From NCBI GenBank assembly GCA_009781235.1, contig WQYM01000001.1, positions 1 to 56,019 on the forward strand: a stretch of DNA of 56,019 bases, read 5' to 3'. Every line of letters begins with the position of its first letter. Positions within the stretch are counted from its first letter, which is position 1. The DNA is from Bacillota bacterium (GTDB lineage Bacteria; Bacillota; Clostridia; Christensenellales; Pumilibacteraceae). The notes under the pieces were generated by a model, which saw only the letters and a list, made by a program, of their open reading frames with translations, was not told the origin of the DNA and did not search any database. Position numbers and translations under genes: made by a program. Below, piece after piece: positions 1 to 56,019 of the stretch.

Positions 1-3
1 AAA

Positions 4-73
4 GTGATATAATAAAACCGACACATTATGGGATTTGTGTATATATTCGCTCATGTCGGTTTTATTATATCAC
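4..73. repeat. perfect 20-bp inverted repeat (GTGATATAATAAAACCGACA / TGTCGGTTTTATTATATCAC) around a 30-nt loop
   Basis: Read directly from the sequence. The arms are 4-23 and 54-73. Confidence 0.9.
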
Positions 74-123
74 AATAAGCAGTCCGACGCAAGACGTCGG
101 GGAATAAAACCCGGAGAGATTTA
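73..123 (+). repeat. 51-nt block CAATAAGCAGTCCGACGCAAGACGTCGGGGAATAAAACCCGGAGAGATTTA, copy 1 of 2
   Basis: It matches 33917-33967 at 50 of 51 positions. It contains the hairpin CCGACG-CAAGA-CGTCGG. Confidence 0.9.
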
Positions 124-251
124 CAATTTGCAAATTTCGGATGAGATTTTGAGTATGCTGCGGAAACAGCGGCCGGAACAAAAGAACAAATATTGTGAAC
201 CCACAGACACATATCCCTAATTTGTAAATCGTAAGTTGTAAATCGTAAATC
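118..251 (+). mobile_element. heptamer-armed hairpin element, gene-less copy
   Basis: Left arm GATTTACAATTTGCAAATTT. The core starts CGGATGAGATTTTGAG and contains CCGGAACAAAAGAAC. Right arm AATTTGTAAATCGTAAGTTGTAAATCGTAAATC, partly complementary to the left arm. Confidence 0.7.
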
Positions 252-265
252 TTGAGTCGGTAAAA

Positions 266-305
266 AATCCGGATGACATTTTGCCAATGCCATCCGGATT
301 TTTTA
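266..305. terminator. bidirectional intrinsic terminator
   Basis: AAAAAATCCGGATG-loop-CATCCGGATTTTTT: a 9-bp stem with an A-run and a T-run. It lies downstream of the minus-strand gene ending at 384. Confidence 0.7.
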
Positions 306-358
306 CGTTTTCCGGCGGAGGAGCCAGGCTCCCGCTCTACGATAGATTTTTATCATAC

Positions 359-383
359 GCCGTTTTTCGTTTTTCGTTAACGG
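359..383. repeat. short CGTTTTT heptamer array abutting a stop codon
   Basis: GCCGTTTTTCGTTTTTCGTTAACGG lies directly next to the TAA of CDS 384..1358. The reverse-complement array is at 9702-9732. Confidence 0.6.
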
Positions 384-1358
384 TTAATACTCTGCCTCGT
401 CACCCGCGTCCGGCGGAATGTATTCGCCGTTGTCGTCGCTGCCGCGCGCCCACTTGCGCAGCTCGCAAAGCTTACCGTACAATGTTGTGGTATTCATGCG
501 AATCCAAACGGGCGACAACACCGCCTCGCCGGTCGCCAAATCGTCGGAATCGTACAGGTACATCGCGTATTTTTGAATGACGTTCTGCGAGTCGTTGATG
601 ACGATGCGGACGCGGTCGAAATGCAGCTTTTTAGTCTGCTCTTTGTTTTTCTTGGCCTCGGTGGAATTGTCTTTTACGGTCACGTACGGCTGTTTTAGCG
701 CTTTTTCTTTTGCAAACTCCGCGTCCGCGTCCTTTTCTAAAAGCGTCTTGGCGCGGACTCTGGCGTCGATGCCCTGATGAATCGCCGTGTATGTCGACTG
801 TTCCACAAAAACAAACTCTAGCACAAACCTTCCGGCGCCCGGCGCCTGCATATAATCCCGCAACGCCTGCTCGCTGACAACCTCGCGCTCAACCCGCTCC
901 ACCGTCTTTACGGTCTTGGTAACCTCGAGCCCTTCCTTGTTGATTTTTTTAAAGTCGTCCTTGTCGTAAACCAATTCCTCGGTCTTTACCTTTTGGGTAA
1001 TATACCTTAAATCTCCCACAAAGTTAAACTCCGCCGCGCTTCGAAGCATTGAATGCTCCGTGCCGACCAACCCTTGTTTTAAGAGCTTTGCGTACTCTTT
1101 TTCGAACGTTGACGTGTCCGCAGCCACAAGCCTCTCGTTTTTAACGCTGAGCATCGGAGTAGAGCCGCCGTTGCGGTCATACACGTTGACGTACTGGTAG
1201 CGGGTGAACGCATCGTCTGCGAGCGCCTTGTACGGAATAAACGCCATAACGGCAACGGCGACAACGATAACGGCCAGCACTGCAGCCGTACCAAGGAGCC
1301 ACCACTTTAGGGCGCCTTTTTTCTTGGTTTTTTTAACTTCGGAGATTAGTGTTTCCAT
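384..1358 (-). CDS. hypothetical single-pass membrane protein
   Basis: ORF 384..1508 trimmed to the ATG at 1358 (METLISEV), which has an AGGAAA upstream. The longer form would overlap the ftsH 3' end. Hydrophobic segment WWLLGTAAVLAVIVVAVAVMAF. Confidence 0.6.
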   Translation of the reverse strand: METLISEVKKTKKKGALKWWLLGTAAVLAVIVVAVAVMAFIPYKALADDAFTRYQYVNVYDRNGGSTPMLSVKNERLVAADTSTFEKEYAKLLKQGLVGTEHSMLRSAAEFNFVGDLRYITQKVKTEELVYDKDDFKKINKEGLEVTKTVKTVERVEREVVSEQALRDYMQAPGAGRFVLEFVFVEQSTYTAIHQGIDARVRAKTLLEKDADAEFAKEKALKQPYVTVKDNSTEAKKNKEQTKKLHFDRVRIVINDSQNVIQKYAMYLYDSDDLATGEAVLSPVWIRMNTTTLYGKLCELRKWARGSDDNGEYIPPDAGDEAEY

Positions 1359-1393
1359 AGGTGTTTTCCTTTTTGAATGCAGTAATGATTGAT

Positions 1394-3457
1394 TTATTGT
1401 ATCTTTTCGTATTTTTTCTTGAGCCTTTCCTCGAGCGCGGTTTTGACGTTCTCGACGGATTCGCCCGCCATAATCAAATCGACTTCCTCGGAGTAAATCG
1501 TTTCGCACTCTAAGAGCGTCCGCGCCATTATGTCTAATTCCTTACGGTACTTTGTTAAGACTTCCAGCGCGCGGGTGTACCCTTCCTCGACGATTCGGGC
1601 AACCTCTTTGTCGATTTCGGCAGCCATTTCTTCGGAATAATTGTGCGTCGTGCCGTAATCGCGCCCCAAAAAGACTTCCTGATCCGAGCCGTAAAACACC
1701 TGGCCGACCTTCGGGTTGCCGCTCATGCCCCATTCGGTCACCATGCGCCGCGCCAATCCGGTCACCATGCGGATGTCACCGCTTGCACCCGTCGAAATGT
1801 CCTCAATCACGATTGCTTCCGCCGCGCGCCCGCCCATCGTGGTGGCGATGTCGTCCTTAAAGCACGCTACGGTGTCCATCTGATTGTCATTGGTAGGACG
1901 CGGCCGCGTAAACCCACCCGCGCCGCCGCCGCGTGGGATGATGCTTACCTCGTGCACTTTTAGGCCGCTCTTGCAGGTTTTTGCCACAATCGCGTGCCCC
2001 GCCTCGTGATATGCCGTGACGCGCTTATCGAATTCCGTTACAACGCGCGACTTCTTTTGCGGTCCGAGCGTCGCCTTGTTGATGCCCTCGGAAATGTCGT
2101 TCATCGTGATTTCCGTGCGGTTTTCACGGGCGCAAATGATGGCGGATTCGTTTAACGTGTTGGCAATGTCCGCGCCGGTAAAGCCGTGTGTGATGCGCGC
2201 CAACGCCTGAAAGTCTACGTCTGCCGCGATGGGCTTGCTTCTTGCGTGCACCTTAAAGATGGCCTCGCGCCCCCTAACGTCCGGCAAATGGACGTGCACC
2301 TGACGGTCAAACCTGCCGGGACGCAAAAGAGCCGGGTCTAAGATGTCGGCACGGTTGGTGGCGGCCATCACGATGATGCCCTCGTTGGTCTCAAAGCCAT
2401 CCATCTGTACCAGCAACTGATTTAAAGTCTGCTCGCGCTCGTCGTGGCCTCCGCCCAAACCTGCCCCGCGGTGTCTGCCGACTGCGTCGATTTCGTCGAT
2501 AAACACGATGCACGGCATACTGCGCTTGGCTTGGTCAAACAAATCGCGCACCCTGGAGGCGCCCACGCCGACGAACATCTCCACAAAATCGGAACCGGAG
2601 ATTGAGAAGAACGGCACGTTCGCCTCGCCGGCCACGGCTTTAGCGAACAGCGTTTTTCCGGTTCCGGGAGGCCCGACCAGCAGCACGCCGCGCGGGATTT
2701 TTGCGCCCACTTTGGTGAACTTTTGCGGCGATTTAAGGAATTCGACGATTTCGGCCAATTCGACCTTTTCTTCCTCGGCGCCCGCAACGTCGGTAAATTT
2801 TACCTTAAGGTTGGCGGCCTGATGCGTTTTGGTCTTGCCAAAGCTCGTCGCCTGCTTGTTTTGGTTGGAGATCGAACGGTAGATGATGACGGCGATGATA
2901 GCAAACAGCAGCAGCGCTCCGATCGGGTAGATGAGATTCCAAATTGCGCCGTCATCCCGGTTGTTGGGGTTAATCTGGATAAACCTTCCGTCTTCCTTGC
3001 CCGCCTCCTCGCTTATTTTTCTAATATAATCCGCTTCTATCTCGCCCGCAAGCTCGGCGTACCGTTTTTTGAATTCTATCTCGCGGTCTATTCCCTCCGG
3101 GATGCCCGCCTTCTTGATTTCTTCGAGCACGTAGACGGTTGCCGCCGTCTCCACCCGGAACCGAATATCTGCCTTAATCCGATCGTTGTAATCGTCAAAT
3201 TTTGCCTCCAGATAAGCCCTGCCGTACGCAAAGGCGTCGTAACCGCTTTTCTTCGTCGAATTCCGATACTTGACCTCTACCTTATCGTTGTTAATCTTGA
3301 CTTCCTTAACGTTCCCTTTTTCCATCTCGATTAAGATGTCCGAAATCGGCACCTCTTGGGTCTGGTTCATCGAGCCGTACGTAATAAAAACAATCGTAAG
3401 AATAATGGCAATAAGAATTATCCCTGGAATAATGATTCTTGTTTTATTGGATTTCAA
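1394..3457 (-). CDS. ftsH: ATP-dependent zinc metalloprotease FtsH
   Basis: Walker A GPPGTGKT, Walker [10 protein letters not shown], zinc motif HEAGHA and two TM segments. TTG start preceded by GGAGG. Confidence 0.95.
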
Positions 3458-3570
3458 AAAAACCTCCGGCGCAACTTAAAAAATAGCCGTCCGCAAACGA
3501 CACGCTGGTAGTATATCACAACTGCCGTAAAGATATCAAGCGTTTAATACGCAAAAAAACGGAAAATCAA

Positions 3571-3603
3571 AATTATTCCGGGAATTATTCCGGGAATTAT
3601 TCC
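3571..3603. repeat. 3 x GGAATTATTCC(G) tandem repeat overlapping a stop codon
   Basis: AATTATTCCGGGAATTATTCCGGGAATTATTCC. The TAA of CDS 3597..4343 lies inside a repeat unit. Confidence 0.85.
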
Positions 3604-4343
3604 CCTTCCGAAACGTTCTTCTCGCCTTTTTCTAAAAGGTTGCCGGTCGGGATGGGGCCGCGGCGGTTGATGACCACCTTGTTGATAATCAGCTCGAAGC
3701 TGCACTGCAAAAAGCCGGCGGCCTGCTCGCACAAAACCATGCGCGATAGGTAAATTTGCAAATACTCCATCGGCGCGCTCATGGCAGTGTCCATGTAAAT
3801 AAAAAGCCGAATGACCTTTTTTTCATGATCTACCGTGATGTAATTGCGCTTTATCGAAATGTTGACGCGGGAATGGACGTCGGCAATACTTAAATTCTTT
3901 TTGCGGACGCGCGAGCGGTGCGCGTCGGACTTGTCCGCGATAATCAGCGCGGCCGAAACCGGATTGACCGGGATGCCCGTTTCTTCCTCGTGGTTGCCGA
4001 TGGCTCCGATGACGGTTGCGATTTCTTCGGCGCGCATTTTCATGCGCCTTAATATTGCGTACGCCAATACGGCGCCGGTCTGGCCGTGGTTTTTGCGGTT
4101 GACCGAATTGCCGATGTCGTGGATAAAACCGGCAATCGCGCCAAGCTCGACGGTGCGCGCGTCAAAGCCTAATTCGCGCAAAATATTGGAGGTCGTTTTG
4201 GAAGCGAACCCCACGTGCCTTAAACCGTGCTCCGTATAGCCCATAACCTCGAGGTTCTTATTGGCGGCCTCGATGAGTGCGCGAAACTCGGGGTTGGCTT
4301 TAACTTGTTCGAGGGTGACGGGTTTGATGTTCTCTTTTGGCAT
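3597..4343 (-). CDS. HD-domain metal-dependent phosphohydrolase
   Basis: HGLRHV and FIHDIGN motifs. RBS AAGAGG lies before the ATG at 4343. Confidence 0.75.
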   Translation of the reverse strand: MPKENIKPVTLEQVKANPEFRALIEAANKNLEVMGYTEHGLRHVGFASKTTSNILRELGFDARTVELGAIAGFIHDIGNSVNRKNHGQTGAVLAYAILRRMKMRAEEIATVIGAIGNHEEETGIPVNPVSAALIIADKSDAHRSRVRKKNLSIADVHSRVNISIKRNYITVDHEKKVIRLFIYMDTAMSAPMEYLQIYLSRMVLCEQAAGFLQCSFELIINKVVINRRGPIPTGNLLEKGEKNVSEGE

Positions 4344-4360
4344 AATTTTTACCTCTTAAA

Positions 4361-4516
4361 AAATTACACATTACAATGTACAAATTACAATGTACAAATT
4401 ACAATGTACAAATTACAAATGCGGACTTATTTTGATAGCGGTAGGATTGGATTTGCGAACCAAATCAAGGTACAAACGAAAATAATTCGATATTTGTAAT
4501 TTGTAATTTGTAATTT
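4361..4516 (+). mobile_element. heptamer-armed hairpin element (ATTACAA arms), gene-less copy
   Basis: Left arm 4361-4420 holds repeats of (TGTAC)AAATTACAA. The core starts GCGGACTTATTTTGATAGCGG. Right arm 4492-4516, ATTTGTAATTTGTAATTTGTAATTT, contains the stop of CDS 4515..5363. Confidence 0.75.
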
Positions 4517-5363
4517 ATTTTAGCTGTTCATGATTGCTAAAATCCTTGATTCTTTTGTAACTTTCGTCGTCCGAAAAATCTCTTGTATCCTCCACATAGC
4601 CGCCCATGCGTTCGATGGCGTTGCGGATTTCCGTATATTCGACGTAAGAGCAAGACGCAAGCTTTTTATACAGGATTTCGGCGGCGCGCTCGTCCCCATA
4701 CTTGCCCAAATACCCCGCATAAAGCGGGATATTGCCGCCGGATGTAAATAAATCCAAAAGTAATGCGTAGGTGCGCTCGTCTTTTTCGGCATGCAATAAA
4801 ATTTCGGCGCAATATTCCTTTTGACGTGCGGAAGCGTTTTTAGCCCCCTCCCACAACAGCGGCGCGGCCTCCGCCGCAAACGGTGCAAGAGCCTCGATGA
4901 TCGCATCGCAAAGCTTTGCGTCGGACGCGGGGTCGAATAAAATCCGCACATAGTCGGGAATGGGGGGAGCAATGTCGTGCTCGGAGAGGAAAGAGACAAT
5001 TTCGGTGAGGAGTGAGAGATTGTCCGCTTCTTTCTTTCCCGGATCGCTCTTTGCAATCTGCCGCTTCAATATCTCCCTGCACTCCCCCGCCGCCTCTTCC
5101 ATGCGGTCGAGCAATAAGGGACACGGGGCTTGGTTTTTGCCGTGGGTCTCGCAAAACATTTCAACCATCACCCGGGCGTCGCCGATTGCGGAAAAGTACG
5201 CGCGCGGCGAAATGCCGCCAAGACCTGCGTTCGGCGCGTCTGCCCACTCGGCGTACAAATCCCGAGCAAAATCCTCGGGCTCGCGAGCGGAATTCGCTGC
5301 CGTTTCGGCGTACTTTTTGTAGGCGCACACCAAATATTTTTCAAAATCCTTATTAAAATCCAT
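4515..5363 (-). CDS. hypothetical protein
   Basis: 282-aa ORF that overlaps the upstream gene by 11 nt, an operon-like arrangement. I recognise no family motif. Confidence 0.6.
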   Translation of the reverse strand: MDFNKDFEKYLVCAYKKYAETAANSAREPEDFARDLYAEWADAPNAGLGGISPRAYFSAIGDARVMVEMFCETHGKNQAPCPLLLDRMEEAAGECREILKRQIAKSDPGKKEADNLSLLTEIVSFLSEHDIAPPIPDYVRILFDPASDAKLCDAIIEALAPFAAEAAPLLWEGAKNASARQKEYCAEILLHAEKDERTYALLLDLFTSGGNIPLYAGYLGKYGDERAAEILYKKLASCSYVEYTEIRNAIERMGGYVEDTRDFSDDESYKRIKDFSNHEQLK

Positions 5364-7239
5364 CTTCTGACTTTTTGCCCGGCTTCGGAGTTTTCGGCGC
5401 TTTTGCCTTTTTGGGCACCTTTTTCGTTTGGGGAGCCTCCGCGTTCAATTTATCGTATAATACCATAAATTCTTCCTCGGAGCAATTAAAAACCTCGCAC
5501 GCATACGGAATCAGAGAAAAAATTTTGTTAATATGCGATTTATACGCCAAAACCGCCGCAGCCGCATTCTCGTTGCATTCCGTTACCCCGGCCGCCTCTA
5601 AGCTCTCCGATACTTTTTTATACCAAAAATTTAGTTTTCGGTCAAACCCCGAATCGATAAACGCCAACGCGCTGTAGACCTTGCGATACGCAGCCAGCAT
5701 CGTCAGGTTGCGGTACCCCTTGGCAGGGACGGCGGGGCGATACCAATGAATTTGATGGTTGACGGTCATTTGAATCTCGCGCACGCGCTCGCAGCGCAAT
5801 AGTTCAAGAAACATTTCTTTTTTGGGAATAATCGGGTAATCGGGATCCAACAGCAGCTCCCGGACAATCGGATAACCCTCCGGATCGCGCGAAAGAGCGC
5901 GGCCGAGCGCCAACGAGTACACATTCCCCGGCGTAATGCCCCACTGCACCGCTTCGGCGAGGAGCTCATCCTTTTCCATCGCGCGTACCAGCTTACCCGT
6001 TCCGGACACTCGCTCGAGCGTTTTTTCTATCAGTTCGCCGAACCGCTTTGCCTCGGCTTTGGGCAGTTCGGGAATCATTTCAAAAAAGAGTGAGGAGTGA
6101 GGAGTGAGGGGTGAGGAGTGATTGCTAGAATGGTTACCGCTCTCATCCAAAAATGTACGCTGTGCATTGCGTGTCGTGCATTTTTCCCTTCCCATCCATC
6201 GTTCCTCACTCCTCACTCCTAACTCCTCACTCTCCGTAACACCCATCGCCTTATCTATCTCCCGCGCGTAATGCCTTACGGTGATGTCGGACGGGTACAG
6301 CGTTTGCAAAATCACGGCGGCGTCCTTAGCCTCGCTAAATTTCCCGAGGTTCGCCGCCGCCAACACGAGCAAAAGAAGCAGCTCGCGGTCGTAGGGCATA
6401 AAACCCAAGGCGCGGCGAAGGTATTTGTACGCCATGCCCTGGGCGCCGACCTGCGCGGCGCACAGGGCAACCCGCGCCGTCTCGGGCCACCCGTCAAAAT
6501 CAAGGACATCTAAGGCGGCAATCGCGGCGCGTGCCTCCGCCTTGCGGCCGTCCATTTCCAGCGCCAAAATCCGGGTCGAAAGCGCGTACAGGTTTTGCGG
6601 CTCGCTTTCTAAAACGCGATTGCATACCGCAAGCCCTTCCTCCACATTCCCCTCGCCGATTTCTATCAGCGCCAGATAGTTTGACGCTTCATTGAATTGG
6701 GCGCTGGACTGGGGAACGGAGAGCAAAATCCGGCGCGCAAATTCGGTGTCGGCCGAGCATAAAAGCTGTTTGGCCGCCTGTACGGCGTGCCTCGCGTCGT
6801 CTTTTTTTAAAAGGCGAAGGTGCGGCGCGGGGTCGTCGCCACTCTTTTTTAAAAGCCCCAGGTCAATCGGCTCGAACCCGTCTTCGGGAAGCAAAATTCC
6901 CGCCTCGACGGCAAAATTTAAGTAATAGGCCGCCTGTTCGGGCATCTCCATCAACGCATAGTTTTTAACCAGCCCGTAATACACCTCGTCCAACCCGTAA
7001 TCAAACGCCGTCAAAAAGTAATATTCGCGGTTGGATTCGGGAAACAGCCCCATCTCCGAATAGATGGCGGCAATTTCAAGGCGTATCGACAAATCGTCAT
7101 CTCCGTACGGGTCGTCCGAAAGTCTTTGAGCGCGGCGCAAAAACTCCAGACTGCCGATATAATCGCCGGCGTCCGCTTTATCGATTGCTTTTTGATAATA
7201 ATACTCCGCCTCGCGCGTGAATTGTTTGAGCTTCTTCAT
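5353..7239 (-). CDS. TPR-repeat protein with unknown C-terminal domain, carrying a 48-aa repeat-element insert
   Basis: The N-terminal half has TPR-like helices. There is an ATGA-type overlap with the upstream gene at 7236-7239. The insert EELGVRSEERWMGREKCTT...PHSS is encoded by 6088-6232. Confidence 0.75.
   Translation of the reverse strand: MKKLKQFTREAEYYYQKAIDKADAGDYIGSLEFLRRAQRLSDDPYGDDDLSIRLEIAAIYSEMGLFPESNREYYFLTAFDYGLDEVYYGLVKNYALMEMPEQAAYYLNFAVEAGILLPEDGFEPIDLGLLKKSGDDPAPHLRLLKKDDARHAVQAAKQLLCSADTEFARRILLSVPQSSAQFNEASNYLALIEIGEGNVEEGLAVCNRVLESEPQNLYALSTRILALEMDGRKAEARAAIAALDVLDFDGWPETARVALCAAQVGAQGMAYKYLRRALGFMPYDRELLLLLVLAAANLGKFSEAKDAAVILQTLYPSDITVRHYAREIDKAMGVTESEELGVRSEERWMGREKCTTRNAQRTFLDESGNHSSNHSSPLTPHSSLFFEMIPELPKAEAKRFGELIEKTLERVSGTGKLVRAMEKDELLAEAVQWGITPGNVYSLALGRALSRDPEGYPIVRELLLDPDYPIIPKKEMFLELLRCERVREIQMTVNHQIHWYRPAVPAKGYRNLTMLAAYRKVYSALAFIDSGFDRKLNFWYKKVSESLEAAGVTECNENAAAAVLAYKSHINKIFSLIPYACEVFNCSEEEFMVLYDKLNAEAPQTKKVPKKAKAPKTPKPGKKSEDGF
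6088..6232 (-). mobile_element. heptamer-armed hairpin element (GAGTGAG/CCTCACT arms) inserted in frame in a CDS
   Basis: The arms are 6088-6120 and 6204-6232. The core is homologous to the one at 29451-29595. The core start on the minus strand is AACGATGGATGGG. Confidence 0.85.
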
Positions 7240-8414
7240 TTCTTCGTCTTAAATTTAAACGCCGCGTTCTTTTTTTGCGCGGACGGGTCATGCTGCGGTT
7301 TTTGAGCGTCTTTCGGCGCGACTTGGTTTTCGGCCTTCGGCTTTTGAGCCGCTTCCGTCTCCCGGTCGGATTGAAAACCGGCTTCGGATGCGGTCGGCCG
7401 GGCGTCCTTTTGCTTTTGCGCGGCTCCGACGGGAGACGCGGGCTTTTTTGCGGGCTGCCCGGCAGCTAAGGCCGCAGTTTTTCTCTTTTGCTCCGTTACG
7501 TTTTCTACCGTAGCCTGCGTTTCAAATTCCTGATGGAACACCCAATGCGCGTAAACGGTCCAAAGCAACACAATGAACGATACGGCAAACAAAATCACAA
7601 GAAACAGCACAACGAAGCTGACCAAAGCTATGCCCGACATGAGAACCATCAACAAAAGCGGCAAGCCGGAAAGCGTTAAAACAATCAGATTGCGCGGCAG
7701 ATACTTTATGGTAAACGTCAAGCTGTTTTTTAGGCGCGTCTTTAGGGGCATCTGAAACGTGACCGTAAGCGTAAAAAAGAACAGGGCAATCGTCAATAAC
7801 GCGAGCGCCAGGACACAGACGAGTATCAGTAAAATTACGGCCGCGGGAACCGGCAAAAGTGGTCCCGCAATTGAACTAAATCCGGTAAAAGAAACGGCTA
7901 AGAGGAAAAAGAGGCCGGCAAAAAGCGGGCTTAGGATTAAAAACGGCAACGCGTATTTCTTGACCCCGACAAAATAATTCTTGACGACGGGAATCACCTG
8001 GCCGCGCGCCAAGGTGCGCATCACATAAAACGCGCCGGCAAGCCCCGCGCACGCCGCCAAGACGCCGAGCGTCATCCACGCGTACATCTGCACGCTGTTT
8101 ATAAACAACATGTCCCGTGCGGCCGCTTCCGCGCCCATTACGGCGGGGTTTGGTATATACCCGAAATTCCACGACTTTGGGACATACACGCCGACGGCGC
8201 TTGCCGCCAAATTAAAAATGTAATATATGGCGAACAGCGGCGTGGCGAACAACAGCGCGCAAATGTTGACCTTTACCATCGGGCCTGCGCGCCCCAGCAG
8301 AAGGTTCAAAAATAATCCGGTGCGCTTAACCTCGCACGAAAAATCTTCCGGGTTGGAAATCAGCGGCTGCTGGTCTTGCTGCTTGTCTTTTTCGGTTGCT
8401 TGTGCTTGGGACAT
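7236..8414 (-). CDS. multi-pass membrane protein, YesL/DUF624-like, with Lys/Ala/Pro/Gln-rich C-terminal tail
   Basis: It has 5-6 hydrophobic segments and a GGAG RBS. The family assignment is by resemblance only. Confidence 0.6.
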   Translation of the reverse strand: MSQAQATEKDKQQDQQPLISNPEDFSCEVKRTGLFLNLLLGRAGPMVKVNICALLFATPLFAIYYIFNLAASAVGVYVPKSWNFGYIPNPAVMGAEAAARDMLFINSVQMYAWMTLGVLAACAGLAGAFYVMRTLARGQVIPVVKNYFVGVKKYALPFLILSPLFAGLFFLLAVSFTGFSSIAGPLLPVPAAVILLILVCVLALALLTIALFFFTLTVTFQMPLKTRLKNSLTFTIKYLPRNLIVLTLSGLPLLLMVLMSGIALVSFVVLFLVILFAVSFIVLLWTVYAHWVFHQEFETQATVENVTEQKRKTAALAAGQPAKKPASPVGAAQKQKDARPTASEAGFQSDRETEAAQKPKAENQVAPKDAQKPQHDPSAQKKNAAFKFKTKK

Positions 8415-8436
8415 GGTGTGCTCCTTTGTCGCTAAT

Positions 8437-8478
8437 GCAGTAATGAATGCAGTAATGCATTCATTACTGCATTACTGC
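8437..8478. repeat. GCAGTAAT-repeat hairpin without core, overlapping a stop codon
   Basis: GCAGTAATGAATGCAGTAATG-CATT-CATTACTGCATTACTGC. The TAA of CDS 8472..9653 lies in the arm. It probably acts as a terminator-like hairpin. Confidence 0.75.
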
Positions 8479-9653
8479 TCCAAGATTCTCATGAAAAATT
8501 CAACCCCGTACAATAGGGCACTCTCGGAAAACCCGAACGTGTCCGAATGCAAGGGAGAAGAAAATTCGGCGTCTTTGATGCCAAGCCACGTAAGGCTGCC
8601 CGGGATTCTTGTCAAAAAGCAGGCAAAATCCTCCGCCGTATAACGCGGCGCGGCCGCTTTAAGATTCGGCGCGGCGAGACGCACGCGGGCAAGCGCCGGA
8701 GCGGCATTAATAAGCGGCGGGCAAACCGCGTCGGTACGGAGCTCGTGCGACGTTCCGAATTCCGCGTCGGTTCTCTTAAGAAATTCCTCAAGCCGCGCCA
8801 TGTGCGCCTCGTAATCCGAAAAGTATCTTAGCGTGCAGAGAGCCTCGCTTGAGCCCGCAACGACGTTGCGCGCTGTTCCGCCGGTAACGGCGCCCACGTG
8901 GAAGAGCGTTGACAGCGGTTGGATTTTTTCCGGTAGTTGGTGATTGGTGGTTGGTGGTTGGTCGGCAGATGGACTTGATGGATGCGAATCCAAAACCTTT
9001 TCACCATTTGCCATCCACCATTCACCATCTACCAATTGCGCCAGCGGCTTCAGCGCGTCTATCCCCTTCTCTTTCTCGGCGCAATGGGCGGCACAGCCGC
9101 GAAACTTTATCGAAAGCTCCACAGCGCCCGCCATCATCGCGCCGACACAAGAGGCAAACTCGCCGACGTATAAGGTTGGGTCGAGATGCAGCGCGTAGAT
9201 TTCGGATACCCCTTCAAGCGCTCCTCCGGCAATCATTTGCTCGGCGCCGCGCGCGCCCTCCTCGCCGAATTGGAAAATCGCGCGGATGTTTTGCGGGGGC
9301 TTTTCTTGGGTCAAGATGTCGCACAGCGTTAACAGGATGGCGGTGTGCCCGTCGTGTCCGCACGCGTGCATATTGCCGCTTTGGGAGGCAAAGGGGAGCC
9401 CCGTTTTTTCGGCAATCGGCAGCCCGTCGATATCGGCACGAAAAGCTATGGCATTGGAGGTATCTCGCCCTTCAAAATCCGCGATAACGCCCGTCAGGAT
9501 TTTGCGGTACCGGATTCCGCGCGCCTCTAAAAACGCGCAAATATAGCCTTGCGTCTCTACCTCGTAGCCGCAAAGCTCCGGGATGACATGAAGCTCACGC
9601 CTAACCTGCGTACAAAGCTCCGCTCTATCCAAAACGGATGGACGAATCTCCAC
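8472..9653 (-). CDS. M20D-family amidohydrolase (N-acyl-amino acid amidohydrolase-like) with an in-frame repeat insert
   Basis: MHACGHDGH motif and a LH..PEL start region. The start is uncertain (GTG at 9653 proposed). The longer ORF to 9860 runs through REP-like repeats. Confidence 0.75.
   Translation of the reverse strand: MEIRPSVLDRAELCTQVRRELHVIPELCGYEVETQGYICAFLEARGIRYRKILTGVIADFEGRDTSNAIAFRADIDGLPIAEKTGLPFASQSGNMHACGHDGHTAILLTLCDILTQEKPPQNIRAIFQFGEEGARGAEQMIAGGALEGVSEIYALHLDPTLYVGEFASCVGAMMAGAVELSIKFRGCAAHCAEKEKGIDALKPLAQLVDGEWWMANGEKVLDSHPSSPSADQPPTTNHQLPEKIQPLSTLFHVGAVTGGTARNVVAGSSEALCTLRYFSDYEAHMARLEEFLKRTDAEFGTSHELRTDAVCPPLINAAPALARVRLAAPNLKAAAPRYTAEDFACFLTRIPGSLTWLGIKDAEFSSPLHSDTFGFSESALLYGVEFFMRILEQ
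8933..9035 (+). mobile_element. heptamer-armed element (TTGGTGG / CCACCAT arms) inside the amidohydrolase CDS
   Basis: The arms are 8933-8962 and 9002-9035. The core is CGGCAGATGGACTTGATGGATGCGAATCC. It is translated antisense to the element as DGEWWMANGEKVLDSHPSSPSADQPPTTNHQLPEKIQ. Confidence 0.7.
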
Positions 9654-9701
9654 AACTGCATTATACCCTATTGCCGCCGTCTTGTCAACGAATCCGCAGG
9701 A

Positions 9702-9732
9702 GCGAAAACAAAAAACGAAAACGAAAAACGAG
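9702..9732. repeat. CGAAAAC/CGAAAAA heptamer array
   Basis: GCGAAAACAAAAAACGAAAACGAAAAACGAG, the reverse complement of the array at 359-383. Confidence 0.6.
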
Positions 9733-9779
9733 GGATGGGATTGGGAAGCCGAAAAGCATGGGCGTCCGTAAACCCAACC

Positions 9780-9864
9780 GTAGGGGTCGCAAGTCCACTG
9801 TGCGGCCCGCACCTCATGAAAAAATTGATTCCGGCGGGTCGCACAGTGGACTTGCGACACCTAC
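9780..9864. repeat. REPIN-like doublet: GTAGGGGTCGCAAGTCCACTGTGCG ... CGCACAGTGGACTTGCGACACCTAC
   Basis: Two inverted palindromic units bounded by GTAGGGG and CCTAC. Confidence 0.8.
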
Positions 9865-9906
9865 GAGGCAGTGTCCTGAGAGAATGATTTTTGATGCCGA
9901 CACCTC

Positions 9907-10013
9907 GTAGGGGCGGATTGCAACCCGCCCGAAAACGCAGTGGAGCAGGCTATCATTTGGGCCAATGAAAGCGCATTTCTCATAATTGCGGGCGGATTGC
10001 CATCCGCCCCTAC
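9907..10013. repeat. REPIN-like doublet: GTAGGGGCGGATTGCAACCCGCCC ... GGGCGGATTGCCATCCGCCCCTAC
   Basis: Inverted palindromic units. The same unit recurs inside mfd at 32709-32782. Confidence 0.8.
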
Positions 10014-10040
10014 AATGGGTTTAACAGCCACCGTTTTTCG

Positions 10041-11459
10041 CTAAATTCTAAGCAGCTTTTTGATGTTATTATAGCAAATGTCCTCACAAAGCTTAAAGGC
10101 GTCCGAGGCGGAATATTCGCCCGCGTCCACCTTTTGGCCGACAAAGGTGCATAGGATGCGGCGGAAAAAGTCAAACCGCGAGTATGAGAGAAACGACCGC
10201 GAATCGGTGAGCATCCCAAGGTTTGTGCCAAGCGCCGCATATTCGGCCACGGTGGAGAGGTGCTTGCGGATTCCCTCGAGTGAATCGTTAAACCACCATG
10301 CCGCGCCGATGTACACGTTTCTAAACGCGCCCGAGATATTTGCAAGCGGCGCGATTGCGCCCGGGTTTAGGGAATATAGGATGATGGGCGAGGGCGATCC
10401 CGACGAAGGGAGAAAACTAAACAAATTTGCATAACTGCATTCGGGGCTCATAACATCGAATCCGGAATTCGAGCCGATTTCTTCCCACATCCATATATTC
10501 ACGTTACGTCGAACCGAAAAATGATACTGGATTGCTATGCCGCGCTTTTGGTACATTTGACGGAGCTTCGCCATCAGATTATAGCGCAATCCCTCTTCCT
10601 CGTCCTCGCTTAGTTTGGGAATATCGCAGGAATTCAAATGCAGCATACTGTTCCTTTTGACAAGCCTTTCAAAATTCTCCGCCGCCGACGTGTTGCTGCA
10701 ATACGCACTGCACTCCTTGGGAAAATCCGCAAACGCATGGTCGGAAATGCGGCAACCTTTTGAAATAAAGTAATCCAACCGTTTTTCGAGCGCATCCTGC
10801 AAATCGCCGTATGTCTTAATTTTAATTCCCGCCGCCCTCCCGAGGTTTTCGATATATTCGGGGATGAAAGAAAAAACCTCGTCGGGGCGAAACGTGGGCA
10901 CAACCGTCGTTTTGCCGTATTGCCCGTGATCGGCAAGATCGTCGATGGGGTCGTCGGTCGTCGCGATATATTCGACGTTGAATTTTTCTAAGAGCTTGCG
11001 GACGGAAAGGGTTTTAAGTTTTTCGTTGGCTTCGGCATAAATTTCCTCGGCGGTGTCGGCACTAAGGGGTTTTGTAATGCCGAAAACCTGCTTTAATTCG
11101 AGATGCGAAAAATAGTAAAGGGGGTTGCCAAAGAGTTTTGGCATTATTTCGGCATACTTTAAAAACCGCTCCTTCCAAGTAGTCGGCCTCGCTTTCCCCC
11201 GCTTTTCCCCCGCCGATTCAAACGACGTTTTGCCGGTAATATACCGCTCCTCCACGCCGCAAAGACGCATGGCGCGCCACTTGTAATGGTCGGAGCCAAG
11301 CCACAACTCGCCGATGTCGGCGAATTGTTTATCCGCGGCGATATCGGCTTGATTTAGGTGGCAATGGTAATCGATAATGGGCAGGCCTTTTACCCTGTCG
11401 TAGAGCGCGAGGGCGGAGTCGCCTTCTAACAATATATTATCATGAAAAAACGATTTCAT
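10041..11459 (-). CDS. uxaC: glucuronate isomerase
   Basis: The N-terminus is MKSFFHDNILLE and the IIDYHCHL motif is present. ATG at 11459 with a GGAGG RBS. The longer ORF form is rejected. Confidence 0.9.
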   Translation of the reverse strand: MKSFFHDNILLEGDSALALYDRVKGLPIIDYHCHLNQADIAADKQFADIGELWLGSDHYKWRAMRLCGVEERYITGKTSFESAGEKRGKARPTTWKERFLKYAEIMPKLFGNPLYYFSHLELKQVFGITKPLSADTAEEIYAEANEKLKTLSVRKLLEKFNVEYIATTDDPIDDLADHGQYGKTTVVPTFRPDEVFSFIPEYIENLGRAAGIKIKTYGDLQDALEKRLDYFISKGCRISDHAFADFPKECSAYCSNTSAAENFERLVKRNSMLHLNSCDIPKLSEDEEEGLRYNLMAKLRQMYQKRGIAIQYHFSVRRNVNIWMWEEIGSNSGFDVMSPECSYANLFSFLPSSGSPSPIILYSLNPGAIAPLANISGAFRNVYIGAAWWFNDSLEGIRKHLSTVAEYAALGTNLGMLTDSRSFLSYSRFDFFRRILCTFVGQKVDAGEYSASDAFKLCEDICYNNIKKLLRI

Positions 11460-11518
11460 AAAAACCTCCGGTTTTAACAGTTTCCAATTATCAGTCTCGC
11501 CTTGCAAAAGCGTTTATC

Positions 11519-11632
11519 GTAGGGGCGAGGCGTGCCTCGCCCCTAACTTTGGATGTGCGACACATGCTTTGAGGGGCATAAAATATCGTGTTCCGGCACA
11601 AACCGATTGGGCGAGGCACGCCTCGCCCCTAC
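11519..11632. repeat. REPIN-like doublet: GTAGGGGCGAGGCGTGCCTCGCCCCTAAC ... GGGCGAGGCACGCCTCGCCCCTAC
   Basis: Inverted palindromic units separated by about 65 nt, in the uxaC upstream region. Confidence 0.85.
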
Positions 11633-11706
11633 GAAATTCGGCAACAATAGCAAAACCCCTTCATGTCCGACAACTTGCCAATTGACAACTGAAAGCTTTC
11701 AACTGC

Positions 11707-12534
11707 CTACACGCCCGCGTATGCGTGGAAGCCGCCGTCTACGGGAACAACCACGCCGGTAACAAAGCCGGACGCCTCGCCCGATGCCAGCCACAAAAGC
11801 GTGCCGATTAAGTCGGAAACCTCGCCAAATTTGCGCTGCGGGGTGTGCGAGAGGATTTTTTCCGTGCGGGCGGTGGGAACTCCGTCTTTGTACAAAAGCT
11901 CACGGTTTTGGCTGGTCACGAAAAACCCCGGCGCGATACCGTTGACGCGGATGTTGCACGGCGCAAAATGCACCGCCATCCACTCGGTGAGGTTCGACAC
12001 GCCCGCCTTTGCCGCGCTGTACGCCGGGATTTTGGTGAGCGGCTTAAACGCGCTCATCGACGAAATATTGATGATATTGCCGCCCGAGCCTACCATATCT
12101 GCGGCAAACACCTGGGTCACCAAAAACGCGGTGACTAAGTTTAGATCGAACACGAACTTAAAGCCCGCCTCATCGAGCGCGAAAAAGTCCTTAACGCCGA
12201 CTAAATCCGGCGTCATCAGTTCGTTATCCGTCGTCGCCTTGGGGCTGTTGCCGCCCGCGCCGTTGATTAAAAAATTCACGGCTCCAAACGCGTCGTTTAC
12301 CGTCTTTTTTGCCGCCAAAAGGTCCTGCTTGTTTAAGCAGTCCGCTTTGACGCCGATTGCGTTTTTGCCTATCTTTTCGGCCGCGGCCTTTACGGCGGCC
12401 TCGTTGATGTCCAACAGCGCAACTTTGGCTCCGCACGCGGCCAGCGCTGCGGCAAAGTCGCTCATTAAAACTCCGCCCGCGCCGGTAACAACGGCGACGG
12501 TGCCTGAAAGATCGATTTTAAAGGGTAAGACCAT
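11707..12534 (-). CDS. SDR-family oxidoreductase (possibly hexuronate-pathway reductase)
   Basis: TGAGGVLMS nucleotide-binding motif and YSAAKAG catalytic motif. GGAG RBS. Adjacent to uxaC. Confidence 0.85.
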   Translation of the reverse strand: MVLPFKIDLSGTVAVVTGAGGVLMSDFAAALAACGAKVALLDINEAAVKAAAEKIGKNAIGVKADCLNKQDLLAAKKTVNDAFGAVNFLINGAGGNSPKATTDNELMTPDLVGVKDFFALDEAGFKFVFDLNLVTAFLVTQVFAADMVGSGGNIINISSMSAFKPLTKIPAYSAAKAGVSNLTEWMAVHFAPCNIRVNGIAPGFFVTSQNRELLYKDGVPTARTEKILSHTPQRKFGEVSDLIGTLLWLASGEASGFVTGVVVPVDGGFHAYAGV

Positions 12535-12579
12535 TGTATATACTCCTTATGGGTACTAATTATATCACACCTCTCTCAT

Positions 12580-12609
12580 AAAAAAAAGCCCTTTGCGGGC
12601 TTTTTTTTA
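12580..12609. terminator. bidirectional intrinsic terminator
   Basis: AAAAAAAAGCCC-TTTGC-GGGCTTTTTTTT, 17 nt after the stop of the GH3 gene. Confidence 0.8.
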
Positions 12610-12625
12610 TGCTTTATCAAAATAC

Positions 12626-15600
12626 TTATCCTTTCATAATACCTTTCTTAAGCAAAACGCCTAAAACCACGAAAACCACGAACGCCGCCGCCGAAAGCGC
12701 AAACGGAATCCAAACCGGCCCTTGCCATGCTTTTACGGTATTCACCCAGCCGGCGTCGCCCTCTACGTCGACCCAAACGTCAACCCAATACCGCTCTCCT
12801 TCCGTACCGCCCTTATAACTTCCGCCGACGCTCGTCCAGCCCTTGACCGACCAGCTGTCGGCGACCGAGTAGCAAATGCGGTGCGTCGATTCACGCATCG
12901 CCCACGCAACCTCGCCGCTGACATTCGCGCCGCCCGGTTGGTGTCGGTTAAGCTTTAACGTGCCGATAGTTCCGTCAGGCAAATCGTTGCCCGCAATCAT
13001 GGTGCGGGAAAGTTGCATATAATAATTCTCGTTGTCGGCGTTCCTCTCCGGGATACCGTCATGCCACCAGTCGGTAACCGTATGCCCTTGGAAGCCCGCC
13101 TCGCCGCGCAGCCAATCGGTATTAAGCGCCTTGCACGCGGGGCCGTATTCTACGCCGATGCGGTTTAAACAACCCATAATCGCCCGCGCATCGCCAAGCT
13201 CAATCGGAATCGCAAACGCGCGCAGGTAAAGCTCGCGGAACGCCTGTTCATTGAGGAACGTGTTGATGCCAAAGCGGCTCAATTCCTGCTCATTTAAAGC
13301 AAAGTGCTTGTTGTAAACCAAAACGCCCTTGGCTTGGCAGCCTCTCGACCAATAGGCAATCATGTAGCCCGCCAAAAACCCGTCCTCGCTATAGTACTCA
13401 AAGCAGCGTCCTTGGTGCGGCGTGCGAATCAGGTTGGCGCCTGTTCCGTAGATGCCGTTGTAGCCGCCCCATTGCCCATCCTCGCCGATCATGTCGCCCA
13501 CCTTTTCGGCAAGCTCGGTATTATAGGTGGCCGCCAGGATGGGGTTGGACGGGAACGCCGTCGGGTACGCCTGACGGTCGGGGTCGAGCACCGGCGTCGA
13601 GCTGGGAACATAGTAACCGTCCGCACCCTTTACATAATTCCCGCTCGCATCCTTTTGGATGCCGATTCTCGATAAGCCCGAGAATCCCGCGTGCTTATCG
13701 CCGCTAAAGTCGGAGGTGCCTGAGTCGCCATACTTATGGATAAAGCCTACCGGGCCGTTGTGGTCCAGCGTGGTGGGCTTGCCTACGCTGGCGATACTGC
13801 CGGTACGGCGCACGCCGTTAGAGAGCAGCGCCACCATCTCGGCCCATGAAATCTGGTCTAAAAAGTCCTGCCACTTGGGGTCGTCGTAGCCATAAATCAG
13901 CTTGCCGTCCTCGCCGCGTGTCGCCATTTCGGCCAACATGATTTGATTGGCGCCGTTTTGTTTGCCCATGGTGGGGTATGCAATGTCATCCCGCGGCACA
14001 AACGCCTTGTTGGTGTTTTGGTCGGCCTGCATAGCTGTGGTTCTAGTAATGACCGCCGAACAATTCTGACTACCCACCGCCACGGCGGGATTGATGAATT
14101 TTGCCGTCCCCTGCCAATTAGAGCGGGAAATGTATTCCACCCTATTGTCGTTGGCGCCGCCGCCCCTAGCCGCTTGATAGAGGTTAGGGTCGGCATTATT
14201 GAATAAGTTGGTAACCTCTCTACCCGTCACGTCCGAATACTTATACTTGGTTAAATTCTGCTCGAGCGTTATCTTGTGGGCAAAGGCCGCGGTACCGTTG
14301 GCGGTCATGCCGTTCGCGGTTGTCTTGCCTTTTGCCGCCAAGATGTTATTCAACGCATCGTGCGCGTCCTTGCCGACTGCCAAATAATAATCGCCCGCCG
14401 TAATCACGTTGGTTTTGGCACCGTACGCATCAAAGGCGGCGAAGTATTTTTCGTCCACCGTAATAGTCAGCGTTTCAACCTCGCCCGGCGCTAACACCTT
14501 GGTTTTGGCAAAGCCCACCAGCTCTACGGACGGCTTTTCGATTTTGTTTGTTTTATCGTAGTCTCCGTAGGGGCGCTGCATATAGATTTGAGCGACCTCT
14601 TTGCCGGACTTGGTTTGCCCTATGTTCTTTACGTCGACGGTCACGGTGTATTCGGTTTTAGAAATGGACCGCTCTTTATCGTTCGCCCGGTATTCCCAGC
14701 CGCCCTTGACGTTGATGGCGTTGACCGTTTTAAAGGGCTTTGCCGTGGAATCCTTTTTTTCTACCTTGTAGTTTGAGAATTCAAAGTTCGTGTAAGAACC
14801 GCCGTAACCGAACGGGTAAGCAACCACCTTATCATACTCAAAGGTGCCGGTATTGGGCGTACCCAATACGATGTCCTCGTAGCGCGTTTCCGCATAGCGG
14901 TAGCCGACGTACATGCCCTCCTGATAGGTGACGTAGCGGTTCGCCGGCGTGCCCTCATTCGTGTTCATGCGGCCCGTACCGAAATCGAACGAACCGAAAT
15001 TCGCGTAGACGGGGTTGTCCACATGCTTGTTCCAATACATGTACGGCAGCTTGCCCGAAGGGCTGGTTTTGCCCGACAAAATATCGGCGATGCCATCCAA
15101 ACCGTCTTGGCCGATGCCGCCGACCCACAACGCCGCGTCAAAATTATAGCGGTTGTCCGTCAACCAATCGAGTTCCGGAGGGTTTGAGGAGTTGATGACT
15201 AAAATCAGCTTTTTAATCGTGGTAGCCGTGCGCATGGCTTTTAACTGTCCCAGCACGCCCTGCTCCTTAGTGGAAAGCTGCAGGTACGATTTGGACGCGT
15301 TGCCGGCCGCCGTAGATTCGGACCAATCGATGATATTACGGTCCACTGTCTCGCCGCCGATGCGACCCATCACAAAAATCGCGGCATCGCAAGCGTTGTT
15401 CTTTGAGGTGCCCGGAATATCGTTCCACGCCGTGCCGCCGATGGTCGGCAAACCCGCCCAACCGGAACCGGAACCGTTGGCACGCTTTTCGGATGCCGGA
15501 CGGCCGTTATAGGCGTTCCACAGATCGTCGTTTACCCGAAAGCCTGCGGCTTTGAGCGCCTTGGGGAACGTGGGGTAATTTGCGGTGCCCGCATATGTTG

Positions 15601-16072
15601 CCCCGCCGTACGCGCCGTCGGAGCCCGAGGACGCGCCGGTCACGTACGCCTGCCCCGAGCCGACGCCGCCCCAAATGGGGATAACGGATGTGATGTCATA
15701 TAAGCTTATCATGTCGTTAGCCGCCAGCGGGAGGGCGTTGTTTTCGTTCATGAGAAGCACCGAGCCCTCGGCCTGTACGTCGCGGCTGACCTTATGCGAC
15801 GTTTCCTTTAAATTAGCAATCGTCGTATACTCCGTGCCGTAATGCGCCGTGGGTACCGGAAGGATTGTGCCCGGTTCGAAAGTGCCCTCCGTACCCGGGA
15901 TGTCCACCCAATAGCCGTCGTTACGGACGCTGGTGATGCCTAAAGCCGCGTTGATACTGCTTTCGCTGGCAAGTACGATCGGAGCCGCCGCCGAGTAAAG
16001 GCCGGCAATCCACCCGAACATCACCGTGCATATTGTTGCGATTAATGTACCTAACTTAACAACTTTTTTCAT
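12626..16072 (-). CDS. glycoside hydrolase family 3 protein, N-terminal signal anchor and C-terminal TM anchor
   Basis: KHFALNEQE and TVTDWW motifs, and an FnIII-like region (YGGSYTNFEFS). The C-terminal segment is hydrophobic (AAAFVVFVVLGVLL). Confidence 0.85.
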   Translation of the reverse strand: MKKVVKLGTLIATICTVMFGWIAGLYSAAAPIVLASESSINAALGITSVRNDGYWVDIPGTEGTFEPGTILPVPTAHYGTEYTTIANLKETSHKVSRDVQAEGSVLLMNENNALPLAANDMISLYDITSVIPIWGGVGSGQAYVTGASSGSDGAYGGATYAGTANYPTFPKALKAAGFRVNDDLWNAYNGRPASEKRANGSGSGWAGLPTIGGTAWNDIPGTSKNNACDAAIFVMGRIGGETVDRNIIDWSESTAAGNASKSYLQLSTKEQGVLGQLKAMRTATTIKKLILVINSSNPPELDWLTDNRYNFDAALWVGGIGQDGLDGIADILSGKTSPSGKLPYMYWNKHVDNPVYANFGSFDFGTGRMNTNEGTPANRYVTYQEGMYVGYRYAETRYEDIVLGTPNTGTFEYDKVVAYPFGYGGSYTNFEFSNYKVEKKDSTAKPFKTVNAINVKGGWEYRANDKERSISKTEYTVTVDVKNIGQTKSGKEVAQIYMQRPYGDYDKTNKIEKPSVELVGFAKTKVLAPGEVETLTITVDEKYFAAFDAYGAKTNVITAGDYYLAVGKDAHDALNNILAAKGKTTANGMTANGTAAFAHKITLEQNLTKYKYSDVTGREVTNLFNNADPNLYQAARGGGANDNRVEYISRSNWQGTAKFINPAVAVGSQNCSAVITRTTAMQADQNTNKAFVPRDDIAYPTMGKQNGANQIMLAEMATRGEDGKLIYGYDDPKWQDFLDQISWAEMVALLSNGVRRTGSIASVGKPTTLDHNGPVGFIHKYGDSGTSDFSGDKHAGFSGLSRIGIQKDASGNYVKGADGYYVPSSTPVLDPDRQAYPTAFPSNPILAATYNTELAEKVGDMIGEDGQWGGYNGIYGTGANLIRTPHQGRCFEYYSEDGFLAGYMIAYWSRGCQAKGVLVYNKHFALNEQELSRFGINTFLNEQAFRELYLRAFAIPIELGDARAIMGCLNRIGVEYGPACKALNTDWLRGEAGFQGHTVTDWWHDGIPERNADNENYYMQLSRTMIAGNDLPDGTIGTLKLNRHQPGGANVSGEVAWAMRESTHRICYSVADSWSVKGWTSVGGSYKGGTEGERYWVDVWVDVEGDAGWVNTVKAWQGPVWIPFALSAAAFVVFVVLGVLLKKGIMKG

Positions 16073-16074
16073 AA

Positions 16075-16521
16075 TTACGCCTTAGCCTCCGTTTTGTCTT
16101 TTTTGATTACTTTAATGAAGATTCCGGCAGTACCCGCCAGCGCGGTGATTAAAAAGAACGCCGCAGAAACGAAAAACGCAGGGTCAAGCCGTGTGGTGCC
16201 GATGTTGTTTTTGGAAACATAATTGTATGCCGTCGGCATATACAAGCACAACGCGATGAAAGCCGCAGCCCCGATGATGAAGGGTGCGGCCGGTAAGAGC
16301 CAACCCTTTAAGGAAGGCACAAACATCGGAAGCACCAAGCACGCCGCGCCCAGAATAAACCCGAGCAACAAAAACGTAAAGGCACCCCACGAGACGGCGA
16401 CCTCCTTATCAATTGCCGGAAAGATCCCCACGTACATGAGCGCGGTAATAAAGCCGAGTACCGCTACGGCGAGCGCGACGTAAAAGCCGATCGCCTTGTC
16501 ATCTAAATACTTTTTAATCAT
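16075..16521 (-). CDS. small 4-TM membrane protein
   Basis: 148-aa hydrophobic ORF, 2 nt from the downstream GH3 start. Confidence 0.6.
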   Translation of the reverse strand: MIKKYLDDKAIGFYVALAVAVLGFITALMYVGIFPAIDKEVAVSWGAFTFLLLGFILGAACLVLPMFVPSLKGWLLPAAPFIIGAAAFIALCLYMPTAYNYVSKNNIGTTRLDPAFFVSAAFFLITALAGTAGIFIKVIKKDKTEAKA

Positions 16522-16554
16522 AACTTCTCCTTTTTTTATAGTTTTTTAATATAC

Positions 16555-16587
16555 TAAGCGAAGCCCGCCTAAAACGGGCTTCGCTTA
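16555..16587. terminator. 13-bp GC-rich hairpin without clear U-tract
   Basis: TAAGCGAAGCCCG-CCTAAAA-CGGGCTTCGCTTA, located after the stop at 16598. Confidence 0.35.
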
Positions 16588-16597
16588 ATGACATATT

Positions 16598-18151
16598 TTA
16601 GTTGCCGTCGGATTCGTCGTCGGATTTAGACTCCGTCCAGACGCCCTCCTCGTAAGGCACCTCTTCCCAAACGGTATCGTCGACGGGAGCCTCCTTAGCA
16701 ACCTTTTCTACGGCCTCCTCAACCACCGGCTCGGGAGGCGGCACGTACGCCACGCCCTTTTTGGCGGCGATGTGGCGGTCGTATTCCTCTTTGATTGCGG
16801 GGAAATCGAGGAGCGCCTGCTCGCGGTCGGCCACGAGGTCCGAAACCGCCTGCCGACGCTTGGGAACATTTTCTTTGCAGACCTTTAAGTGGTCCTTAGC
16901 GTTTTTCAGCTTTTTGGTGCCGAACGCCGTGCGCTGCAGATGCTCTACCTTGGCGTCCGCTTCCTCTAAGGATTTAATCGCCGCAAAATACGCGATCGCC
17001 CTGCCGTTTAACTGCGAAGAGGATTTAGAGAGGAACTTTTCGGCATTGGAGTACTTGGCACGGATTTGAACATCCTTGTAGTCCGCCTCAGCTTTGGCGA
17101 TTAATTCGCGGGGCGCGCCCCCGGCAATCAGCGTCTTTAGTTTGGCAAGCTTCTTTTTCTCTATCTTGCTATAGTCGGGGAAGATAATCAGGAATATCGG
17201 GAAGAACACCGCCATGGAAATTCCGCCCGTGACAAAGGTCTTAAATAAGTCGATACCGACCTTCGGCCATTGCCAGTACAGCACCGCCGGATTGCAGATG
17301 CCCCAAAGCGCGTTGACGCCGATGGAGATAAGTACCCAGCCGATAAAATACCACATCGCCTGAATGTAGGGGTTGCCGTGCGAACGGAAGGTGATGTTGC
17401 GTTGCAGCGGGAAGTTGATGCATTGGGCGGTAAATACAGCGATTTCGAACGCGATAAAGTTGCCTACGCCGCCGAACGCCAACTCATAACCTTCCTCGAG
17501 GTACTGGTCTACATCCTCTTGAATGAACGCCAAGAGGTTGGGTTCGCCCTTTACGCCCGATAAAAACTGAACGGGCTCGTTAAAAATGGCATAATACAGC
17601 GTCATATCGCCTTCCCACCATGGCAGCTCGACGGCGGGCCATACGAACAATACGTCCCACGAGCCTTGGAAAGCGTACGGCAAAACGAACATGACTAAAA
17701 ACTGCCAAATCGTTACGCCCTGGGAGAACACGATGAAAAACACCAGCATGTACATCCACTTAGCGGCCGTCGGGTGCTTATCCGAAAACCCGTACCACCA
17801 CGCCAAATAGCTGCGCCAAAGCCTTTGGAAAAACGCGACAAAGCCGTTCTCGGAGAGCGGCTTAATCTGCGCCTTAATCTCGGCGGGCGAAAGCAGCGGG
17901 GCGGGCACGTACTTTTTCTTTTTTGCCGGCTCGTCCAGCGCCTTTAGCGCCGCCGTCGTCTCGACTTTGGACGCCTCCGCCGCCGCGGCTCGTTCTGCCG
18001 CCGCAGCCGCTTGAGCGGCCTCGCGCTTGGCCGCTTTTTCCGCAAACTCCGCAGCTTCGGCCGCCCGGGCCTCGGCTTCTGCCTCGGCTATCGCCATCGC
18101 TTCCATTTCTTCCATCGAAAGCTCCGGCTGTTTGACTTCTTCTTCTTCCAT
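16598..18151 (-). CDS. membrane protein with Ala/Glu-rich N-terminus, polytopic core (weakly GtrA-like) and coiled-coil C-terminus
   Basis: 517-aa ORF. The NFPLQRNITF motif resembles the GtrA family. The product call is tentative. Confidence 0.55.
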   Translation of the reverse strand: MEEEEVKQPELSMEEMEAMAIAEAEAEARAAEAAEFAEKAAKREAAQAAAAAERAAAAEASKVETTAALKALDEPAKKKKYVPAPLLSPAEIKAQIKPLSENGFVAFFQRLWRSYLAWWYGFSDKHPTAAKWMYMLVFFIVFSQGVTIWQFLVMFVLPYAFQGSWDVLFVWPAVELPWWEGDMTLYYAIFNEPVQFLSGVKGEPNLLAFIQEDVDQYLEEGYELAFGGVGNFIAFEIAVFTAQCINFPLQRNITFRSHGNPYIQAMWYFIGWVLISIGVNALWGICNPAVLYWQWPKVGIDLFKTFVTGGISMAVFFPIFLIIFPDYSKIEKKKLAKLKTLIAGGAPRELIAKAEADYKDVQIRAKYSNAEKFLSKSSSQLNGRAIAYFAAIKSLEEADAKVEHLQRTAFGTKKLKNAKDHLKVCKENVPKRRQAVSDLVADREQALLDFPAIKEEYDRHIAAKKGVAYVPPPEPVVEEAVEKVAKEAPVDDTVWEEVPYEEGVWTESKSDDESDGN

Positions 18152-18197
18152 ATGTTTTTAGGTTCCTCCTAATTTTTTGCTTGGTAACTTGGAAAAC

Positions 18198-18404
18198 TAT
18201 TGAATATTCCATATTAGACTTGTTCGGAAACTCCCTCGAACTTTTCAAAAAACAGTTTTTGAAACGTCTCGTAGGGGTCGATTTACAAATCGACCCGCCA
18301 AATGTACTTGTTTTAAAGGTTGCGGGTCGATTTGTAAATCGACCCCTACGTTGCATTTCGGTTTTTTAAATCGTGACAGGGTTTCCGAACAAGTCTATTC
18401 AATA
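18198..18404. repeat. nested hairpin: outer 24-34 nt inverted repeat enclosing a REPIN-like doublet (18271-18349)
   Basis: The outer arms are CTATTGAATATTCCATATTAGACTTGTTCGGAAAC and GTTTCCGAACAAGTCTATTCAATA. The inner units are GTAGGGGTCGATTTACAAATCGACCC ... GGGTCGATTTGTAAATCGACCCCTAC. Confidence 0.85.
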
Positions 18405-18406
18405 AG

Positions 18407-21298
18407 CTACTTCTTGCTTTGCTTCTCCTCGAACTTCTTCTGCCACGCTTCGTACTTTGCGTCAATCTTGGCAAGCTTTGCTTTTACCGCATCGATTTGC
18501 ATTTCGGTCTCTAAGATTTGCGCCCGGCTGGCGGGCATCCCGGACCATTTTTTAATGTCCGCCTCTAAGCTTGCGATTAATTCCTTGTTTTTCTCCGCGC
18601 CCTTTTTCTTTAATTTGCCGATTCTCTTTTCCGCTTTCCAAATATCAAACTCGTGCGCACCCTTAAGCTTTAGGTTCATGAGCCGTCCCTCTAAGGACTT
18701 AAGCTTCCCTTCCTTAAAGAATTTAGAAAGGTCGCCCATCAAGGCTGCGGGCAAAAGCCCGAAAATGAGGGCGGGAATCGACAATATGAGACCCGGCAAC
18801 GCCAGCAGCGCGCCCGGAACGATGGTTTTGGGGCCGATGACTTTTTTGGCGGGCAGTAAAAACAGCGGCGCAACCGTACACGTGGCGGTGGCAAGGCCGA
18901 TGGTGAAAATTTTAGAAATTTTGCGCGTCCCGCCGTTAAAGATGCGGCGCAGCCCGTCCACCTGGCCTAAACTCATCGGGCCGCCAAAGCGCACTAAGGC
19001 GCGCAAGGGCATCTCGTCCATGCCGAGTATCATAAACTTGCCGCCGACGGAGGCAAACAATCGGCCGATCCAGCCGCGCGCGTATTTGAGTTCCGAAATC
19101 GCCGTGTTACGCTCTGCCAGCATTCTGCCGGGCTTGTAGAATGGGTACGCGGGGTCGGGGATGTCTTTGCCGTAGAGCGCCTTGAATTCCGCGAACGGTA
19201 CGTTGGCGGTTTTGGCGGAGGGCTTTGCGTACGTGGGCAATTTGGCCATATCGTAAGGAATGACGTCGGTCGTCCCCTCTTTCTTTAAAAGGCCTTTGAG
19301 TTTAATATCGGCGTCCGCGCAAGACGAGCCGATCAAAATATCGTACGTGCCTGCCTCGGTTTCCCACTTGTCGGTTTTTACGTTAAAATAACGGAAGGAG
19401 TACTCGTCGAACGGGATGGTGACGGATTTACTCTCTCCCGGCTGCAGGAAAATCTTTTTAAAGCCCTTGAGCTCTTTTTTGGCGCGGAAAATTTTGCTGC
19501 CCGGCAGCCCTATGTACAATTGCGCAACCTCGGCACCCGCAACGGCGCCCGTATTTTTAATCGTAAACGTCGCGCCCGACTCCCCTACTAAAAGATCCGA
19601 GAACGCAAACGCCGTGTAGCTGAGCCCAAAGCCGAAGGGGTACTTGACGGGGATGCCCGCCGCGTCGTAATAACGGTAGCCGACATATATGCTCTCGCGG
19701 TATTCGACGTTGCGCACGGGTTTTTCTTGGCCGTCGTGCGGGGAGCAGGGAAAATTAGATGCGGAAGAGCAATCCTCGTAGCGCAAGGGGTAGGATTCGG
19801 ACAATTTTCCGGACGGCGAAACCTTTCCCGTCAACACGTTAAGCATCGCGCCCGCGCCGGCCTGTCCGCCCAAATAGCCGTGGATAAGCGCGTCGCAGTT
19901 TTCCGAAAAATCGACCTCGAGCGCCGCGCCGCACGAGAGCACGGCGATAATTTTTTTACCGGTCGCCTTTAATGCTGCCAGCAACTCTTTTTGGTTGTCG
20001 GGCAGCTTCATGTTTTTGCGGTCGCCGCCCTCGGACTCGATATTTTCGCCTAAGCCAAGGTAGACCAACACCGTGTCGGCCGCCGCCGCAAACTCGACCG
20101 CTTTTTTCTTGAGCCCCTCGTTCTTTTTGCCGAAGCGCTCAAAGCCCGGCTGAAAGCCCACATAGGAGAGGCCGTAATCCTTGCCGGCGCTTTTTTCGAT
20201 TAATTGCAGCGTCGTGTCGATTTTGGTCGGGTTGACGCCGGACGAGCCCGCGCCCTGGTAGCGCGATTTTTGCGCGAAGTCGCCGACAAGGGCGACCTTT
20301 TCGCCCGCCTTTAGCGGCAGCGCGTTATTCTTGTTTTCGAGTAAGACGATGCAATCCTCCGCCGCCTTTAAGGCGAGCGCGTGGTGCGCGTCTTTATCAA
20401 ACTTGCGATCCTTGACCCTAAAGACGTCCTCGGTATCAAAGACAAGCTTTAAGAGGCGCTCGACCGCCTCGTCCACCACCTTAACGTCGAGCTCCTTTGC
20501 GAGCACCGCCTTGTACACGTCGCGGTTGCCCTCGCCGCCGGAGGTGGGCATCTCTAATTCCGCGCCTACTTTCATCGCCGCGACGCGGTCGTTGTCTCCA
20601 CCCCAGTCCGAAACGATGACGCCCGGGAACTTCCAGTCGTCGCGCAAAACGTCTACAAGCAGGTGCTTGTTCTCATTGGCGTATTCGCCGTTGATTTTAT
20701 TGTAGGCGGACATGATGGTTTTGGTGCCGCCCTCTTTGACGCCGATTTCAAAGTTCGTTAAATAGATTTCACGCAAAGCGCGCTCGTCCACGATGGTGTC
20801 TACGACCATGCGGCGGGTTTCCTGGTTGTTGGCGGCGTAGTGCTTTAAACACGACGAAACGCCGTTGCTTTGGATGCCGCGCGCATAAGAGGCTGCCATC
20901 TTGCCGGCAAGATACGGGTCTTCGGAAAAATATTCAAAGTTGCGCCCGCATAAGGGGTTGCGTTTAACGTTAAGCCCCGGGCCAAGCAGCACGTTGACCT
21001 TTTGGACAACCGCCTCTCTGCCTAAAGCTACGCCGACTTGTTCGCCGAGCTCGATATTAAAGCTGTTTGCCATCGTTGCGGCCGTCGGGAAGCAGGTGGC
21101 TTTTAGGCTTTCGTTTAGGCCGAGGTGGTCGCCCTCGCCCGCTTGCTTGCGGATGCCGTGCGGGCCGTCGGCTAAAAATGCGGATGGTATTTTAAACGAC
21201 GCATTAGCGATATCCATTGTTTCCCAAAATGATTTTCCGCTGAGCATCGAGCATTTTTGTTCGAGTGTCATCCGGCCGACTAGATCTTTTAAATCCAT
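18407..21298 (-). CDS. GH3 beta-glucosidase-like enzyme with about 230-aa C-terminal membrane/coiled-coil extension
   Basis: GPHGIRKQ, KHYAANNQE, VIVSDWGG and FGLSYT motifs. The C-terminus has a hydrophobic stretch (PGLILSIPALIFGLLPAAL) followed by a Lys-rich coiled coil. Confidence 0.9.
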   Translation of the reverse strand: MDLKDLVGRMTLEQKCSMLSGKSFWETMDIANASFKIPSAFLADGPHGIRKQAGEGDHLGLNESLKATCFPTAATMANSFNIELGEQVGVALGREAVVQKVNVLLGPGLNVKRNPLCGRNFEYFSEDPYLAGKMAASYARGIQSNGVSSCLKHYAANNQETRRMVVDTIVDERALREIYLTNFEIGVKEGGTKTIMSAYNKINGEYANENKHLLVDVLRDDWKFPGVIVSDWGGDNDRVAAMKVGAELEMPTSGGEGNRDVYKAVLAKELDVKVVDEAVERLLKLVFDTEDVFRVKDRKFDKDAHHALALKAAEDCIVLLENKNNALPLKAGEKVALVGDFAQKSRYQGAGSSGVNPTKIDTTLQLIEKSAGKDYGLSYVGFQPGFERFGKKNEGLKKKAVEFAAAADTVLVYLGLGENIESEGGDRKNMKLPDNQKELLAALKATGKKIIAVLSCGAALEVDFSENCDALIHGYLGGQAGAGAMLNVLTGKVSPSGKLSESYPLRYEDCSSASNFPCSPHDGQEKPVRNVEYRESIYVGYRYYDAAGIPVKYPFGFGLSYTAFAFSDLLVGESGATFTIKNTGAVAGAEVAQLYIGLPGSKIFRAKKELKGFKKIFLQPGESKSVTIPFDEYSFRYFNVKTDKWETEAGTYDILIGSSCADADIKLKGLLKKEGTTDVIPYDMAKLPTYAKPSAKTANVPFAEFKALYGKDIPDPAYPFYKPGRMLAERNTAISELKYARGWIGRLFASVGGKFMILGMDEMPLRALVRFGGPMSLGQVDGLRRIFNGGTRKISKIFTIGLATATCTVAPLFLLPAKKVIGPKTIVPGALLALPGLILSIPALIFGLLPAALMGDLSKFFKEGKLKSLEGRLMNLKLKGAHEFDIWKAEKRIGKLKKKGAEKNKELIASLEADIKKWSGMPASRAQILETEMQIDAVKAKLAKIDAKYEAWQKKFEEKQSKK

Positions 21299-21523
21299 AA
21301 ATACCTATCCTTTTAAGGGCGATACGATTCTTCATTACAGTATAACAGAAAAGTTTTAAAATTCAAAGCGAAATAGCCTATATTTTTATAGGAAAATTGC
21401 AATCAATCAAAGCTTTTTGTTGCCAAAAAACTCCAATTGATTGCATTTTTTGCGTCCTTGTATTTGTCAATCTGTTTTTATGCCTTCTTTTTGCGTCGTC
21501 TTGAGCGAGCCGCGGGACGCCAA

Positions 21524-21697
21524 CTTGTCGGGGGGACGGACTCATCGACAAGTTTGCAGCACCAAAGCGCAACGGCCGATCGGTCAAGCTGCCGACAACA
21601 TGTCGGGGTTGTCGATGAGTCCGTCCCCCCGACAACTCCGACAACCGACGCGATGATAACATACTCAACTTATCGATGAGTCCGTCCCCCCGACAAG
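21524..21697. repeat. three TTGTCGGGGGGACGGACTCATCGACAA palindromic units (one forward, two inverted)
   Basis: The units are at 21524-21552, 21609-21635 and 21669-21697. The last one abuts the dus stop codon. Confidence 0.85.
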
Positions 21698-22720
21698 CTA
21701 TATCGGCGCGGATTCTATCGCCGCAATCAGCGTTTTGGCGTCTGTGATGCGGCACAATTCGGCTTTTAAGTCTTTGACGCCGGGGATGCCTTTTAGGTAA
21801 TAGACGAAGTGTTTGCGGAGCGAGGTAACGACATAGCGCTCGGGAAAGGCTTCGAGGGCGTACCCGATGTGGCGCAGGAGGTTTTTTTTAGTTGACGGTT
21901 GACGGTTGACGGTTGACGGTTGTGCCTTGCCAGTTGATATGCTATCATCCCCATCCAATAACTGTCCACTATCCACTGTCCACTGTCCACTTAAAAAAAT
22001 CCCCGGGTTGCCTATCGCTCCCCGCCCGACTATCACCCCCGCGACACCGTAATCTTTTATGCGATCCATCGCTTCCTCACGGCTTGACACGTCGCCGTTG
22101 CCGATTACAGGGACTTTTAGCGCGGCGGCCACCGTCCCGATAGCCTCCCAATCCGCTGCCCCTCCATACAATTGCTTTACAGTGCGTCCGTGTACCGCTA
22201 CGGCGGACGCGCCGGCGGATTCTAAGGCGCGGCAAAAATCGACGGTGTTTTGTTTATCGGAAATCCCGAGGCGCGTCTTTACGGTTACGGGGCGCCCCGA
22301 TATTTGCGTGCTCTTTACGCACGCCTCCACGATCTCCGCCGCCAATTTCGGATTTTTTAAGAGCTCCGAGCCGTCGCCGTTACGCGTAATTTTGGGCATC
22401 GGGCAGCCCATGTTAATATCAATTATATCGAATTTCTCCAGCGCTGGCAAAGAGAGCGCGGCGGAAAAATCGGCCGGGTCGGAGCCGAATAATTGCACGC
22501 ACGACGGCGTTTCGTTGTCGGCCAACGCCAAAAGCTGCGCGGTGTTTTTGCTGTTGTGCACAAAGCCGCGCACCGAAACCATTTCGGTCGTGGTGAGCCC
22601 CGCGCCCGCATCCCTGCAAAGCCGCCGGAACGCAAGGTCGGTATAGCCCGCCATGGGAGCGAGCAAAAGGTTAGACGGGAGCGTGACGGCTCCGATTTTG
22701 ATAGGTTTAATATAGTTCAT
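21698..22720 (-). CDS. dus: tRNA-dihydrouridine synthase with in-frame repeat insert
   Basis: LAPMAGYTD and DINMGCP motifs. ATG at 22720 (MNYIKPIK) is preferred over the TTG at 22747. Confidence 0.88.
   Translation of the reverse strand: MNYIKPIKIGAVTLPSNLLLAPMAGYTDLAFRRLCRDAGAGLTTTEMVSVRGFVHNSKNTAQLLALADNETPSCVQLFGSDPADFSAALSLPALEKFDIIDINMGCPMPKITRNGDGSELLKNPKLAAEIVEACVKSTQISGRPVTVKTRLGISDKQNTVDFCRALESAGASAVAVHGRTVKQLYGGAADWEAIGTVAAALKVPVIGNGDVSSREEAMDRIKDYGVAGVIVGRGAIGNPGIFLSGQWTVDSGQLLDGDDSISTGKAQPSTVNRQPSTKKNLLRHIGYALEAFPERYVVTSLRKHFVYYLKGIPGVKDLKAELCRITDAKTLIAAIESAPI
21883..21999 (-). mobile_element. two-array element (4 x GTTGACG ... 4 x CTGTCCA) inside dus, bounded by TTTTTTTA / TAAAAAAA
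   Basis: The arrays are 21891-21922 and 21961-21991 and are not complementary. The core on the minus strand contains TTGGATGGGGATGA. It is translated as LSGQWTVDSGQLLDGDDSISTGKAQPSTVNRQPSTKK. Confidence 0.7.
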
Positions 22721-22745
22721 TTTGTTCACCAATGATGTCGCGAAC

Positions 22746-22875
22746 AAAATTATAAAATATAAAATATTAAATATAAATTATGGATGAATATTTGAGTAAA
22801 ACAAGTGTTTTTGACAAATAACACGGCAATCAGCAGCCTAAATTTATATTATATATTTTATATTTTATATTTTTT
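22746..22875 (+). mobile_element. heptamer-armed hairpin element (ATAAAAT arms), gene-less copy
   Basis: The arms are 22746-22779 and 22840-22875. The core starts ATGGATGAATATTTGAGTAAAAC. It fills the dus-mazG intergenic gap. Confidence 0.75.
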
Positions 22876-22877
22876 GT

Positions 22878-23531
22878 TTATTGTTTGCCTTTTTCTTTCG
22901 TTTTTGCGTTGTTCCACATTCTCAACGCCTCTTCCGCATTCGCCGCCTTGTCGGAGCCGAACACGTGCGTGTGGCGCGACACAAGCTTTTTACAAAGCCG
23001 GTCGATTACGTCATATATGGTAAACTCGCCCGCGCGGCGCGCAATATCGCCGTGGAACACGCCCTGCAGCAGCACGTCCCCCGATTCCTCTAAGATGTTG
23101 TCGACGTCGTTTGCCTCTATGGCCGCAACAAGCTCGGCTGCTTCCTCCGTCGCGTTCTTCGCGATAGAGGCGTGCGTTTGCACCTGATCCCACGGGCAGC
23201 CGTCCGGCGCGGTGAGGCGCTCGGTGATGCGCACCAAATCCGCGAACCCGTAGCGCGGCTTTATAAAGCCGGATTGGGCGGGAATTATGGCCGAAAAGTC
23301 GCGGCCGTACCCCTGTTGCTTGTCCAGTTTTGATAACGCGACATGGCAAATTTCGGCATCCTCTCCGCTTTTTAGCGAAATTTCCAATCCGCCTGCATAG
23401 TGATTAAGTAACCACTTTTTTATGCGCGTCGCCCTCGACTTAGTGATTATGCCCGTAATCACCAACGTAACGGAGGTGTCCGGCTGAAAATCCGGCTCGA
23501 GCTTGCTTCCGGATGCAAAAATAACAGTCAT
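22878..23531 (-). CDS. mazG: MazG-family nucleoside triphosphate pyrophosphohydrolase (single MazG domain with N-terminal extension)
   Basis: EEAAELVAAIE and ESGDVLLQ motifs. Confidence 0.75.
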   Translation of the reverse strand: MTVIFASGSKLEPDFQPDTSVTLVITGIITKSRATRIKKWLLNHYAGGLEISLKSGEDAEICHVALSKLDKQQGYGRDFSAIIPAQSGFIKPRYGFADLVRITERLTAPDGCPWDQVQTHASIAKNATEEAAELVAAIEANDVDNILEESGDVLLQGVFHGDIARRAGEFTIYDVIDRLCKKLVSRHTHVFGSDKAANAEEALRMWNNAKTKEKGKQ

Positions 23532-23569
23532 GGCGCCAGTATGGCACAGGTAGAGGAAAAAGTCAAGAT

Positions 23570-23688
23570 AAATTACAAATTACAAATTACAAATAAGGCT
23601 CTTGCACTACTTCACTACCGCACTATTGCACTACTGCACTACCGCACTATTGCACTACCGCACTACCGCACTACCGCACTACCGCACT
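23570..23688. repeat. two different heptamer arrays side by side (3 x ATTACAA, then about 12 x GCACTAC/GCACTAT) without core or partner arm
   Basis: AAATTACAAATTACAAATTACAAAT-AAGGCTCTT-GCACTACTTCACTACCGCACTATTGCACTACTGCACTACCGCACT... Confidence 0.9.
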
Positions 23689-23833
23689 CAAACTCAAAAT
23701 AGTCCAGCCCGCTGACGCCCGGGGGTAAAACGCCGCCCTTTAAGACGCGGACGGAGCCCAAAAGCGTTCCGTCCGCGGATACGACGCGGTAATCGCCCGA
23801 TTCGGGCGCGATATCAAAAGAGGATAACAGCAT
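23663..23833 (-). CDS. possible 56-aa ORF or gene remnant terminating inside the GCACTAC array
   Basis: My own translation is MLLSSFDIAPESGDYRVVSADGTLLGSVRVLKGGVLPPGVSGLDYFEFECGSAVVR. The composition looks coding, but there is no convincing RBS. Confidence 0.25.
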   Translation of the reverse strand: MLLSSFDIAPESGDYRVVSADGTLLGSVRVLKGGVLPPGVSGLDYFEFECGSAVVR

Positions 23834-23899
23834 AAAAGTATTTTGAACTTCGGCACTGAAAAATATTTATCCCCTACAAAAGGTTCTCTCCGTTAAATG

Positions 23900-24065
23900 A
23901 CCGGTATCATACCCCAGGGCACCTCGCCTCTCTAGGTTTTGCTGTCGCAAAGCCAGCAGCCCGCAAGCGGGCTGTACTTCGTGATTCTTCGAATACGGCT
24001 CGGTTGCCCTGGACCCGCCGCTTCGCGGTTTTCCGCCCGCAAGGCGAGCGGAGTATGATACAATC
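23900..24065 (+). ncRNA. candidate structured small RNA (class unknown)
   Basis: The ends pair (GTATCATAC 23904-23912 with GTATGATAC 24053-24061). There is internal pairing CCAGGGCA / TGCCCTGG. On the plus strand there are GCAA-capped hairpins CAGCCC-GCAA-GGGCTG and TCCGCCC-GCAA-GGCGAGCGGA. A terminator follows on the plus strand. There is no plausible ORF. Confidence 0.3.
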
Positions 24066-24075
24066 GGACGGAATC

Positions 24076-24120
24076 AAAAATCCCAAAAAGCGGTTTGCCT
24101 TTTGGGATTTTGTGTTTATT
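24076..24120. terminator. bidirectional intrinsic terminator
   Basis: AAAAATCCCAAAA-loop-TTTTGGGATTTTGTGTTT. It sits after the DUF58 stop on the minus strand and after the sRNA candidate on the plus strand. Confidence 0.75.
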
Positions 24121-24134
24121 CATTTTATCGGTGT

Positions 24135-25043
24135 TTAGCGGATGACATCCAGCTCGTACAGGCGGTTGAACAGAATCTTTTCAATCGGCTCGTCGGAGCG
24201 GGCGGTGATGAAGTCGACGCCGCGGGAGGTGGCGAAATTCTTGATGTCCTCTTTAAAGTCCGCCATCGCCGCCAAATACGCCCGGTAGTGCGACTTGGTA
24301 ATCCGCAATTTTAAATTCCGGCCGTCCATGATGTCTAAAGCTTCGGCATCGCGCATAAACGTCCTTCCGTTGTAGCGCGGGTCAAGCTCTTCTTCCATGA
24401 GTACCTGAATTAAGAGAATCTGCTTTTTGCGGTACAGCAGATAATCTACGGCTTTTTTCCAATTGTTTTCGGTCATGAAGTCAGAAATAATCACGACCAG
24501 CCCGTCGTTATACCCGGGACTGTGCGCATTGATAACCGCCGTCGACAAATCGGAATCGCCGAAGAATTTTACTTTTTCTAACTCGCCCACGCCGCGGAAA
24601 AACGCGCTCTTGCCGACCATCGTCCCGCAAAGGTCGTCGGCCTGCTTGCCGCGGATAATCTTAAACGAGGTTTTGTCCATGTTGTCCACAGCCAAAAACC
24701 CGAGTGACGCCGCCACGCGCATTGCGAACAGGGCTTTTTCCGGATAGTCCATCGAAGCGGAACAATCCAGGAAAATTTGAATGTGCATTTGACGCTCGTC
24801 AACGAACTGCTTGATAAAATACTTTTCGAAGCGGCTGTACAGGTTCCAGTCGATACGACGGATGTCGTCGCCGAATTGATACTCGCGGTAATCGGCAAAT
24901 TCTACCGTGTTACCGTATATCCTCGTGCGATGGTTACCGCCGAACCAGCCGTTCATGTAGTTTTTTAGGTGCAACGAAAATGCTTCCATGCGGTCGATAA
25001 AAGCGTCGTCAACAATTTTATTGTTTCTCATTTCACTATCCAA
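24135..25043 (-). CDS. DUF58 (vWA-like) protein, MoxR partner
   Basis: FADYREYQFGDDIRRIDW motif. It lies directly downstream of the MoxR ATPase. Confidence 0.85.
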   Translation of the reverse strand: MDSEMRNNKIVDDAFIDRMEAFSLHLKNYMNGWFGGNHRTRIYGNTVEFADYREYQFGDDIRRIDWNLYSRFEKYFIKQFVDERQMHIQIFLDCSASMDYPEKALFAMRVAASLGFLAVDNMDKTSFKIIRGKQADDLCGTMVGKSAFFRGVGELEKVKFFGDSDLSTAVINAHSPGYNDGLVVIISDFMTENNWKKAVDYLLYRKKQILLIQVLMEEELDPRYNGRTFMRDAEALDIMDGRNLKLRITKSHYRAYLAAMADFKEDIKNFATSRGVDFITARSDEPIEKILFNRLYELDVIR

Positions 25044-25104
25044 TGGAACGGACGCCGGGTTGCCGCGGCGTGTTCCGCTTTAAATTTTTGGAACGGATTA
25101 GATC

Positions 25105-26211
25105 TTATTTCCTCTTTTTCTTGCCGTCAAAGTCTTCTTGGGCGACGGGGGCGGGCTCTTCGAGGTTGCGGGCCTTAGAGGACTGCGAGGTGGTCTGACC
25201 CATCTCTTTGATGATGGCGCAGACGATATCGTCGGTCGTGATACGCTCGGTAACGGCCTCAAAGTTCGCCTTAACACGGTGACGTAGCACGGGGCAAGCC
25301 AACTCGTTGATGTCGCCGTAGGAGACGTTGAAGCGGCCGTTCATGAGCGCGCGTACCTTGGCGCAGGAAATTAAAGCCTGACCGGCACGGGGGGAGGCGC
25401 CGAAACGGAGGTACTTTTTGGCGGCGTTGGAAGCAAACTCGCTGTCCGGATGCGTAGCCAAAACAAGCTTCATCGCGTACGTCATAACGTCGGAAGCGAC
25501 CGGGATCGCCTTGGCGGTTTCGCGCATCGCAAGGAGCTGATCGCCCGTACAGGCGGCGTCCGCGATTTCGTCCATCGTCTTTTGGGTGATGTTAACGACC
25601 TCGACGAGCTCTTCAAACGTAGGCAGGCCCATCAAAAGCTTTAACATAAAGCGGTCCATCTGCGCTTCGGGCAGCGGGTACGTACCGTCTTGCTCGATGG
25701 GGTTCTGGGTGGCCAGAACGAAGAACGGCTCGTTCATCTTGCGCGACACACCCATAACGGTTACCTTGTGCTCCTGCATGGCTTCGAGCAACGCGGATTG
25801 CGTTTTCGGCGTGGCGCGGTTGATTTCGTCCGCGAGGATGATGTTGCTGAAAATCGGGCCGGGCTTGAAGTCAAACTTCGAGTTACCCTTGTCGTCTTTT
25901 ACGACGATGTTGGTACCGGTGATATCGGCAGGCATCAGGTCGGGGGTGAACTGGATTCTCGAGAACGGCAGCTCGAATACGCGCCCTAAGGAACGCACCA
26001 AACGCGTTTTACCGATACCGGGAACACCCTCTAAAAGCACGTTGCCGCCCGCAATCATCGAGATTACGGTACCTTCGACTACGTCTTTTTGACCGATCAA
26101 GTCGCGGCCAAGCTGAATGAAAATGTTTTCACACACCTTGGTAAATTGCGACAAGCTTTCTTCGGTTACGTCGCCGGCCTGGGAAGTACCGGCAGTTCTG
26201 TCATCTTTCAT
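25105..26211 (-). CDS. MoxR-family AAA+ ATPase
   Basis: Walker A LLEGVPGIGKT and Walker B ILADEINRA. GGAG RBS. Confidence 0.9.
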   Translation of the reverse strand: MKDDRTAGTSQAGDVTEESLSQFTKVCENIFIQLGRDLIGQKDVVEGTVISMIAGGNVLLEGVPGIGKTRLVRSLGRVFELPFSRIQFTPDLMPADITGTNIVVKDDKGNSKFDFKPGPIFSNIILADEINRATPKTQSALLEAMQEHKVTVMGVSRKMNEPFFVLATQNPIEQDGTYPLPEAQMDRFMLKLLMGLPTFEELVEVVNITQKTMDEIADAACTGDQLLAMRETAKAIPVASDVMTYAMKLVLATHPDSEFASNAAKKYLRFGASPRAGQALISCAKVRALMNGRFNVSYGDINELACPVLRHRVKANFEAVTERITTDDIVCAIIKEMGQTTSQSSKARNLEEPAPVAQEDFDGKKKRK

Positions 26212-26266
26212 TTCTTTACTCCAACTTTGTTTTATTTATATAATATGCATTATATACGATTTGGGA

Positions 26267-26301
26267 GGGGCTAGGGGCTAGGGGTTAGGGGCTAGGGGTT
26301 A
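26267..26301. repeat. orphan array 5 x GGGGCTA/GGGGTTA
   Basis: GGGGCTAGGGGCTAGGGGTTAGGGGCTAGGGGTTA, 56 nt upstream of the MoxR start. There is no complementary arm in the window. Confidence 0.9.
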
Positions 26302-26347
26302 GAACCCGTTGTAAGAGGACACCACCAAAACATATCTTGTTACTTTT

Positions 26348-26486
26348 TAGCGAATAGCGAATAGCGATGGATTATTTGTATTAGAATCAAAGTTTTATCG
26401 CAAAAAAATTGAAGTGTGCTACCTGCTTTTGATACTAACTAAGAATCATCCGAAGCTATTCGCTATTCGTTATTCGCTATTCGCTA
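26348..26486 (+). mobile_element. heptamer-armed hairpin element (TAGCGAA arms), gene-less copy
   Basis: The arms are 26348-26366 and 26455-26486. The core starts ATGGATTATTTGTATTAG. Confidence 0.8.
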
Positions 26487-26704
26487 AAAATAGCTTAGCA
26501 GACAATATCGCGGTTGTCCAAGCCGAGACTTATTTATAAAACCCGAGCCCAAACACCATTCGACCGTTATTTATTTTATTTCTTTGATTCAAAGCACCTT
26601 GACAAAACATTAGAAAAACACAGTTTTATACACTATAGCATATAATAAAGCTTTTGGCAATCCTTTTGCAGAACTTTTTTTCAAAATTTTTTTGGAAAAA
26701 TTGG

Positions 26705-26783
26705 AAAGGACTTGAAAATGTAAAATGTAAAATGTAAAATGCAAAAAGGACTTGAAAATGTAAAATGTAAAACGTAAAATTGC
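26705..26783. repeat. direct duplication of an about 38-nt unit AAAGGACTTGAAA(ATGTAAA)n
   Basis: The units are 26705-26742 and 26745-26783. They end 4 nt from the stop of CDS 26787..28382. Confidence 0.85.
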
Positions 26784-26786
26784 GGG

Positions 26787-28382
26787 TTACGTCCGGATGA
26801 ACGGGATGAACGGCAATTCCGGATGGTCGAGGTATTTTTGCAGGGTGTCTTTTTCTAATTGCCCCGCCTCGGAAAGCGCCTTTTTAAAGCGCTTTAGGTA
26901 CTTTGCCCTCTCCTTTTCGTCACTTGTGTACTTCCACAACAAAAACGCGGCGGAGGGGTCGCCCGTGTTGCGGTTAAGCGCCTTTAGCGCGCGCGCCCTG
27001 TCAAACCGCGCGTCGTCGCCCTCGAACGCCATCATCGCATAAATGCCGTCCTGGTCGGAGTCCTTTCCGCGCTTGCGCATACATTCCAGCAGTAAATTTT
27101 TCGCTTTTTCCTTGTCGGGCGGCGTGCCGATGCCAAAATAGTAGGCATAGGCGCAAAACAGCGCGCCGCAGCCGCAGGAATCGTCATAGTGCAGGTGCGC
27201 GAGCTCATAATACGAAAAAGCTTTCTCGGGATCCGGCGGCACGCCGATGCCGCACTCGTGCAATTTGCCCAGCATCGTGTAGGTGCAGTCGCGGTTCGGG
27301 TCGCTTAATAAGTCTTTTTCTAAAATTTTGACGCATTGGCCGGTGTCGTACTTATAAAATGCCCCGTACATGACCATTTGCACCGCGCTCCAGTGATCCG
27401 GCTCGTCGTCTGTAACAAACCCCTCGAGAATTTCTAAACACCGCTTTACGTCCTTTTTTGTGCCCCCTCTGAGGCTGCGCCAAAGAAGCTCGCGCGCGGC
27501 CTCTATGTCACCGCCAAGGGCATACGCGTTTTCAAGCAGCGCGAGCCATTCCTTCGCGCCGAAATATTCGTCGTATTCGCAAAGTGCGGATATGTCCAGC
27601 GGGAAACGCTCGGCGTAGCGTTTTACGTAGTTTTTGCGCTCCTTTGCCGATTTATCCTCTAATAATACGTCCATGATGTTAAAAAACAGCCGCTCGCGGT
27701 CGTCCTTGTCTTCCGTTTGATCCAACAGCGCGTCCGCAAGCTGAAAGGCAGGCCCGTTTTCGCCCTTTTGCACATGGTAAGAAATCCGCTTGTCCGTCCA
27801 TGCCGCGGCGTGCTCGGGGTGGGCGTGGGCGCAAAAATCAAGCAGATCCAAGGCCTCGTCAAACCGCCCCGCCGCCACCAAAAGGTCGACTTTTACCGAC
27901 GCCCCCCGCAAAAAATCGCCCGTCTTTAAATATTCGTCGATAAAACGCAGGCCCTTTTGCGGCTCGTCGTCCGTAATGCCGCGCTCGACGCAAATGCCCT
28001 GGTACGCGTGCGCCGCCAAGTACGCGGCCTCCGTATCGTCATAATGCGTCTCGTAAAACTCCAAGGCGTAGGGTTCCGCTTCACAATAGCAATCTAACCT
28101 TATCAGCGCATACGCGGCCATATGCAGTAGATGCGGGTAATACGGATCCTTTTTTTTGCGTTTTAAGAGCGGCTTAACCGTTGCGGCGGCCTCGTGATAC
28201 CGCCCGTAGTCCGTAACCCCTTCCGTGGCGTCGGCCAGCGTCAGCAGCATTTCCGCCTTCATAATCAGCAAGTCGTCGTCGGGCTTTTTGCCTTGCAGCT
28301 TTATGGCGTTGCGGACTTGTTCGACGGCTTCTTCAAGCGGCATGTCCTTGATTTTTTCTTGTATGTCGTAAATCGTATTCAT
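26787..28382 (-). CDS. TPR/Sel1-like repeat protein
   Basis: Helical-repeat composition with Sel1-like stretches (GIGVPPDPEKAFSYYELA, GIGTPPDKEKAKNLL). The start is uncertain (ATG 28382 or TTG 28418). Confidence 0.7.
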   Translation of the reverse strand: MNTIYDIQEKIKDMPLEEAVEQVRNAIKLQGKKPDDDLLIMKAEMLLTLADATEGVTDYGRYHEAAATVKPLLKRKKKDPYYPHLLHMAAYALIRLDCYCEAEPYALEFYETHYDDTEAAYLAAHAYQGICVERGITDDEPQKGLRFIDEYLKTGDFLRGASVKVDLLVAAGRFDEALDLLDFCAHAHPEHAAAWTDKRISYHVQKGENGPAFQLADALLDQTEDKDDRERLFFNIMDVLLEDKSAKERKNYVKRYAERFPLDISALCEYDEYFGAKEWLALLENAYALGGDIEAARELLWRSLRGGTKKDVKRCLEILEGFVTDDEPDHWSAVQMVMYGAFYKYDTGQCVKILEKDLLSDPNRDCTYTMLGKLHECGIGVPPDPEKAFSYYELAHLHYDDSCGCGALFCAYAYYFGIGTPPDKEKAKNLLLECMRKRGKDSDQDGIYAMMAFEGDDARFDRARALKALNRNTGDPSAAFLLWKYTSDEKERAKYLKRFKKALSEAGQLEKDTLQKYLDHPELPFIPFIRT

Positions 28383-28435
28383 AGTCCCATTGTAATCGAC
28401 GGGGCGCCGGGTTGTCAACCGTTTGGCGACAGCAA

Positions 28436-28705
28436 CTAAAACTCATAATGCGACCATACACTGTGAATCAAAACCTCTTTTGCGCTCTCGTCCACCGAAT
28501 AGACCAACCTGTGTTGGATATTGATTCTACGGGAAAAACAGCCGGTCAGGTCACCGAGCAGCTTTTCGAACGGCGGCGGGTTTTGATAGGGGTCAACTTT
28601 TAGAATCTCAACAATATTGCTTGCGTTTTTCAGCAACGACTTTTTTTGCGCCAATAGCCCCAATCCTTTTAGAGCTTCTTTAGAAAAAAGGATTTTATAG
28701 CTCAT
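28436..28705 (-). CDS. yoeB: YoeB/Txe-family toxin
   Basis: FSRRINIQHRLVY...HY motif region. It overlaps the antitoxin gene by 11 nt. Confidence 0.85.
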   Translation of the reverse strand: MSYKILFSKEALKGLGLLAQKKSLLKNASNIVEILKVDPYQNPPPFEKLLGDLTGCFSRRINIQHRLVYSVDESAKEVLIHSVWSHYEF

Positions 28706-28967
28706 CTTGCATCAATTCCTCTAAAGTGCGGTTCCCCAACTCCGTAAATTCGCCTCTAGGCGAGGATAGACTTTGGGCGATTCTAGCTTTTAATCCGGGG
28801 ACGCTCTCGATATAAAGCGTTTCCATTAAGCTGCGGTAATCCTGCTCGCTTAATACTACGACATTTCCGTTCTTAGTAGAAATGTTGAGCGGCTCGTTAA
28901 ATTTTGCCACTTGGTCAAGGTAGCCGAACAGTTCTTTTCTAAAACCGGTTACATTTATATTGGTCAT
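28695..28967 (-). CDS. yefM: Phd/YefM-family antitoxin
   Basis: MTNINVTGFRKELFGYLDQV...VVLSEQDYRSLMETL. The start was trimmed to the ATG at 28967. Confidence 0.8.
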   Translation of the reverse strand: MTNINVTGFRKELFGYLDQVAKFNEPLNISTKNGNVVVLSEQDYRSLMETLYIESVPGLKARIAQSLSSPRGEFTELGNRTLEELMQDEL

Positions 28968-29044
28968 GACGGGCTCCTCTAGGCTTATACTATGTACATT
29001 ATAGCGTACGCGGAGACGTTTGTCAACCGTTTTCAATTAAAATT

Positions 29045-32000
29045 TCACCCCAGCAAAAACTTCAGCATCCCCGCCCGATCGGCGCCGAACAGGACGCGGG
29101 AGGCGATGGGGTCGATTTTTGCGCCCTTAAAACGGGCGGCGGAGGGCGGGATATCGGCGGTTTTTCTAAACTTTACAAAGGCCTCGGCACGCTTGACCGT
29201 TACGCCCTCGGCTCGAAGGCGGGCGGCGAGGTTTTTAAGGAGGGCGATTAAGATTAGGTTTTCGGTCGGATGCGGGATGGGGCCGTAGATGTCTTTTAGC
29301 TCGGCCATCAGTCTTTTACGCTCGTCCATCGACGCGGTTTGGCTGATGCGGGTGTAGACGCGGACGCGCAAAGCCTTGTCGGCGATATAGTCGTCGGGGA
29401 TAAAGGCGTTGAAGTCGGTAGTGACCTTGACGTCGGGGAGAAAACCCGACGAGTGAGGAATGAGGAGTGAGGAGTGAGGAACGGTGGAAGAACTGCCCTC
29501 TTTTTCATCCGACATTGTGCGCTGCGTTTCGCGCGTTGTGCATTCGTTGTCATCCATCCATCGTTCCTCACTCCTCACTCCTAACTCCTCACTCCACCCG
29601 CCAAGCTCGGCTACCGCTTCCGCTAGTATCCTTGCGTACATCTCATACCCTACCCGCTCGATGTGGCCGTGCTGCTCGCGCCCCAAAATATTGCCGGCGC
29701 CCCTGATTTCCAAATCCCGCATCGCGATTTTAAAGCCGCTGCCAAACTCGGTGAATTCCGTAATCGCGGCGAGGCGCTGGTACGCGCTTTCGGTAAGGAC
29801 TTTATGACCGTCGAACGTAAAATACACGTGCGCAAGCCGGTTGGAGCGGCCGACGCGGCCGCGCAATTGATAGAGCTGTGCAAGGCCGAAGTGGTCGGCG
29901 TCGATGACCACCATCGTGTTGGCATTGGGCATGTCGATGCCGTTTTCGATGATGGAGGAAGCCACCAAAACGCCGTACTTCCCCGCCGTAAACGCCTCCA
30001 CCGTGTTCTCTAAGCTTTCGGCCGCCATCTGCCCGTGGGCAACCGCGACCCGAACCTCCGCGCCCAGCATGTTTTTAACCTGCGCGGCGAATTTGTCGAT
30101 CGACGCGACGCGGTTATAGACGATAAAGGTTTGGCCGCCGCGCCCCGTTTCGCGCAAAACGGCGTCGGCCAGCAGGCTTTCGGCGTACTCGGTAACGTAG
30201 GTTTTAATCGGCAGGCGCTGCTCCGGCGGGGTGTCAAGCACGCTGATATCGCGGATGTGCGAGAGCGAAAAATGCAGCGTGCGCGGGATGGGCGTCGCCG
30301 AAAGCGTCAGCACGTTTACGTCGCTTTTCAGCGATTTTATCTTTTCCTTGTCCGCGACGCCGAACCGCTGCTCCTCGTCGAGAATCAATAAACCGAGGTC
30401 GCGAAATGCCACGTCTTTTGAGAGCATACGGTGCGTGCCGCATACGATGTCGGCGCGCCCGTTTTGCAGGGATTCGAGCGCGGCGGCGATTTCCTTAGGG
30501 GCGTCGAACCTTGTAAGGCTCACGGCATTCACGCCGAACGGTTCCATGCGGTTTTTTACCGTGTTAAAATGCTGGCGCGCGAGGATGGTAGTCGGGGAAA
30601 GAAACGCGACCTGCTTGCCGTCCGCGATTACCTTGTACGCGGCGCGCAGGGCGACCTCGGTTTTGCCGTAGCCCACATCCCCGCACAACAGCCGATCCAT
30701 CACCTTGCCCCGCTCCAAATCTTTTAGGCACTCGTCCGTCGCGGTTAGCTGGTCCTCCGTCTCGTTGTAGGGGAACGCCGCGGCAAATTCGTCGTCAAGT
30801 TCGCGGTTTTTCGGGTATTGGTGTCCCTTTGCCGCCGCGCGCACCGCATACAATTCGGTTAAATCGACCGCCATTTTTGCGACGGACGCTTTTACGCGCT
30901 CCTTGACGCGCGCAAATTCCGCGCCGCCAATCTTTGAGAGCTTGGGTTCCGCTTCGCCTTCGCCGAAAGCAGAGAGGCTGTCCATGTTTTCGACTGGCAC
31001 GTACAGGGTGTCGCCGCCCGCGTAACGGATGACGGCGTAATCGCGCTCCGCCCCGCCCAATTTCAGGCGCGTAACGGATTCGCAAAAGCCGATGCCGTGG
31101 TAGGCGTGCACGACATACGCGCCGATCGCGGGTTCGGTGAACGGGTCGCGCTTGCCCCGCCGTATCACCTTTTTTTGCCCGCCGCCCGGCGCAATCGACT
31201 TGGTGCCGATCAAAACCAGCTTTTCGTCGTGGAAAATGGCACCCTCGATTAGCTTTTCGGCGACGACGTCAAGTTTGCCTTTGCCGCCCGTATTGAAAGG
31301 CCGCAAAGACGCGAAAAATCCCGTCATTTTTTCCTGCGCCGCCGGACTCCCGCAGAAAATAACGACGCGGTAACCGTTGGACATCCACGCCCTAACGTCG
31401 TCCGCAAGGGCGTTAAAATCGCGGTGATAGGCGGGAAAATCGAGCGAGGATTTAAAGTTGAAGAGGACTTGGGGCTTAAAAAGCCGGTTTTGGCTGTCCA
31501 CCGCATGGAACGCGAGCTTTGGACACGCAAATGCAAGCGCAGATTCCTTTGGCGCGAGTTGGCGAATTGAGGATTTTAACACCTCTCCCTTTGAGAGCCC
31601 CGCCTTGTAACGGTTTTCGTGCTCGGTGTAGATGAGGTTGAGTTGGTCGGCAACTTGCTTTGCGTCGTCAAAAATGACGCGTGCGGGTTTAAAAAAATCC
31701 GCAAAGCCGCAGTGATTGAAAAGCGGCATCAAAAACGACAACCGCATATCGTGGGAACCGGAGGTGAGGTCGGAGGTGAGGTGGGAACGGAGGGTATGGT
31801 ATGCGTCCGCGTCTCGGGGTTCGGAGCTCGGGGGACGGGGTTCGAAGTTTTCAGTGAAGGTATCAGGGCACAAGGCACAAGGCGCAGGTACCGGATGAGC
31901 AAAATCTCCTTTATCTGTGCCTTGTGCCTTGTGCCCTGATACCTTTTCTCTCGTATCCAGCTCCGCCAGCGCGCGCGTCAATATCTCGTCCACCTCGGAT

Positions 32001-32947
32001 TCGCTGTAAAAAACCTCGGTATTGGGGGGAATAAAAATGCGCTCTAATGCCTCTTTTGACGTTAAATCGAACGCGTCAAAGGCTTTAATGCTCTCGACTG
32101 TGTCGCCGAAAAATTCGACGCGCACGCCAGTTTCCCTATCCAGCGGAAACACGTCCAAAATATCGCCGCGCAAACTAAACTGTCCCCGCGCCGCCGCTAG
32201 GCTTTCGCGGCGGTAGCCCGACTGCACCAGCCGTTTTGCCAATTTCTGCGGGTCGTAGTCTTTCCCCGCTTCGATCGTGATAAAATGCGCCTCGAACTGT
32301 TCCCGCAGCGGAAACAACTGGCACACCGCCTCGACGGTGGTTACCACAATGCAAGTAGGATTTTGCACCGCCGCCGCCATCGCACTAAGCCTGGCCGCAT
32401 GGTTTTCGGATGAGCTTAAACGCCGATAGTTTAAAACGTCGTCCTTTGCGGGAAGGAGAATACAATTAGGAATGAGGAGTGAGGAATTAGGAATTGCGGA
32501 TGATTTTGATTCCGATTCCCCGTAGGGGTCGCCGTCCCCGGCGACCCGCCCATCCGATTCCCCGTAGGGGTCGCACGGCGTGCGACCCGCCCCCATGGGC
32601 GGCGATTGGCTCGTCAAACACAAAAACTGCTCGCACGCCCTTTTTGCCGCCAATTCGTCCGCGCAAACGTATATTGTGGGGGATAAAGCGTGGGGAGCAC
32701 CAATCCCCGTAGGGGCGGAGGGCCATCCGCCCGCAGTCCGTGCATTGCCCATATGTTCGGGCGGATTGCCATCCGCCCCCACAAAATTATTCTTTTCCCC
32801 GACCCATTCCCCATTCCCCAACTCCGCCGCCAAAACCGTTCGTGCGCCAAACGACAGCGAAAAAGCCGAGATATTTTTATCCCGGGCACTCTCGAGCAAT
32901 TTTTTTGCTTCTCCTTTAAATTCGATTGGGTGATTATTTGGGAGCAT
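29045..32947 (-). CDS. mfd: transcription-repair coupling factor Mfd carrying several in-frame repeat inserts (1300 aa)
   Basis: Walker A GDVGYGKTEVA, DEEQRFG box, RGRVGRS motif and a CarD-like region (VVHAYHGIG). The inserts are at 29451-29595, 31758-31943, 32465-32597 and 32691-32820. Confidence 0.95.
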   Translation of the reverse strand: MLPNNHPIEFKGEAKKLLESARDKNISAFSLSFGARTVLAAELGNGEWVGEKNNFVGADGNPPEHMGNARTAGGWPSAPTGIGAPHALSPTIYVCADELAAKRACEQFLCLTSQSPPMGAGRTPCDPYGESDGRVAGDGDPYGESESKSSAIPNSSLLIPNCILLPAKDDVLNYRRLSSSENHAARLSAMAAAVQNPTCIVVTTVEAVCQLFPLREQFEAHFITIEAGKDYDPQKLAKRLVQSGYRRESLAAARGQFSLRGDILDVFPLDRETGVRVEFFGDTVESIKAFDAFDLTSKEALERIFIPPNTEVFYSESEVDEILTRALAELDTREKVSGHKAQGTDKGDFAHPVPAPCALCPDTFTENFEPRPPSSEPRDADAYHTLRSHLTSDLTSGSHDMRLSFLMPLFNHCGFADFFKPARVIFDDAKQVADQLNLIYTEHENRYKAGLSKGEVLKSSIRQLAPKESALAFACPKLAFHAVDSQNRLFKPQVLFNFKSSLDFPAYHRDFNALADDVRAWMSNGYRVVIFCGSPAAQEKMTGFFASLRPFNTGGKGKLDVVAEKLIEGAIFHDEKLVLIGTKSIAPGGGQKKVIRRGKRDPFTEPAIGAYVVHAYHGIGFCESVTRLKLGGAERDYAVIRYAGGDTLYVPVENMDSLSAFGEGEAEPKLSKIGGAEFARVKERVKASVAKMAVDLTELYAVRAAAKGHQYPKNRELDDEFAAAFPYNETEDQLTATDECLKDLERGKVMDRLLCGDVGYGKTEVALRAAYKVIADGKQVAFLSPTTILARQHFNTVKNRMEPFGVNAVSLTRFDAPKEIAAALESLQNGRADIVCGTHRMLSKDVAFRDLGLLILDEEQRFGVADKEKIKSLKSDVNVLTLSATPIPRTLHFSLSHIRDISVLDTPPEQRLPIKTYVTEYAESLLADAVLRETGRGGQTFIVYNRVASIDKFAAQVKNMLGAEVRVAVAHGQMAAESLENTVEAFTAGKYGVLVASSIIENGIDMPNANTMVVIDADHFGLAQLYQLRGRVGRSNRLAHVYFTFDGHKVLTESAYQRLAAITEFTEFGSGFKIAMRDLEIRGAGNILGREQHGHIERVGYEMYARILAEAVAELGGWSEELGVRSEERWMDDNECTTRETQRTMSDEKEGSSSTVPHSSLLIPHSSGFLPDVKVTTDFNAFIPDDYIADKALRVRVYTRISQTASMDERKRLMAELKDIYGPIPHPTENLILIALLKNLAARLRAEGVTVKRAEAFVKFRKTADIPPSAARFKGAKIDPIASRVLFGADRAGMLKFLLG
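29451..29595 (-). mobile_element. heptamer-armed hairpin element (GAGTGAG/CCTCACT arms) in frame in mfd
   Basis: It is homologous to 6088-6232 in both arms and core, and is read in the same element frame (SEELGVRSEERWM...). Confidence 0.85.
31758..31847. repeat. two-array insert (2 x GGAGGTGAGGT(C) ... CGGGGTTCG-like) in mfd
   Basis: CCGGAGGTGAGGTCGGAGGTGAGGTGGG - core - CTCGGGGTTCGGAGCTCGGGGGACGGGGTTCGAAG. Confidence 0.6.
31859..31943 (+). mobile_element. short heptamer-armed hairpin (GGCACAA arms) in frame in mfd
   Basis: The 29-nt arms are 31859-31887 and 31915-31943 and are nearly perfectly complementary. The 27-nt loop contains CCGGATGAGCAAAATC. Confidence 0.85.
32465..32597 (+). mobile_element. 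composite insert in the mfd N-terminal domain: AGGAATT/GAGTGAG arm + GCGGATGATTTTGA core start + two GTAGGGGTCGC palindromes
   Basis: Read directly from the sequence. It is translated as QSPPMGAGRTPCDPYGESDGRVAGDGDPYGESESKSSAIPNSSLLIPN. Confidence 0.7.
32691..32820. repeat. REPIN-like doublet (GTAGGGGCGGAGGGCCATCCGCCC ... GGGCGGATTGCCATCCGCCCCC) plus CATTCCC repeats inside mfd
   Basis: It is the same unit family as 9907-10013. It is translated as NGEWVGEKNNFVGADGNPPEHMGNARTAGGWPSAPTGIGAPHALS. Confidence 0.7.
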
Positions 32948-33070
32948 TTTCTTGACGGAGCGGTACTATAGCGCGACAAAAACTCTTGTCGCATCTTAAT
33001 ATTATCACTTCCCGCCGCTACCGTCAAGCTAACTTTTCATTTTTTGTTCAAAAATTTTTCCGCCGCCCTC

Positions 33071-33099
33071 TTGACAAAATTTGGAGGAGGGTATATAAT
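33071..33099 (+). promoter_or_regulatory. sigma70-type promoter
   Basis: TTGACA - 17 nt - TATAAT, upstream of the lipoprotein gene. Confidence 0.6.
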
Positions 33100-33172
33100 A
33101 ATATCGTTAAACTGTCGCTATTTTTGTTTTTGCATATTTTCGGTTGAATCCATTTCGAAGGGAAGAATCTTT

Positions 33173-35190
33173 ATGACAAAAAGACTTTTAAAACTCCTCA
33201 CGGTTTTTGGTATCGCTCTGCTTTTAGCGTTTTCCGTTATGGCGTGCGGCATCAATATTCAATCACCCGCGGATATCACCGTTACGTTTTCCTCCAACGT
33301 CCAAACATACGCGACGGTCAAAGTCAAGCCGGGCGCGGTTATGCCGGATGAACCGGAAAAAGAGGGGCTTGTATTCATCGGCTGGTTTAAAGACGATGGG
33401 GTTTTTACGCAGCCGTTTACCGGATTTTCGGGCGTGTCGGCTAGTATAACGGTGTACGCCAAGTGGATGCCCGCAGTACAAGAACCGCCGAACAAAACGG
33501 AAGCGGACATCTTTATCGCTCTGGTTAACGCGCTGCCCTTAACCGATGTATTAGCGAACGAAGACAAAATTACAGAAGCGCGCGCGTATTACGAAACGCT
33601 CTCGGCAACAATGAAAAACGCGACGGATGTCACAAAAGCGCTTGCATTGTTGGAGACGATAGAAAAGCTACTGAGTGAAACGGTGGCTTTGATTATTATC
33701 GTCGACGCGTCTACCAGCACGTGCGCGCCGGTTAGACCCAGCGCAAGTCATAAAATGCCCTATGACGAAGATATGCTGGGTAGTCGGCTTTGGGCTGAAG
33801 TTGAGGGCGCGAGAGCAGCCGTGAACGCGTTGGACGACAATGATTATGTCGGGATAATTTCAATGAATCTCCCCGAGGCAAGACCTCGGGGTATCCCCCT
33901 CAGCTCACTGCGTTCGCAATAAGCAGACCGACGCAAGACGTCGGGGAATAAAACCCGGAGAGATTTAACCATTCTGCTACGCTCCGGCTGGGGTTTACGC
34001 CCGTAGCCCGTACCGCCGAGATTGACGAGGCTCTCGGCAGTATAACCACCTCTCAAGGCACAATATACGATAGTGCGGTTTCGATGGCACAAGCGACTTT
34101 TAGCAATGTTAAAGTCGGGTGTAAAAAGCACATACTCTTTGTGACCGACGGCATACCGCTGGATGGCGATATGTGGCAATGGACGGTCAATAATACCATT
34201 AAGAATATGGCGAAAAGCGGCATCACATTCTCTGCCATCGGCGTCGGACGCGAGGCAGACAGTACGAGCGTAAAGATACCTCTGCTAGAAATGGCGACCA
34301 ACGGCGGCGGAGTATTTTATCCGATACCCGAAGTCACATGGATTTCCGATACCGTGGTGCAAGACGTCATGCAAAGAGAAGTCGAATATTTAAAAACAAG
34401 AACCAACTTTAAAACTATCGAGATTCCGAACGGAACGACAAGTATCGCCGCCTACGCTTTTGCCCGTTATGACAAGCTTAAGAGCATCATAATACCTGCT
34501 TCCGTAACAAGCATCGGAAAGTTGGCGTTCTACGGTTGCGGCGATCTAGAAAGCATCACAGTAATAAGCGGAAACTCCGCATACAAAGCCGACGGGAATT
34601 GCTTGATACGGATAGCGGATAAGGCGTTGATAGCGGGCTGCAATGCAAGCGTTATCCCGGATTATGTGGAAAGTATCGATGAATACACTTTTTCCAAGTG
34701 TGCGAGACTACAGAGTATTGAAATCCCAGACAATGTAAAAATCATCGGCATCGGCGCGTTTGCCGGCTGCAGCGAATTAGAAAACTTTACGATACCGTTT
34801 TTAGGAAAAACAGCCGATGGAAATGCGAGATTTTCATATTTTTTTGGTTATGCCGACAACAGTATTCCACCATCACTGAAAACGATTGCCGTTACGGGTG
34901 GCAGCACTATCGGGGATTTTGCTTTCAGCGGTTGCAGCGGAGTAACGAGCATCACGCTGCCCAACAGTGTGACGAATATCTACCAATCTGCTTTTACCAA
35001 CTGCGTCGGGCTTAAGAGTATAATCCTTCCGTCCGGTTTAACGAGCATTGGTTTCAATGCTTTTTATGGTTGCGCCGAGTTGACAGATGTATACTTTAGA
35101 GGAACTCAAAGCGAATGGGACGCAATAAATAAAAGCAGCTCAAGTTTTCCAATCGAAACAACGATACATTACAACTACATCGGAGAATAA
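33173..35190 (+). pseudogene. surface lipoprotein (Listeria-Bacteroides repeat + vWA + BspA-type LRR_5) interrupted within the vWA domain
   Basis: Signal and lipobox-like MTKRLLKLLTVFGIALLLAFSVMACG. The vWA start is IIIVDASTS. Frame 2 stops at 33922, and the vWA continues in frame 1 from 33952 (TAEIDEALGSITTSQGTIYDSAV ... ILFVTDGIP). LRR_5-like repeats follow (IPASVTSIGKLAFYGC). Confidence 0.7.
33869..33975 (+). mobile_element. about 107-nt hairpin-bearing insertion splitting the vWA gene (boundaries approximate)
   Basis: It contains the hairpins CCCCGAGG-CAAGA-CCTCGGGG and CCGACG-CAAGA-CGTCGG, plus the 51-nt block shared with 73-123. An insert length of 2 mod 3 would restore the frame. Confidence 0.55.
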
Positions 35191-35207
35191 ATCGTATCCC
35201 CTACTCT

Positions 35208-35732
35208 CTACCCTCCAATAATCTCCATTGCTTTGTCAGCGGCGGCTTCGATGGCCTTAACAAAAATCGGACGGTCGTCTTTGGGGATGACGGAAAGCAC
35301 GTAAGAGGCTAAATCCTGCCCCTCGCGCGGGCGGCCGGCGCCGATGCGGATACGTTTGAATTCCTCGCCGACGTACAACACAATGTCGCGCATCCCGTTG
35401 TGCGTGCCGGAGGAGCCCGTTTCGCGGTAGCGGATGGTGCCTTTTTCGATATCCACATCGTCGTATATGACGATTAAATCGGACAGAGCGCATTTATAGT
35501 ACCCCAGCAGTTTTTGGACGGCAAGTCCAGAGCGGTTCATCATGGTTTGCGGCTTTGCCAAAATCACGCGCTCGCCATTAAATTCGGCATGCGCGGTAAC
35601 AGAGCCGCATTCTTTTTTAGTGAATGCGGCTTTTAATCGGGCGGCCAAGCATTCGGCCGTTAAAAACCCTAAATTGTGGTACGTATGCGCGTACCCGTCG
35701 CCTATGTTACCGAGGCCTACGATTATTTTCAT
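35208..35732 (-). CDS. pth: peptidyl-tRNA hydrolase
   Basis: MKIIVGLGNIG..Y..TYHNLGF and GTHNGMRD motifs. Confidence 0.92.
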   Translation of the reverse strand: MKIIVGLGNIGDGYAHTYHNLGFLTAECLAARLKAAFTKKECGSVTAHAEFNGERVILAKPQTMMNRSGLAVQKLLGYYKCALSDLIVIYDDVDIEKGTIRYRETGSSGTHNGMRDIVLYVGEEFKRIRIGAGRPREGQDLASYVLSVIPKDDRPIFVKAIEAAADKAMEIIGG

Positions 35733-35750
35733 GGTTTCCTTTATGAAATA

Positions 35751-35845
35751 TTGTCGGGGAGACGGTGGTATTTGACAACTTTTCCAAGTGTCGCTGTTTT
35801 TGCACTATAGAATAAATTGTCAAATACCACCGTCCCCCTGACAAC
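35751..35845. repeat. inverted doublet TTGTCGGGGAGACGGTGGTATTTGACAA ... TTGTCAAATACCACCGTCCCCCTGACAA
   Basis: The units are 35751-35778 and 35818-35845. It belongs to the same family as 21524-21697. Confidence 0.85.
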
Positions 35846-35850
35846 TTTTC

Positions 35851-36051
35851 TTATACTCCTGCCACGGCGTTCAGCTTAGCGACAAGCTCGCCGGCATCCG
35901 CGCCGTGCGCCGCAGCCGCTTGCTCGACCGTCTCATTGCGCGACATCGGGCAGCCCAAACAATGCATCCCCAGCGACAAGAACACGGGCGCGGCGTCCGG
36001 GCAAAGGGTTAACACCTCGTGAATGGTCATATCCTTATGAATTTTTGACAT
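35851..36051 (-). CDS. DUF1858-type small redox/disulfide protein
   Basis: MTIHEVLTLCPDAAPVFLSLGMHCLGCPMSRNETVEQAA pattern. Confidence 0.75.
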   Translation of the reverse strand: MSKIHKDMTIHEVLTLCPDAAPVFLSLGMHCLGCPMSRNETVEQAAAAHGADAGELVAKLNAVAGV

Positions 36052-36083
36052 ATAAAATTAGCCCCTCCAACAAGGCTAAAAAG

Positions 36084-36112
36084 AATATACCACTTCTCTT
36101 GTCCCTTGTCAA
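36084..36112 (-). promoter_or_regulatory. sigma70-type promoter
   Basis: On the minus strand: TTGACA - 17 nt - TATATT, followed by a GGAGGGG RBS and the ATG at 36051. Confidence 0.55.
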
Positions 36113-36147
36113 GCGGCGAACGGCTTTTCACAGGAAAACCTGCTCTT

Positions 36148-36210
36148 GGGCGAGGCACGAGGGCGAGGCACGAGGGCGAAGCACGAGGGCGAGGCACGCC
36201 TCGCCCCTAC
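36148..36210. repeat. 3 x GGGCGAGGCACGA tandem units ending in a GGGCGAGGCACGCCTCGCCCCTAC palindrome
   Basis: It has the same REP unit as 11519-11632, here with one half-site amplified. Confidence 0.85.
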
Positions 36211-36240
36211 GGAAATCGGCCAATCAAAAAAAGCGGCTAG

Positions 36241-36266
36241 AAAAAAACGCCTTGCGGCGTTTTTTT
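36241..36266. terminator. bidirectional intrinsic terminator
   Basis: AAAAAAACGCC-TTGC-GGCGTTTTTTT, 12 nt after the GH2 stop. Confidence 0.8.
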
Positions 36267-36277
36267 CATGGGAACTG

Positions 36278-38266
36278 TTACTTCTTTTCCCAGCTGTAAT
36301 TGTTGCCCTTGTTTTTCTTGTTAAGCGTATAGCTTGGATCGGGCGATTCGACCTTGTGGAATACCGCCGCAGCGAACATCTCTCCGCTCCGAACGATAAT
36401 CTCGTTGCGCTTTTTGTCGATATCGGTGAGGATTGAGAACGTGTGCACGTGCTGGTTATTCTCTAATTTTATATTTTCTTTCAGCTTTCCGTTGACGCTG
36501 AGCGACAAGTTTTTGCAATTCGTGTACACCTTTACATTCAATATGTCACCCACGCGGTTTTTGAATCTTTCACCCGCGATGTGTATCATGGGCTCCTTTG
36601 ACCAATACGCTTTGTACAGATAAAACGCGTCCTTCTTAATCTTGCGGTCAAAGGTGACTAAGCCCTTGTGGTTTTTGCCCGGATCCCCGCCTTGGTTGCG
36701 GCCGTCGGAGCCGAAGTCAAAAAGGTTCCATACGTGTGTCGCCCAACACCCGGGGTAGTCCTTCATCAACTCTAGATGCTTTTCGTGGTAGATGCACTGA
36801 TATTCCTCGGTGTTGTCGAGACGCTTAGGCTTAGCGGAATGCAAATTGGGCATACCCTCGGCGCCGTACTCGCTAAGCCCGACCGGCTTTTTTAATTTAT
36901 TTGACGCACCCTTAATCCGGTTGAACGCCCCTTTTGCCGGAAGCGGCGCGTACCACCCGTAGTAGAGGTTCCACGACGCCAAATCCGTCACGCGCGCGGT
37001 GGGGTTGCCGCTGCCGCACATCGCATAGCACGCAACCACGGTATAGCGCTCCGGATCTTCCTTTTTACAAAAGTCATGCAGTTGCTGGTGCGACGCCACA
37101 ACGGACTTTATGGGCTTGGCCTTAATTGTTATCTCATTAGAGACGCCCCAGCAAACAATCGACGGATGGTTGAAGTTTTGACTCACCAATTCGCGCATCT
37201 GCGAGAGCGCATTCTCGTCACCGTTCGGCAGATACTCCGAGATGTACGGGATCTCCGCCCACACGACCAACCCTTTCTCGTCGCACAAGTCGTAAAAATA
37301 TTGGTCGTGCTGGTAGTGCGCCAGCCGGACGGTATTGGCGCCCATCTCTAAGATGATGTCCATATCCTCATCCTGATCTTCCTTTGAGATGGCGTTGCCG
37401 ACCTCCGGGCGATCCTGATGGCGGCACACACCGCGCAAGGGATAGGACTTGCCGTTAAGGAAAAACCCTTTTTTCGGGTCGATTTCCACCGACCGAAAGC
37501 CGCAGCGCTCGACCACCTCGTCCACTACCTCCGAGGCGACGATCAGCTCCGCCTTAACGGTATATAGGAACGGGTCGTCTAAGCCGTTCCAAAGGCGCAC
37601 ATTCGGGAACTCAAACACGGTGCCCGCGCGGCCTTGCGCAATCTCTTTATCGCCCTCGTAGACGGTAATGCGCGTATCGCCCCGGGCTTTGGGGAACGTG
37701 GCCGCCGTCAGGATGCCGAAGCTAATCATGTTGGATCCGCCCAACTGGATGTCGACCACCTCGCGCACCTCGACCTTGGTCGAAAGTTTTAAGGGGACGC
37801 CTCCGTCCGGGCCGAATTCAAAGCAGTCCTTGGGCAGAATAACCATGTAAACGTCGCGGTAGATGCCGCCGTAAAACGTAAAATCCGCCCGCTGGGGATA
37901 CACGCGGTCATTCGGCTCGTTAGAAACCTTGACCGTCAAAATATTGGTGCCCATTTTAAGCGCCGGGGTAATGTCGGCGTTAAACGTCGAATACCCGCCC
38001 TCATGCTTTGCGACGGACTCGTCGTTTAAAAAAACCTCGCACTCGGAGTTGACCCCGCGGAACTGAATGTACACGGTGTCGCCCGGGGCTATCTCGGGGC
38101 GCTGCAACCTTTTGGTATACGTACAGGTCATACGCTCGTAATCGCCGCCGCCGCTTTGGCCGTCGACGCCGTTCCACGTATGCGGGAGATTTACCGGCTC
38201 GGGATCCGAATAGGGTTTCCCGCTGGTCCATGTCCATCCGTCATTAATCAATTCAACCTTTCTCAT
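36278..38266 (-). CDS. glycoside hydrolase family 2 (beta-galactosidase/beta-glucuronidase-like)
   Basis: NTVRLAHY, WGVSNE (acid/base) and LSEYGAEG (nucleophile) motifs. Confidence 0.88.
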   Translation of the reverse strand: MRKVELINDGWTWTSGKPYSDPEPVNLPHTWNGVDGQSGGGDYERMTCTYTKRLQRPEIAPGDTVYIQFRGVNSECEVFLNDESVAKHEGGYSTFNADITPALKMGTNILTVKVSNEPNDRVYPQRADFTFYGGIYRDVYMVILPKDCFEFGPDGGVPLKLSTKVEVREVVDIQLGGSNMISFGILTAATFPKARGDTRITVYEGDKEIAQGRAGTVFEFPNVRLWNGLDDPFLYTVKAELIVASEVVDEVVERCGFRSVEIDPKKGFFLNGKSYPLRGVCRHQDRPEVGNAISKEDQDEDMDIILEMGANTVRLAHYQHDQYFYDLCDEKGLVVWAEIPYISEYLPNGDENALSQMRELVSQNFNHPSIVCWGVSNEITIKAKPIKSVVASHQQLHDFCKKEDPERYTVVACYAMCGSGNPTARVTDLASWNLYYGWYAPLPAKGAFNRIKGASNKLKKPVGLSEYGAEGMPNLHSAKPKRLDNTEEYQCIYHEKHLELMKDYPGCWATHVWNLFDFGSDGRNQGGDPGKNHKGLVTFDRKIKKDAFYLYKAYWSKEPMIHIAGERFKNRVGDILNVKVYTNCKNLSLSVNGKLKENIKLENNQHVHTFSILTDIDKKRNEIIVRSGEMFAAAVFHKVESPDPSYTLNKKNKGNNYSWEKK

Positions 38267-38297
38267 GGTACAATGCTCCTATTTTATTACAAGTACC

Positions 38298-38326
38298 ATA
38301 ATAACACATCAGATTCGCCTTGTCAA
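38298..38326 (-). promoter_or_regulatory. sigma70-type promoter for the GH2 gene
   Basis: On the minus strand: TTGACA - 17 nt - TATTAT, followed by an AGGAG RBS. Confidence 0.6.
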
Positions 38327-38374
38327 CAAGATAAAATATGAAATACAAAATATAAAATATGTTTTTTGGACTTC

Positions 38375-40276
38375 TTATTCGCGTTTGGCGGCCCAAAGCC
38401 CGGAATTCGCGGCTTTAGATTCGTCGCGCATCTTAACCGTCGAGACGTTGCGCTCTTTTGTAACCGTAAAATGCGAGACGGCATTCGGAGCGTCCGGCAA
38501 GGCTGCGATCGTTTCGGCATAAAAACGGGCGTTGTGCGTCAACACAAAAAGCTGCTTAACGCGACAAGCTTGCGCGGGGAGCTCAAAGCCGTCTTGGCCT
38601 TGTAGGCAATCCGCAAGGCAGTCCTCCGCTATACGGCAAACGGCATCGGCGACGAGCGAAACGGTATCGTCGTCCAAGCCCGAAACCGGGTCGTCGATTA
38701 CCACAATTGTATCCGCGGCGGCGCCGTCGTCCGCAAAGCTCCCCCGGACAAGATGACAAAAGTAAAAGAACGCGATAAAGCCGCGCTCGCCCTCGCTAAG
38801 ATTGTCCGCGACGGAGCCGTCCTCGCGGACGACCTCGTAAACGCTTGCTTTGCCCGCCTTTGGGCGCAAATAAAAGCCGGAAAAATCCGCATCCCGCAGC
38901 ATTCCGTTTATGCCCTCCACCGCCGGTGCGGCGCTTATGACGCTTTTATTGAGCGCGGATATTTCTGCATCCAGCACGCGGAAGCGCTCCGCGCCGTCGG
39001 AGATTTGCCGGGATAGCACGGCAATCTCCCCTTCGAGGTTGTTTTGGTTTGTCCTAAAATACGCAAGCTCGCTTTTGAGCGCATGCGCGATGTGCTGCCA
39101 CACTTTTTGTGTGCACTCCGCCTTTTTTTCCCTTTTTGCGGCGACGACGGCGTTGCTTGTGCGGATTTGCCGGTTAAACCCCTCGATTAGCCCGTTAAGC
39201 TCGGCGCGAAGCGGTTTTAGATTTTCAAGCCCGATAACCTGCGACGGCTCTTTTATTTTATCTGCAATCCGCTTTAAATTCACCTCGACCGCTTGCTCAA
39301 ACAATTCGAGTTTTGACTTGTATTCGGCAAGCTCCAATTTTGGAAACGCGCCTTGCAGATTTTCGCGCAAAACGCTTATAAATTCCCGCATATCGCCGGC
39401 ATACGCGCTTTGAAAACTTTTTAATGCCTCAACCTCCGCTTGATACTGCCCGTCGAAAGCCCCCGCAAATTGCGCGTCAAAATCGTCCGGCAGTTCCTCT
39501 TGGCAATACGGGCACTTCCCGCCTGCAAGCGGCGCATAGCGCGCATGGCCCGCGCGTACCCAGTCCGCAGCGCTTATCGCGTTTATAAAGCGGGAAAATT
39601 CCGTCCCGCCGCTTCCGGTGATGACCTTTGCCAGTAATTCGTTGCCCCGGGTGCCCTTGAGCCTTATCACCTCTCCGACCAGCCGGAATTCCGGGTACTC
39701 GGCGGCGCGCGGGTCAAACGCCGCGTCGCAGAGAACCGCCAAAGCGTCCTCGTCATGCTCTTGCGGATTTTGCGTCTCCAGCGCTTTTTGGGCGAACGAC
39801 GCCTTGAGCTTAGCGCCTGACAGTGCCGCACCGAACCGTTCGCGTAAAGTTTTTGCCCCGACCCAGCAGCTTTCCTGAAAAAATCCGGCCAGCGCGTTTT
39901 TCTCGGATGCTTTTTGCTCCCTTTGGGTAGTTTTTTCTATCGTCGAACGCTCAAGCTCTGCGCGTTCGTCGGACTTTTGCGCAATCTTGCTTTGAATTTC
40001 GGCGTTGTGCTTGCCGACGGTGAATACGCCTTTAAGGTTGCCGTAGCCCCGGAAATTTTCCGCGATAAACTCTTGGTTGAACACAAGCGCGGAATAGTCG
40101 GCGGCGGATTTGCCCGGCAAAAAGGTTAAGCCCTCGGCGCGCCCGACCGCGCTTGCTATGGTGGATTTTCCGGTGCCGTTGCCGCCGTAAAAAAAGCTGA
40201 CGGCGGTCGGCATAAAGCTAACGCCGCTGAAGGTTGCGGCGTTGAGCGTGATTTTTTGAATGGGGCTAGTACGCAT
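38375..40276 (-). CDS. AAA_13-type (RloC/PrrC-like, Rad50-like) ABC ATPase without recognisable nuclease domain
   Basis: Walker A FFYGGNGTGKST, a coiled-coil insert with CPYCQ, signature LSEGERGFIAFFYF, Walker B IVVIDDPVSGLD, and H-loop LTHN. Confidence 0.8.
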   Translation of the reverse strand: MRTSPIQKITLNAATFSGVSFMPTAVSFFYGGNGTGKSTIASAVGRAEGLTFLPGKSAADYSALVFNQEFIAENFRGYGNLKGVFTVGKHNAEIQSKIAQKSDERAELERSTIEKTTQREQKASEKNALAGFFQESCWVGAKTLRERFGAALSGAKLKASFAQKALETQNPQEHDEDALAVLCDAAFDPRAAEYPEFRLVGEVIRLKGTRGNELLAKVITGSGGTEFSRFINAISAADWVRAGHARYAPLAGGKCPYCQEELPDDFDAQFAGAFDGQYQAEVEALKSFQSAYAGDMREFISVLRENLQGAFPKLELAEYKSKLELFEQAVEVNLKRIADKIKEPSQVIGLENLKPLRAELNGLIEGFNRQIRTSNAVVAAKREKKAECTQKVWQHIAHALKSELAYFRTNQNNLEGEIAVLSRQISDGAERFRVLDAEISALNKSVISAAPAVEGINGMLRDADFSGFYLRPKAGKASVYEVVREDGSVADNLSEGERGFIAFFYFCHLVRGSFADDGAAADTIVVIDDPVSGLDDDTVSLVADAVCRIAEDCLADCLQGQDGFELPAQACRVKQLFVLTHNARFYAETIAALPDAPNAVSHFTVTKERNVSTVKMRDESKAANSGLWAAKRE

Positions 40277-41882
40277 CGTCGTCGTCCCCTTGAATGGCGG
40301 GATTGTGGGTTCGGGGCTCGGAATTCGGGGCTCGGGATTCGGGGTTCGGGATTCGGGGTATTAAGTTGTCTTCCTTTAACTGACCACCGACCACCGACCA
40401 CTGACCACTCTCCTCGGGGTTCGGGATTCGGGGTATTAACTCGTCTTCCTTTAACTGACCGCTGGCCACTGGCCACTGACCACTGACCCCCATAGGAGCC
40501 GATGCCCTCGCTGGCCCGCCGTCCCCTGTCCCTACGGTATCTATCCGTTGTTCACCGGCCATCCCTTCTCTCCGCAATTCCTCACTCCTAATTCCTAATT
40601 CCTCATTCGCCTCATTCGCCTCGTTCTCACCTGCCTCGTCCTCCATGGCCGGCAGCGCCAAAATCTCACGTCCGGCGATGCCTTCTAAGTCGCCGCTCAT
40701 GCCGCAGAGGCTTTTAGAAACCTTTTCGATGATTTTTTCCTGCGCCGCCCAACGCTTCTGCGCCTGCTTTTTTTCGAGCGCGAGCTGGCGCGCCATTTCG
40801 TCGTAGGACTCGATGACGCTGCGGATCCGGGAGGCGAATTCCCCGCCCGTCAGATAATTGTACATCATCTCTATTTTGACGTCCTTGCCGCTTGCGTTCC
40901 GGTTGGCGACAAAAACTCTTACGCACACCTCGCGCAAAAGCGAGGCAAGCATCACGGCATAGCGGGGCTTGACCATCCAAATGTTGCCCTCAATCTGCTT
41001 AAAGTCCTCACCGCCGCCGTCGGTCGGGCGAAACACCAAAACGCCGATTTGCGCTTTTTCTTCCGCCATGACGTCTTTGAGTTTTTCGAGCCATTTAGGG
41101 GAATACGCCTTGGCGTTTTTACATTCCCATACAATCAGGCCGCAGTTTTGATAAAATTGTTCGTTTACGGTTTGGCGGACGTCGGAACCTTGCTCGCCTT
41201 TTTTAACCTCTCTAACCGAGTCATAAGGAAAATGGGCACGCAAGGATTGCTCTAAGTCAAGCTCTAAAATTTCACCCTGCGCCTGCTGCGAGCCTTGTTC
41301 GGCCACCTGCTTTGCCGCCGTCAGTTGCTCGCGCAATTTAGAAATGGTTTCTTGCTGTTCGCGGATTTGCGTATAAAAGTCCTCGGACGCCGCCCTTACC
41401 GCCTCCTCGCGGATGAGCTTTTCTTTTGAGAGCAGCTCCTTGCGGGCGGCAAGCTCGGCGTCTTTTTTTGCCTCGGCGGCTTTCGACAATTCCTCGAGCA
41501 GCCCTTTTTGCTGCTCGCGCAATCTGTCCGCGCTGTCTTGGGCGTTTTTGGCCTCGCGGCGGAGCTTCTCGTTTTCGAGCTCGGTGGATTGCTTGGCGTT
41601 TTCCAGCGCCAGCTCCGTCGCTTGCTTGGTTCTCTCTAATTCAAGCTTGGCGTTTTGGCGTTCACGTAAAAGCTTTTGCTCCGCCGCTTGCTCCGCCTCG
41701 CGCACGGCCGATAACACCGCCTGCTTCTCGTTTTCCTCGGCGCGCGACAAAAACTCCCGGCGCAAATTTTCTTCCTGCCCGGCCTTGGCTTTTGTCAGCT
41801 CGTCCTCTATTTGGCGCTGAATGGCGTCGGTTATTTCAAAAGGATTTTTGCAATTTGGGCAAACGATTACGGTTCCGCTCAT
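40266..41882 (-). CDS. DUF2130-like protein: N-terminal CPNC zinc-ribbon-like motif, long coiled coil, PD-(D/E)xK-like core, repeat-derived C-terminal tail
   Basis: MSGTVIVCPNCKNPF. There are about 190 aa of E/K/Q/A-rich heptads. GSDV...IVWECKNAK (D...ExK). From about aa 405 the tail is encoded by repeat elements. Confidence 0.75.
   Translation of the reverse strand: MSGTVIVCPNCKNPFEITDAIQRQIEDELTKAKAGQEENLRREFLSRAEENEKQAVLSAVREAEQAAEQKLLRERQNAKLELERTKQATELALENAKQSTELENEKLRREAKNAQDSADRLREQQKGLLEELSKAAEAKKDAELAARKELLSKEKLIREEAVRAASEDFYTQIREQQETISKLREQLTAAKQVAEQGSQQAQGEILELDLEQSLRAHFPYDSVREVKKGEQGSDVRQTVNEQFYQNCGLIVWECKNAKAYSPKWLEKLKDVMAEEKAQIGVLVFRPTDGGGEDFKQIEGNIWMVKPRYAVMLASLLREVCVRVFVANRNASGKDVKIEMMYNYLTGGEFASRIRSVIESYDEMARQLALEKKQAQKRWAAQEKIIEKVSKSLCGMSGDLEGIAGREILALPAMEDEAGENEANEANEELGIRSEELRREGMAGEQRIDTVGTGDGGPARASAPMGVSGQWPVASGQLKEDELIPRIPNPEESGQWSVVGGQLKEDNLIPRIPNPESRAPNSEPRTHNPAIQGDDDDAY
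40307..40488 (-). repeat. two tandem copies of a two-array element ((GGTCAGT)n - GTTAAAGGAAGAC - (CCCCGAA)n) in the DUF2130 tail
   Basis: The copies are 40307-40409 and 40413-40488, homologous to 44565-44660. They are translated as SGQW.V.GGQLKED.LIPRIPNPE. Confidence 0.8.
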
Positions 41883-43777
41883 GTGAGCTCAGCCTTTCCC
41901 GCGAACTCGGCAGGGATGGGAACCGCATTCACCGACGGCTCGGCAATCTTTGCCTCAGAACGCGTCCAAATCTTTTTGTATAATTTGTCTAAAAAATTGT
42001 CTTTTATGGGCGGCAGCTCCTTACCCGTCTTTTTGTCGATACGCGGCTTTTTGACGGGAATGAATTCGGGGGGGACCTGGTCAATTGTCTGCCAGGTTGC
42101 CATCGCTTGTTCCATGCTCATGCCGCCCGTAACCGCCGCTTTGCGCACCGCGTTTACCGCCTGTACTTCGGCGATTTTTTTGCCCGAAAGTTTGTAGCGC
42201 GTCATGCAAAAAAGCGTAATCAGCCACGTTGCCATCGGGATGATGCAGAATGTTACAATCGCGGCGAGCTCCATGCCGGGCATATAGGGCGTGACCTCTC
42301 CGGGCAGGGCGTTGAGCCCCGGCACCATAAAGACGATGAACAACTGTAAGAGCAGTACTTGCAAGGAGGAAATCAATTTGTCGATGAACGAAAACATCGT
42401 GGACACGATGCCGGGCACAAACTTGCCGCTCCGGTACGTTTCGTAGTCGATGATATCGGCCACCATCGGAATCGTCATTTGATCCGTCACGTTAAACGCG
42501 CCGTAGCCGCACCCGTATAATATGATGAACAAAATCGTGTAGAAGTTTATGGTAAGCTTAAAGCCGCCCTCTAAGGTGTACAACGACAAATAGGTCGCGG
42601 GATTGTCGTGATTATACAGGGCAAGCAATACCGTTACGCCGATATAGAAAATAATCGCAAACAACGCAAACTGCGTGACGGCGCGCTTTTGACCCTTGCG
42701 GCCGCCCGTTTTGGCACCCCACACCAAAAACACGCCCATAAAAATGAAGCATAGCGCGTAAAACGGAATAAACAGGCCGTTGTAGTCGTCCATTAAACAA
42801 CCGAATAACAGGAACGCAACCGCAGCGCTGGTGGCGATGGTTGAGCCTAATTTGTTAAAACCGGCGGAGAGCACCAGCCAACGCAGTTCCTTATTCCCTT
42901 TGACCACGCCGAGGTAATCCTTCGCTTTGACGGGCTCCTTCGACACGCCCCAAAACTCGGGCTTATCCTTGTCCTTGATTGCCATAACCGCCATAAACGT
43001 ATAAACCGCGGAGAGGCCCACAATCAGCGGCACCATGATGAAATAAAACGTCGAGCCGTACGCCGCGCCGAACAGTCTTACGGTTTCGCCCGCGTGCTCA
43101 TACAAAATCTCGCCTTTCAGCCCGACGGGCAAAACACCCGGCAGCAGCCCCATCGCCACGACGTTGACCAGCACGATGCTGCCGAGCATTCCGATGGTGT
43201 TCCACATCCCGAATTGCGAACGCTGCTTGGGGTCGTTGGTCAAGCAGGATTGGCCCGCGCGCGTGACTGCCGTTTGAAAGCTGTAAAAGCACACAAACAT
43301 GATATAGCCCAAAATGAATACCAGCCAGCGCGCCCACATAACGGAGGCGGGCACCAGCATCGAGCCGAATATCATGAATATTACCGAGATCGCAAGCGTG
43401 GCGTTGCCGAAAACCATGAACGGGCGGAATTTGCCGAACTTGGTTTTGGTGCGATCCAACAGCCCGCCGACAAAAACGTCGGTGATGCCGTCCAGCACGC
43501 GCATACAAGGCGCAAAAATACTGACGAACGTGCTGACGCCGATGACCAACGCGCCGGATAATACCGCGCCTGCAACGGCCGCGCCCATACTGCCCGTCAG
43601 CGACATCGTGGCGAAAAACACAAAGAATTGCACGAACGCAAAGTATAAATTCGTCGCCGCGTTGTTAAACGGAAACAGCGCAATCTGCCATTGCTTTGCC
43701 CGATGAAGCCCCTGTACGGTTGCTCCGGCCGCCGGGGACGATGCTGCCGCCGGGGACGATGCCGTTTTTTCTTCCAT
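41879..43777 (-). CDS. GPH/MFS-type sugar:cation symporter with about 90-aa cytoplasmic C-terminal extension
   Basis: It has 12-ish hydrophobic segments. The start was trimmed to ATG 43777 (MEEKTASS), which has a GGAG RBS. Its stop overlaps the DUF2130 ATG (ATGA). Confidence 0.75.
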   Translation of the reverse strand: MEEKTASSPAAASSPAAGATVQGLHRAKQWQIALFPFNNAATNLYFAFVQFFVFFATMSLTGSMGAAVAGAVLSGALVIGVSTFVSIFAPCMRVLDGITDVFVGGLLDRTKTKFGKFRPFMVFGNATLAISVIFMIFGSMLVPASVMWARWLVFILGYIMFVCFYSFQTAVTRAGQSCLTNDPKQRSQFGMWNTIGMLGSIVLVNVVAMGLLPGVLPVGLKGEILYEHAGETVRLFGAAYGSTFYFIMVPLIVGLSAVYTFMAVMAIKDKDKPEFWGVSKEPVKAKDYLGVVKGNKELRWLVLSAGFNKLGSTIATSAAVAFLLFGCLMDDYNGLFIPFYALCFIFMGVFLVWGAKTGGRKGQKRAVTQFALFAIIFYIGVTVLLALYNHDNPATYLSLYTLEGGFKLTINFYTILFIILYGCGYGAFNVTDQMTIPMVADIIDYETYRSGKFVPGIVSTMFSFIDKLISSLQVLLLQLFIVFMVPGLNALPGEVTPYMPGMELAAIVTFCIIPMATWLITLFCMTRYKLSGKKIAEVQAVNAVRKAAVTGGMSMEQAMATWQTIDQVPPEFIPVKKPRIDKKTGKELPPIKDNFLDKLYKKIWTRSEAKIAEPSVNAVPIPAEFAGKAELT

Positions 43778-43907
43778 AATAAAAACTCCTTTGTCATTTG
43801 CGTTAAACAGAGTCGGAAAAAATATTAAGACGATTTTATCATATAAATTCGCCAAAGTCAATTCAATTAATTGAAAAAAATTTTGTTGATTTCTTGCCAA
43901 AAAATGT

Positions 43908-43936
43908 TTGCCTTTAAAAACTATACGTGTTATACT
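43908..43936 (+). promoter_or_regulatory. sigma70-type promoter
   Basis: TTGCCT - 17 nt - TATACT, with a TG immediately upstream of the -10 (TGTTATACT). Confidence 0.55.
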
Positions 43937-43972
43937 GAATATATCAATATTTTTTGGAGGTATATAACACTT

Positions 43973-44203
43973 ATGGCAGGAAAAAAAAGTAGAGGCAAGG
44001 GCTTTTTGGGGCTCGGATGGCTGATTACACTTATTTTGGTCATTCTTGCGCCGTTTGGCTGGATTCTCGGCACGATCGAGCGGCTTTTACGCGGGAATCT
44101 TCTGGGAGCGATCGTTAATTTCTTAGGTTATGGGTTCGGCATCTTATGGATTTGCGACATTGTGACGCTGATACTGTCCAAAGACATAAGAATCCTAGCC
44201 TAA
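43973..44203 (+). CDS. small 2-TM membrane protein
   Basis: MAGKKSRGKGFLGLGWLITLILVILAPFGW... GGAGG lies 12 nt upstream. A terminator follows. Confidence 0.6.
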   Translation: MAGKKSRGKGFLGLGWLITLILVILAPFGWILGTIERLLRGNLLGAIVNFLGYGFGILWICDIVTLILSKDIRILA

Positions 44204-44222
44204 CCGGGCAAAAGCGGTTCGC

Positions 44223-44264
44223 AAAAAAACGGCCCCGAAAAACAATGTTTTTCGGAGCCGTTTG
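44223..44264. terminator. intrinsic terminator
   Basis: AAAAAAACGGCCCCGAAAAACA-A-TGTTTTTCGGAGCCGTTT. Confidence 0.7.
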
Positions 44265-44303
44265 CCTTGCATGAATTTAACACTACCAAAACCTAAAATT
44301 TAC

Positions 44304-44357
44304 GCCGAAGGTGTAAAGCATGGGCAGCCCGGGGTGAGCGTAAGCGTAACAGCGGGG
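44304..44357. repeat. single half-copy of the GGGTAACCCGGGG palindrome family
   Basis: GCCGAAGGTGTAAAGCATGGGCAGCCCGGGGTGAGCGTAAGCGTAACAGCGGGG is homologous to the reverse complement of 51069-51120. Confidence 0.65.
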
Positions 44358-44387
44358 AAAATGCTACTCCCTAATCGAACCCTGGAA

Positions 44388-44458
44388 GTGACCCGGTCAA
44401 TGCGTGTCCCGTGACCCGGTCAATGCGTGTCCCGTGACCCGGTCACCGTGCACGGGAC
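44388..44458. repeat. 2.5 tandem copies of the 23-mer GTGACCCGGTCAATGCGTGTCCC ending in a hairpin
   Basis: The copies are 44388-44410, 44411-44433 and a partial copy at 44434-44458 (GTCCCGTG...CACGGGAC). Confidence 0.85.
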
Positions 44459-44484
44459 ATTATTCGCTTTTGACATTGCGTGTT

Positions 44485-44557
44485 CCGATGCCCTCGCTGG
44501 TCCGCACCGCATAGTCCGTGTCGATGACGGCGGGTCAGCGAGGGCATCGACCCCTAC
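44485..44557. repeat. REPIN-like doublet CCGATGCCCTCGCTGGTCCGC ... GCGGGTCAGCGAGGGCATCGACCCCTAC
   Basis: Inverted units. A related half-unit occurs in the DUF2130 tail (about 40497-40530). Confidence 0.75.
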
Positions 44558-44564
44558 GAGAATT

Positions 44565-44660
44565 CAGTTTTCAGTTTTCAGTTGTCGGTTGTCAGTTGAA
44601 AGAAGATGGATTTGTATCCTGTCCCCCGAGCCCCGAATCCCGAACCCCGAACCCCGAAAA
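44565..44660 (+). mobile_element. two-array element ((CAGTTTT/CAGTTGT)n - GAAAGAAGATGGATTTG - (CCCCGAA)n)
   Basis: The arrays are 44565-44597 and 44623-44660. It ends 8 nt from the stop of the acyl-CoA synthetase gene. Confidence 0.75.
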
Positions 44661-44667
44661 TCGCCCC

Positions 44668-46332
44668 CTACGCCGTTACAATGCCCGCCGCTTTTTCTAA
44701 GCCAAGCTCCTTGACCGCCTGCTCGCGCAGCAAGTACTTTTGAATCTTGCCGCTGGCGGTTTTGGGAAAGTCGTCGATAAACAGCACCTTAGCGGGCATC
44801 TTGTGCTTGGCTAAATTGTTGCCGACGTATTTTTTGATATCGTCCTCCGTCGCCTTTTTCCCATGCTTCAAAATAACGAACGCGCAGGCTTCCTCGCCGT
44901 AGGTTTTGGACGGAATCGAAACGACCGCGACGTCGGAAACGCTCGGGTGCGTGTAGATAAAGTCCTCGATTTCCTTGGGGGAAATGTTTTCGCCGCCACG
45001 GATAATCATGTCCTTGATGCGCCCCGTGATTTTATAGTAGCCGTCCTCATCGACCCGCGCCAAATCCCCGGTGTGCAGCCAGCAGTCGGAATCGATGGCC
45101 GCGGCCGTCGATTCGGGCAATTTGTAGTAGCCTTTCATTACGTTGTAGCCGCGCACGCAAAACTCGCCGTCCACGCCGGGCGGCACTTCTTTTCCCGTTT
45201 CCGGGTCGATTATTTTGCATTCCATGTGCGGCAAAGCGCGGCCCACCGTGTTGACGCGCTTCTCTAAAGAGTCGTCGGTCGTCGTTTGCGTACACCCGGG
45301 GGACGCCTCGGTTTGGCCGAATACGATGGTAATCTCGCGCATGTTCATCTTGTCCGCGACGTCCTGCATCACTTTTACCGGACAGGGGCTGCCGGCCATG
45401 ATGCCGGTACGCAAAGAAGAGTAATCGTATTTGGCAAAATCACGGTGCTCCAAAATCCCGATAAACATCGTGGGCACGCCGTGCACCGCCGTCGCTTTCT
45501 CGTACTCGATGACGTGCATGACCTTCATCGGCGTGTACCACAATAGCGGCAGCATCGTCGCGCCGTGCGTAACGGAAGCCATAATCGCCAAAACGAGCCC
45601 AAAGCAATGGAAAAACGGCACCGGGATGCACAAACGGTCGTTTTCCGTGAACTTCATGCAATCGCCGATGCTAAGGCCGTTGTTGACGAGGTTTTTATGC
45701 GTCAGCATCACGCCCTTCGGGAATCCCGTGGTACCGGAGGTGTACTGCATGTTGATTACGTCGTCGGGGTCAAGGCTTGCTTTCCGTTTTTCAAATTCGC
45801 ATTCGGAAACCAAAATGGCAAAGTTCTCAATATCGTTCCAATGATACATCCCATCGTAACGGTTATCAAACGAAACAACGGTTTTGAGCATCGGCAGCTT
45901 TTTAGATTTCAGCTCGCCCTTTTTGCAATTTTTTAACTCCGGGCAAATCGAATAGATGATTTTCTCGCAGTCAATGTCTTTGAGCCCGTCACACACAAAA
46001 AGCGCTTTAGCGTCCGATTGCGCTAATAAAAACTCCAGCTCGTTTTCCTTATAGCTGGTGTTGACCGTCACCAAAACGACGCCGATGCGCGCGGTGGCAA
46101 ACAACAACACCAGCCATTGCGGATAGTTGGTCGCCCACACCGCGGCGTGGTCGCCCTTTTTAAAACCCATGCCCATAAGGCCCTTTGCGATACTGTCCAC
46201 CTTTTGGTTAAACTCGTAATAGGTTTTGTCAAACTTCATTTCGATGTATTTTACCGCCTGATGCGTGGGGAATTTGCGCGCGGTTTCCTCGAGCATTTGC
46301 CCGACGGTAATGTTTTTGAGGGGGGTGGTCAT
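44668..46332 (-). CDS. AMP-forming acyl-CoA synthetase
   Basis: YTSGTTGFPKGV AMP-binding motif and a C-terminal ...GKIQKY. GGAG RBS. Confidence 0.9.
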   Translation of the reverse strand: MTTPLKNITVGQMLEETARKFPTHQAVKYIEMKFDKTYYEFNQKVDSIAKGLMGMGFKKGDHAAVWATNYPQWLVLLFATARIGVVLVTVNTSYKENELEFLLAQSDAKALFVCDGLKDIDCEKIIYSICPELKNCKKGELKSKKLPMLKTVVSFDNRYDGMYHWNDIENFAILVSECEFEKRKASLDPDDVINMQYTSGTTGFPKGVMLTHKNLVNNGLSIGDCMKFTENDRLCIPVPFFHCFGLVLAIMASVTHGATMLPLLWYTPMKVMHVIEYEKATAVHGVPTMFIGILEHRDFAKYDYSSLRTGIMAGSPCPVKVMQDVADKMNMREITIVFGQTEASPGCTQTTTDDSLEKRVNTVGRALPHMECKIIDPETGKEVPPGVDGEFCVRGYNVMKGYYKLPESTAAAIDSDCWLHTGDLARVDEDGYYKITGRIKDMIIRGGENISPKEIEDFIYTHPSVSDVAVVSIPSKTYGEEACAFVILKHGKKATEDDIKKYVGNNLAKHKMPAKVLFIDDFPKTASGKIQKYLLREQAVKELGLEKAAGIVTA

Positions 46333-46370
46333 TGTGGGAACTCCTTATATCGTGCGTTAGAGCTTTTATT

Positions 46371-46720
46371 AGTGCAGTAGTGCAATAGTGCAATAGTGCA
46401 ATAGTGCAGTAGTGATGGTTTCTATTCTGTCGTTGTATTTTTAGATAGCAAATAAAATCTTGTTTATTTCTGCACAACCTCTTTTTATGTCATAATACGA
46501 TTGGGCATCTATATATCCCGTCGCATACAGTAGCTCAATCCAATACTCACACTCCGTCGCTTCTTTTAAAGCAATACCAATCTTATTCGCAAAGTCTCTC
46601 TTGCTAACCGCGCGATTTGCTTCAAATACATTTGCGCCGACACTCGTTCCGGAACGTACAAGTTGTTATTGTCACTCACTTTTCATCCTCCACTACTGCA
46701 CTACTGCACTATTGCACTAG
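46371..46720 (-). mobile_element. heptamer-armed element (AGTGCAG/GCACTAC arms) carrying a truncated four-helix-bundle gene
   Basis: The arms are 46371-46414 and 46691-46720 and are complementary. On the minus strand the interior starts GAGGATGAAAAGTGAGTGA (RBS, ATG, 3 codons, stop). Confidence 0.8.
46441..46665 (-). pseudogene. N-terminally truncated four-helix-bundle (23S rRNA IVS-protein family) gene
   Basis: My own translation is QLVRSGTSVGANVFEANRAVSKRDFANKIGIALKEATECEYWIELLYATGYIDAQSYYDIKRGCAEINKILFAI*. It matches the family pattern RSxTSIGANxxEA...SKxDFxxKxxIALKEAxETxYWLxLL. Confidence 0.75.
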
Positions 46721-47778
46721 ATTTTGTACGTCCACCCGAACTTGTCGAGTTCCCTTCCCCACTGCAAACCCGTCAGCATATCATACAACTCTTGCGTAGT
46801 TTTGCCGATTTGTCTGCCGTTTACGGTGTAGGACTTGCCAAGGTGAAAAAATTCGCCAATCGGCGAAATCACCGCCGCCGTGCCCGTGCCGAAGGCTTCC
46901 TCTAACGTGCCGGCGCCGTGCGCCGCGATAATCTCGTCAAACGAAACGGGGCGCTCGGTCACCTTGATGCCGGACGCACGCAAAAGCTCGATGCAGGAGG
47001 AGCGGGTGATGCCGGGCAGGATAGAGCCGGAGAGCTCGGGGGTGACGACTTCGCCCGCGATTTTAAACATCACGTTCATCGCGCCGACTTCTTCGATGTA
47101 TTTGCGGTTCACCCCGTCGAGCCATAGCACCTGGGCGCACTTTTCGCCGATGGCGCGCTTTCCGGCACGCAAACTCGCCGCGTAATTGCCGCCGCATTTG
47201 GTGTATCCGGTGCCGCCCTTGACCGCGCGCACGTCGTCGCATTCGACCATGATGCGCACGGGGCTAAGCCCGCCCGCATAGTAGGCGCCGACCGGCGATC
47301 CAATCAGCATAAATACCGCGGAATCCACTGGATGCACGCCCAAAAACTCGTCGTTGCCGAATAGGTACGGGCGCAAATAGAGGGAGGTTCCGGGTAAAGA
47401 CGGCACCCAATCTTGCTCAAGCCGCACGAATTCGGTGAGGATTTGCATAAAATCTGCCTCCGGAACCGTCGGCAGGCACATACGCTCACACGATACGTTC
47501 ATGCGCTTGGCGTTTTCTTGGGGACGGAATAGTTGAATCCCGCCGTCTTTTGTCCGGTATGCCTTGAGCCCCTCGAACACCTCCGCACCGTAGTGCAGCA
47601 CGGTGGACGCCGGGTGAATCAAAAAAGGCGCAAACGGCACGATACGGGGGTTGACCCACTTGCCCGACGTATATTCGGATACGAACATGTGGTCGGAAAA
47701 GAACTTGCCAAAGCCGAGTACTTCCGGATTGGGCTTTTCTTTGGGGGCGGATGTTTTTGTGATTGTTATGTTTAACAT
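46717..47778 (-). CDS. ilvE: branched-chain amino acid aminotransferase
   Basis: Class IV aminotransferase pattern: EGLKAYR and GGTGYTKCGGNYAASL. GGAG RBS. The TAG stop lies in the element arm. Confidence 0.9.
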   Translation of the reverse strand: MLNITITKTSAPKEKPNPEVLGFGKFFSDHMFVSEYTSGKWVNPRIVPFAPFLIHPASTVLHYGAEVFEGLKAYRTKDGGIQLFRPQENAKRMNVSCERMCLPTVPEADFMQILTEFVRLEQDWVPSLPGTSLYLRPYLFGNDEFLGVHPVDSAVFMLIGSPVGAYYAGGLSPVRIMVECDDVRAVKGGTGYTKCGGNYAASLRAGKRAIGEKCAQVLWLDGVNRKYIEEVGAMNVMFKIAGEVVTPELSGSILPGITRSSCIELLRASGIKVTERPVSFDEIIAAHGAGTLEEAFGTGTAAVISPIGEFFHLGKSYTVNGRQIGKTTQELYDMLTGLQWGRELDKFGWTYKI

Positions 47779-47889
47779 GGTGACTCCTTTTTCACTTAAA
47801 ACTTAAAAATGAAAACTTAAAAATGTTGAATGATTATGGATAAGGAGACAAAAAACATCCTCCATTTTTCAGTTTTAAGTTTTAAGTTT

Positions 47890-48411
47890 TCATTGACTCT
47901 TCCCTATCCTAAACGCCTTCATATTCAGCTCAATCATGTCCGCGCGCTTGGCGGAAATGGCTTTTACGAGGGCGGCTTTGACGGTTTCTTCGTCCTCCGC
48001 CGCCAAAACCTTGCCCATCATGATGATGTTGGCTAGGCTTGCCATTCCGTTATCGGAGGCCAATTGCGTTGCCGGCACGTACACGGCGCAGACGTCGGCG
48101 CGGTTCACTTTGCGGCCGATCAGCGTGGAATCGACAAAAATGGTGCTGCCGGGCTTTGCCGCAGACTCGAACTTATCGAGCGAGGGCAAATTCAGCGCAA
48201 CCAACACGTCGGAAGCGTTGACAATGGGCGAACCGACCGGATCGTCCGAAATAATTACCGAGCAATTCGCGGTTCCGCCGCGCATCTCCGGGCCGTAGGA
48301 TGGCAGCCAACTGACCTGTTTGCCCTTGGTCAGCCCTAAATACGCTAAAAATTTACCGGCGAACAATACGCCTTGGCCGCCGAACCCGGCGAGTAGGTAT
48401 TGGGTAGTCAT
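47890..48411 (-). CDS. 2-oxoacid:ferredoxin oxidoreductase gamma subunit
   Basis: The N-terminus carries GFGGQGV. The start was trimmed to ATG 48411, which has a GGAG RBS. Confidence 0.85.
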   Translation of the reverse strand: MTTQYLLAGFGGQGVLFAGKFLAYLGLTKGKQVSWLPSYGPEMRGGTANCSVIISDDPVGSPIVNASDVLVALNLPSLDKFESAAKPGSTIFVDSTLIGRKVNRADVCAVYVPATQLASDNGMASLANIIMMGKVLAAEDEETVKAALVKAISAKRADMIELNMKAFRIGKSQ

Positions 48412-48463
48412 GGTGATAATCTCCTTTTTCAATACGATAATCAATCCTTAGTGCACTATTGCA

Positions 48464-49210
48464 CTATTGCACTTTACTGCGGTCTTTGTACACTCCCACC
48501 GGGTAATACGGCAACATTTTTTCCTCTAACCACTTTAGGGCGGCCGTCGGGGCGAGGCCCCAGTTGGTGGTGCAGGTGGAAAGCACCTCGATTAGAGAAA
48601 AGCCTTTGTTGTTTACTTGGTTTTCGAACGCCTTTTTAATCGCCTTTTTGGCGCTACGCACGAATTTAACGTTGTGGACGGAAACGCGCTCCAAATACTC
48701 CGGGCCGTCTAACGTTGCCAGCATTTCGCACACTTTTATCGGGTAACCGCAAAGCGAGGGGTTGCGGCCGTAGGGAGAGGTCTGCGTGACTTGGCCCGGG
48801 AGGCTGGTGGGCGCCATTTGGCCGCCCGTCATGCCGTAAATCGTGTTGTTGATAAAAATAATCGTGATATTTTCGCCCCGCGCCGCCGCGTGCACGGTTT
48901 CCGCCATGCCGATGGACGCCAAATCGCCGTCGCCCTGATAGGTAAAGACGATGTTGTTAGGGTCGGCGCGTTTAATGCCCGTGGCCACCGCCGGAGCCCG
49001 ACCGTGCGCAGCTTGCGCCATATCAAAATTGTAGTACTCATAAATGAGCACCGCGCAGCCGACCGGCGCGACGCCGATTGTTTTGCCCTCGATACCGAGT
49101 TCGTCCACGGCTTCGGCTACAAGGCGATGCACGATGCCGTGCGTACAGCCCGGGCAATAGTGCAGGGGCACGTTTGAGAGGGATTTGGGTTTTTCAAAAA
49201 CTGTTTTCAT
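48464..49210 (-). CDS. 2-oxoacid:ferredoxin oxidoreductase beta (TPP-binding) subunit
   Basis: YCPGCTHG and YQGDGD motifs. The start was trimmed to ATG 49210 (MKTVFEKP), which has a GGAG RBS. The longer ORF runs into the repeat arm. Confidence 0.9.
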   Translation of the reverse strand: MKTVFEKPKSLSNVPLHYCPGCTHGIVHRLVAEAVDELGIEGKTIGVAPVGCAVLIYEYYNFDMAQAAHGRAPAVATGIKRADPNNIVFTYQGDGDLASIGMAETVHAAARGENITIIFINNTIYGMTGGQMAPTSLPGQVTQTSPYGRNPSLCGYPIKVCEMLATLDGPEYLERVSVHNVKFVRSAKKAIKKAFENQVNNKGFSLIEVLSTCTTNWGLAPTAALKWLEEKMLPYYPVGVYKDRSKVQ

Positions 49211-49228
49211 AGAATAATCTCCATTTTG

Positions 49229-49399
49229 AATGATAAATGATAAATTATAAATGATAAATGTCGGATGGGTTGACTTCCGGAACAAAAGAATTACGCTCTT
49301 TCACAAGCATACAACATCAATAATTTATCATTTATCATTTATCATTTATCATTTGTCTATCATTTATCATTTATCATTTATCATTTATCATTTATCATT
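49229..49399 (+). mobile_element. heptamer-armed hairpin element (ATGATAA/TTATCAT arms) between the alpha and beta subunit genes
   Basis: The arms are 49229-49260 and 49324-49399. The core starts TCGGATGGGTTGACTTCCGGAACAAAAGAA. The right arm encodes the last residues and the stop of the alpha subunit. Confidence 0.85.
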
Positions 49400-50442
49400 A
49401 ACTCTTCTATCTTCCCCACCACTTCCTCCGGCGACGGGATGACGCCGCCCGAACGGCAAACCAGGTGAATGGGCTTAGAAAATTCGGTGGCGAGCTTTAC
49501 GTCCTCAATCATTTGGCCCATCGAGCACTCGACGCAAATAAACGCCTTAACCTTTTTTGCCGCGGCTTTTAATGCGGCATCGGGGAACGGCCATAGGGTG
49601 ACCGGGCGGATTAGGCCTACCTTTATTCCCTTGGCGCGCGCCGCATTCACCGCGCTGCGCGCCACGCGCGAGGATATCCCGAAGCCGACCACGCAAATTT
49701 CTGCGTCGTCCATAAGATACTCTTCGCACATTACCTCGTTTTGCTCGGCCGCTTTATAGCGTTCATAGCGCGCGAGGATTTTTTGTTCCAGCTTTTCCGC
49801 CACCAGATGTAGCGAGTTTACAACATTCTTGGGGCGCGCGCATTTCGTCCCCGTCAACGCCCACGGTTTTTCAAAAACCTGCTGCTGCGGAAAATCGAGC
49901 GAAACGGGCTCCATCATCTGCCCGAGCGTTCCGTCGGAGAGAATCATCACCGGCGTTAAGTACCGGTCGGCGAGTTCAAACGCCTTGACCGTCAAGCTTG
50001 CCATTTCCTGCACCGACGCGGGCGCCAGCACGATGAGCTTATAGTCGCCGTGCCCGCCGCCCTTGACGGCCTGAAAATAGTCGGCCTGCGAAGGCTGAAT
50101 GCCGCCTAAGCCCGGCCCGCCGCGCTGGATGTTGACGATAACGGCAGGCAAATCCGCGCCCGCCGCGTAAGAAATGCCCTCGGCCTTCAGCGAAATGCCG
50201 GGGCTTGACGAGCTGGTCATCACCCTCTTGCCCGCGCCTGCGACGCCGTACACCATATTGATGGCGGCCACCTCGCTTTCGGCCTGCAAAAATACGCCGC
50301 CGACTTTTGGCATGCGCTTAGACATATACGCGCCGATTTCGTTTTGCGGCGTGATGGGATAGCCGAAATAGTGCCGGCATCCCGCCGCGATGGCGGCCTC
50401 GGCAATGGCTTCGTTGCCTTTCATGAGTACTTTATCGCTCAT
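49381..50442 (-). CDS. 2-oxoacid:ferredoxin oxidoreductase alpha subunit
   Basis: MKGNEAIAEAAIAAGCRHYFGYPITPQNE pattern. GGAG RBS. The C-terminal MINDK* is encoded by repeat units. Confidence 0.9.
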   Translation of the reverse strand: MSDKVLMKGNEAIAEAAIAAGCRHYFGYPITPQNEIGAYMSKRMPKVGGVFLQAESEVAAINMVYGVAGAGKRVMTSSSSPGISLKAEGISYAAGADLPAVIVNIQRGGPGLGGIQPSQADYFQAVKGGGHGDYKLIVLAPASVQEMASLTVKAFELADRYLTPVMILSDGTLGQMMEPVSLDFPQQQVFEKPWALTGTKCARPKNVVNSLHLVAEKLEQKILARYERYKAAEQNEVMCEEYLMDDAEICVVGFGISSRVARSAVNAARAKGIKVGLIRPVTLWPFPDAALKAAAKKVKAFICVECSMGQMIEDVKLATEFSKPIHLVCRSGGVIPSPEEVVGKIEELMINDK

Positions 50443-50477
50443 TGAATATCTCTCCTTATAAACGTGACGGGCAGCAC

Positions 50478-50631
50478 ATTTACAATTTACGATTTAAAAT
50501 TTACAAATTAGGGATAAGTGTTTTTCGGTTTAAAAGCAAAGTTCTTTTGTTCCGGGCACTCTTATCGGGCTGCCGCAAAAAATCCGTCAATAGTTTGTAA
50601 ATTGTAAATCGTAAATCGTAAATCGTAAATT
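50478..50631 (-). mobile_element. heptamer-armed hairpin element (ATTTACG arms), gene-less copy
   Basis: The arms are 50478-50509 and 50594-50631. The reverse complement of the core aligns with the core of 118-251 (shared CCGGAACAAAAGAAC, CGGAT and TATCCCT). Confidence 0.8.
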
Positions 50632-50657
50632 GGCCACGACCGTTTTTGGTAATTCGA

Positions 50658-50864
50658 CTATTTTTGGACACTGATCACGCAATCAGGGCACATCGTCGCA
50701 CAAAAAGCGCACGAAATACACAGCTCTTCGTCCAACACGACCGCCGGGTGGTGGCCTTTTGCGTTAATCGCGTGTTTTGCGATCCCGATAATTTTTTTCG
50801 GGCACGCCTCGATGCACAGGCCGCAGCCCTTGCATAAATCCGTTTGAATGATTACTTTTGACAT
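50658..50864 (-). CDS. 2 x [4Fe-4S] ferredoxin-type delta subunit
   Basis: CKGCGLCIEACP and CISCAFCATMCP. Confidence 0.88.
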   Translation of the reverse strand: MSKVIIQTDLCKGCGLCIEACPKKIIGIAKHAINAKGHHPAVVLDEELCISCAFCATMCPDCVISVQK

Positions 50865-50897
50865 GTGGTTATACCTCTCTAAAATCTTTCAACCTCT

Positions 50898-51125
50898 CCG
50901 CACCGGAGGTGCGGAATGTGGGTAACCCGGGGTTAAGCGTAGCGCAACCCCGGGTGAAGGAAAACGCCCTCTCTTGCGCACCGTAGGTGCGCGACCGGTG
51001 GTATGTTTTGTTGCTTACCGGATTTCGGGTCGCGCACCTACGGCGCGCAAGGCCGCCGTTCGACCGCGCCCCGGGTTACGCTACGCTCACCCGGGGTTAC
51101 CCACATTATACGCCTTCGGCGCATT
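50898..51125. repeat. about 230-nt compound palindrome (outer GGGTAACCCGGGG... arms, inner GCGCACCGTAGGTGCGC units)
   Basis: The outer arms are 50916-50954 and 51069-51106. The inner units are 50974-50996 and 51028-51050. Flanking hairpins are CCGCACC-GGA-GGTGCGG and GCC-TTC-GGC. Confidence 0.8.
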
Positions 51126-51172
51126 GTAAGGTTTGGCGCTACGAAGCACCGAAGGTATAATTCCTAGGGCAT

Positions 51173-51474
51173 AAAAAAATCCCCACGCAAAACACGTAGG
51201 GACGAATTTTTTATCCGCGGTACCACCCAAATTGACGCATCGCTTTTACAGCGAAACATCCGACTCATTCGACCGATAACGGAGTCAACCCGGATTTGCT
51301 TACTGACCCTCTTGCAGACCGACGATGGCATCGGCCCCTACAAAAACTGTTCGGCAATCTGCTAAAAAAGGGAGAAATCCTAAGAACTTTGCACCGCCTT
51401 TCACCAAGCAGCGGCTCTCTTTGGCTAAAATAACAAAGGATTTATGGCTTTTGTCAAGCGCATTTGATATTGTG
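51173..51474 (-). promoter_or_regulatory. T-box riboswitch leader
   Basis: Minus-strand motifs in order: AGAGAG (51415-51420), GGTGAAA (51399-51405), AGTA, F-box CCGTTA (51277-51282), T-box TTTGGGTGGTACCGCGG (51215-51231), then the terminator TCCCTACG-TGTTTTG-CGTGGGGATTTTTTT (51173-51203). Confidence 0.8.
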
Positions 51475-51480
51475 AATACA

Positions 51481-51509
51481 ATATTACACTGAATTTTTAG
51501 ATTTGTCAA
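51481..51509 (-). promoter_or_regulatory. sigma70-type promoter of the T-box leader
   Basis: On the minus strand: TTGACA - 17 nt - TAATAT. Confidence 0.65.
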
Positions 51510-51535
51510 GCGAAAACAAAAAGATTTTCTTAGGA

Positions 51536-51766
51536 CTAGTCAATTAAATCTTCAAAAGAACAATTAAAAAAATCCATGAGCAAGCATATTTTCGTTAAAG
51601 TCGGTTCACTTTCGCCTCTTAGCCAAGCAGACACTGTTGTTTGATCAACTGAAACTTTCGATGCCAATACTGTTTGACTTATATTATTATCATTCATAAA
51701 TGCTTTCAAGTTTTCGATGAACGCCCGTTGATAGTCTTTCATGTAACTTATTATAGGGAAAAGCAC
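51536..51766 (-). CDS. XRE-family HTH protein
   Basis: ISQTVLASKVSVDQTTVSAWLRGESEP helix-turn-helix. The start is uncertain (GTG 51766 or ATG 51742). Confidence 0.7.
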   Translation of the reverse strand: MLFPIISYMKDYQRAFIENLKAFMNDNNISQTVLASKVSVDQTTVSAWLRGESEPTLTKICLLMDFFNCSFEDLID

Positions 51767-51835
51767 CTAAACCTGTTGACCTAGGGAAAATTCCCTGATA
51801 TAATAAGCATAGAAAGATATGAGCGTTTTTATTGC

Positions 51836-52060
51836 TTAATTCTCCTTGCCCAAAAGATAGTCAATCGTAATATTCAAAGCCGTTGAAATCCTGACCAGCA
51901 TTTCACAATCGGGCTCCCGGTGATTTTTTCCTATCGCCTCATAATTTTGATACGCTCGTAAAGGAATATCGAGCATTTGCGCCAATTTTTTCTGCGTTAG
52001 GCCGTTACATAACCTTTCTTCCTTTAGTCGAATTGAAACAATCTCCATAAACAGTTGCAT
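51836..52060 (-). CDS. XRE-family HTH protein
   Basis: LTQKKLAQMLDIPLRAYQNYE helix-turn-helix. There is no clear RBS, so it may be leaderless. Confidence 0.7.
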   Translation of the reverse strand: MQLFMEIVSIRLKEERLCNGLTQKKLAQMLDIPLRAYQNYEAIGKNHREPDCEMLVRISTALNITIDYLLGKEN

Positions 52061-52139
52061 TATAACTCAAATTGAGTCATAATGCTTTTATGCCGCTCAG
52101 TTTGAGCGATATAAAACCACCATGGAAGGAGAACTGCAA

Positions 52140-52370
52140 ATGAACAAACAAATGTGTAAAGCAATCGCCAAAAAGCACAGCGTAAGCGTAGAAGAAATAA
52201 AAAAAGAAATGCAAGCGGCAATTGACGCCGCTTATGTTTTCCCCACGCCCGAGGCTATGCAAATACCGCGCAAAGGCGAAATTCCAACCATTGATGAATT
52301 TATCGAATATGTGGCGAAACAAGTGGTTGCGGAGCGCAATACGGACGATAAAAACGGAAACGATTTGTAA
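52140..52370 (+). CDS. small Spo0A_C-like protein
   Basis: MNKQMCKAIAKKHSVSVEEIKKEMQAAIDAAY...PTIDEFIEYVAKQV resembles the Spo0A C-terminal domain pattern. AGGAG lies 8 nt before ATG 52140. It is divergent from the XRE gene. Confidence 0.55.
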   Translation: MNKQMCKAIAKKHSVSVEEIKKEMQAAIDAAYVFPTPEAMQIPRKGEIPTIDEFIEYVAKQVVAERNTDDKNGNDL

Positions 52371-52489
52371 ACAAACCGTTCCCGCTCAACCGCAATTGTT
52401 TTTTGTAATCTGACTTAGTAAAACCCTGGGGGCCGCACTTCCCGAGCGACCCGCTACGGATTTCCGCGCACTTTTCCTTTTTCATTTTT

Positions 52490-53245
52490 TTACCCGAATC
52501 TTCCCGTAATATAATCGTTTGTCCTCTTGTCTTTCGGGGCCGAGAAGACCGACGAGCAGACGCCTTCCTCGATGAGGTCGCCTTTCAGCATAAACGCAAC
52601 GCGGTCGGAGACGCGCACCGCCTGCTGGGTGTTGTGCGGCGCGAGGATTACGGTAAGGCGGGATTTTAATTGCGTCAGGGCTTCCTCGATTTTTGCCGTA
52701 GAGATGGGGTCGAGCCCCGAACACGGGCGGTCTAATAATATTACCTCCGGGTCAAGCGCCAAAACCGTGGCGATGCACAGTCGCTGCTGCTGGCCGCCGG
52801 AAAGCGAGCCGGAGGGCAGCTTTAGCCGGTCGTTTACCTCGTCCCACAGCGCGGCCGTCGTCAACGCTTTTTCCACTATTTCTGAAAGCTTTTGCTTGTT
52901 TTTGATGCCGCTGCGGCGCGGGCCGTAAGAGACAAAATCGAAAATCGACAACGGAAGCGGCCGGGGGATGTCGAACACCATGCCCACTTTACGCCGCAGC
53001 TCCGTTACCACGCAGTCCGGAGCAAAAATATTTTCGCCGTTCAACAAAATCTCGCCCGTGTGGCGCGCCTCATGGTTTAGGTCGCACAGGCGGTTTATCG
53101 AGCGCAGCAACGTGGAAATCCCGCTGTTGGCAGGACCGATTACCGCCAAAATGGCGTTAGACTCGACCGTCAAGTTCAAATTCTTGATGACTTGCTTGTC
53201 GCCGTAGTAGAAGTTGAAATCTTTGATAACTATTTTAGGCATCAT
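52490..53245 (-). CDS. pstB: PstB-like phosphate ABC ATPase with degenerate catalytic motifs
   Basis: It is collinear with PstB (FYYG, LSGGQQQRLCIA, DYITGRFG). However Walker A reads GPANSGIS (no Lys) and Walker B reads ILLDRPCSGLD (Glu to Arg). The start was trimmed to ATG 53245. Confidence 0.85.
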   Translation of the reverse strand: MMPKIVIKDFNFYYGDKQVIKNLNLTVESNAILAVIGPANSGISTLLRSINRLCDLNHEARHTGEILLNGENIFAPDCVVTELRRKVGMVFDIPRPLPLSIFDFVSYGPRRSGIKNKQKLSEIVEKALTTAALWDEVNDRLKLPSGSLSGGQQQRLCIATVLALDPEVILLDRPCSGLDPISTAKIEEALTQLKSRLTVILAPHNTQQAVRVSDRVAFMLKGDLIEEGVCSSVFSAPKDKRTNDYITGRFG

Positions 53246-53291
53246 TGTGTGAGTCAATCTCCATTTGCAAAACATTGGCATTCGGTATCGT

Positions 53292-53736
53292 CGGGGTTCG
53301 GGGTTCGGGATTCGGAATTCGAAATTAGTTTTATGTATCAAGTTTTTTAATTAAGGCGTTTATCATTTGACCGATTCGGGCTACAAGACACAAGCAATCC
53401 TCAATATCAGTATCTGACAAATATCCTACATCTACACAAAGAAGACATTGAGTCTCCAGCTCGCAACTTGAGCTTCTTGATATGGCTAAAAACTGAATGT
53501 ATTCTTTCGTTGAGTTTCTAGAATGCCCTTCTGCAATATTCGACGGTATAGATACCGCGGCACGACACATTTGGCTTGTTAATCCGTATTGTTCGTTGCG
53601 CGGCAACCTCTTTGTAAGCAAATATACTCTTTTTACAAGTTCTCTACTTACTTGCCAAACTTCAAGCTCCTTGTAGTTTTTTATCACTTCTGAATCTCCC
53701 TAAATTCGAATCCCGAATCCCGAACCCCGAACCCCG
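53292..53736 (-). mobile_element. heptamer-armed element (GGGGTTC/CCCCGAA arms) carrying an intact four-helix-bundle gene
   Basis: The arms are 53292-53326 and 53702-53736, with 24 perfectly complementary bp plus a partial extension. It fills the pstA-pstB gap and ends 2 nt from the pstCA stop. Confidence 0.85.
53331..53687 (-). CDS. four-helix-bundle protein (23S rRNA intervening-sequence protein family)
   Basis: YKELEVWQ, YGLTSQMCRAAVSIPSNIAEGHSR, EYIQFLAISRSS..ELETQ. GTG start with an AGGGAGA RBS. Confidence 0.88.
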   Translation of the reverse strand: MIKNYKELEVWQVSRELVKRVYLLTKRLPRNEQYGLTSQMCRAAVSIPSNIAEGHSRNSTKEYIQFLAISRSSSCELETQCLLCVDVGYLSDTDIEDCLCLVARIGQMINALIKKLDT

Positions 53737-53738
53737 AC

Positions 53739-55880
53739 TTACCCCGCCTTCAAAAGCCTCTTCTTGCCCTTTTTGGTCGCCCGCGCATCGCGCCCCACAA
53801 AGCGGTTAAGAAGCGCGTTGAAACCAACGTTGATAATTAAAATTAAAATGATTAAGAGCGCGGCGGTTCCGTACGCCTTTTCCATCGAAATCCCCTCGTC
53901 CGCAAGGATAAAGAAATGGCTCGCCATCGTTCGCATCCTTAGCGCGGAGCCCGCCGTCAAAATGACGGCGGCGGTCTCGGCAACGCAGCGGCCGATTCCC
54001 AAAATTACGCCGTTCACAATGCCCCGAAGCGCCGTCGGGAACACCGCGTACAAAACCGTTTGCCACTTAGACGCGCCCAAACTAAAACTCGTTTCACGAT
54101 AGGAGTTCGGCACGGTTTTTATCGCCTCCTCAGACGTGCGGATGACGGTGGGCAATACCATAATCGCAAGCGTCAGCCCGCCGGACAGTGCGGAGAAGCC
54201 GAAAGCGGAAACAAATATGATGAAGCCGAACAACCCGTATACGATCGAGGGGATGCCCGCCAGCGACTCTACGGAAAAGCGGATGACGCGGGTCCAAATG
54301 TTCTCTTTTGTGTATTCCGCCAAATAAAACGCCGAACCTATGCCGAACGGTATTGATATAAGGAGCGCAAGCCCCGTAACCACAAACGTACTGACTATGG
54401 TGGCCGCAACGCCGCCCTCGCGCCCCATATCGCGCGGGTTTTGGGTGAGGAATTCCCAAGTAAGCTCGGGTACGCCCATAATCAAAAGATATACAATAAT
54501 CGCTATCAAAACCGCTAACACTAATACTGCGGCCGCCCAAATGATAACTTTAGCTGCCCTTTGCGTCGCGCGCGGGCTGGCGCGACGGCCGGCCTTATCG
54601 CCGGACGAAATTAAGGGCTGGGGGCGCGGCGGGCCTTGCGGCGCGGATTGCAACTGTGACGCCGAAATCTGCGGGGCGCCCGATGGGCCGCCCCCTACAA
54701 CGGCGGGGGCAAGGCCGCGCCCTACGGTTCCCGCATCCGCGTTTACATTTTGCGAAATCCCCGCGGTTTCCGTATCCGCATTTGTAGTTTGCGGATTGTA
54801 ATTTGTGATTTGCGCTTCCGGAGGCACTCCTCCGGCAACCGCGACCGCTAAGCTCGGCTTCTTTTTCCTCTTTTTCGCCGCCCCTTTCAGCTTATCGCGG
54901 GTAATATATTGGGCAATGCTGTTAATGAGCATGATAATCACAAACAACACGACGCCCGTCGCAAAAAGCGCCTGCTGGTGCTTACCCTCGGCATACCCCA
55001 TCTCAAGCCCGATATTGGTCGTCAAGGTACGCATCGGCGCCAAAATCGATTCGGGAAAAGCGGTTGCATTGCCGAGCACCATAATAACTGCCATCGTCTC
55101 GCCCACGGCGCGGCCGACGCCCAAAATAATGGAGGCGATGATGCCGGACTTTGCCGCCGGGATTTGGACGCGCCATATCGATTGCCATTGCGTCATCCCC
55201 AGTGCCAGCGCGCCCTCCTTATAGGGCTTCGGGAGCGACAGCAACGCGACCTCCGAAATGCTGATGACGGTGGGCAAAATCATAATCGCCAAAACGACGG
55301 AGCCCGCAAGCATACTAAGCCCCGGTCCGCCGATGAATTCACGGATAAAGGGGACGACAAAGATAAGGCCCACAAAGCCGTAGACCACCGACGGGATGCC
55401 GGCCAACAACTGAATCGCGGGGCGAAACGCGTTGCGGACTTTGTCCGGAGCGAATTCCGCCAAAAATATCGCGCAAGCCACCCCGATCGGGACGCCGATC
55501 ACAATCGCGCCCAACGTGACGAACAGGGTGCCTACGATCATGGGCAATATGCCGAATCCCCCTTTGGTGGGCGACCACTTAGAGCCGAACAAAAAGTCCC
55601 ACAGGCTGACCTCGCCAAAAAAGCCGGCTGCTTGCACGATAATAAATATGGTAATGAGCGCAAGCGCGGAAAGCGCGGAAAGCGCAAGCAAAAAGAAAAT
55701 GCGCCCGCTCAATTTCTCCTTAAACTTTCGGAAGCCTCCGGCGGGTTTTGTCGTTTGACCCGTCTCCGCCTTTTCGATGCCCACCGATTTAAGGTCTTGG
55801 CGCAGGGAAGAAACAAGCATGGCGACAAACGCCGCGCCGATAAGGCCTATGATTACCCACATCCACCATAATTTCATCAT
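53739..55880 (-). CDS. PstC-PstA fusion permease (713 aa) joined by a low-complexity, repeat-containing linker
   Basis: There are two permease halves, each with an EAA-like loop (first half EGALALGMTQWQSIWRVQIPAAKSGI; second half ETSFSLGASKWQTVLYAVFPTALRGI). The linker is at about 54569-54875. Confidence 0.85.
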   Translation of the reverse strand: MMKLWWMWVIIGLIGAAFVAMLVSSLRQDLKSVGIEKAETGQTTKPAGGFRKFKEKLSGRIFFLLALSALSALALITIFIIVQAAGFFGEVSLWDFLFGSKWSPTKGGFGILPMIVGTLFVTLGAIVIGVPIGVACAIFLAEFAPDKVRNAFRPAIQLLAGIPSVVYGFVGLIFVVPFIREFIGGPGLSMLAGSVVLAIMILPTVISISEVALLSLPKPYKEGALALGMTQWQSIWRVQIPAAKSGIIASIILGVGRAVGETMAVIMVLGNATAFPESILAPMRTLTTNIGLEMGYAEGKHQQALFATGVVLFVIIMLINSIAQYITRDKLKGAAKKRKKKPSLAVAVAGGVPPEAQITNYNPQTTNADTETAGISQNVNADAGTVGRGLAPAVVGGGPSGAPQISASQLQSAPQGPPRPQPLISSGDKAGRRASPRATQRAAKVIIWAAAVLVLAVLIAIIVYLLIMGVPELTWEFLTQNPRDMGREGGVAATIVSTFVVTGLALLISIPFGIGSAFYLAEYTKENIWTRVIRFSVESLAGIPSIVYGLFGFIIFVSAFGFSALSGGLTLAIMVLPTVIRTSEEAIKTVPNSYRETSFSLGASKWQTVLYAVFPTALRGIVNGVILGIGRCVAETAAVILTAGSALRMRTMASHFFILADEGISMEKAYGTAALLIILILIINVGFNALLNRFVGRDARATKKGKKRLLKAG

Positions 55881-56019
55881 TCGACGCCCGCCTCTTCTAT
55901 GATAATCAGCCCTTCTTTTCTCAGTATGTCTCTACCCGTTTCGGAAAGCACATAGTCGACAAATTCTTTTGCAAGCCCCACCGGCTCTTTTAAACAAACA
56001 AACAAAAACGGCCTCGAGA
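55877..56019 (-). CDS. pstS: phosphate-binding protein PstS, 3' end only (runs off the window)
   Basis: My own translation is ...SRPFLFVCLKEPVGLAKEFVDYVLSETGRDILRKEGLIIIEEAGVE*. Its TGA overlaps the pstC ATG. Confidence 0.7.
   Translation of the reverse strand, partial: SRPFLFVCLKEPVGLAKEFVDYVLSETGRDILRKEGLIIIEEAGVE

Follow-up and report, generated by a model that had tools for sequence, protein, structure and literature searches.

The window analyzed here, i.e., the whole stretch of 56,019 nucleotides of Bacillota DNA, contains approximately 25 loci with period-7 tandem arrays and a few with period-8 arrays, which together account for roughly 6% of its length. Tandem Repeats Finder (TRF) located dozens of period-7 arrays where a previous reading, made from the sequence only (the sequence-only reading), had placed them, and a period scan returned 24 strong arrays of period 7, four of period 8, zero to three for each of the other periods between 3 and 12, and none in shuffled sequence, thereby confirming the proposed heptamer-array family; 42 arrays were detected under a laxer scan. 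The period, previously described as uniform, is indeed 7 nt in most arrays, but is 8 in those at 46371-46720 (TAGTGCAR), 23599-23688 and 48446-48473. Copies not previously listed were found at 47794-47890, 32459-32599, 32693-32820, 40577-40626, 23565-23688, 26263-26302, 26710-26779 and 38326-38360, and the location of many copies within ORFs had been overlooked.

The window harbors one intact copy of a PF05635 gene and one truncated copy, while all other elements are gene-less. The full element (53291..53737, minus strand) lies within an ABC-transporter operon, where arms of (TCGGGGT/TCGGGAT)n and (CCCCGAA/TCCCGAA)n, which are near-perfect inverted copies across ~35 nt and close a stem of ~38 bp (z -7.6), flank an intact four-helix-bundle gene (53331-53687, minus strand). 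The product of this gene was matched to PF05635, the 23S rRNA IVS protein (IVP; E 2.8e-38), to TIGR02436 (E 1.2e-36) and to PDB 2GSC (E 4.5e-24). The truncated copy is situated in an element at 46365..46719 (minus strand), for which TRF reports period-8 arms (TAGTGCAR/YTGCACTA; arm score 26.5), and consists of an N-terminally truncated IVP remnant (46444-46659, minus strand) that corresponds to PF05635 profile positions 37-105 (E 3.6e-18). This element is a decayed intermediate between gene-bearing and gene-less copies. Comparison of GGAGGATGAAAAGTGAGT in the 46371 copy with GGGAGATTCAGAAGTGATA in the intact copy makes it plausible, as had been suggested, that the GGATGA...TTGAGT motif is the remnant of a ribosome-binding site plus start codon.

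Gene-less hairpin elements are present on the plus strand at 118..251 (ATTTACR arms, the left one short; core start CGGATGAGATTTTGAGTA, also CCGGAACAAAAGAAC; fold z -1.9), 4355..4516 (intergenic; ATTACAA/ATGTACA arms; stops in all six frames; z -5.3), 22747..22875 (intergenic; AAATATA arms; core start ATGGATGAATATTTGAGTA; z -6.6), 26348..26486 (TAGCGAA/TTCGCTA arms, with GGAT(G/T)A at both inner ends; z -4.7) and 49223..49399 (AATGATA/TTATCAT arms, the right one expanded to ~11 units; core start TCGGATGG, also CCGGAACAAAAGAA; z -5.5), and on the minus strand at 47794..47890 (intergenic; ACTTAAA/TTTAAGT arms; inner end GGAGGATG; z -5.9) and 50478..50630 (ATTTACR arms; z -5.2), the last being a paralogue of 118-251 in opposite orientation (core score 20). 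A bipartite intergenic element at 44559..44658 (plus strand), composed of (TCAGTTG)5, a core and (CCCCGAA)5, is an inverted homologue of the copy at 40307. Unstranded features include single intergenic arrays at 26263..26302 (AGGGGCT/AGGGGTT) and 38326..38360 (ATAAAAT-type), a single period-8 array (TGCACTAT) at 48446..48473 within a 20-nt intergenic gap, and duplicated arrays at 26710..26779, in which (AAAATGT)n displays a 40-nt higher-order repeat and is followed by a GGATGAACG repeat. Two adjacent, mutually non-complementary arrays at 23565..23688, (AAATTAC)3.6 and (GCACTACY)10.6, the latter of period 8, each find their complement in arms elsewhere in the family (4361 and 46371).

Other copies reside in genes encoding Mfd (four insertions), Dus, an M20 peptidase, a TPR protein and a DUF2130 protein, and in all 11 of 11 such cases the host frame stays open in the frame that is used; of the eight intergenic copies, six are interrupted by stops in every frame of both strands. 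The TPR-protein ORF (5353-7239) contains, in frame, a 147-nt gene-less hairpin element (6086..6232, minus strand; GAGTGAG/CCTCACT arms; -68.5 kcal/mol, z -7.5) whose sole open frame is the one in use and whose peptide (SEELGVRSEERWM...PHSS) matches that of its paralogue, Mfd insertion 4 (29448..29595, minus strand). This paralogue has the same arms and a core that is ~75% identical (alignment score 25; null 99.9th percentile 11), and it likewise is in frame with only the used frame open (-80.1 kcal/mol, z -9.3). Mfd insertion 3 includes non-complementary arrays (31758..31847, unstranded; CGGAGGTGAGGT; TCGGGGT-like) and an in-frame short hairpin element (31859..31943, plus strand) with GGCACAA/TTGTGCC arms and a 28-nt core with CCGGATGAG (-62.2 kcal/mol, z -12.3). 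Insertion 2 is a half element (32459..32599, plus strand) with an AATTAGG/AATGAGG arm and GCGGATGATTTTGA, after which come two REP-like CGTAGGGG hairpins, and insertion 1 (32693..32820, unstranded) combines a (GGGGAAT)n array with a REP-like hairpin, both being in frame. The databases hold no close relative of this organism, the next Mfd being 54% identical; relative to its closest homologues (49-54% identical), Mfd is ~180 aa longer because of these four insertions, which coincide with the elements, and those at 29448..29595 and 31859..31943 are missing in the homologues compared.

Similarly, a hairpin element at 8932..9039 (unstranded; TTGGTGG/CCACCAT arms; z -4.7) is an in-frame part of the M20 peptidase ORF (8472-9860), where it constitutes extra sequence relative to PDB 1YSJ, and the Dus ORF (21698-22747) contains, in frame, a non-complementary variant, (GTTGACG)4 plus (ACTGTCC)4 (21891..21991, minus strand; z +1.25), corresponding to an insertion of ~23 residues at the barrel/helical-domain linker when compared to PDB 1VHN. 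At the C-terminus of the DUF2130 ORF (40266-41882) is an in-frame tandem pair of bipartite elements (40307..40488, minus strand), each (TTCGGGG)n, a 19-21-nt core and (ACTGACC)n, which make up a 75-nt higher-order repeat encoding SGQW..GGQLKED.LIPRIPNPE twice and form no stem (z +1.2); a further array, (ATTCCTC/ATTCCTA), is in frame in this gene at 40577..40626 (unstranded). Outside the window, DnaE and PglX-like ORFs were found to enclose whole IVP genes through which the host frame runs open; any stop-free alternative frame exists in only 8 of 99 IVP genes.

The data support the assignment of the window elements to one family with a shared architecture. Arms were reverse-complementary beyond the 95th percentile of cross-element comparisons in 12 of the 18 paired loci, with stem z-scores of -4.7 to -12.3, whereas the six others, to which complementarity had not been found to extend, include variants such as 21883 and 40307 with a fold z of +1.2. 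The conserved core start was borne out, as GGATG occurs no more than 16 nt inward of the arm in 11 of 18 elements (expected ~3.5% per element; P about 2e-12). Homology of the cores themselves is more restricted: 7 of 78 pairs exceed 99% of the null (~0.8 expected) and define just two subfamilies, {6088, 29451} and {118, 50478, 49229}, while the rest share only the 5' motif. The paralogous copies occupy different genes (6086, 29448) or different intergenic sites (118, 50478, 49229), and no target-site duplication was visible on inspection of the two best-defined paralogous insertions. No mobility enzyme, whether a transposase, a reverse transcriptase or another, is encoded in the window or by the elements.

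The sequence-only reading had viewed the stems as RNA structures maintained by covariation. A structured non-coding RNA family with compensatory changes would account for the long stems, for the strongly negative z-scores of every complementary copy, and for orthologous elements whose arms differ between species with complementarity kept (L056/L059, L023/L024). Among stem mismatches at 53 loci, however, G.U (73) equals A.C (70), i.e., there is no wobble bias, which fails to support covariation in the RNA sense; moreover, the cores are mostly not conserved, no Rfam family matches the elements, copies within ORFs are predicted to be translated, and gene-less copies occur in both orientations relative to host transcription, rendering this explanation very improbable.

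To place these elements in a wider context, 80 IVP loci from many phyla were compared. Heptamer-type arrays adjoin the gene in 54 of the 80 and were not found at about a third; their density is 1.30/kb within 150 nt of an IVP gene and 0.081/kb further out, a 16-fold enrichment, and arrays of other periods are essentially absent near IVP genes at these 80 loci. Flank complementarity exceeds the 99th percentile of a cross-locus control in 42 of 73 loci, the upstream and downstream units differ by at most one mismatch in 18 of 22, and the IVP gene is co-oriented (sense) with both neighbors in 58 of 72. The same heptamer-arm design around IVP genes occurs in viral contigs, archaea, and Nostoc and Calothrix plasmids (Nostocales); its spread over bacteria, an archaeon and viral contigs is patchy.

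In one such plasmid pair, the nrdB-nrdA spacer of Nostoc edaphicum contains 494 nt that comprise the arms plus the gene, where the orthologous spacer of Calothrix NIES-4105 has 13 nt. The breakpoints fall at the outer arm ends; this comparison shows the arms to be the termini of a unit whose presence varies between genomes. In a related Firmicutes MAG (L082), a 76-nt gene-less copy shares its arms and inner ends with an IVP-bearing element 5.8 kb away and is, judging from its sequence, clearly an internal-deletion derivative. Together with the decayed copy at 46365-46719, it substantiates the proposal that short copies are gene-less derivatives of four-helix-bundle-gene elements. These observations also bear on the notion that the arrays are ordinary simple-sequence repeats, arising by independent polymerase slippage said to favor 7-nt units, with accidental pairing. 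Heptamers are over-represented among long simple-sequence repeats in many bacteria, with slippage put forward as an explanation (Mrazek 2007, cited in PMC4692102), and unit number does vary by slippage, yet the 16-fold enrichment beside one gene family, the complementary arms, the common cores and inner-end motif, the whole-unit presence/absence and a deletion derivative that retains both inner ends contradict this notion, which is scarcely credible and was rejected.

Comparison further shows that arm unit number changes by replication slippage, as two near-identical assemblies differ over 20 kb by a single indel, of 21 nt (three units) in an arm, and that both arms change together by concerted evolution. 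The unit sequence thereby drifts without loss of complementarity or of the period (7, or 8 in one clade). The arms had been regarded as unrelated sequences generated by slippage or templating; slippage is real, but units recur between copies in the window and close IVP homologues have arms in common, so the arms are inherited and then homogenized rather than newly made each time. The period-8 loci correspond to one protein clade, and thus the period itself is a lineage trait.

Inheritance of this kind weighs against a retro-type element lacking its own reverse transcriptase, in which an RNase III-released hairpin RNA would be copied by a trans-acting reverse transcriptase or polymerase recruited by an Avd-like IVP, and arms would be regenerated by telomere-like templated slippage at both 3' ends, automatically giving inverted tandem arrays. 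The IVP is homologous to Avd, the accessory protein of diversity-generating retroelements (DGRs) (PF22296, E 9.6e-07; NF033474, E 1e-07; PMC10053308), full elements are sense-oriented in transcribed regions, target-site duplications were not seen, the arms mirror each other, variant units included, and the lack of wobble bias points to DNA-level copying between arms. Nevertheless, no reverse transcriptase lies near any IVP locus examined, the RNA intermediate lacks direct evidence, period and unit are lineage traits, and arms common to related copies do not demand new synthesis; this scenario is unlikely.

About equally unlikely is that the elements are host-serving cis-regulatory modules that act within operons as insulators or as signals for processing or stability (RNase III sites, G-quadruplexes or RNA-binding-protein sites), with the IVP as binding regulator. 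Sense-oriented elements do fit exactly into the gap that separates a stop codon from the following ribosome-binding site, TTAG/CTAA-type units provide stop codons in all three frames, and translational regulation was proposed by MacGregor for TAACTGA repeats (PMC4679880). Many elements also have a counterpart at the orthologous site of a related species (L056/L059, L045/L048, L007/L014), and 83% of Xanthomonas arrays are common to two species (PMC4692102), which means that movement is rare; some copies may be domesticated. Set against this are the location of copies within the coding sequences of Mfd, Dus, DnaE and PglX-like genes, the existence of copies that are decayed or internally deleted, the whole-unit presence/absence indel, the patchy spread, and gene-less copies in either orientation; a single sequence-specific binder is, furthermore, hard to reconcile with units that are not conserved.

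Heptamer repeats occur in cyanobacteria. The assertion that no comparable element class had been described is not supported, as the cyanobacterial heptamers, the Coxiella IVS and the Xanthomonas arrays are published pieces of it. The Coxiella 23S rRNA IVS comprises an S23p ORF, a 28-bp terminal stem in which RNase III cleaves, and two to three tandem GACAGAT heptamers of strain-variable number (PMC4990558). In Xanthomonas, GGGAATC arrays form 70 convergent pairs (PMC4692102). No paper was found that joins IVS elements, convergent arrays and heptamer repeats.

The explanation that we favor, with a probability of roughly 0.72, is that these are selfish palindromic DNA elements of the same kind as ORF-bearing 23S rRNA IVSs, accompanied by gene-less miniature derivatives. 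A full element consists of a heptamer arm, a short leader (ribosome-binding site and start), the PF05635/TIGR02436 four-helix-bundle gene and the reverse-complement arm, and internal deletion would have removed the gene from some 20 miniature copies in this genome, which keep arms and inner ends. Full elements sit in sense orientation within host operons, and landings within genes survive only where the host frame is left open, such copies probably being translated as extra surface loops. The element may be co-transcribed with the host operon, its arms pairing as RNA over 20-40 bp to form a stem open to cleavage by RNase III, by analogy with 23S IVSs, where cleavage was experimentally shown; the absence of a G.U bias argues against strong RNA-stem selection and weakens this step outside rRNA. 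The IVP pentamer may serve as an accessory nucleic-acid-binding factor needed for spread or persistence of the element, with the mobilizing enzyme presumably acting in trans. The design connects heptamer repeats, a long-standing puzzle in bacteria, with a mobile element.

The full element of the window, at 53291-53737 on the minus strand, encloses an intact gene (53331-53687, minus strand) for a protein of 118 aa, which matches PF05635 ("23S rRNA-intervening sequence protein") at E 2.8e-38 as well as TIGR02436 ("four helix bundle protein"), the family of proteins found in 23S rRNA intervening sequences (IVSs) and here termed IVP. A further match of this product, at E 4.5e-24, is to XCC0516 (PDB 2GSC), a pentameric protein of Xanthomonas, and it is the sole cargo of the element, in place of the cognate transposase that goes with MITEs. 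The arms around the gene are near-perfect inverted copies, whose units decay towards the core in matching order left and right. A stem of 38 bp closes the element (53291-53737) around the whole gene. A second, N-terminally truncated IVP copy (46444-46659, minus strand) covers PF05635 profile positions 37-105 (E 3.6e-18) and is bordered by period-8 arms. The two window IVP copies gave no mutual alignment by BLASTP and thus belong to different subfamilies.

Tandem Repeats Finder returned period-7 arrays by the dozen in the window, where the sequence-only reading had located them. A period scan of the window found 24 strong arrays of period 7, four of period 8 and none to three for each other period between 3 and 12, against no strong arrays in shuffled sequence, and a laxer scan gave 42 arrays. 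The heptamer units stand head to tail, are over-represented and lie mostly in intergenic regions of the window, as STRRs do; by manual count, ~12 of ~18 intergenic spacers of at least 60 nt hold a heptamer element, and most of the remainder hold REP-like hairpins with the head CGTAGGGG. Inspection of the sequences upheld the succession of arm, core and second arm. The copies proposed from the sequence were found at their coordinates, although those at 47794-47890, 32459-32599, 32693-32820 and 40577-40626 had been missed together with single arrays, and the supposedly uniform 7-nt period holds for most arrays, the exceptions, with period 8, being the copy at 46371 and two arrays, at 23599 and 48446.

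When left arms were compared with the reverse complement of right arms, 12 of 18 paired loci beat 95% of cross-element comparisons, and these 12 have the terminal inverted repeats expected of MITEs. Folding gave long stems for the complementary copies, with energies from -25 to -80 kcal/mol and z-scores from -4.7 to -12.3, and none for the non-complementary variants 21891 and 40307 (z +1.2). The conserved motif predicted at the inner end of the arms is indeed present, 11 of 18 elements having GGATG at most 16 nt from an arm as against ~3.5% expected per element (P ~2e-12). The related claim of shared cores stands for this 5' motif but not for the cores as a whole: only two subfamilies are alignable, {6088, 29451} and {118, 50478, 49229}, the latter sharing CCGGAACAAAAGAA, and the other elements have the 5' motif alone in common. 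No RNA family was matched in the window at the Rfam gathering score (0 matches), and a tRNA scan of the window found no tRNA. Two bipartite elements, 40307-40409 (minus strand) and 44559-44658 (plus strand), are homologous, inverted and 4.2 kb apart, and bracket most of a DUF2130 gene plus an MFS transporter gene, resembling a composite unit.

The window, a contig assembled from a metagenome, derives from an uncultured Firmicutes/Clostridia-like organism, whose best Mfd homologue is 54% identical, and its cargo consists of housekeeping and carbohydrate-utilisation genes, nearly all on the minus strand; Pfam and NCBIfam searches of 30 window proteins were negative for transposases, reverse transcriptases and HUH enzymes. 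For comparison with other genomes, 29 IVP homologues were aligned and 80 loci were taken from species-representative genomes, spanning Bacteroidota, Bacillota, Planctomycetota, Acidobacteriota, Nitrospirota, several Proteobacteria, CPR groups, a cyanobacterium and a Methanophagales archaeon. Across these 80 loci, the density of period-7 arrays is 1.30/kb up to 150 nt from the IVP gene as against 0.081/kb elsewhere, period 8 being the sole other period enriched there, and an array lies within 160 nt of the IVP gene in 54 of 80. Complementarity between upstream and downstream flanks exceeded the 99th percentile of a cross-locus control in 42 of 73 loci, the units of both arms agreed within one mismatch in 18 of the 22 loci in which both were scored, and 30 of 35 upstream arms were rich in G when read on the coding strand. 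A typical locus reads host stop codon, arm, ~22 nt, IVP ORF, ~22 nt, complementary arm and the ribosome-binding site belonging to the following host gene. In 58 of 72 loci the IVP gene points the same way as the genes on either side, and gene-less copies stand in both orientations relative to host transcription (~7 plus and ~5 minus in window positions 118-50630, with the GGATG end as the guide), so the orientation bias seems tied to expression of the gene. Rfam found no rRNA gene context at the 80 IVP loci, nor any rRNA in the window. The same design was found in 19 viral contigs and on cyanobacterial plasmids, which dominate the plasmid matches and carry arms such as GGGTGTA/TACACCC (Calothrix) and GTAGGGA/TCCCTAC (Nostoc edaphicum), and gene-less heptamer hairpins are present in other phyla too (L015, L027 and L044).

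Several observations speak for discrete units that were once mobile. Paralogous copies occupy unrelated sites in the window, and a comparison of two cyanobacterial plasmids provides a filled and an empty site: the nrdB-nrdA spacer measures 494 nt in Nostoc edaphicum plasmid pNe_5 (L106:1405-1898) as against 13 nt in Calothrix NIES-4105 (L107:1006-1018), with flanks 85% identical and breakpoints at the outer ends of the arms. The Nostoc 494-nt unit comprises the arms and an IVP gene, which is antisense to its neighbours there. A related Firmicutes MAG (L082) carries a gene-less copy of 76 nt (L082:15700-15775), 5.8 kb from an IVP-bearing element (L082:9886-10415) with which it shares the arms and ~20 nt at each inner end; the short copy is a textbook internal-deletion derivative. 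Internal deletion, as known for MITEs, is thus represented by the L082 pair, and a decayed intermediate stands at 46365-46719 in the window; together they bear out the suggestion that the short copies are MITE-like derivatives of elements with a four-helix-bundle gene. Most IVP homologues lie on contigs of about 0.5-2 kb, and such very short contigs are expected of multi-copy repeats. High mobility is counted against by the many elements kept at orthologous sites and by the lack of a convincing target-site duplication: none was seen at the in-gene paralogues 6086 and 29448, and the Nostoc filled site has TTAG at both ends but flanks only 85% identical to the empty site.

Copies of the element also lie inside host genes. 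The Mfd ORF of the window encodes 1300 aa as against 1121 aa in its closest homologues, and an alignment places four insertions in it (32693-32820, 32459-32599, 31758-31943 and 29448-29595), each coinciding with repeat elements and all absent from the closest homologues. The ORFs for a TPR protein, an M20 peptidase, Dus and DUF2130 contain copies as well, and the solved structures of Dus and M20 relatives are without those segments. None of the 11 in-gene copies interrupts the frame in which it is read, and for 6086 and 29448 this is the only open one of six; stops in all six frames occur in 6 of 8 intergenic copies. These two paralogues keep the same reading register and encode similar peptides (SEELGVRSEERWM...PHSS), with a variant unit in which TGA is changed to TTA exactly where the array would close the frame. 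We read this as survivorship, in that only frame-preserving insertions persist and are translated. In-gene copies are not peculiar to the window organism, as a (CAATCAC)n array lies within the carbamoyl-phosphate synthase large-subunit ORF of the related MAG (L082:2650-2700). The FtsH ORF of the window (1394-3457) encodes 645 residues, whereas the profile has 595 positions, so that it may carry ~50 extra residues, possibly a further insertion derived from a repeat.

In 5 or 6 of 99 loci, the complete IVP gene is nested within a large host ORF that is open throughout in frame +2, so that the two genes overlap. The hosts are an Eco57I/PglX-like methylase in L085-L088, for example an ORF of 1324 aa at L087:6-3980 and its counterparts in L086 and L085 (viral contigs), and DnaE in L095, with an ORF of 1279 aa (L095:1113-4949). 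Just 8 of 99 IVP genes have a stop-free alternative frame, and the nested cases account for most of these, which argues that the host proteins are probably translated through the nested element.

The arms themselves are inherited, slip and change jointly. Closely related IVP genes have arms in common (L007/L014, L056/L059, L045/L048 and L008/L031), and the period-8 loci L008, L031 and L062 are, with L012, among the most similar protein pairs, so that period is a lineage trait. As the sequence-only reading had proposed, unit number varies by slippage: orthologous elements differ by 10 versus 2 units (L045/L048), and two near-identical assemblies of a related Firmicutes MAG show a single indel in 20 kb, of 21 nt (3 units), in the upstream arm. 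Coxiella strains similarly differ by one heptamer unit in their IVS (PMC4990558). Joint change of both arms is seen between L023 (GTCGCCA) and L024/L011 (AGATGCC), whose proteins are 72-77% identical, and likewise at the orthologous site of L056 and L059. Complementary arms of differing sequence had been taken as covariation that preserves structure, a view that did not hold in the RNA sense: among 1,894 stem positions from 53 loci, G.U mismatches (73) were not commoner than A.C mismatches (70), so that by appearance the change is not RNA-specific compensatory evolution. As far as sequence comparison indicates, complementarity looks to be kept by DNA-level copying or conversion between the arms, or by symmetric selection. 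Inheritance, slippage and concerted change together account for a constant period with differing sequence, and synthesis of the arms anew is not required. Derivation of the arms from the target site was rejected, as the arms lie within the presence/absence unit and are common to related copies.

For selection of stop codons in arm units, the 5' arm gave a mild effect only (P 0.05), and the larger 3'-arm effect is due to the TTAG/CTAA motif. Across L002-L081 and the window, arm units of many phyla share sub-motifs, namely AGTG (15 versus 4.3 expected) and TTAG (11 versus 2.6 expected); 47 of 59 units contain AG, and ATG is depleted in the 5' arm. These sub-motifs may reflect a common binding preference or start-codon avoidance.

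Among known systems, the 23S rRNA IVSs of Leptospira, Coxiella burnetii and Brucella are close in gene and layout, as they carry the PF05635 gene family found in the window elements and enclose the ORF in an inverted-repeat stem of ~28 bp. The 23S IVS of Coxiella contains an S23p ORF, a 28-bp terminal stem and tandem GACAGAT heptamers, two to three in the 5' stem and varying in number by strain, and is cleaved by RNase III at the first repeat (Warrier et al. 2016, PMC4990558). The window likewise has a PF05635/TIGR02436 ORF, an enclosing stem of ~20-40 bp and variable tandem heptamers. However, 23S IVSs lie in rRNA helix 25 or 45 and carry an ORF, whereas the window copies and the 80 loci lie in protein-coding operons or ORFs and most window copies are gene-less. 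Excision by RNase III has been shown for 23S IVSs alone (PMC4990558), and outside rRNA it is a prediction.

The arrays also resemble the heptamers of cyanobacterial STRRs, Xanthomonas and Beggiatoaceae, which are tandem 7-mers, mostly intergenic and near start or stop codons; the STRR unit sequences of Calothrix and Nostoc reportedly go back to Mazel and colleagues in 1990. The window units GGGGTTC/GGGATTC and CAACTGA-like ones resemble published heptamers, and arrays of this kind border the IVP genes of plasmids from Nostoc and Calothrix. In Xanthomonas, 186 GGGAATC arrays were described, 70 of them as convergent pairs that vary in length between species, along with GGGGAYT arrays in Nostoc, and were read as quadruplex motifs with no link to mobile elements (Rehm et al. 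2015, PMC4692102), while TAACTGA repeats are known from Beggiatoaceae, cyanobacteria and Bacteroidetes (MacGregor 2015, PMC4679880). These papers took the arrays as G-quadruplex or regulatory sequences and drew no tie to IVP genes or cored hairpins, and, the Coxiella IVS apart, no paper was found that joins heptamer arms to IVP genes in general. Nostoc is reported, by Elhai and colleagues in 2008, to contain mobile repeats of 21-27 nt inside tandem heptameric repeats, with a common hairpin structure. These resemble the short-core copies of the window, with 19-28-nt cores at 31859, 40307 and 44565; they are not known to have been linked to four-helix-bundle genes or to in-frame insertions. The assertion that no described element class combines such features went too far, since parts are in the literature for the Coxiella IVS and for the Xanthomonas and cyanobacterial arrays.

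MITEs and REPINs share with the window elements a short, non-autonomous, palindromic and hairpin-forming nature, an origin from or dependence on a gene-carrying partner, and abundance in intergenic spacers. The window elements differ in having arms of tandem repeats that vary by copy instead of a fixed terminal sequence, no DDE or HUH transposase partner found and no visible target-site duplication. The GTAG head and short GC-rich palindrome of the REP/REPIN-RAYT system are absent from the heptamer elements and present in the CGTAGGGG hairpins, a second and separate repeat family of the window with a conserved head and a variable GC-rich stem (9779, 9906, 11518, 11626, 18270, 18343, 32521, 32563, 32708, 36204, 44551 and 44665), three of which lie in frame within Mfd. 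The family also occurs in the related MAG L082, e.g., GTAGGGGCGGCAATCTGCCGCCCGCAC, and from its GTAG head a RAYT-type partner may be suspected at another place in the genome. A palindromic block of ~220 nt (50900-51122) consists of nested long inverted repeats, with arms of 24-34 nt that are 79-96% complementary and REP-like GTAGG motifs; it is flanked on one side by a small ferredoxin gene (50658-50864) and on the other by two HTH genes of XRE type (51536-51766, 51836-52060). Other repeats are a 13-mer present 3.9 times (GGGCGAGGCACGA, 36148-36198), which runs into a REP-like hairpin, a perfect 23-mer (2.5 copies, 44388-44445) and a perfect 12-mer (2.8 copies, 3571-3603).

Rickettsia palindromic elements (RPEs) were reportedly described by Ogata and colleagues in 2000 as selfish elements lying in frame in protein-coding genes. 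They have no sequence relationship to the window elements, no heptamer arms and no associated gene, and, unlike RPEs, complete IVP genes are here nested in host ORFs, the host reading through in another frame. RPEs and the QMITEs of Coxiella (PMC5896051) nevertheless resemble the in-gene copies in being palindromic in-frame insertions tolerated as extra peptide. A further comparison is with diversity-generating retroelements (DGRs), as IVP is a homologue of Avd and both are four-helix-bundle proteins that form pentamers (PMC10053308), yet no reverse transcriptase or template/variable repeat accompanies the gene. DGR identity was rejected, there being no reverse transcriptase domain in the window and none by the inspected loci, and the Avd models matched the 53331-53687 product more weakly than PF05635, only under their cut-offs.

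The best explanation of these data is a family of selfish, IVS-type palindromic elements with arms evolving in concert, in which copies inside genes would persist as translated inserts. The earlier observation is confirmed and extends beyond what was proposed, its MITE-like derivatives and slipping arms being retained and its RNA covariation and wholly undescribed class set aside. The IVP family comprises 22,244 clusters at 50% identity (E ≤1e-3). A bolder reading, which we consider improbable, is that the elements form an unrecognised and ubiquitous class of prokaryotic mobile element with an Avd-like pentamer as its sole protein, spreading via a hairpin intermediate; this would be either an RNA that RNase III sets free and that a trans-acting polymerase or reverse transcriptase then copies, or a single-stranded DNA fold-back, and periodic arms could be trimmed and then regrown by slippage. 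If true, it would explain heptamers as an over-represented long repeat in bacterial genomes, the role of the very large PF05635 family and the origin of ORF-less rRNA intervening sequences.

The reading as selfish IVS-type elements joins the 23S IVS and its S23p ORF, heptamer over-representation, the arrays of cyanobacteria, Xanthomonas and Beggiatoa, and a huge Avd-homologous protein family. It predicts that arrays track IVP genes, that RNase III processes operon transcripts at the arms and that the IVP pentamer binds heptamer-periodic nucleic acid. The elements would also explain broken assemblies, given that IVP homologues lie mostly on short contigs. For the hosts, the in-frame inserts would be a source of new disordered loops as well as an annotation trap, and essential proteins appear markedly tolerant, in that Mfd, DnaE, Dus and PglX-like proteins would accept in-frame selfish DNA, even a whole overprinted gene.

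Follow-up and report, generated by a model that had tools for sequence, protein, structure and literature searches.

Results

A Palindromic Element in Frame in Two Unrelated Genes

The window (the whole stretch of 56,019 nt analyzed, from an uncultured Bacillota bacterium) carries two related palindromic elements, copy A in the gene of a TPR-like protein and copy B in the gene encoding Mfd. Further repeat insertions lie in frame in mfd and in other genes, and at two loci inverted arrays enclose an IVP gene or the remnant of one. The features are listed in Table 1.

Table 1. Positions of the elements, their parts, and the associated genes in the window.
Feature	Position	Strand	Description
Host ORF of copy A	5353..7239	-	628 aa; all-helical TPR-like N-terminal half and C-terminal domain
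Copy A	6088..6232	.	palindromic hairpin, 145 nt; net insertion 144 nt (48 codons)
Copy A as read by host			peptide SEELGVRSEERWMGREKCTTRNAQRTFLDESGNHSSNHSSPLTPHSSL
Predicted peptides of the TPR-protein insert			SEELGVR, WMGR, TFLDESGNHSSNHSSPLTPHSSLFFEMIPELPK
Copy A, arm 1	6088..6121	+	GAGTGAG x4.9
Copy A, non-repetitive core	6122..6202	.	~70% identity to copy B core
Copy A, arm 2	6203..6232	+	CCTCACT x4.3
Copy A, in-frame TTA (Leu) codon	6220..6222	-	a perfect heptamer would give an in-frame TGA here
M20 peptidase element	8932..9039	.	heptamer arms (GGTGGTT / CCATCCA), in frame; insertion relative to YxeP
Dus element	21891..21991	.	heptamer arrays (GTTGACG / ACTGTCC), in frame; boundary of catalytic barrel and C-terminal helical domain
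Mfd ORF, host of copy B	29045..32947	-	1300 aa
Copy B	29451..29594	.	144 nt, Mfd D6-D7 linker; reads SEELGVRSEERWMDDNECTTRETQRTMSDEKEGSSSTVPHSSLLIPH
Copy B, in-frame TTA codon	29582..29584	-	(32947-29584) mod 3 = 0
Mfd hairpin	31857..31945	.	heptamer arms GGCACAA/TGTGCCT, inner CGGATG; in frame
Mfd N-terminal array	32464..32495	-	AATTAGG/AGTGAGG, CTCACTC-type sense; read IPNSSLLIPN
DUF2130 C-terminal tail array	40576..40626	-	GAATGAG/GAATTAG/GAGTGAG; read ...NEELGIRSEEL
Decayed long form	46370..46719	.	inverted 8-mer arrays TAGTGCAA / CACTACTG
IVP-like gene remnant	46444-46665	-	broken; between the 8-mer arrays
Long form, same architecture	53291..53737	.	inverted TCGGGGT/ACCCCGA arrays, 53291-53326 and 53707-53737
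23S_rRNA_IVP gene	53331..53687	-	S23p, four-helix-bundle; intact; between the arrays

The ORF that hosts copy A stays open through the element, without internal stops, and its product had no Pfam match. A first-pass annotation, made from the sequence alone, had described a 145-nt element in frame in this ORF, adding about 48 aa between the TPR half and the C-terminal domain. The sequence, the coordinates, and the open ORF all agree with that description. The conserved anchors DKA and PELP are separated by 58 residues in the window protein, versus 10 in each of the five orthologues compared (44-60% identity); exactly 48 codons are absent from the orthologues, and the segment is probably not native sequence. 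The length of 145 nt holds for the palindrome but not for the net insertion, which is exactly 144 nt by these orthologues, so that the palindrome and its target have one terminal base in common. The AF2 model has residues 337-382 as coil, with pLDDT <50, between helices 319-331 and 394-411. Copy A is thus predicted to sit in a disordered interdomain linker.

The inverted-repeat arms of copy A span 6087-6133 and 6187-6233 (47 nt, 81% complementary). On the host strand, arm 1 reads as CTCACTC units, which are stop-free in every frame and encode ...NHSSPLTPHSSL, while arm 2 reads GAGTGAG GAGTTAG GAGTGAG GAGTGAG and is adjoined by the inner stem, which terminates in CCATCCATCG. The RNA fold has a predicted energy of -67.3 kcal/mol (z = -7.4; none of 200 shuffled sequences was equally stable), with a nearly perfect stem of ~30 bp. 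A perfect stem of this length inside an mRNA might be harmful, which would count against a translated insertion. For the 14-mer GAGTGAGGAGTGAG, allowing at most two mismatches, 17 occurrences were counted in the window against an expectation of 0.12. Scanning for terminators and promoters gave no signal at the ends of the element.

Copy B is found 23 kb away in an unrelated gene, in the same orientation and reading frame as copy A. The two copies share 77% identity by BLAST and 81% mean column identity in a MAFFT alignment that includes the flanks. Arm 2 is identical in both, the CCTAACT unit included, and a non-repetitive core of ~80 nt is held in common; conservation is higher in the arms than in the core. 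The copy B segment is absent from Mfd orthologues, and alignments to Mfd structures in the PDB break off at residue 1113 and restart at 1171. No direct repeat, as a target-site duplication would leave, was seen in the flanks of copy A (AAAAAA...TCCGTA) or copy B (CCCGAC...CACCCG). Several copies have A/T runs beside them. Neither copy A nor copy B has an ORF of its own. Judged by sequence, copy A probably belongs to a small, dispersed family of palindromic elements that lack an ORF and whose termini are inverted tandem heptamers, with GAGTGAG arrayed at the 5' end and CTCACTC at the 3' end.

An origin in place was weighed against membership in a dispersed family. A native low-complexity linker could have grown by heptamer slippage and then become palindromic by template switching, and a target-site duplication is indeed not visible at either copy. 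Period-7 arrays are hugely over-represented in the window (28, versus 0-4 for other periods among 4-12), and, according to Mrazek et al. 2007 as cited in PMC4679880, heptanucleotides outnumber every other class of long SSR in prokaryotes. Yet the core and the identical variant arm recur in an unrelated gene, and the short linker of all five orthologues bears no repeat trace, which makes slippage an improbable source of copy A.

Inverted repeats can lead short-read assemblers to false joins, and an assembly artefact or a chimera made by repeats was therefore also weighed. The 56,019-bp contig (NCBI, IMG) and the k141 contigs of ENA assembly ERZ27264051 are identical across both elements, with SNPs elsewhere. 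One ENA contig matches window positions 4758-12448 at 100%; a second agrees at 99.91% over 17 kb and differs by 15 SNPs, without indels. Both host regions are thereby reproduced, and the ORF is intact and homologous on either side of the insert, so that an artefact is hardly conceivable. No empty site was found in a related strain; the only other assembly is 99.9-100% identical.

Reading Frames of the Insertions

Each of the two copies is open in only one of its six frames, the same in both and that of the host, a pattern that comprises n = 2 related copies. Copy A as read by the host has four T[G/T]AGG positions: 6229 and 6208 (TGA) fall in frame 2, 6215 (TGA) in frame 1, and 6222 (TTA) alone in frame 0. 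The sole in-frame would-be TGA thus coincides with the variant CCTAACT unit at 6218-6224, as had been pointed out in the first-pass annotation. The A/B lineage has its single open frame because the second unit of the purine-rich arm is GAGTTAG instead of GAGTGAG.

From this TTA codon it had been argued that the insert is translated through and not removed at the RNA level. The conclusion seems right, but the argument is weaker than claimed. It is partly circular, since any intact ORF necessarily lacks in-frame stops. Moreover, copy B has the identical arm, CCTAACT unit, and frame, so the TTA is a variant inherited by the element lineage and not a repair in the TPR gene. GAGTTAG units are also common in such arrays elsewhere, non-coding ones included (39 of 278 matches). 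A segment of 48 codons is stop-free by chance in ~10% of cases; the strength of the frame evidence therefore lies in the aggregate, not in copy A alone.

Taken over copies A and B and all in-gene insertions, the reading frames offer stronger evidence than the TTA argument, as does the stop avoidance seen in unrelated genomes. Eight in-gene repeat insertions occur in five genes within 56 kb. Four are in mfd, where comparison with six orthologues (1072-1121 aa) revealed, besides copy B, three in-frame repeat insertions at approximately aa 45-88, 117-163, and 343-379. All eight (~1.2 kb in total) are open in the host frame, and for two of them (329 and 362 nt) it is the only open frame. Domain scans of the window found no gene split by an element. 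The in-frame units of the DUF2130 array read TTA and TTG, and in the N-terminal Mfd array the TAA-bearing units are out of frame. The Dus and M20 inserts likewise occupy linker or loop regions.

Of ten intergenic heptamer elements examined, seven (16-35% GC) are open in none of the six frames, and the same is true of an eighth, a GC-rich array of 37 nt. Open frames were found in two GC-richer intergenic elements and in one of 22% GC. From frame conservation we infer that the 48-codon insert is likely translated through and not removed from the RNA.

TGA is a true stop here; it terminates 5 of 33 ORFs and the genes are unfragmented, on which grounds TGA recoding was excluded. Two further lines of reasoning were dropped. 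Stop-free sense strands of in-gene heptamers are uninformative about selection, as ~70% of random heptamers are stop-free per strand, and the ELGVRSE phase common to four arrays is not independent evidence, as it is forced for open GAGT(G/T)AG arrays of at least 3 units.

Searches for Relatives

Only two copies of the A/B family were found. Exact-pattern scans of GTDB genomes and JGI metagenomes for the core-arm junction gave zero matches, and nhmmer with a profile of both copies matched other loci through the arms only. A protein word search with both insert peptides returned no candidates, and an insert profile searched against 1.84 billion representative proteins gave only low-complexity or chance matches and no further translated copies. 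No transposase or other mobilizing enzyme was found in the 56-kb window.

A self-splicing intron or intein was rejected, as the whole window had no Rfam match and the host protein no Pfam domain. Neither would fit into an insert of 144 nt (48 aa).

Arrays from unrelated bacteria show the same avoidance of in-frame stops (through TTA or TGG) with a period of three units. In a GH3 protein, (GAGTTAG GAGTTAG GAGTGAG)n is read as ELGVRSE x5 within the GH3_M domain; a SIS-BadF fusion is joined by a GAGTGAG/CTCACTC hairpin whose in-frame unit is TGG; and in Calothrix PCC 7716 and contig L001 each third unit carries TTA.

Differences between copies A and B number 9, 10, and 15 at the first, second, and third codon positions, without third-position bias. 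This bears on the possibility that the insert is an exapted module, its peptide or RNA hairpin being selected for a role such as that of a flexible spacer or of a stability switch coupled to translation. Exaptation would fit the location of both copies in linkers between domains, the arms having changed less than the core, and the identity of the inserts in two near-identical strains. The substitution pattern and a peptide without homologues speak against it, and the two strains (15 SNPs in 17 kb) are too close to inform on conservation. We consider selection for such a module quite unlikely.

Inverted Arrays Around IVP Genes

The long form and the decayed long form in the window have an IVP gene, or its remnant, in the place where copies A and B have their core. 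Inverted tandem arrays also flank 6 of the 7 IVP genes found in loci from other organisms, 4 of them with GAGTGAG-type arms, and such genes with flanking inverted arrays occur in other phyla too. No core homology of copies A and B to the IVP cassettes or to other window hairpins was detected by tblastn of IVP proteins or by blastn among the window hairpins. The relationship of copies A and B to 23S rRNA IVS would thus be architectural only.

In Coxiella, RNase III excises an IVS that carries a 28-bp terminal stem together with tandem heptameric repeats and an S23p ORF (PMC4990558). Copies A and B resemble it in their long terminal inverted-repeat stem (~28-30 bp) and in the tandem heptameric repeats of the stem region. 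Forms with and without an ORF, which occur among the IVS of Coxiella, Leptospira, and Salmonella (PMC4990558), may coexist here too. Unlike IVS, they are located in protein-coding ORFs and not in helix 25 or 45 of 23S rRNA; an Rfam scan found no rRNA in the window.

Discussion

Fate of the Insert in RNA

The closest architectural relatives of the element are cut out of their transcripts. This raises the possibility that the hairpin is likewise removed from the mRNA, RNase III cutting at the stem and an enzyme such as RtcB re-ligating the ends, and that the insert never reaches the protein. The long, nearly perfect stem would suit RNase III, and because the net insertion is divisible by 3, the frame would be restored if the excision were precise. 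However, IVS excision by RNase III is not followed by ligation (PMC4990558; bioRxiv 10.1101/2024.02.27.582315), and in an mRNA this would destroy the message. Because excision without ligation would be lethal for an mRNA, the outcome there should differ from that of an IVS and is probably read-through. An insert invisible to the ribosome would also have nothing holding it open, yet copies A and B are open in the host frame only, the in-gene insertions are open without exception, and Rfam contributed no match. Removal at the RNA level is accordingly very improbable.

In the preferred reading, that of a translated insertion, the element would be transcribed with the gene and then translated, adding a disordered low-complexity linker peptide. 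The sequence of this peptide would not itself be under selection, because the A/B differences are spread over the codon positions and the peptide has no homologues. Insertions in a different frame or orientation, or at a different place in the structure, would have been lost to selection. Judging from IVS, RNase III probably acts on the RNA stem, which would arise chiefly where a transcript is poorly translated. In that case the insert would not be spliced out but may reduce or modulate expression.

Affinities of the Element

Selfish palindromes that lie in frame in genes are known from textbooks as a curiosity of Rickettsia; they would now be found at high density in an uncultured Bacillota bacterium. 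By analogy, the element would be an IVS-like hairpin that lacks an ORF and whose behavior resembles that of a Rickettsia palindromic element (RPE). As RPE are summarized in PMC10969869 (citing Ogata et al. 2000), both are palindromic repeats of ~150 bp that lie in frame in unrelated housekeeping genes, keep the ORF, use one element frame across hosts, and occupy sites compatible with the fold, such as linkers and loops. Copies A and B share with them a dispersed palindrome of ~100-150 bp (here in two copies only), in-frame positions in unrelated genes, and fold-compatible sites. The likeness is one of functional class, homology to the Rickettsia RPE consensus not being expected, and the host is not an obligate intracellular alphaproteobacterium. 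Unlike RPE as described in that summary, the arms are tandem heptamers, for which frame compatibility requires stop avoidance with a three-unit (21-nt) period. The element type differs in having arms made of 7-nt tandem repeats, which should be especially hard to fit to the triplet code.

By the same analogy, the A/B family would be the same kind of element as the 23S rRNA IVS, long stems formed by inverted repeats, often heptameric, that come with or without an S23p/IVP gene. A far wider reading is possible, although we hold it only tentatively and think it doubtful as a whole. Heptamer-armed hairpins might form a single selfish class that spans phyla and in which a purine-rich tandem array is followed first by a core or an S23p/IVP gene and after that by the inverted array. 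The 23S rRNA IVS would be its best-known niche, members in genes would persist as translated linkers with 21-nt stop-avoiding arms, and the hairpins in mRNA would act as translation-sensitive RNase III sites.

The data connect three phenomena so far considered apart: the heptanucleotide excess in bacteria, the 23S rRNA IVS together with orphan S23p/IVP genes, and the exonization of repeats into protein linkers. If confirmed, the finding would provide a testable model for where IVS elements reside outside rRNA, and a natural system for studying how ribosomes and RNase III handle 30-bp stems in coding regions.

The element also resembles MITEs with intragenic in-frame copies (ERIC/IRU, BOX, and Anabaena MITEb/e; PMC10969869), which are small, non-coding, and dispersed, have terminal inverted repeats, and now and then create in-frame fusions. 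Terminal inverted repeats (arms of 38-47 nt, 81-92% complementary) within 144-145 nt and without a transposase are found here as well. Unlike MITEs, copies A and B have no target-site duplication that we could find and no known cognate IS, and their inverted repeats are themselves tandem arrays.

Arrays of tandem 7-nt units in many families, as in heptanucleotide SSR and STRR, are present in the window. In unit length, in the many heptamers per genome, and in their scattered phylogenetic distribution, these arrays are like the known bacterial heptanucleotide repeats (cyanobacterial STRR; TAACTGA of Beggiatoaceae, PMC4679880). Those repeats are described as direct and mostly intergenic, whereas the arrays here form the inverted arms of hairpins and several are inside ORFs, where a unit whose length is not a multiple of 3 would not be expected. 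Among the units in the window, AACTGAC/TCAGTTG and the CCCCGAA type resemble heptanucleotide repeats already described (PMC4679880).

Copy A is an insertion in the TPR protein gene

Copy A (6088-6232) is an inverted repeat in which both arms are built of tandem heptamers. With up to two mismatches allowed, the 14-mer GAGTGAGGAGTGAG occurs 17 times in the window versus 0.12 expected. The RNA fold of the 145 nt has an energy of -67.3 kcal/mol (z = -7.4 relative to shuffled sequences). Arm 2, read on the host strand, is GAGTGAG GAGTTAG GAGTGAG GAGTGAG; its three TGA triplets fall in frames 2, 1, and 2, and the TTA at 6222-6220 in frame 0. The first-pass annotation had described an in-frame element in which the sole would-be TGA of the host frame is TTA, and every detail held when sequence and frames were rechecked.

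Five orthologues of the TPR protein were detectable (44-60% identity, from uncultured Firmicutes MAGs and metagenomes). Both flanks align in all five, and exactly the block corresponding to copy A is missing; between the DKA and PELP anchors there are 58 residues in the window protein versus 10 in each orthologue. Because of this pattern, the alignments identify copy A as an insertion and not as conserved native sequence. The annotated size of about 48 aa agrees with the anchor spacing, with the refinement that the palindrome measures 145 nt and the net insertion 144 nt. In an AlphaFold2 model built on the orthologue alignment (mean pLDDT 70.7), the insert region (residues 337-382) is a coil with pLDDT < 50, flanked by helix 319-331, the final TPR-like one, and helix 394-411, which opens the C-terminal domain; in the model the insert thus occupies a linker.

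A sister copy in Mfd

Copy B lies between the Mfd translocase domain D6 and the TRCF/D7 domain, in the orientation and reading phase of copy A; its host reading is SEELGVRSEERWM...PHSS. The two copies are 77% identical by BLAST (81% mean column identity, flanks included) and have a non-repetitive core in common, which makes them members of a dispersed family. The alignment to M. smegmatis Mfd stops at residue 1113 and restarts at 1171, spanning copy B, which is missing from six Mfd orthologues. In each copy a single one of the six frames is open; the two copies agree in which one, and it is the frame used by the host. The differences between the copies number 9, 10, and 15 at codon positions 1, 2, and 3, and a search for homologues of the insert peptide found none; on these comparisons, the constraint appears to be on the open frame, not on the peptide sequence. 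Directly downstream of mfd (~28420-29045) is a PhdYeFM/YoeB toxin-antitoxin pair, according to the genes called on L244, a near-identical contig.

Since a separate ENA assembly reproduces both element regions, copies A and B are not an assembly artefact. Identity is 100% over 7.7 kb for one ENA contig and 99.91% over 17 kb for another, L244 (15 SNPs, no indels). Fourteen of these SNPs are bunched in the 73 nt at 25924-25996, at the end of that locus, which points to strain mixing or a contig-end artefact at that spot.

The host frame is open in all in-gene insertions

The window contains 28 period-7 arrays; each of the other periods between 4 and 12 has 0-4. The period-7 arrays comprise more than 15 different heptamers, many of the arrays are paired as inverted hairpin arms, and many intergenic spacers carry an AT-rich heptamer hairpin. 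Eight repeat insertions of this kind lie within five genes: four in Mfd and one each in the TPR protein, an M20 peptidase, Dus, and a DUF2130 protein (in its tail). The host frame is open in all eight, in a window where TGA is a real stop codon; in the longest two (329 and 362 nt) it is the sole open one. The Mfd, M20, and Dus inserts, which were compared with homologues, have homologous protein on both sides. Among ten intergenic heptamer elements examined, seven (16-35% GC) are closed in all six frames, as is an eighth, a 37-nt GC-rich array; the remaining three have open frames. Domain scans found no gene in the window split by an element.

The first-pass annotation had argued from the TTA that the insert is translated through. 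That argument is partly circular, because in-frame stops are missing from any intact ORF. Moreover, the right arm of copy B is identical, CCTAACT unit included, so the TTA is a trait of the element lineage and not a repair within the TPR gene. Elsewhere, too, GAGTTAG units are frequent in arrays of this kind (39 of 278 matches). The conclusion stands on the window-wide frame evidence instead. Removal of the inserts at the RNA level would leave nothing to keep some 400 codons free of stops and all eight lengths a multiple of three. RNase III excision of the rRNA kind was ruled out as a productive route, since it leaves two unligated fragments. We consider it probable that the insert is read through. 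Copy A would then be part of the transcript and add a disordered linker of 48 residues to the protein, selection having purged other insertions; the ~30-bp stem would be a likely RNase III site, forming when translation is not tightly coupled.

The last ~110 residues of the DUF2130 protein consist entirely of five tandem arrays and a REP-like hairpin; over these 329 nt one of six frames is open, that of the host. GTAG-tagged REP-like hairpins (CGTAGGGG[YS]G...CCCGC) form a second repeat family, and several copies are nested in frame within the Mfd N-terminal insertions, reading ...DPYGESDGRVAGDGDPYGES... On the inner side of the heptamer arms a motif recurs, array-(C)GGATG ... CATCC(G)-array: of 32 arrays, 9 are followed by GGAT and 9 are preceded by ATCC, where ~8% would be expected.

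Coordinates of repeat elements and associated genes (window positions unless a locus is named)
Feature	Position	Strand	Remarks
TPR host ORF	5353..7239	minus	628 aa, no internal stops, encloses copy A
Copy A, arm 1	6088-6121		GAGTGAG x4.9
Copy A, arm 2	6203-6232		CCTCACT x4.3
Copy B	29451-29594		in Mfd ORF of 1300 aa
DUF2130 protein ORF	40266..41882		repeat tail 40298-40626
Intact 23S_rRNA_IVP gene	53331..53687	minus	118 aa, S23p, bAvd-like four-helix-bundle; cassette 53291-53737
Decayed IVP-like remnant	46444-46665		broken by stops; cassette 46370-46719
GTAG-tagged REP-like hairpins	9779-9865, 9900-10020, 18261-18359, 32515-32790
Inner GGATG/CATCC motif, examples	8963-8990, 22775-22790, 26368-26375/26445-26454, 31884-31900, 44599-44625, 47836-47865, 49261-49270
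Other tandem repeats	23604-23688		8-mer GCACTACC x10.6
Other tandem repeats	36148-36198		13-mer GGGCGAGGCACGA x3.9
Other tandem repeats	44388-44445		perfect 23-mer x2.5
In-frame CTCACTC/GAGTGAG arrays, unrelated metagenomes/MAGs	L013 2665-4284; L044 6794-8716; L171 863-2251; L051 1001-2641		hosts: GH3 protein, SIS-BadF fusion, TolC-like OEP, RadA

Relationship to 23S rRNA intervening sequences

Neither copy has a target-site duplication, no transposase was found in the window, and no Rfam family matched anywhere in it. The window's intact IVP gene lies within a pair of inverted heptamer arrays (TCGGGGT / ACCCCGA), and its neighbours are a fused pstC/pstA-like permease and pstB. The decayed remnant has inverted 8-mer arrays (TAGTGCAA x5.6 / CACTACTG x3.6) on its two sides, and the neighbouring genes encode an AMP-binding enzyme and an aminotransferase; in this cassette the inner motif coincides with GGAGGATG (Shine-Dalgarno sequence and start codon). 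About 240 outside loci were fetched solely for containing CCTCACT arrays; seven have an IVP gene, which inverted tandem arrays flank in six (GAGTGAG type in four), and their hosts include Rudanella, a gammaproteobacterial MAG, and a Ruminococcaceae MAG. For the Coxiella IVS, a terminal stem of 28 bp has been described, along with tandem heptameric repeats, an S23p ORF, and RNase III excision (PMC4990558); short IVS without an ORF are also known (bioRxiv 10.1101/2024.02.27.582315).

Many phyla have ORF-less GAGTGAG...CTCACTC-armed hairpins that enclose small GC hairpins; in the fetched loci, hairpins with GAGTGAG arms came from Planctomycetota, Campylobacterota, cyanobacteria, Bacteroidota, Clostridia, and Proteobacteria. 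The purine-rich arm is always the 5' one (37 cases versus 0), and frequently one or two small GC hairpins resembling terminators lie between the arms. Because no homology was found between the cores of copies A and B and the IVP cassettes, the relationship to IVS is one of architecture and not of proven descent. In architecture, IVS elements and bacterial heptanucleotide repeats (PMC4679880) are nearest to copies A and B; functionally, the Rickettsia RPE (PMC10969869) presents the same situation. The literature searched contained no description of IVS-like or heptamer-armed hairpins within protein-coding genes.

In-frame heptamer arrays in other genomes

Because 7 mod 3 = 1, GAGTGAG-sense arrays must swap TGA in every third unit, and arrays in other genomes follow this rule exactly. 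A GH3-family protein carries (GAGTTAG GAGTTAG GAGTGAG)n, read as ELGVRSE x5, within its GH3_M domain (21-nt superperiod). Calothrix PCC 7716 has TTA in units 1 and 4, and a SIS-BadF fusion is bridged by a minimal GAGTGAG/CTCACTC hairpin whose in-frame unit has TGG. The related contig L001, which carries a TPR orthologue at 59% identity (P0003), has GAATTAG GAATGAG GAATGAG GGATTAG in a yqeK-rsfS fusion. The stop-avoiding arrays belong to independent lineages and differ in their solutions, as selection on translation predicts.

On L001, an in-frame segment with three heptamer arrays (AAAACGC, GAATGAG, and ATTCACG; 540-760) joins yqeK (HD domain) and rsfS into one ORF. At 7565-7700 of the same contig, a sequence resembling the core of copy B (CGCACAGCGCACAATGTCGGAT, 90% over 30 nt) adjoins a GAAAAAC array at the carB 3' end, which hints that similar cores may carry different heptamer arms.

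Follow-up and report, generated by a model that had tools for sequence, protein, structure and literature searches.

E4, a palindromic repeat within the mfd gene of an uncultured Clostridia lineage, is probably a copy of a short non-autonomous element inserted in a linker of Mfd, and the reading frame that it shares with a second copy probably reflects filtering by survivorship within a subfamily that descends from a founder with a TTA unit. In the mechanism that we propose, the repeat would have inserted into the linker between D5/D6 and D7 of Mfd, and a sister copy would have entered the linker of an unrelated gene. The founder of the subfamily would already have possessed the TTA unit, with survivorship then filtering the frames. 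Persistence of E4 would follow from a length divisible by three, from placement in the sole stop-free register of the six, created by one TTA heptamer, from the choice of a variable interdomain linker as the site, and from tolerance of the ∼48 added residues as a disordered passenger loop. Throughout, ‘the window’ denotes the whole stretch of DNA analysed, 56,019 nt in length.

Architecture of E4

E4 is built of GAGTGAG/CTCACTC heptamer arms flanking a core of ∼85 nt. Its parts are as follows.

29451..29594, minus strand: E4, palindromic repeat in mfd; 144 nt, 48 codons, giving ∼48 Mfd residues in frame
29565..29594, minus strand: proximal arm in the host sense, GAGTGAG GAGTTAG GAGTGAG GAGTGAG; TGA in two frames
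29582..29584, minus strand: TTA codon, a variant of TGA, which keeps the host frame open
29551..29559, minus strand: GGATGGATG box at the inside edge of the proximal arm, translated W-M; an orientation-specific motif
29482..29564, minus strand: core, containing a small inner hairpin
29451..29481, minus strand: distal arm, of CTCACTC type on the sense strand; no stop in any of the three frames, encoding PHSSLLIPHSS

The tandem, head-to-tail nature of the arms is apparent from TRF, which gives period 7 with 4.0 copies at 29454-29481 and 4.4 copies at 29565-29595. As terminal inverted repeats the arms extend over 29451-29488 and 29557-29594 (38 nt each, 92% complementary), and the resulting hairpin is very stable on either strand, at -80 to -84 kcal/mol with z -10 to -12. 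A 15-mer from the arm occurs 15 times in the window, where 0.02 occurrences are expected. The element is small and has no transposase gene, five of its six frames being closed and no ORF of its own being present. An earlier note on this DNA had described the element as spanning 145 nt, 29451-29595; the sequence is as it described, but E4 ends at 29594 and base 29595 belongs to the flank.

A homologous copy in an unrelated gene

A second copy, E1, is found in the window.

6088..6232, minus strand: E1, the homologue of E4, in frame in a conserved TPR-like protein; 145 nt

The two copies are 77% identical overall, with values of 93% for the left arm, 64% for the core and about 100% for the right arm, and the one-base difference in length sits at the distal arm boundary. 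A 41-nt block is 100% identical (6192-6232 versus 29554-29594) and includes both the 40-mer quoted in the earlier note and 10 nt of non-repeat sequence. GAGTGAG arms also flank unrelated cores in many phyla, so that homology cannot be read from the arms by themselves. The core-only alignment of E1 and E4, from which the arms and the identical block were excluded, scores 22, a value attained by 0 of 5000 dinucleotide shuffles of the core (mean -13.4, sd 7.5). The homology of both arms and core, asserted by the earlier note, is thereby borne out.

The flanks of E1 and E4 are unrelated. Because homology stops at the arm ends, and because orthologues of both hosts are without the segment, the two copies represent independent insertions of one family. 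Segmental duplication of host sequence, which that note had raised as an alternative, was dropped as the flanks are non-homologous. The core-homologous copies number two in the 56-kb window and none in 1.2 Mb of other fetched loci. The arm-core junction pattern gave no match in JGI metagenomes, and a shortened version gave none in viral contigs. A contig scan with a degenerate three-unit arm pattern returned at least 120 loci from many phyla, with the E4 core in none among the matches listed.

We infer that the E4 family is mobile. No direct repeat indicative of a target-site duplication was seen at the ends of either copy, with the empty site known at the protein level only and room for 1-2 nt to hide in the arms. 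The 56-kb window holds neither a transposase nor a parent element with GAGTGAG arms.

Host proteins and insertion sites

The two host ORFs, and the three further in-frame repeat insertions that accompany E4 in mfd, are listed below.

29045..32947, minus strand: mfd, host of E4; ORF intact, all Mfd Pfam domains present
5353..7239, minus strand: TPR-like host ORF of E1; 628 aa, a conserved but uncharacterised protein without any Pfam match
32690..32820, minus strand: first further in-frame mfd insertion; two GTAG-tagged palindromes and CCCATTC units
32464..32600, minus strand: second further in-frame mfd insertion; a half element whose AATTAGG/GAGTGAG units run antisense to mfd, and two GTAG-tagged palindromes
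31800..31945, minus strand: third further in-frame mfd insertion; a TCGGGGT array and a GGCACAA/TTGTGCC hairpin

Mfd is 1284-1300 aa long here, compared with 1121 aa in the nearest relatives. The E4 segment is absent from six Mfd orthologues (50-61% identity), where it corresponds to a 46-column gap, and the E1 segment is absent from five BLASTP homologues of the TPR-like protein (45-60% identity), leaving a clean 48-column gap. Judged from these alignments, both copies are lineage-specific insertions and not ancestral sequence. A look-up of 90% clusters found no insert-free variants of either host.

The alignment of Mfd to solved structures breaks exactly at the insert (query 246-304 corresponds to 1046-1064 in 6ac6), after which D7 resumes. 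In an AlphaFold2 model, pLDDT falls to 30-37 at residues 256-300, compared with more than 90 in the D6 core upstream and in D7 downstream. E4 occupies a flexible stretch of Mfd that links the translocase module (D5/D6) to the C-terminal domain D7, and E1 is likewise located in a linker of its host. The description of the hosts as ‘essential-type’ in the earlier note was overstated: mfd is dispensable in model bacteria, and the second host is the uncharacterised protein listed above. The mfd product is presumably made and functional despite its inserts, and the four repeat insertions tolerated by Mfd show how large an amount of foreign sequence can be accommodated in interdomain linkers.

The reading frame and the TTA unit

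Each copy lies within a long minus-strand ORF, which reads SEELGVRSEERWM... in one register through the proximal arm and the entire core. Both hosts use the same element register, as previously noted, and in each copy exactly one of the six frames is open, namely that of the host. A (GAGTGAG)n array brings TGA into all three frames every three units, and the third sense frame of E4 is open solely by way of the TTA at unit 2. This codon (29584-29582) does lie in the host frame, as (32947-29584) mod 3 = 0. Any copy residing in an intact gene must use the TTA register, because only one of the six frames is stop-free; the agreement of E1 and E4 in frame therefore carries no additional information.

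The earlier note had explained the common register either by frame-selective survival or by a subfamily pre-adapted to coding insertion. The former is right, but it is close to a logical necessity, the sole stop-free register being forced on copies in intact genes. From the sequences, a pre-adapted subfamily would account more parsimoniously for the shared TTA, which lies in the 41-nt identical block, and with two copies gene conversion between them is also a possible source. The same forced ‘VRSEE’ register is found in unrelated GAGTGAG-armed hairpins of other organisms, in a GH3-family gene and in a glycosyltransferase gene. One further candidate in-gene element was dropped, as it lies upstream of the likely start codon.

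Alternative explanations

An intein or intron was rejected, the frame being simply open and no RNA or protein family matching. The Mfd translation across E4 includes ...GGWSEELGVRSEERWM..., and the first 13 residues of the two insert peptides are identical. This identity, and a frame that is open over 48 codons in two genes, would suit a selected protein module conferring a new property on both hosts, for instance a signal for interaction or localisation. We nevertheless regard this as quite improbable. The identical residues are the translated arm, conserved at the DNA level. The dN/dS between the E1 and E4 peptides is 0.86 overall (about 0.8) and 0.73 in the core, the differences are spread evenly across the codon positions (10/12/14), and the encoded peptide evolves almost neutrally, without sign of selection. 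The structure model predicts no fold, the ∼48 extra residues being predicted to form a disordered passenger loop, and a profile search of 1.84 billion representative proteins with the insert peptides gave arm-like low-complexity matches only, the host proteins sitting behind insert-free cluster representatives. A regulatory role for the hairpin, acquired by co-option at the RNA or DNA level, is also unlikely; within the mfd mRNA it might, for instance, act as a site of RNase III cleavage or of ribosome pausing that tunes expression or domain-wise folding, and the in-frame state would then be needed only for ribosome passage. The high stability of the stem on either strand and the conservation of the arms well above that of the core would favour such a role, as would the fact that related 23S rRNA stem-loop elements are RNase III substrates (PMC4990558). 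However, the hosts are unrelated and share no obvious regulation, dozens of such hairpins lie at arbitrary places in the source genome, and with two copies there is no covariation, the single arm difference being uncompensated. Rfam returned nothing in the window at gathering thresholds, and below threshold only generic microRNA-precursor-like hairpin matches. Two points count against our preferred reading of E4: in RNA its 38-bp stem could be a target of RNase III, and the far better conservation of the arms could reflect concerted evolution or selection on structure, rather than the simple decay of a dead insertion.

Independent origin of the two copies in situ, with no sequence passing from one locus to the other and with slippage of heptamers and template switching at quasi-palindromes as the mechanisms, would be in keeping with the status of heptamer arrays as the commonest long simple repeats in bacteria, thought to be slippage-derived (PMC4679880), and with the identical arms that surround unrelated cores in many organisms. 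It is already disfavoured by the significant homology of the cores, and the non-repeat nucleotides of the identical block and the same variant unit at the same position in both copies also argue against it; we consider it very improbable. Hardly credible, finally, is an assembly or binning artefact in the form of a repeat-induced chimera within the gene. Hairpin repeats assemble poorly, and the genome in question was assembled from a metagenome, but in a separate assembly (ENA) the sequence recurs in both genes, E1 and E4 showing 0 differences, and both insertions keep long ORFs open in the sole possible frame.

Relation to known elements

The known systems closest to E4 are the Rickettsia palindromic elements, MITEs and rRNA intervening sequences. 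The in-frame insertion pattern is already known for the Rickettsia elements, of ∼100-150 bp (Ogata et al. 2000, as summarised in PMC10969869). Like these, the E4 family is palindromic, ∼100-150 bp in length and transposase-free, and is inserted in frame in unrelated protein genes, where a peptide of 30-50 residues is added at a fold-compatible site in one conserved frame per family (PMC10969869). In contrast, the host of E4 is an uncultured Clostridia lineage and that of the Rickettsia elements an obligate intracellular alphaproteobacterium, the arms of E4 are tandem heptamers with stop codons, so that the open frame needs a variant unit, and the E4 family comprises two copies so far, with a peptide predicted to be disordered. 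Homology of E4 to the Rickettsia families is unlikely, given the different phylum and arm structure. In-frame selfish palindromes in housekeeping genes have so far been largely a Rickettsia curiosity; the same outcome is now seen in a gut-type lineage of uncultured Clostridia, and the element concerned is of another structure, its stems of 7-nt repeats being rich in stops. For annotation this carries a warning: when a protein from a metagenome-assembled genome has a long ‘extra’ loop, that loop may be a repeat.

E4 resembles MITEs in its small size, its 38-nt terminal inverted repeats, its presence as two copies within the window and its lack of coding capacity, and MITEs too sometimes form in-frame fusions (PMC10969869). 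It differs from them in having no visible target-site duplication and no known parent insertion sequence with matching ends, and in arms that are simple-sequence arrays and not unique transposase-binding ends. With the 23S rRNA intervening sequences it shares a stem-loop of about 100-450 nt and a heptamer-bearing stem. Unlike them, it lies in mfd, outside 23S/16S rRNA helices and in a window without rRNA, and it has no ORF of its own, whereas two other elements of the window carry PF05635; intervening sequences are removed by RNase III, whilst E4 is presumably kept in the transcript and translated.

An abundance of tandem 7-nt units in some genomes is a feature shared with the heptanucleotide simple sequence repeats (cyanobacterial STRR, TAACTGA of Beggiatoaceae, GGGAATC of Xanthomonas). 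These arrays often occur as convergent pairs able to form stem-loops (PMC4692102), and in forward orientation they place stops in all frames, hence the restricted in-gene copies (PMC4679880). In the literature they have been treated mainly as intergenic repeats, whereas in E4 the arrays form the arms of a defined element, whose core has homologous copies in two genes. The RAYT-mobilised REP/REPIN sequences are, like E4, short dispersed palindromic repeats without target-site duplication; these, however, consist of a 20-40-nt imperfect palindrome with a GTAG/CGTC tag, whereas E4 is 144 nt long, ends in GAGTGAG...CTCACTC and is untagged.

Heptamer-armed hairpins and PF05635 genes

E4 is one member of a numerous and diverse set of heptamer-armed hairpins in the source genome. 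Arrays of period 7 or 14 number 44 in 56 kb, or 7.9 per 10 kb, versus 1.3 and 0 per 10 kb in the mfd regions of the closest relatives. A box of the GGATGGATG type occurs in 14 of 42 arrays of the window, with 2.6 expected at random. In-frame elements were found in further genes of the window. The intergenic hairpins are AT-rich and have no open frame; those in genes are 48-62% G+C and have at least one. A GGATG box was tried as a general hallmark of GAGTGAG-armed elements and abandoned, being absent from 53 foreign elements.

Two larger elements in the window combine inverted arrays with a gene of family PF05635, the 23S rRNA intervening-sequence protein.

53291..53737, minus strand: larger element of the same build as E4; 39-nt inverted TCGGGGT-type arms (95% complementary) around a PF05635 gene at 53331-53687
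46370..46719, minus strand: inverted 8-mer arrays around a truncated PF05635 gene remnant (46444-46665)

Arrays are present on both sides of seven of eight PF05635 ORFs, compared with 151 of 4105 for ORFs as a whole. Inverted heptamer arrays also bracket PF05635 genes in Rudanella, Nostoc, a Clostridia genome and a metagenome, and one metagenome contig contains both a PF05635 cassette and a short hairpin that matches the cassette's leader at 29 of 36 nt. The short hairpins are probably cargo-less derivatives of PF05635-carrying elements. The PF05635-carrying elements are built like the classical 23S rRNA intervening sequences; that of Coxiella has tandem heptamers in its stem, and its loop harbours an S23p ORF (PMC4990558).

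A broader reading, which we put forward tentatively and with the balance against it, is that mobile hairpin cassettes form a hitherto unrecognised class that spans phyla, with E4 as a member lacking cargo; in this class, genes for PF05635 (a bAvd-like four-helix bundle) would be bracketed by inverted heptamer arrays. The rRNA intervening sequences would then be the rRNA-resident subset, and the class would be massively expanded in this Clostridia lineage, in frame in coding linkers as well as in intergenic DNA. If so, PF05635 could be a long-sought maintenance or mobility factor; to our knowledge, its protein is not an established transposase. The location of PF05635 between inverted heptamer arrays in several phyla ties the abundant bacterial heptamer repeats to rRNA intervening sequences and to the very common ‘four-helix-bundle’ genes, whose function is not known, three subjects that are all poorly understood.

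The GTAG-tagged palindromes seen elsewhere in the window form a separate family.

The element in mfd and its second copy

The following two copies are considered, both read by their hosts from the minus strand.

29451-29594 (-), palindromic element of 144 nt, within the minus-strand ORF 29045-32947 (mfd)
6088-6232 (-), second copy, within the TPR-like protein gene 5353-7239 (-)

The earlier note placed the first of these in frame in mfd, and this is borne out: ORF 29045-32947 is intact and encodes the complete Mfd domain set (UvrB_inter, CarD_TRCF_RID, DEAD, Helicase_C and TRCF). Its description of the hosts as 'essential-type' genes was overstated, since model bacteria can do without mfd. On the plus strand, GAGTGAG-type heptamers come first (29451-29481) and complementary CTCACTC-type heptamers last (29565-29594). 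The arms, 38 nt long and 92% complementary, reach past the heptamers into unique sequence, and the whole folds as a single long hairpin on either strand (-80 to -84 kcal/mol; z of -10 to -12 against shuffles). A 15-mer of the arm is present 15 times across the window, where 0.02 occurrences are expected.

The proposed homology of the two copies holds. They are 77% identical overall (93% in the left arm, 64% in the core and about 100% in the right arm), and share an identical block of 41 nt (6192-6232 and 29554-29594). When arms and identical block are removed, the core alone still gives a score of 22; its 5000 shuffles average -13.4 (sd 7.5), and none of them scores as high. The similarity goes no further than the arms, with unrelated sequence on either side, which identifies a repeated element rather than a duplicated piece of host gene, and rules out segmental duplication of host sequence as the origin of both copies. 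An nhmmer model of the core, run against the window and 1.2 Mb of retrieved loci, found no copies beyond these two and the corresponding loci of a second assembly.

Insertion relative to orthologues

Alignment with orthologues indicates that each copy is an insertion. The segment is missing from the nearest Mfd relatives (1121 aa, 50–61% identical, from Firmicutes/Clostridiales metagenome-assembled genomes). The window Mfd is 1284–1300 aa long and carries four lineage-specific insertions, all of which are repeat elements, the element under study being the last.

In-frame, repeat-made inserts of Mfd
about 32690-32820
about 32464-32600
about 31800-31945
about 29451-29594

The host of the second copy is a conserved protein of 628 aa with no Pfam match, and five homologues (45–60% identical) show a clean gap of 48 columns precisely at the element. 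Both genes are present with identical elements in a separate ENA assembly, so that an assembly artefact is unlikely. Cluster look-ups for the two host proteins returned no insert-free alleles.

The genes pth and mfd are direct neighbours in relatives, pth lying upstream; in the window they are separated, at 33044-35190, by two surface-protein-like genes on the opposite strand (Flg_new repeat; BspA-type LRR). A 54-nt sequence at 33914-33967 is repeated at 70-123 with 96% identity.

Reading frame

In both hosts the element's predicted translation starts SEELGVRSEERWM..., and the register is common to the proximal arm and the entire core; the one-base difference in length falls at the distal arm boundary, where all frames are stop-free. 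As the earlier note claimed, a TTA unit keeps the host frame open: in the sense arm of the mfd element, the second unit reads TTA (29584-29582) and the first, third and fourth read TGA, and in each copy the only open frame of six is that of the host. With TGA in GAGTGAG and a period of 7 nt, all three frames are visited every three units, and the frame meeting unit 2 is the sole survivor. The register is indeed the same in both copies, as had been noted, but it adds almost no information, because any copy within an intact gene must use the open register.

The VRSEE register is forced likewise in unrelated GAGTGAG-armed hairpins of other organisms. Of 53 such hairpins from metagenomes, 26 have at least one frame that is stop-free throughout, and VRSEE is the open frame in all eight located in ORFs 120 aa or longer. 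Two of the eight lie in real genes, one encoding a GH3-family protein, where it falls in the central domain, and one encoding a large glycosyltransferase, each from a metagenome other than the source of the window.

In-frame foreign GAGTGAG hairpins with unrelated cores
L122:3228-3338, GH3-family protein, within the GH3_M domain
L158:2004-2113, 1028-aa glycosyltransferase

The shared TTA lies within the 41-nt identical block, and the economical reading would be that the founder element already had it. The suggested 'pre-adapted subfamily' is to that extent plausible; with two copies to compare, gene conversion between them is also a possible source of the shared TTA.

Tolerance by Mfd

The alignment to solved Mfd structures is interrupted precisely at the insert. 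Against M. smegmatis Mfd (6ac6), the match to the translocase module ends at query residue 246 (1046 in 6ac6), and the D7 match restarts at query residue 304 (1064 in 6ac6); this break places the insert, on the alignment, in the D6–D7 linker. The C-terminal 433 residues were modelled with AlphaFold2 (39 aligned sequences): residues 256–300 have a pLDDT of 30–37 and no predicted secondary structure, whereas values exceed 90 in the folded D6 core that precedes them and in D7 that follows. Between the copies, dN/dS is 0.86 (0.73 in the core), and differences by codon position number 10, 12 and 14; the peptide seems constrained by nothing but stop-avoidance. A peptide profile run against 1.84 billion representative proteins gave arm-like low-complexity matches and nothing else.

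Heptamer arrays across the window

The window holds 44 arrays of period 7 or 14 (7.9 per 10 kb); in the two closest relatives, the region around mfd has 1.3 and 0 per 10 kb. The majority are inverted pairs enclosing a core, with varied heptamers. Composition divides them cleanly: intergenic hairpins are AT-rich (17–35% G+C) and closed by stops in each of the six frames, whereas in-gene hairpins have 48–62% G+C and one to four open frames. Beyond mfd and the TPR-like gene, in-frame elements occur in genes for an M20 peptidase, a dihydrouridine synthase (Dus) and, at the 3' end, a DUF2130 protein.

Intergenic heptamer hairpins
4361-4516
22747-22873
26348-26486
47794-47890
49229-49399
50478-50630

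Further in-frame heptamer-array elements
8932-9039, in the M20 peptidase ORF 8472-9860
21891-21991, in the Dus ORF 21698-22747; its two arrays (GTTGACG, ACTGTCC) are non-complementary
40298-40626, chain of arrays, final ~110 codons of the DUF2130 ORF 40266-41882

The DUF2130 chain contains the unit [GGTCAGT]n-20 nt-[CCCCGAA]n twice; an inverted copy lies 4 kb off at 44564-44658, and the pair brackets two genes.

A GGATG motif in fixed orientation lies just inside one arm, 0–20 nt from it, in 14 of 42 arrays, against 2.6 at random (examples at 22782, 31893, 32498 and 49263 on the plus strand, and 29551-29559 and 6196-6200 on the minus strand). It was absent from the foreign GAGTGAG elements. 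Twice the box reads GGAGGATG, resembling a ribosome-binding site and start codon. No gene in the window was recognised as a transposase.

PF05635 cassettes and possible origin

Two larger window elements of like build enclose genes for PF05635 ('23S rRNA intervening-sequence protein', weakly bAvd-like).

53291-53737, 39-nt arms, 95% complementary, between ABC transporter genes
46370-46719, 8-mer arms; the gene is a truncated remnant

PF05635 also lies between inverted heptamer or octamer arrays in Rudanella (L060:3987-4505), Nostoc (L094:4300-4880), a Clostridia genome (L110) and a metagenome family (L142, L147 and L160; L160:1724-2206), and thus in Bacteroidota, Cyanobacteria, Clostridia and one metagenome, all six loci having been retrieved solely for their GAGTGAG arrays. 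Arrays stand on both sides of 7/8 PF05635 ORFs, against 151/4105 (3.7%) of all ORFs; the eighth extends off a contig end. In L160, a short hairpin matches the leader of that contig's PF05635 cassette at 29/36 nt, a score reached by 0/2000 shuffles. In Coxiella, the 23S rRNA intervening sequence forms a stem-loop whose stem carries tandem heptamers and whose loop contains an S23p ORF; RNase III cuts it out (PMC4990558). Taken together, the like build of the cassettes, the L160 leader match and the Coxiella parallel suggest that the short hairpin elements may be cargo-less derivatives of PF05635 cassettes. For the mfd element itself we only infer such a descent, as no GAGTGAG-armed parent was seen.

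In-frame insertion of palindromic repeats of ~150 bp in unrelated genes is the hallmark of the Rickettsia palindromic element (RPE), and is known for some MITEs too (PMC10969869). Heptamer arrays, convergent pairs included, are documented in Xanthomonas, Nostoc, Beggiatoaceae and Bacteroidetes, as is the presence of stops in all frames in one orientation (PMC4692102; PMC4679880). The mfd element behaves like an RPE but is probably not one by sequence, and it does not show the target duplication of a classical MITE.

Other repeats in the window

A separate family of GC-rich, GTAG-tagged palindromes of REP-like appearance (CGTAGGGGTCG...CGACCCGCC) is present at 32515-32600, 32700-32780, 18261-18359 and 9903-9931, several in frame within the N-terminal part of mfd. 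The ~1.8 kb at 50650-52490 contain only small ORFs, none of at least 100 aa, and gave no tRNA or Rfam match. Two intergenic tandem repeats are not of the heptamer type.

44388-44445, perfect 23-nt repeat, 2.5 copies
36148-36198, 13-nt repeat, 3.9 copies

Follow-up and report, generated by a model that had tools for sequence, protein, structure and literature searches.

The described system closest to the locus considered here is RloC of Geobacillus kaustophilus (PF13166/COG4694). In the Geobacillus protein a DNA-dependent ATPase and a zinc hook trigger removal of the wobble nucleotide from tRNA, and translation comes to a halt (PMC2610378, PMC3458546). The zinc hook itself has been described (PMC2610378), and wobble-nucleotide excision activated in this way is known only for GkaRloC (PMC2610378, PMC3458546). 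RloC is catalogued as a single-gene system, its activity is defined by a C-terminal anticodon-nuclease (ACNase; HEPN) domain (Davidov & Kaufmann 2008), and the name 'rlo' implies linkage to restriction genes. PrrC/EcoprrI is likewise an ABC-ATPase-regulated tRNase encoded within or beside a restriction-modification (R-M) operon, in its case of type Ic, but it lacks a coiled-coil/zinc-hook insert. In SbcCD/Mre11-Rad50 the nuclease gene comes first and overlaps the gene for an ABC ATPase with a zinc-hook coiled coil, and Lamassu joins an SMC/Rad50-like sensor ATPase (LmuB) to a separate nuclease effector (LmuA) and to LmuC.

The window, which is one entire contig of 56,019 bp (P0001) from a lineage known from one genome only, contains two overlapping genes. 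They encode an RloC-family ATPase (gene 2) preceded by a DUF2130 protein (gene 1). Rather than a new defence system, the pair is most likely a remnant that has decayed or been repurposed.

Gene 2 and its missing anticodon-nuclease domain

The features of gene 2 are as follows.

38375..40276 (-): gene 2, RloC-family Rad50-like ABC ATPase, 633 aa (PF13166, PDC-S06)
40160..40186 (-): Walker A GGNGTGKST, residues 31-39 (translation)
39503..39514 (-): CPYC zinc-hook motif, residues 255-258, at the tip of the coiled-coil insert
38531..38800 (-): C-terminal half of the ATPase head, with signature, Walker B and H-loop intact
38783-38800 (-): signature LSEGER, residues 493-498 (translation)
38687-38704 (-): Walker B VVIDDP, residues 525-530 (translation)
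38531-38542 (-): H-loop LTHN, residues 579-582 (translation)
38375..38377 (-): premature end of the gene, TAA stop (alignments A2, A3)

Gene 2 belongs to an already named anti-phage family, called RloC in the literature and DefenseFinder and PDC-S06 in PADLOC. It is not an unrecognised SMC-like ATPase, and the original prediction is corrected on this point. Its match to PF13166 (AAA_13) has an E-value of 6.3e-94 over profile positions 19-608 of 713, and that to PDC-S06 an E-value of 3.1e-149 over positions 2-618 of 732 (84%). Over its full extent gene 2 is a homologue of the N-terminal part of RloC, and a full-length relative (P0123) extends the PDC-S06 match to positions 2-725 of 732. Relatives of gene 2 carry the JGI label 'wobble nucleotide-excising tRNase'.

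As in RloC, the ABC head with its Walker A, signature, Walker B and H-loop is split by a coiled-coil insert bearing a CxxC zinc hook. G31, N33, G34, G36 and K37 of the Walker A, C255, P256 and C258 of the hook, and the signature, Walker B and H-loop columns are all invariant in alignment A6. The AF2 model (pLDDT 83) predicts helical arms at residues 89-140 and 266-444, and its top Foldseek matches are Rad50 chains (E 1.6e-7), consistent with the Rad50-like fold of RloC. The coiled coil of gene 2 is much shorter than that of the SbcCD ATPase.

Two other assignments of gene 2 were considered. The PrrC profile matches weakly (E 1e-4) and only at residues 493-608, the ATPase C-lobe; PrrC was rejected as gene 2 has the insert and no ACNase domain, and the window holds no R-M genes. 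LmuB of Lamassu reaches a best E-value of 1.9e-11 on gene 2, against 3e-149 for PDC-S06, and 0.024 on gene 1, the latter probably due to the coiled coil. As LmuA and LmuC found no match in either gene in the PADLOC profile search, and both gene order and partner family differ, Lamassu was also rejected.

Relatives of gene 2 are ~760 aa long (760-765) and end in a domain with the R-x3-E-x40-H motif of RloC. R658-x3-E662 is present in 107 of 108 relatives. The His at x40 is kept by 54 of the 61 proteins in the clade closest to gene 2 but by only 58 of the 108 overall, so that the anticodon-nuclease assignment is one by motif and homology only. The motif agrees with R-X3-E-X36-52-H of RloC and with R692/E696/H737 of GkaRloC (PMC2610378). 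Gene 2 stops ~20 residues short of the aligned R-x3-E position, with the ATG of the next gene 108 nt further on, and no remnant of the domain was found in any frame of the window. The original prediction was therefore right that this region is absent, but the loss is specific to the lineage. Of 80 related viral-contig loci 79 keep the domain, as do nearly all representative relatives. The nearest neighbours of gene 2 are full length, and the window protein lies outside the sole natural short clade (~600 aa). The alignments thus indicate that the absence is a truncation private to the window lineage and not a family trait.

The remaining C-terminus is also altered. Gene 2 keeps 108 of 126 family-conserved positions in residues 1-520 and 27 of 63 in residues 521-633. 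Its last 110 residues are strongly diverged, with a further deletion of ~14 residues. The nearest relatives of the two window proteins are 52% (RloC) and 71% (DUF2130) identical, and both ORFs are fully open.

Gene 1 and its repeat insertion

The features of gene 1 are as follows.

40266..41882 (-): gene 1, DUF2130 protein, 538 aa (PF09903, E 5.6e-44)
41850..41861 (-): CPNC, residues 8-11, a single N-terminal CxxC knuckle (translation, alignment, AF2)
41232..41828 (-): long helix/coiled coil, residues 19-217 (AF2, pLDDT about 85-92)
40896..41219 (-): PD-(D/E)xK nuclease core, residues 222-329 (alignment, fold matches)
40284..40626 (-): in-frame insertion, some 97 codons long, of tandem repeats (heptamers and 75-nt units)
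40269..40283 (-): acidic-aromatic tail DDDAY, overlapping the gene 2 ATG at 40274-40276

DUF2130 is the sole Pfam family matched by gene 1, at 150.8 bits against a cut-off of 26.7 and covering profile positions 4-240 of 255. The original DUF2130 and AAA_13 calls are thus far beyond chance, and translation bears out every motif named for the two genes. The protein runs from a CPxC knuckle through a ~200-residue helix, a PD-(D/E)xK core, C-terminal helices and a disordered linker to the acidic DDDAY tail. In the AF2 model (pLDDT 79) the long helix fits the 'about 190 aa' of coiled coil first proposed, and the CPNC region forms a beta-hairpin. Two DUF2130 clades that are ~30% identical share C8, P9 and C11 without exception. 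A zinc-ribbon-like N-terminus had been suggested; the CPNC is present, but it is a single knuckle, and the gene 1 alignments contain no second conserved Cys pair that would complete a zinc ribbon.

Gene 1 is a predicted DUF2130 PD-(D/E)xK nuclease, and DUF2130 is listed among PD-(D/E)xK families (PMC3424549). The putative catalytic residues D234 (41181-41183) and E253-x-K255 (41118-41126, within IVWECKNAK) are invariant across DUF2130 clades sharing 30% identity (alignment A4). Foldseek matches of the core are weak (best E 3e-3) and include Hjc (probability 0.99, TM 0.49), MspJI, BstEII and Bax1. Conservation and modelled fold together support the restriction-endonuclease core originally proposed. 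An identity as Mre11/SbcD was rejected, as gene 1 matches only DUF2130 in Pfam and has a PD-(D/E)xK fold with its own long coiled coil, whereas SbcD/Mre11 is a calcineurin-like phosphoesterase.

Homologues of gene 1 are 420-443 aa long at 65-71% identity, making its 538 aa atypical. An insertion of ~97 residues is missing from all of them. It falls near the C-terminus in the linker predicted by AF2 to be disordered, and is spanned by TRF arrays at 40298-40626. Its architecture is that of the intergenic element at 44520-44665, and the CCCGAAYCCCGA motif has 14 occurrences where 0.02 would be expected. The insertion is a copy of a genome-specific heptamer-repeat element present elsewhere in the genome.

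The tail after the insertion is distinctive. A [DE][DE]D[ED][YF] tail is found in all RloC-paired DUF2130 copies and is missing from most solo copies.

Setting of the pair in the window and in relatives

The genes flanking the pair are as follows.

41879..43900 (-): MFS_2 (GPH-type) sugar transporter gene (Pfam MFS_2, E 1.8e-30)
36278..38266 (-): GH2 glycoside hydrolase gene, context (Pfam Glyco_hydro_2_C, _N and related domains)
38298..38326 (-): sigma-70-type promoter TTGACA-17-(TG)TATTAT upstream of the GH2 ATG

The sequence confirms both ORFs, their 11-nt overlap, the ATGA shared by the transporter TGA stop and the gene 1 ATG, and the TTGACA-17-TATTAT promoter of the GH2 gene. The transporter probably starts at the ATG at 43780 and not at the TTG at 43900, and promoter-like sites lie at 43947-43833. 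Alignments with its relatives reach to within 4 residues of the C-terminal end. Directly after the gene 2 stop, just upstream of the GH2 promoter, comes an (ATAAAAT)n heptamer array (38331-38360). The pair has no promoter of its own and is read through from the transporter gene, and the translational coupling of its two genes is kept. The proposal that it was inserted between a transporter and its glycosidase was not confirmed: the two closest transporter relatives (78% and 62% identity) have AlaRS or UxuA downstream, and not GH2.

Co-occurrence of the two families beyond this genome, as predicted, was found. L001, L007, L039 and L042 share the gene order and the 11-nt overlap, and the pair recurs in many taxa, among them Dethiobacter, Desulfosporosinus, Syntrophomonas and other Clostridia. 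In relatives it usually lies in defence islands, directly downstream of type III or type I restriction genes. It follows type III R-M in L001-L014, L018, L029 and L052-53, a context of Mod/Res with SNF2 and DUF4391, and type I HsdR in L039-41. In L042 it follows an HTH_17 gene and a type II R-M system lies downstream. A defence context thus holds for relatives, but the window locus sits among housekeeping genes: its neighbours are Mfd, Pth, AMP-ligase, BCAT, 2-oxoacid oxidoreductase and ABC transporters, and a search of the window found no R-M genes, integrase or other PADLOC-type gene near the pair. The restriction linkage of relatives resembles that of PrrC, whose type Ic R-M linkage and ACNase domain are both missing in the window. 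By this analogy the tRNase beside an R-M operon in relatives is presumably a back-up should restriction fail.

Pairing is limited to one RloC subclade, in which, as in the window and in contrast to the single-gene RloC system, an overlapping DUF2130 gene precedes. DUF2130 accompanies RloC in only 3 of 80 viral-contig RloC loci. DUF2130 in turn occurs without RloC in 16 of 21 GTDB loci, some adjoining housekeeping genes, and is not an obligate partner of RloC. The searched literature and PADLOC hold no description of the DUF2130 and RloC pairing, and no PADLOC model includes DUF2130. In this sense the pairing is not a named system, as originally stated, but gene 2 itself is named.

Origin and possible activity of the locus

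The window module is best read as a copy of a conserved DUF2130-RloC operon that has diverged deeply and is orphaned from restriction genes, most likely a relic; this account is favoured with fair but incomplete confidence. Signs of a relic are the lack of R-M or other defence genes, the repeat insertion in gene 1 and the eroded residues 521-633 of gene 2. In the window the anticodon-nuclease domain of RloC has been deleted and the restriction genes are absent, a heptamer-repeat element has entered the disordered DUF2130 linker in frame, and transcription comes by readthrough from the sugar transporter gene. Since the nuclease domain is lost, R-M genes are absent, gene 1 carries the insertion and expression is by readthrough, the locus cannot serve as an anticodon-nuclease defence. 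The intact ATPase and predicted DNase parts may keep a reduced DNA-directed activity. The RloC/DUF2130 divergence ratio of the window (1.5-1.75) is inside the family range of 0.5-2.3, which argues for continued purifying selection, so that the two genes may be more than a dead relic.

That same ratio, together with the intact ORFs and motifs and the retained translational coupling, would also suit a working two-gene defence system in which a Rad50/SMC-like sensor controls a PD-(D/E)xK DNase, as an analogue of Lamassu or SbcCD that has dispensed with the ACNase. ACNase-less RloC-like genes do persist in defence islands (L049). Two independently shortened RloC-like proteins (P0398, P0379) combine a conserved N-terminal part with diverged last 110 residues, and P0398 is a complete gene flanked by two McrBC systems. 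Together with the coherent ~600-aa clade, they suggest that ACNase-less forms can persist. On an Aliarcobacter plasmid, moreover, a DUF2130 gene precedes the gajA gene of a bona fide Gabija system with 2 nt between them; GajA, an ABC-ATPase/Toprim nuclease paired with the GajB helicase, is thereby a second ABC-ATPase-type defence protein preceded by DUF2130. Other plasmids carry DUF2130 beside R-M genes, an RT, or PIN/SIR2 genes. The Gabija case is a single observation, however, and Gabija genes are missing from the window. The window protein is not related to the natural short clade, and 57% of family-conserved positions are lost next to the deletion. The lineage is unique, leaving conservation of a short form with DUF2130 without support, and the locus has neither a defence-island context nor its own promoter. 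PADLOC has no model that covers DUF2130. The original logic of an ATPase with a separate nuclease as sole effector is not conserved, as RloC relatives keep the anticodon-nuclease domain. A functional two-gene system is accordingly a minority reading, doubtful though still worth weighing.

A role in housekeeping DNA repair or recombination, in which the pair or DUF2130 alone would act on DNA ends or hairpins in an RmuC- or SbcCD-like manner, is improbable. Solo DUF2130 in Clostridia does adjoin der/plsY, rimP/nusA, comM, Hsp70, GH65 and oligopeptide ABC genes, and in Acidobacteriota it is abundant as a stand-alone gene. The window neighbourhood is itself housekeeping, and TRF finds many inverted heptamer arrays in this genome. 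Such a role, if true, could matter where, as here, inverted heptamer-repeat hairpins fill the genome, and would be unrelated to phage defence. However, no RloC-family protein is known in such roles, RloC-paired DUF2130 occurs in R-M/defence islands and on mobile elements, and the patchy, horizontally transferred spread across phyla is typical of accessory genes. The least credible account makes the gene 2 truncation an assembly artefact, with a full-length gene hidden by a metagenomic contig chimeric at an AT-rich heptamer array; the window is indeed one whole contig in which such repeats are frequent, one directly after the stop, but the last 110 residues are already diverged with ~14 deleted, unlike a simple mis-join, the in-frame stop is followed by a well-formed promoter of the next gene, and at its upstream end, too, the module is missing the R-M partner normally found there.

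Read as a remnant, the window locus points back to the intact operon. In relatives this follows directly on a type III or type I restriction system within mobile defence islands, and its RloC joins a Rad50-like ABC ATPase bearing a zinc-hook coiled coil to a HEPN-type anticodon nuclease at the C-terminus. DUF2130 would be translationally coupled to RloC and probably docks on it through the acidic-aromatic C-terminal tail. Its role toward RloC may be like that of SbcD/Mre11 toward SbcC/Rad50, in that it would make, hold or process DNA ends sensed by RloC, or it may be a second DNA effector. The interest lies in the pairing of DUF2130 with RloC and not in the window locus.

The gene pair and the missing tRNase domain

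Two overlapping ORFs lie where the original prediction placed them, with an 11-nt overlap, and Pfam agrees with the DUF2130 and AAA_13 assignments.

40266-41882, minus strand: gene 1, DUF2130 protein, 538 aa (PF09903, E 5.6e-44)
38375-40276, minus strand: gene 2, AAA_13 ATPase, 633 aa (PF13166, E 6.3e-94)

The pair is flanked by an MFS_2/GPH transporter and a GH2 hydrolase (Pfam). Translation recovered all quoted motifs, namely CPNC, D234 and E253-C-K255 in gene 1 and GGNGTGKST, CPYC, LSEGER, VVIDDP and LTHN in gene 2. Both the ATGA junction between the transporter and gene 1 and the TTGACA-17-TATTAT promoter in front of GH2 are present in the sequence. No promoter-like or terminator-like site was found between the transporter gene and gene 1, so the pair would be read through from the transporter promoter. 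Neighbouring genes in the window encode Mfd, Pth, an LRR protein, an AMP-ligase, BCAT, a 2-oxoacid:ferredoxin oxidoreductase and ABC transporters; neither R-M genes nor an integrase nor any other defence gene was found in the window. A metagenome scan for empty sites of the suggested insertion between a transporter and its glycosidase yielded only two useful transporter relatives, and these two nearest relatives have AlaRS or UxuA downstream, with neither GH2 nor DUF2130.

Gene 1 belongs to a family already listed as PD-(D/E)xK with unknown function (PMC3424549). Its homologues are 420-443 aa long and 65-71% identical, and C8, P9, C11, D234, E253 and K255 are invariant even in comparison with a 30%-identical acidobacterial clade. 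The AF2 model (pLDDT 79) predicts an N-terminal hairpin bearing a single CxxC, one helix spanning residues 19-217, and an alpha/beta core at residues 222-329 followed by C-terminal helices. The proposal of a zinc-ribbon-like N-terminus at CPNC holds as far as the CxxC is concerned, which forms a single knuckle and not a full zinc ribbon. The modelled core weakly matches Hjc resolvases, MspJI and other PD-(D/E)xK nucleases (best E 3e-3), which along with the invariant D234, E253 and K255 upholds the predicted D...ExK restriction-endonuclease fold. PHROGs assigned gene 1 to no family, PADLOC had no model for it, and sequence comparison with solved structures returned nothing meaningful for DUF2130. 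NCBIfam gave no informative match. The literature searched contained no functional study of DUF2130 (PF09903, COG4487) or under the name PDC-S06. The top-scoring homologue, P0002 (L043 8001-9584, 527 aa, 63-65% identical to gene 1), has a ~110-residue internal duplication within the coiled coil and is encoded by a solo gene adjoining an oligopeptide ABC transporter operon.

Gene 2 matches the candidate family PDC-S06, the single-gene PADLOC entry for RloC, with an E-value of 3e-149, but only over profile positions 2-618 of 732. RloC is likewise catalogued as a single-gene system by DefenseFinder, according to a preprint (bioRxiv 10.1101/2025.04.02.646746). The ATPase had been described as SMC-like; it is indeed a coiled-coil Rad50-like ATPase, and it belongs to the named RloC/PDC-S06 family. 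Lamassu, PrrC, PARIS and Septu-type identities were rejected, as their PADLOC profile scores fall far below that of PDC-S06. In PHROGs gene 2 matches phrog_2801, of unknown function, and no solved structure was found by sequence for RloC relatives.

Nearly all gene 2 homologues are 760-765 aa long, the closest being 52% identical, and several carry the JGI label 'wobble nucleotide-excising tRNase', that is, RloC. P0123, a full-length relative, matches the PDC-S06 profile end to end. The ~130 extra residues of these relatives include R658-x3-E662, conserved in 107 of 108 sequences, with a His 40 residues beyond in 54 of the 61 members of the clade nearest to the window protein. These residues match the anticodon-nuclease triad that defines RloC, Arg-X3-Glu-X36-52-His, represented by R692/E696/H737 in GkaRloC of Geobacillus kaustophilus (PMC2610378). 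Gene 2 stops after …LWAAKRE, ~20 residues short of the aligned R-x3-E motif, and no more than 108 nt lie between its stop codon and the start of GH2. A tblastn search found no remnant of the nuclease domain anywhere in the window. The AF2 model (pLDDT 83) predicts an entire ABC head interrupted by a helical insert, with Rad50 chains as the best structural matches (E 1.6e-7). Taken together, the PDC-S06 match, the triad in relatives, the early stop and the Rad50-like model identify gene 2 as a Rad50-like ATPase of the RloC family from which the tRNase effector domain has been lost. Its descent from that family is clear, yet the protein lacks the feature that defines RloC.

The short form is not a natural architecture inherited by gene 2. 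Most of its best 150 relatives, from a search run exhaustively over 1.84 billion representative proteins, are 730-790 aa long, and the C-terminal domain is kept in 79 of 80 related viral-contig loci. Naturally short AAA_13/RloC-like proteins without this domain do form a coherent clade of their own (596-607 aa; P0414, P0448, P0451, P0467, P0474, P0469, P0453 and P0392). Membership of such a subfamily was ruled out because the nearest neighbours of the window protein are full-length, and the clade is unrelated to its truncation. Other short forms are scattered and independent, including P0398, a complete 623-aa gene sitting between two McrBC systems. Of the family-conserved positions, gene 2 retains 108 of 126 within residues 1-520 but only 27 of 63 within residues 521-633, a pattern of a kept N-terminal part and a drifted end that recurs in P0398 and P0379, two independent short forms. 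Judged from these positions, the part of the head adjoining the lost domain has drifted and the remainder of gene 2 is conserved. In the Clostridia bacterium FACS1894217, RloC (P0187, L042 8001-10303) is divided into two ORFs of 634 and 136 aa with a 13-nt overlap, placing the nuclease domain in its own reading frame as either a frameshift pseudogene or a split form.

Distribution of the DUF2130-RloC operon

Co-occurrence of the two families beyond this genome was confirmed. In taxa that include Dethiobacter, Desulfosporosinus, Syntrophomonas and other Clostridia, a DUF2130 gene comes first and a full-length RloC gene second, again overlapping by exactly 11 nt, and this arrangement occurs in several contexts. 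The pair directly follows SNF2-DUF4391-Mod-Res type III R-M clusters at loci L001-L014, L018, L029 and L052-53, and a type I HsdR gene at L039-41. At L042 an HTH_17 gene precedes it, and a type II R-M system and AbiH lie on its downstream side. RloC-paired DUF2130 proteins carry an extra ~20-residue tail ending in [DE][DE]D[ED][YF], while solo copies end sooner. No description of the pairing, including under PDC-S06, was found in the literature searched, and this conserved restriction-appended operon appears to be undescribed.

The type III context extends across distant Firmicutes as a five-gene block in the 8 kb upstream of the pair (L001, L007, L012-L014, L018 and L029). It comprises an SNF2 helicase, DUF4391, a gene that varies (SLFN_AlbA_2 or an ORF of 160 aa), type III Mod and type III Res. 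Downstream of the pair comes either Abi_2 or a PDC-S68 helicase-nuclease of 1186 aa.

DUF2130 and RloC are not linked everywhere. DUF2130 occurs without RloC in 16 of 21 GTDB loci, where some copies adjoin der/plsY, rimP/nusA, comM, Hsp70 or sugar genes. RloC relatives of ~40% identity are solo genes that adjoin R-M systems of varying kind on elements resembling phages or ICEs, and DUF2130 is present in only 3 of 80 viral-contig RloC loci. Two solo DUF2130 copies still have the RloC-type tail (…KPR…DDEY / …DEEDE) and look like recent RloC losses:

L016 8001-9326: solo tailed DUF2130, Limisphaerales, still behind a type III Mod/Res pair
L028 6829-8163: solo tailed DUF2130, Oscillospiraceae, adjoining rimP/nusA

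Distant DUF2130 genes are also found on plasmids of Sulfurimonas paralvinellae (L139), Chryseobacterium (L054), Bradyrhizobium (L057) and Mesorhizobium (L140). Their contexts vary: one copy has a gamma-glutamylcyclotransferase gene and a reverse-transcriptase-like gene as neighbours, another is flanked by a very large DEAD helicase gene and by type I M/S genes, a third follows an AAA ATPase gene with PIN and SIR2 genes close by, and a fourth adjoins ProQ/FinO and DUF736 genes.

Repeat insertion and state of the window copy

The window locus is a degraded example of this operon. In addition to the truncation of gene 2, gene 1 contains ~97 extra residues between the last conserved helix and its C-terminal DDDAY, where AF2 predicts a disordered linker. 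Heptamer arrays and a 75-nt unit make up the inserted DNA, which shares its architecture with the intergenic element at 44520-44665 and carries a motif, CCCGAAYCCCGA, found 14 times in the window when 0.02 occurrences are expected. The open frame across the insertion was set aside as a sign of selection, since a second frame is also open and the chance of in-frame read-through is thus roughly 1 in 3. Outside the insertion, gene 1 keeps 89% of family-conserved positions and its changes are mostly conservative.

Repeats of this kind are abundant in the window, with ~70 short tandem arrays, mostly of 7-nt period and chiefly in intergenic gaps.

44388-44665: intergenic composite repeat; 23-mer x2.5 (GTGACCCGGTCAATGCGTGTCCC), conserved block (…CAGCGAGGGCATCG…), (TCAGTTK)n, (CCCGAAN)n
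4365-4516, 6088-6232, 22747-22873, 26348-26486: example arrays
29454-29595, 47794-47890, 49229-49399, 50478-50630: further example arrays
36148-36198: 13-nt tandem repeat GGGCGAGGCACGA, 3.9 copies, just downstream of the GH2 gene
53331-53687, minus strand: bAvd-like / 23S rRNA-intervening-sequence protein, four-helix bundle, 118 aa (PF05635, E 2.8e-38)

The full composite repeat matches the gene 1 insertion in architecture. Many of the arrays are paired 60-120 nt apart with reverse-complementary units, and such pairs could form long hairpins. The unit sequence varies between sites, and the arrays look like a genome-wide family of heptamer-repeat elements. The GGGCGAGGCACGA repeat is one more of this local population, and the 118-aa ORF is bracketed by inverted (CCCGAAN)n arrays at 53291-53321 and 53705-53737.

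Without its tRNase domain the window copy cannot act as an anticodon nuclease. The pair is probably a relic or repurposed remnant, which is favoured over a working two-gene defence system, a rather unlikely reading. The ATPase and DNase motifs are intact, the frames are open and the divergence ratio is normal, which may reflect either a reduced DNA-directed function or slow decay. Relaxed constraint was ruled out as judged from overall divergence, because the window pair, with a ratio of RloC to DUF2130 divergence of 1.5-1.75, does not depart from the range of the family (0.5-2.3).

A proposed nuclease partner for RloC

In RloC, a DNA-dependent ATPase and a zinc hook switch on tRNA wobble-nucleotide excision, and proximal DNA ends or alleviated restriction have been proposed as the trigger (PMC2610378, PMC3458546). 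In the intact operon, DUF2130 would be the nuclease partner of RloC, because the genes are translationally coupled, the tail is specific to paired copies, the nuclease-then-ATPase order is that of sbcDC, and the pair is constant in its place at the 3' end of restriction operons. DUF2130 may make, hold or process the DNA ends sensed by RloC, or alternatively provide an extra DNA-directed effector arm.

On an Aliarcobacter butzleri plasmid (NZ_CP104379.1; L056 4500-9706), a more distant DUF2130 gene stops 2 nt short of a bona fide Gabija operon (GajA E 2e-190, GajB E 3e-270). This single case adds a second ABC-ATPase-type defence protein with DUF2130 in front. As DUF2130 is paired with a whole RloC subclade and with Gabija on at least one plasmid, it might be an unrecognised immunity accessory nuclease that plugs into ABC-ATPase-type defence proteins, docking via its acidic-aromatic C-terminal tail and forming Mre11-Rad50-like nuclease-ATPase complexes next to restriction systems. 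So broad a role is speculative and improbable. If true, the window pair would be the ATPase and DUF2130 core that survived loss of the tRNase effector, and could perhaps still act on DNA.

The window copy matters mainly as an example of decay in toxic modules, with an effector domain deleted, a repeat element inserted and a restriction partner lost. The literature and catalogues treat RloC as an anticodon nuclease encoded by one gene, self-contained and with its own internal switch. One widespread subclade, at the end of type I/III restriction operons, shows translational coupling to a conserved PD-(D/E)xK nuclease. This suggests that RloC, at least in the DUF2130-paired subclade, works within a complex of nuclease and ATPase that is tied to restriction, which could help explain which DNA signal activates it in vivo. 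DUF2130 is a very large family with, to our knowledge, no known function, and its pairing with RloC would offer a first functional lead.
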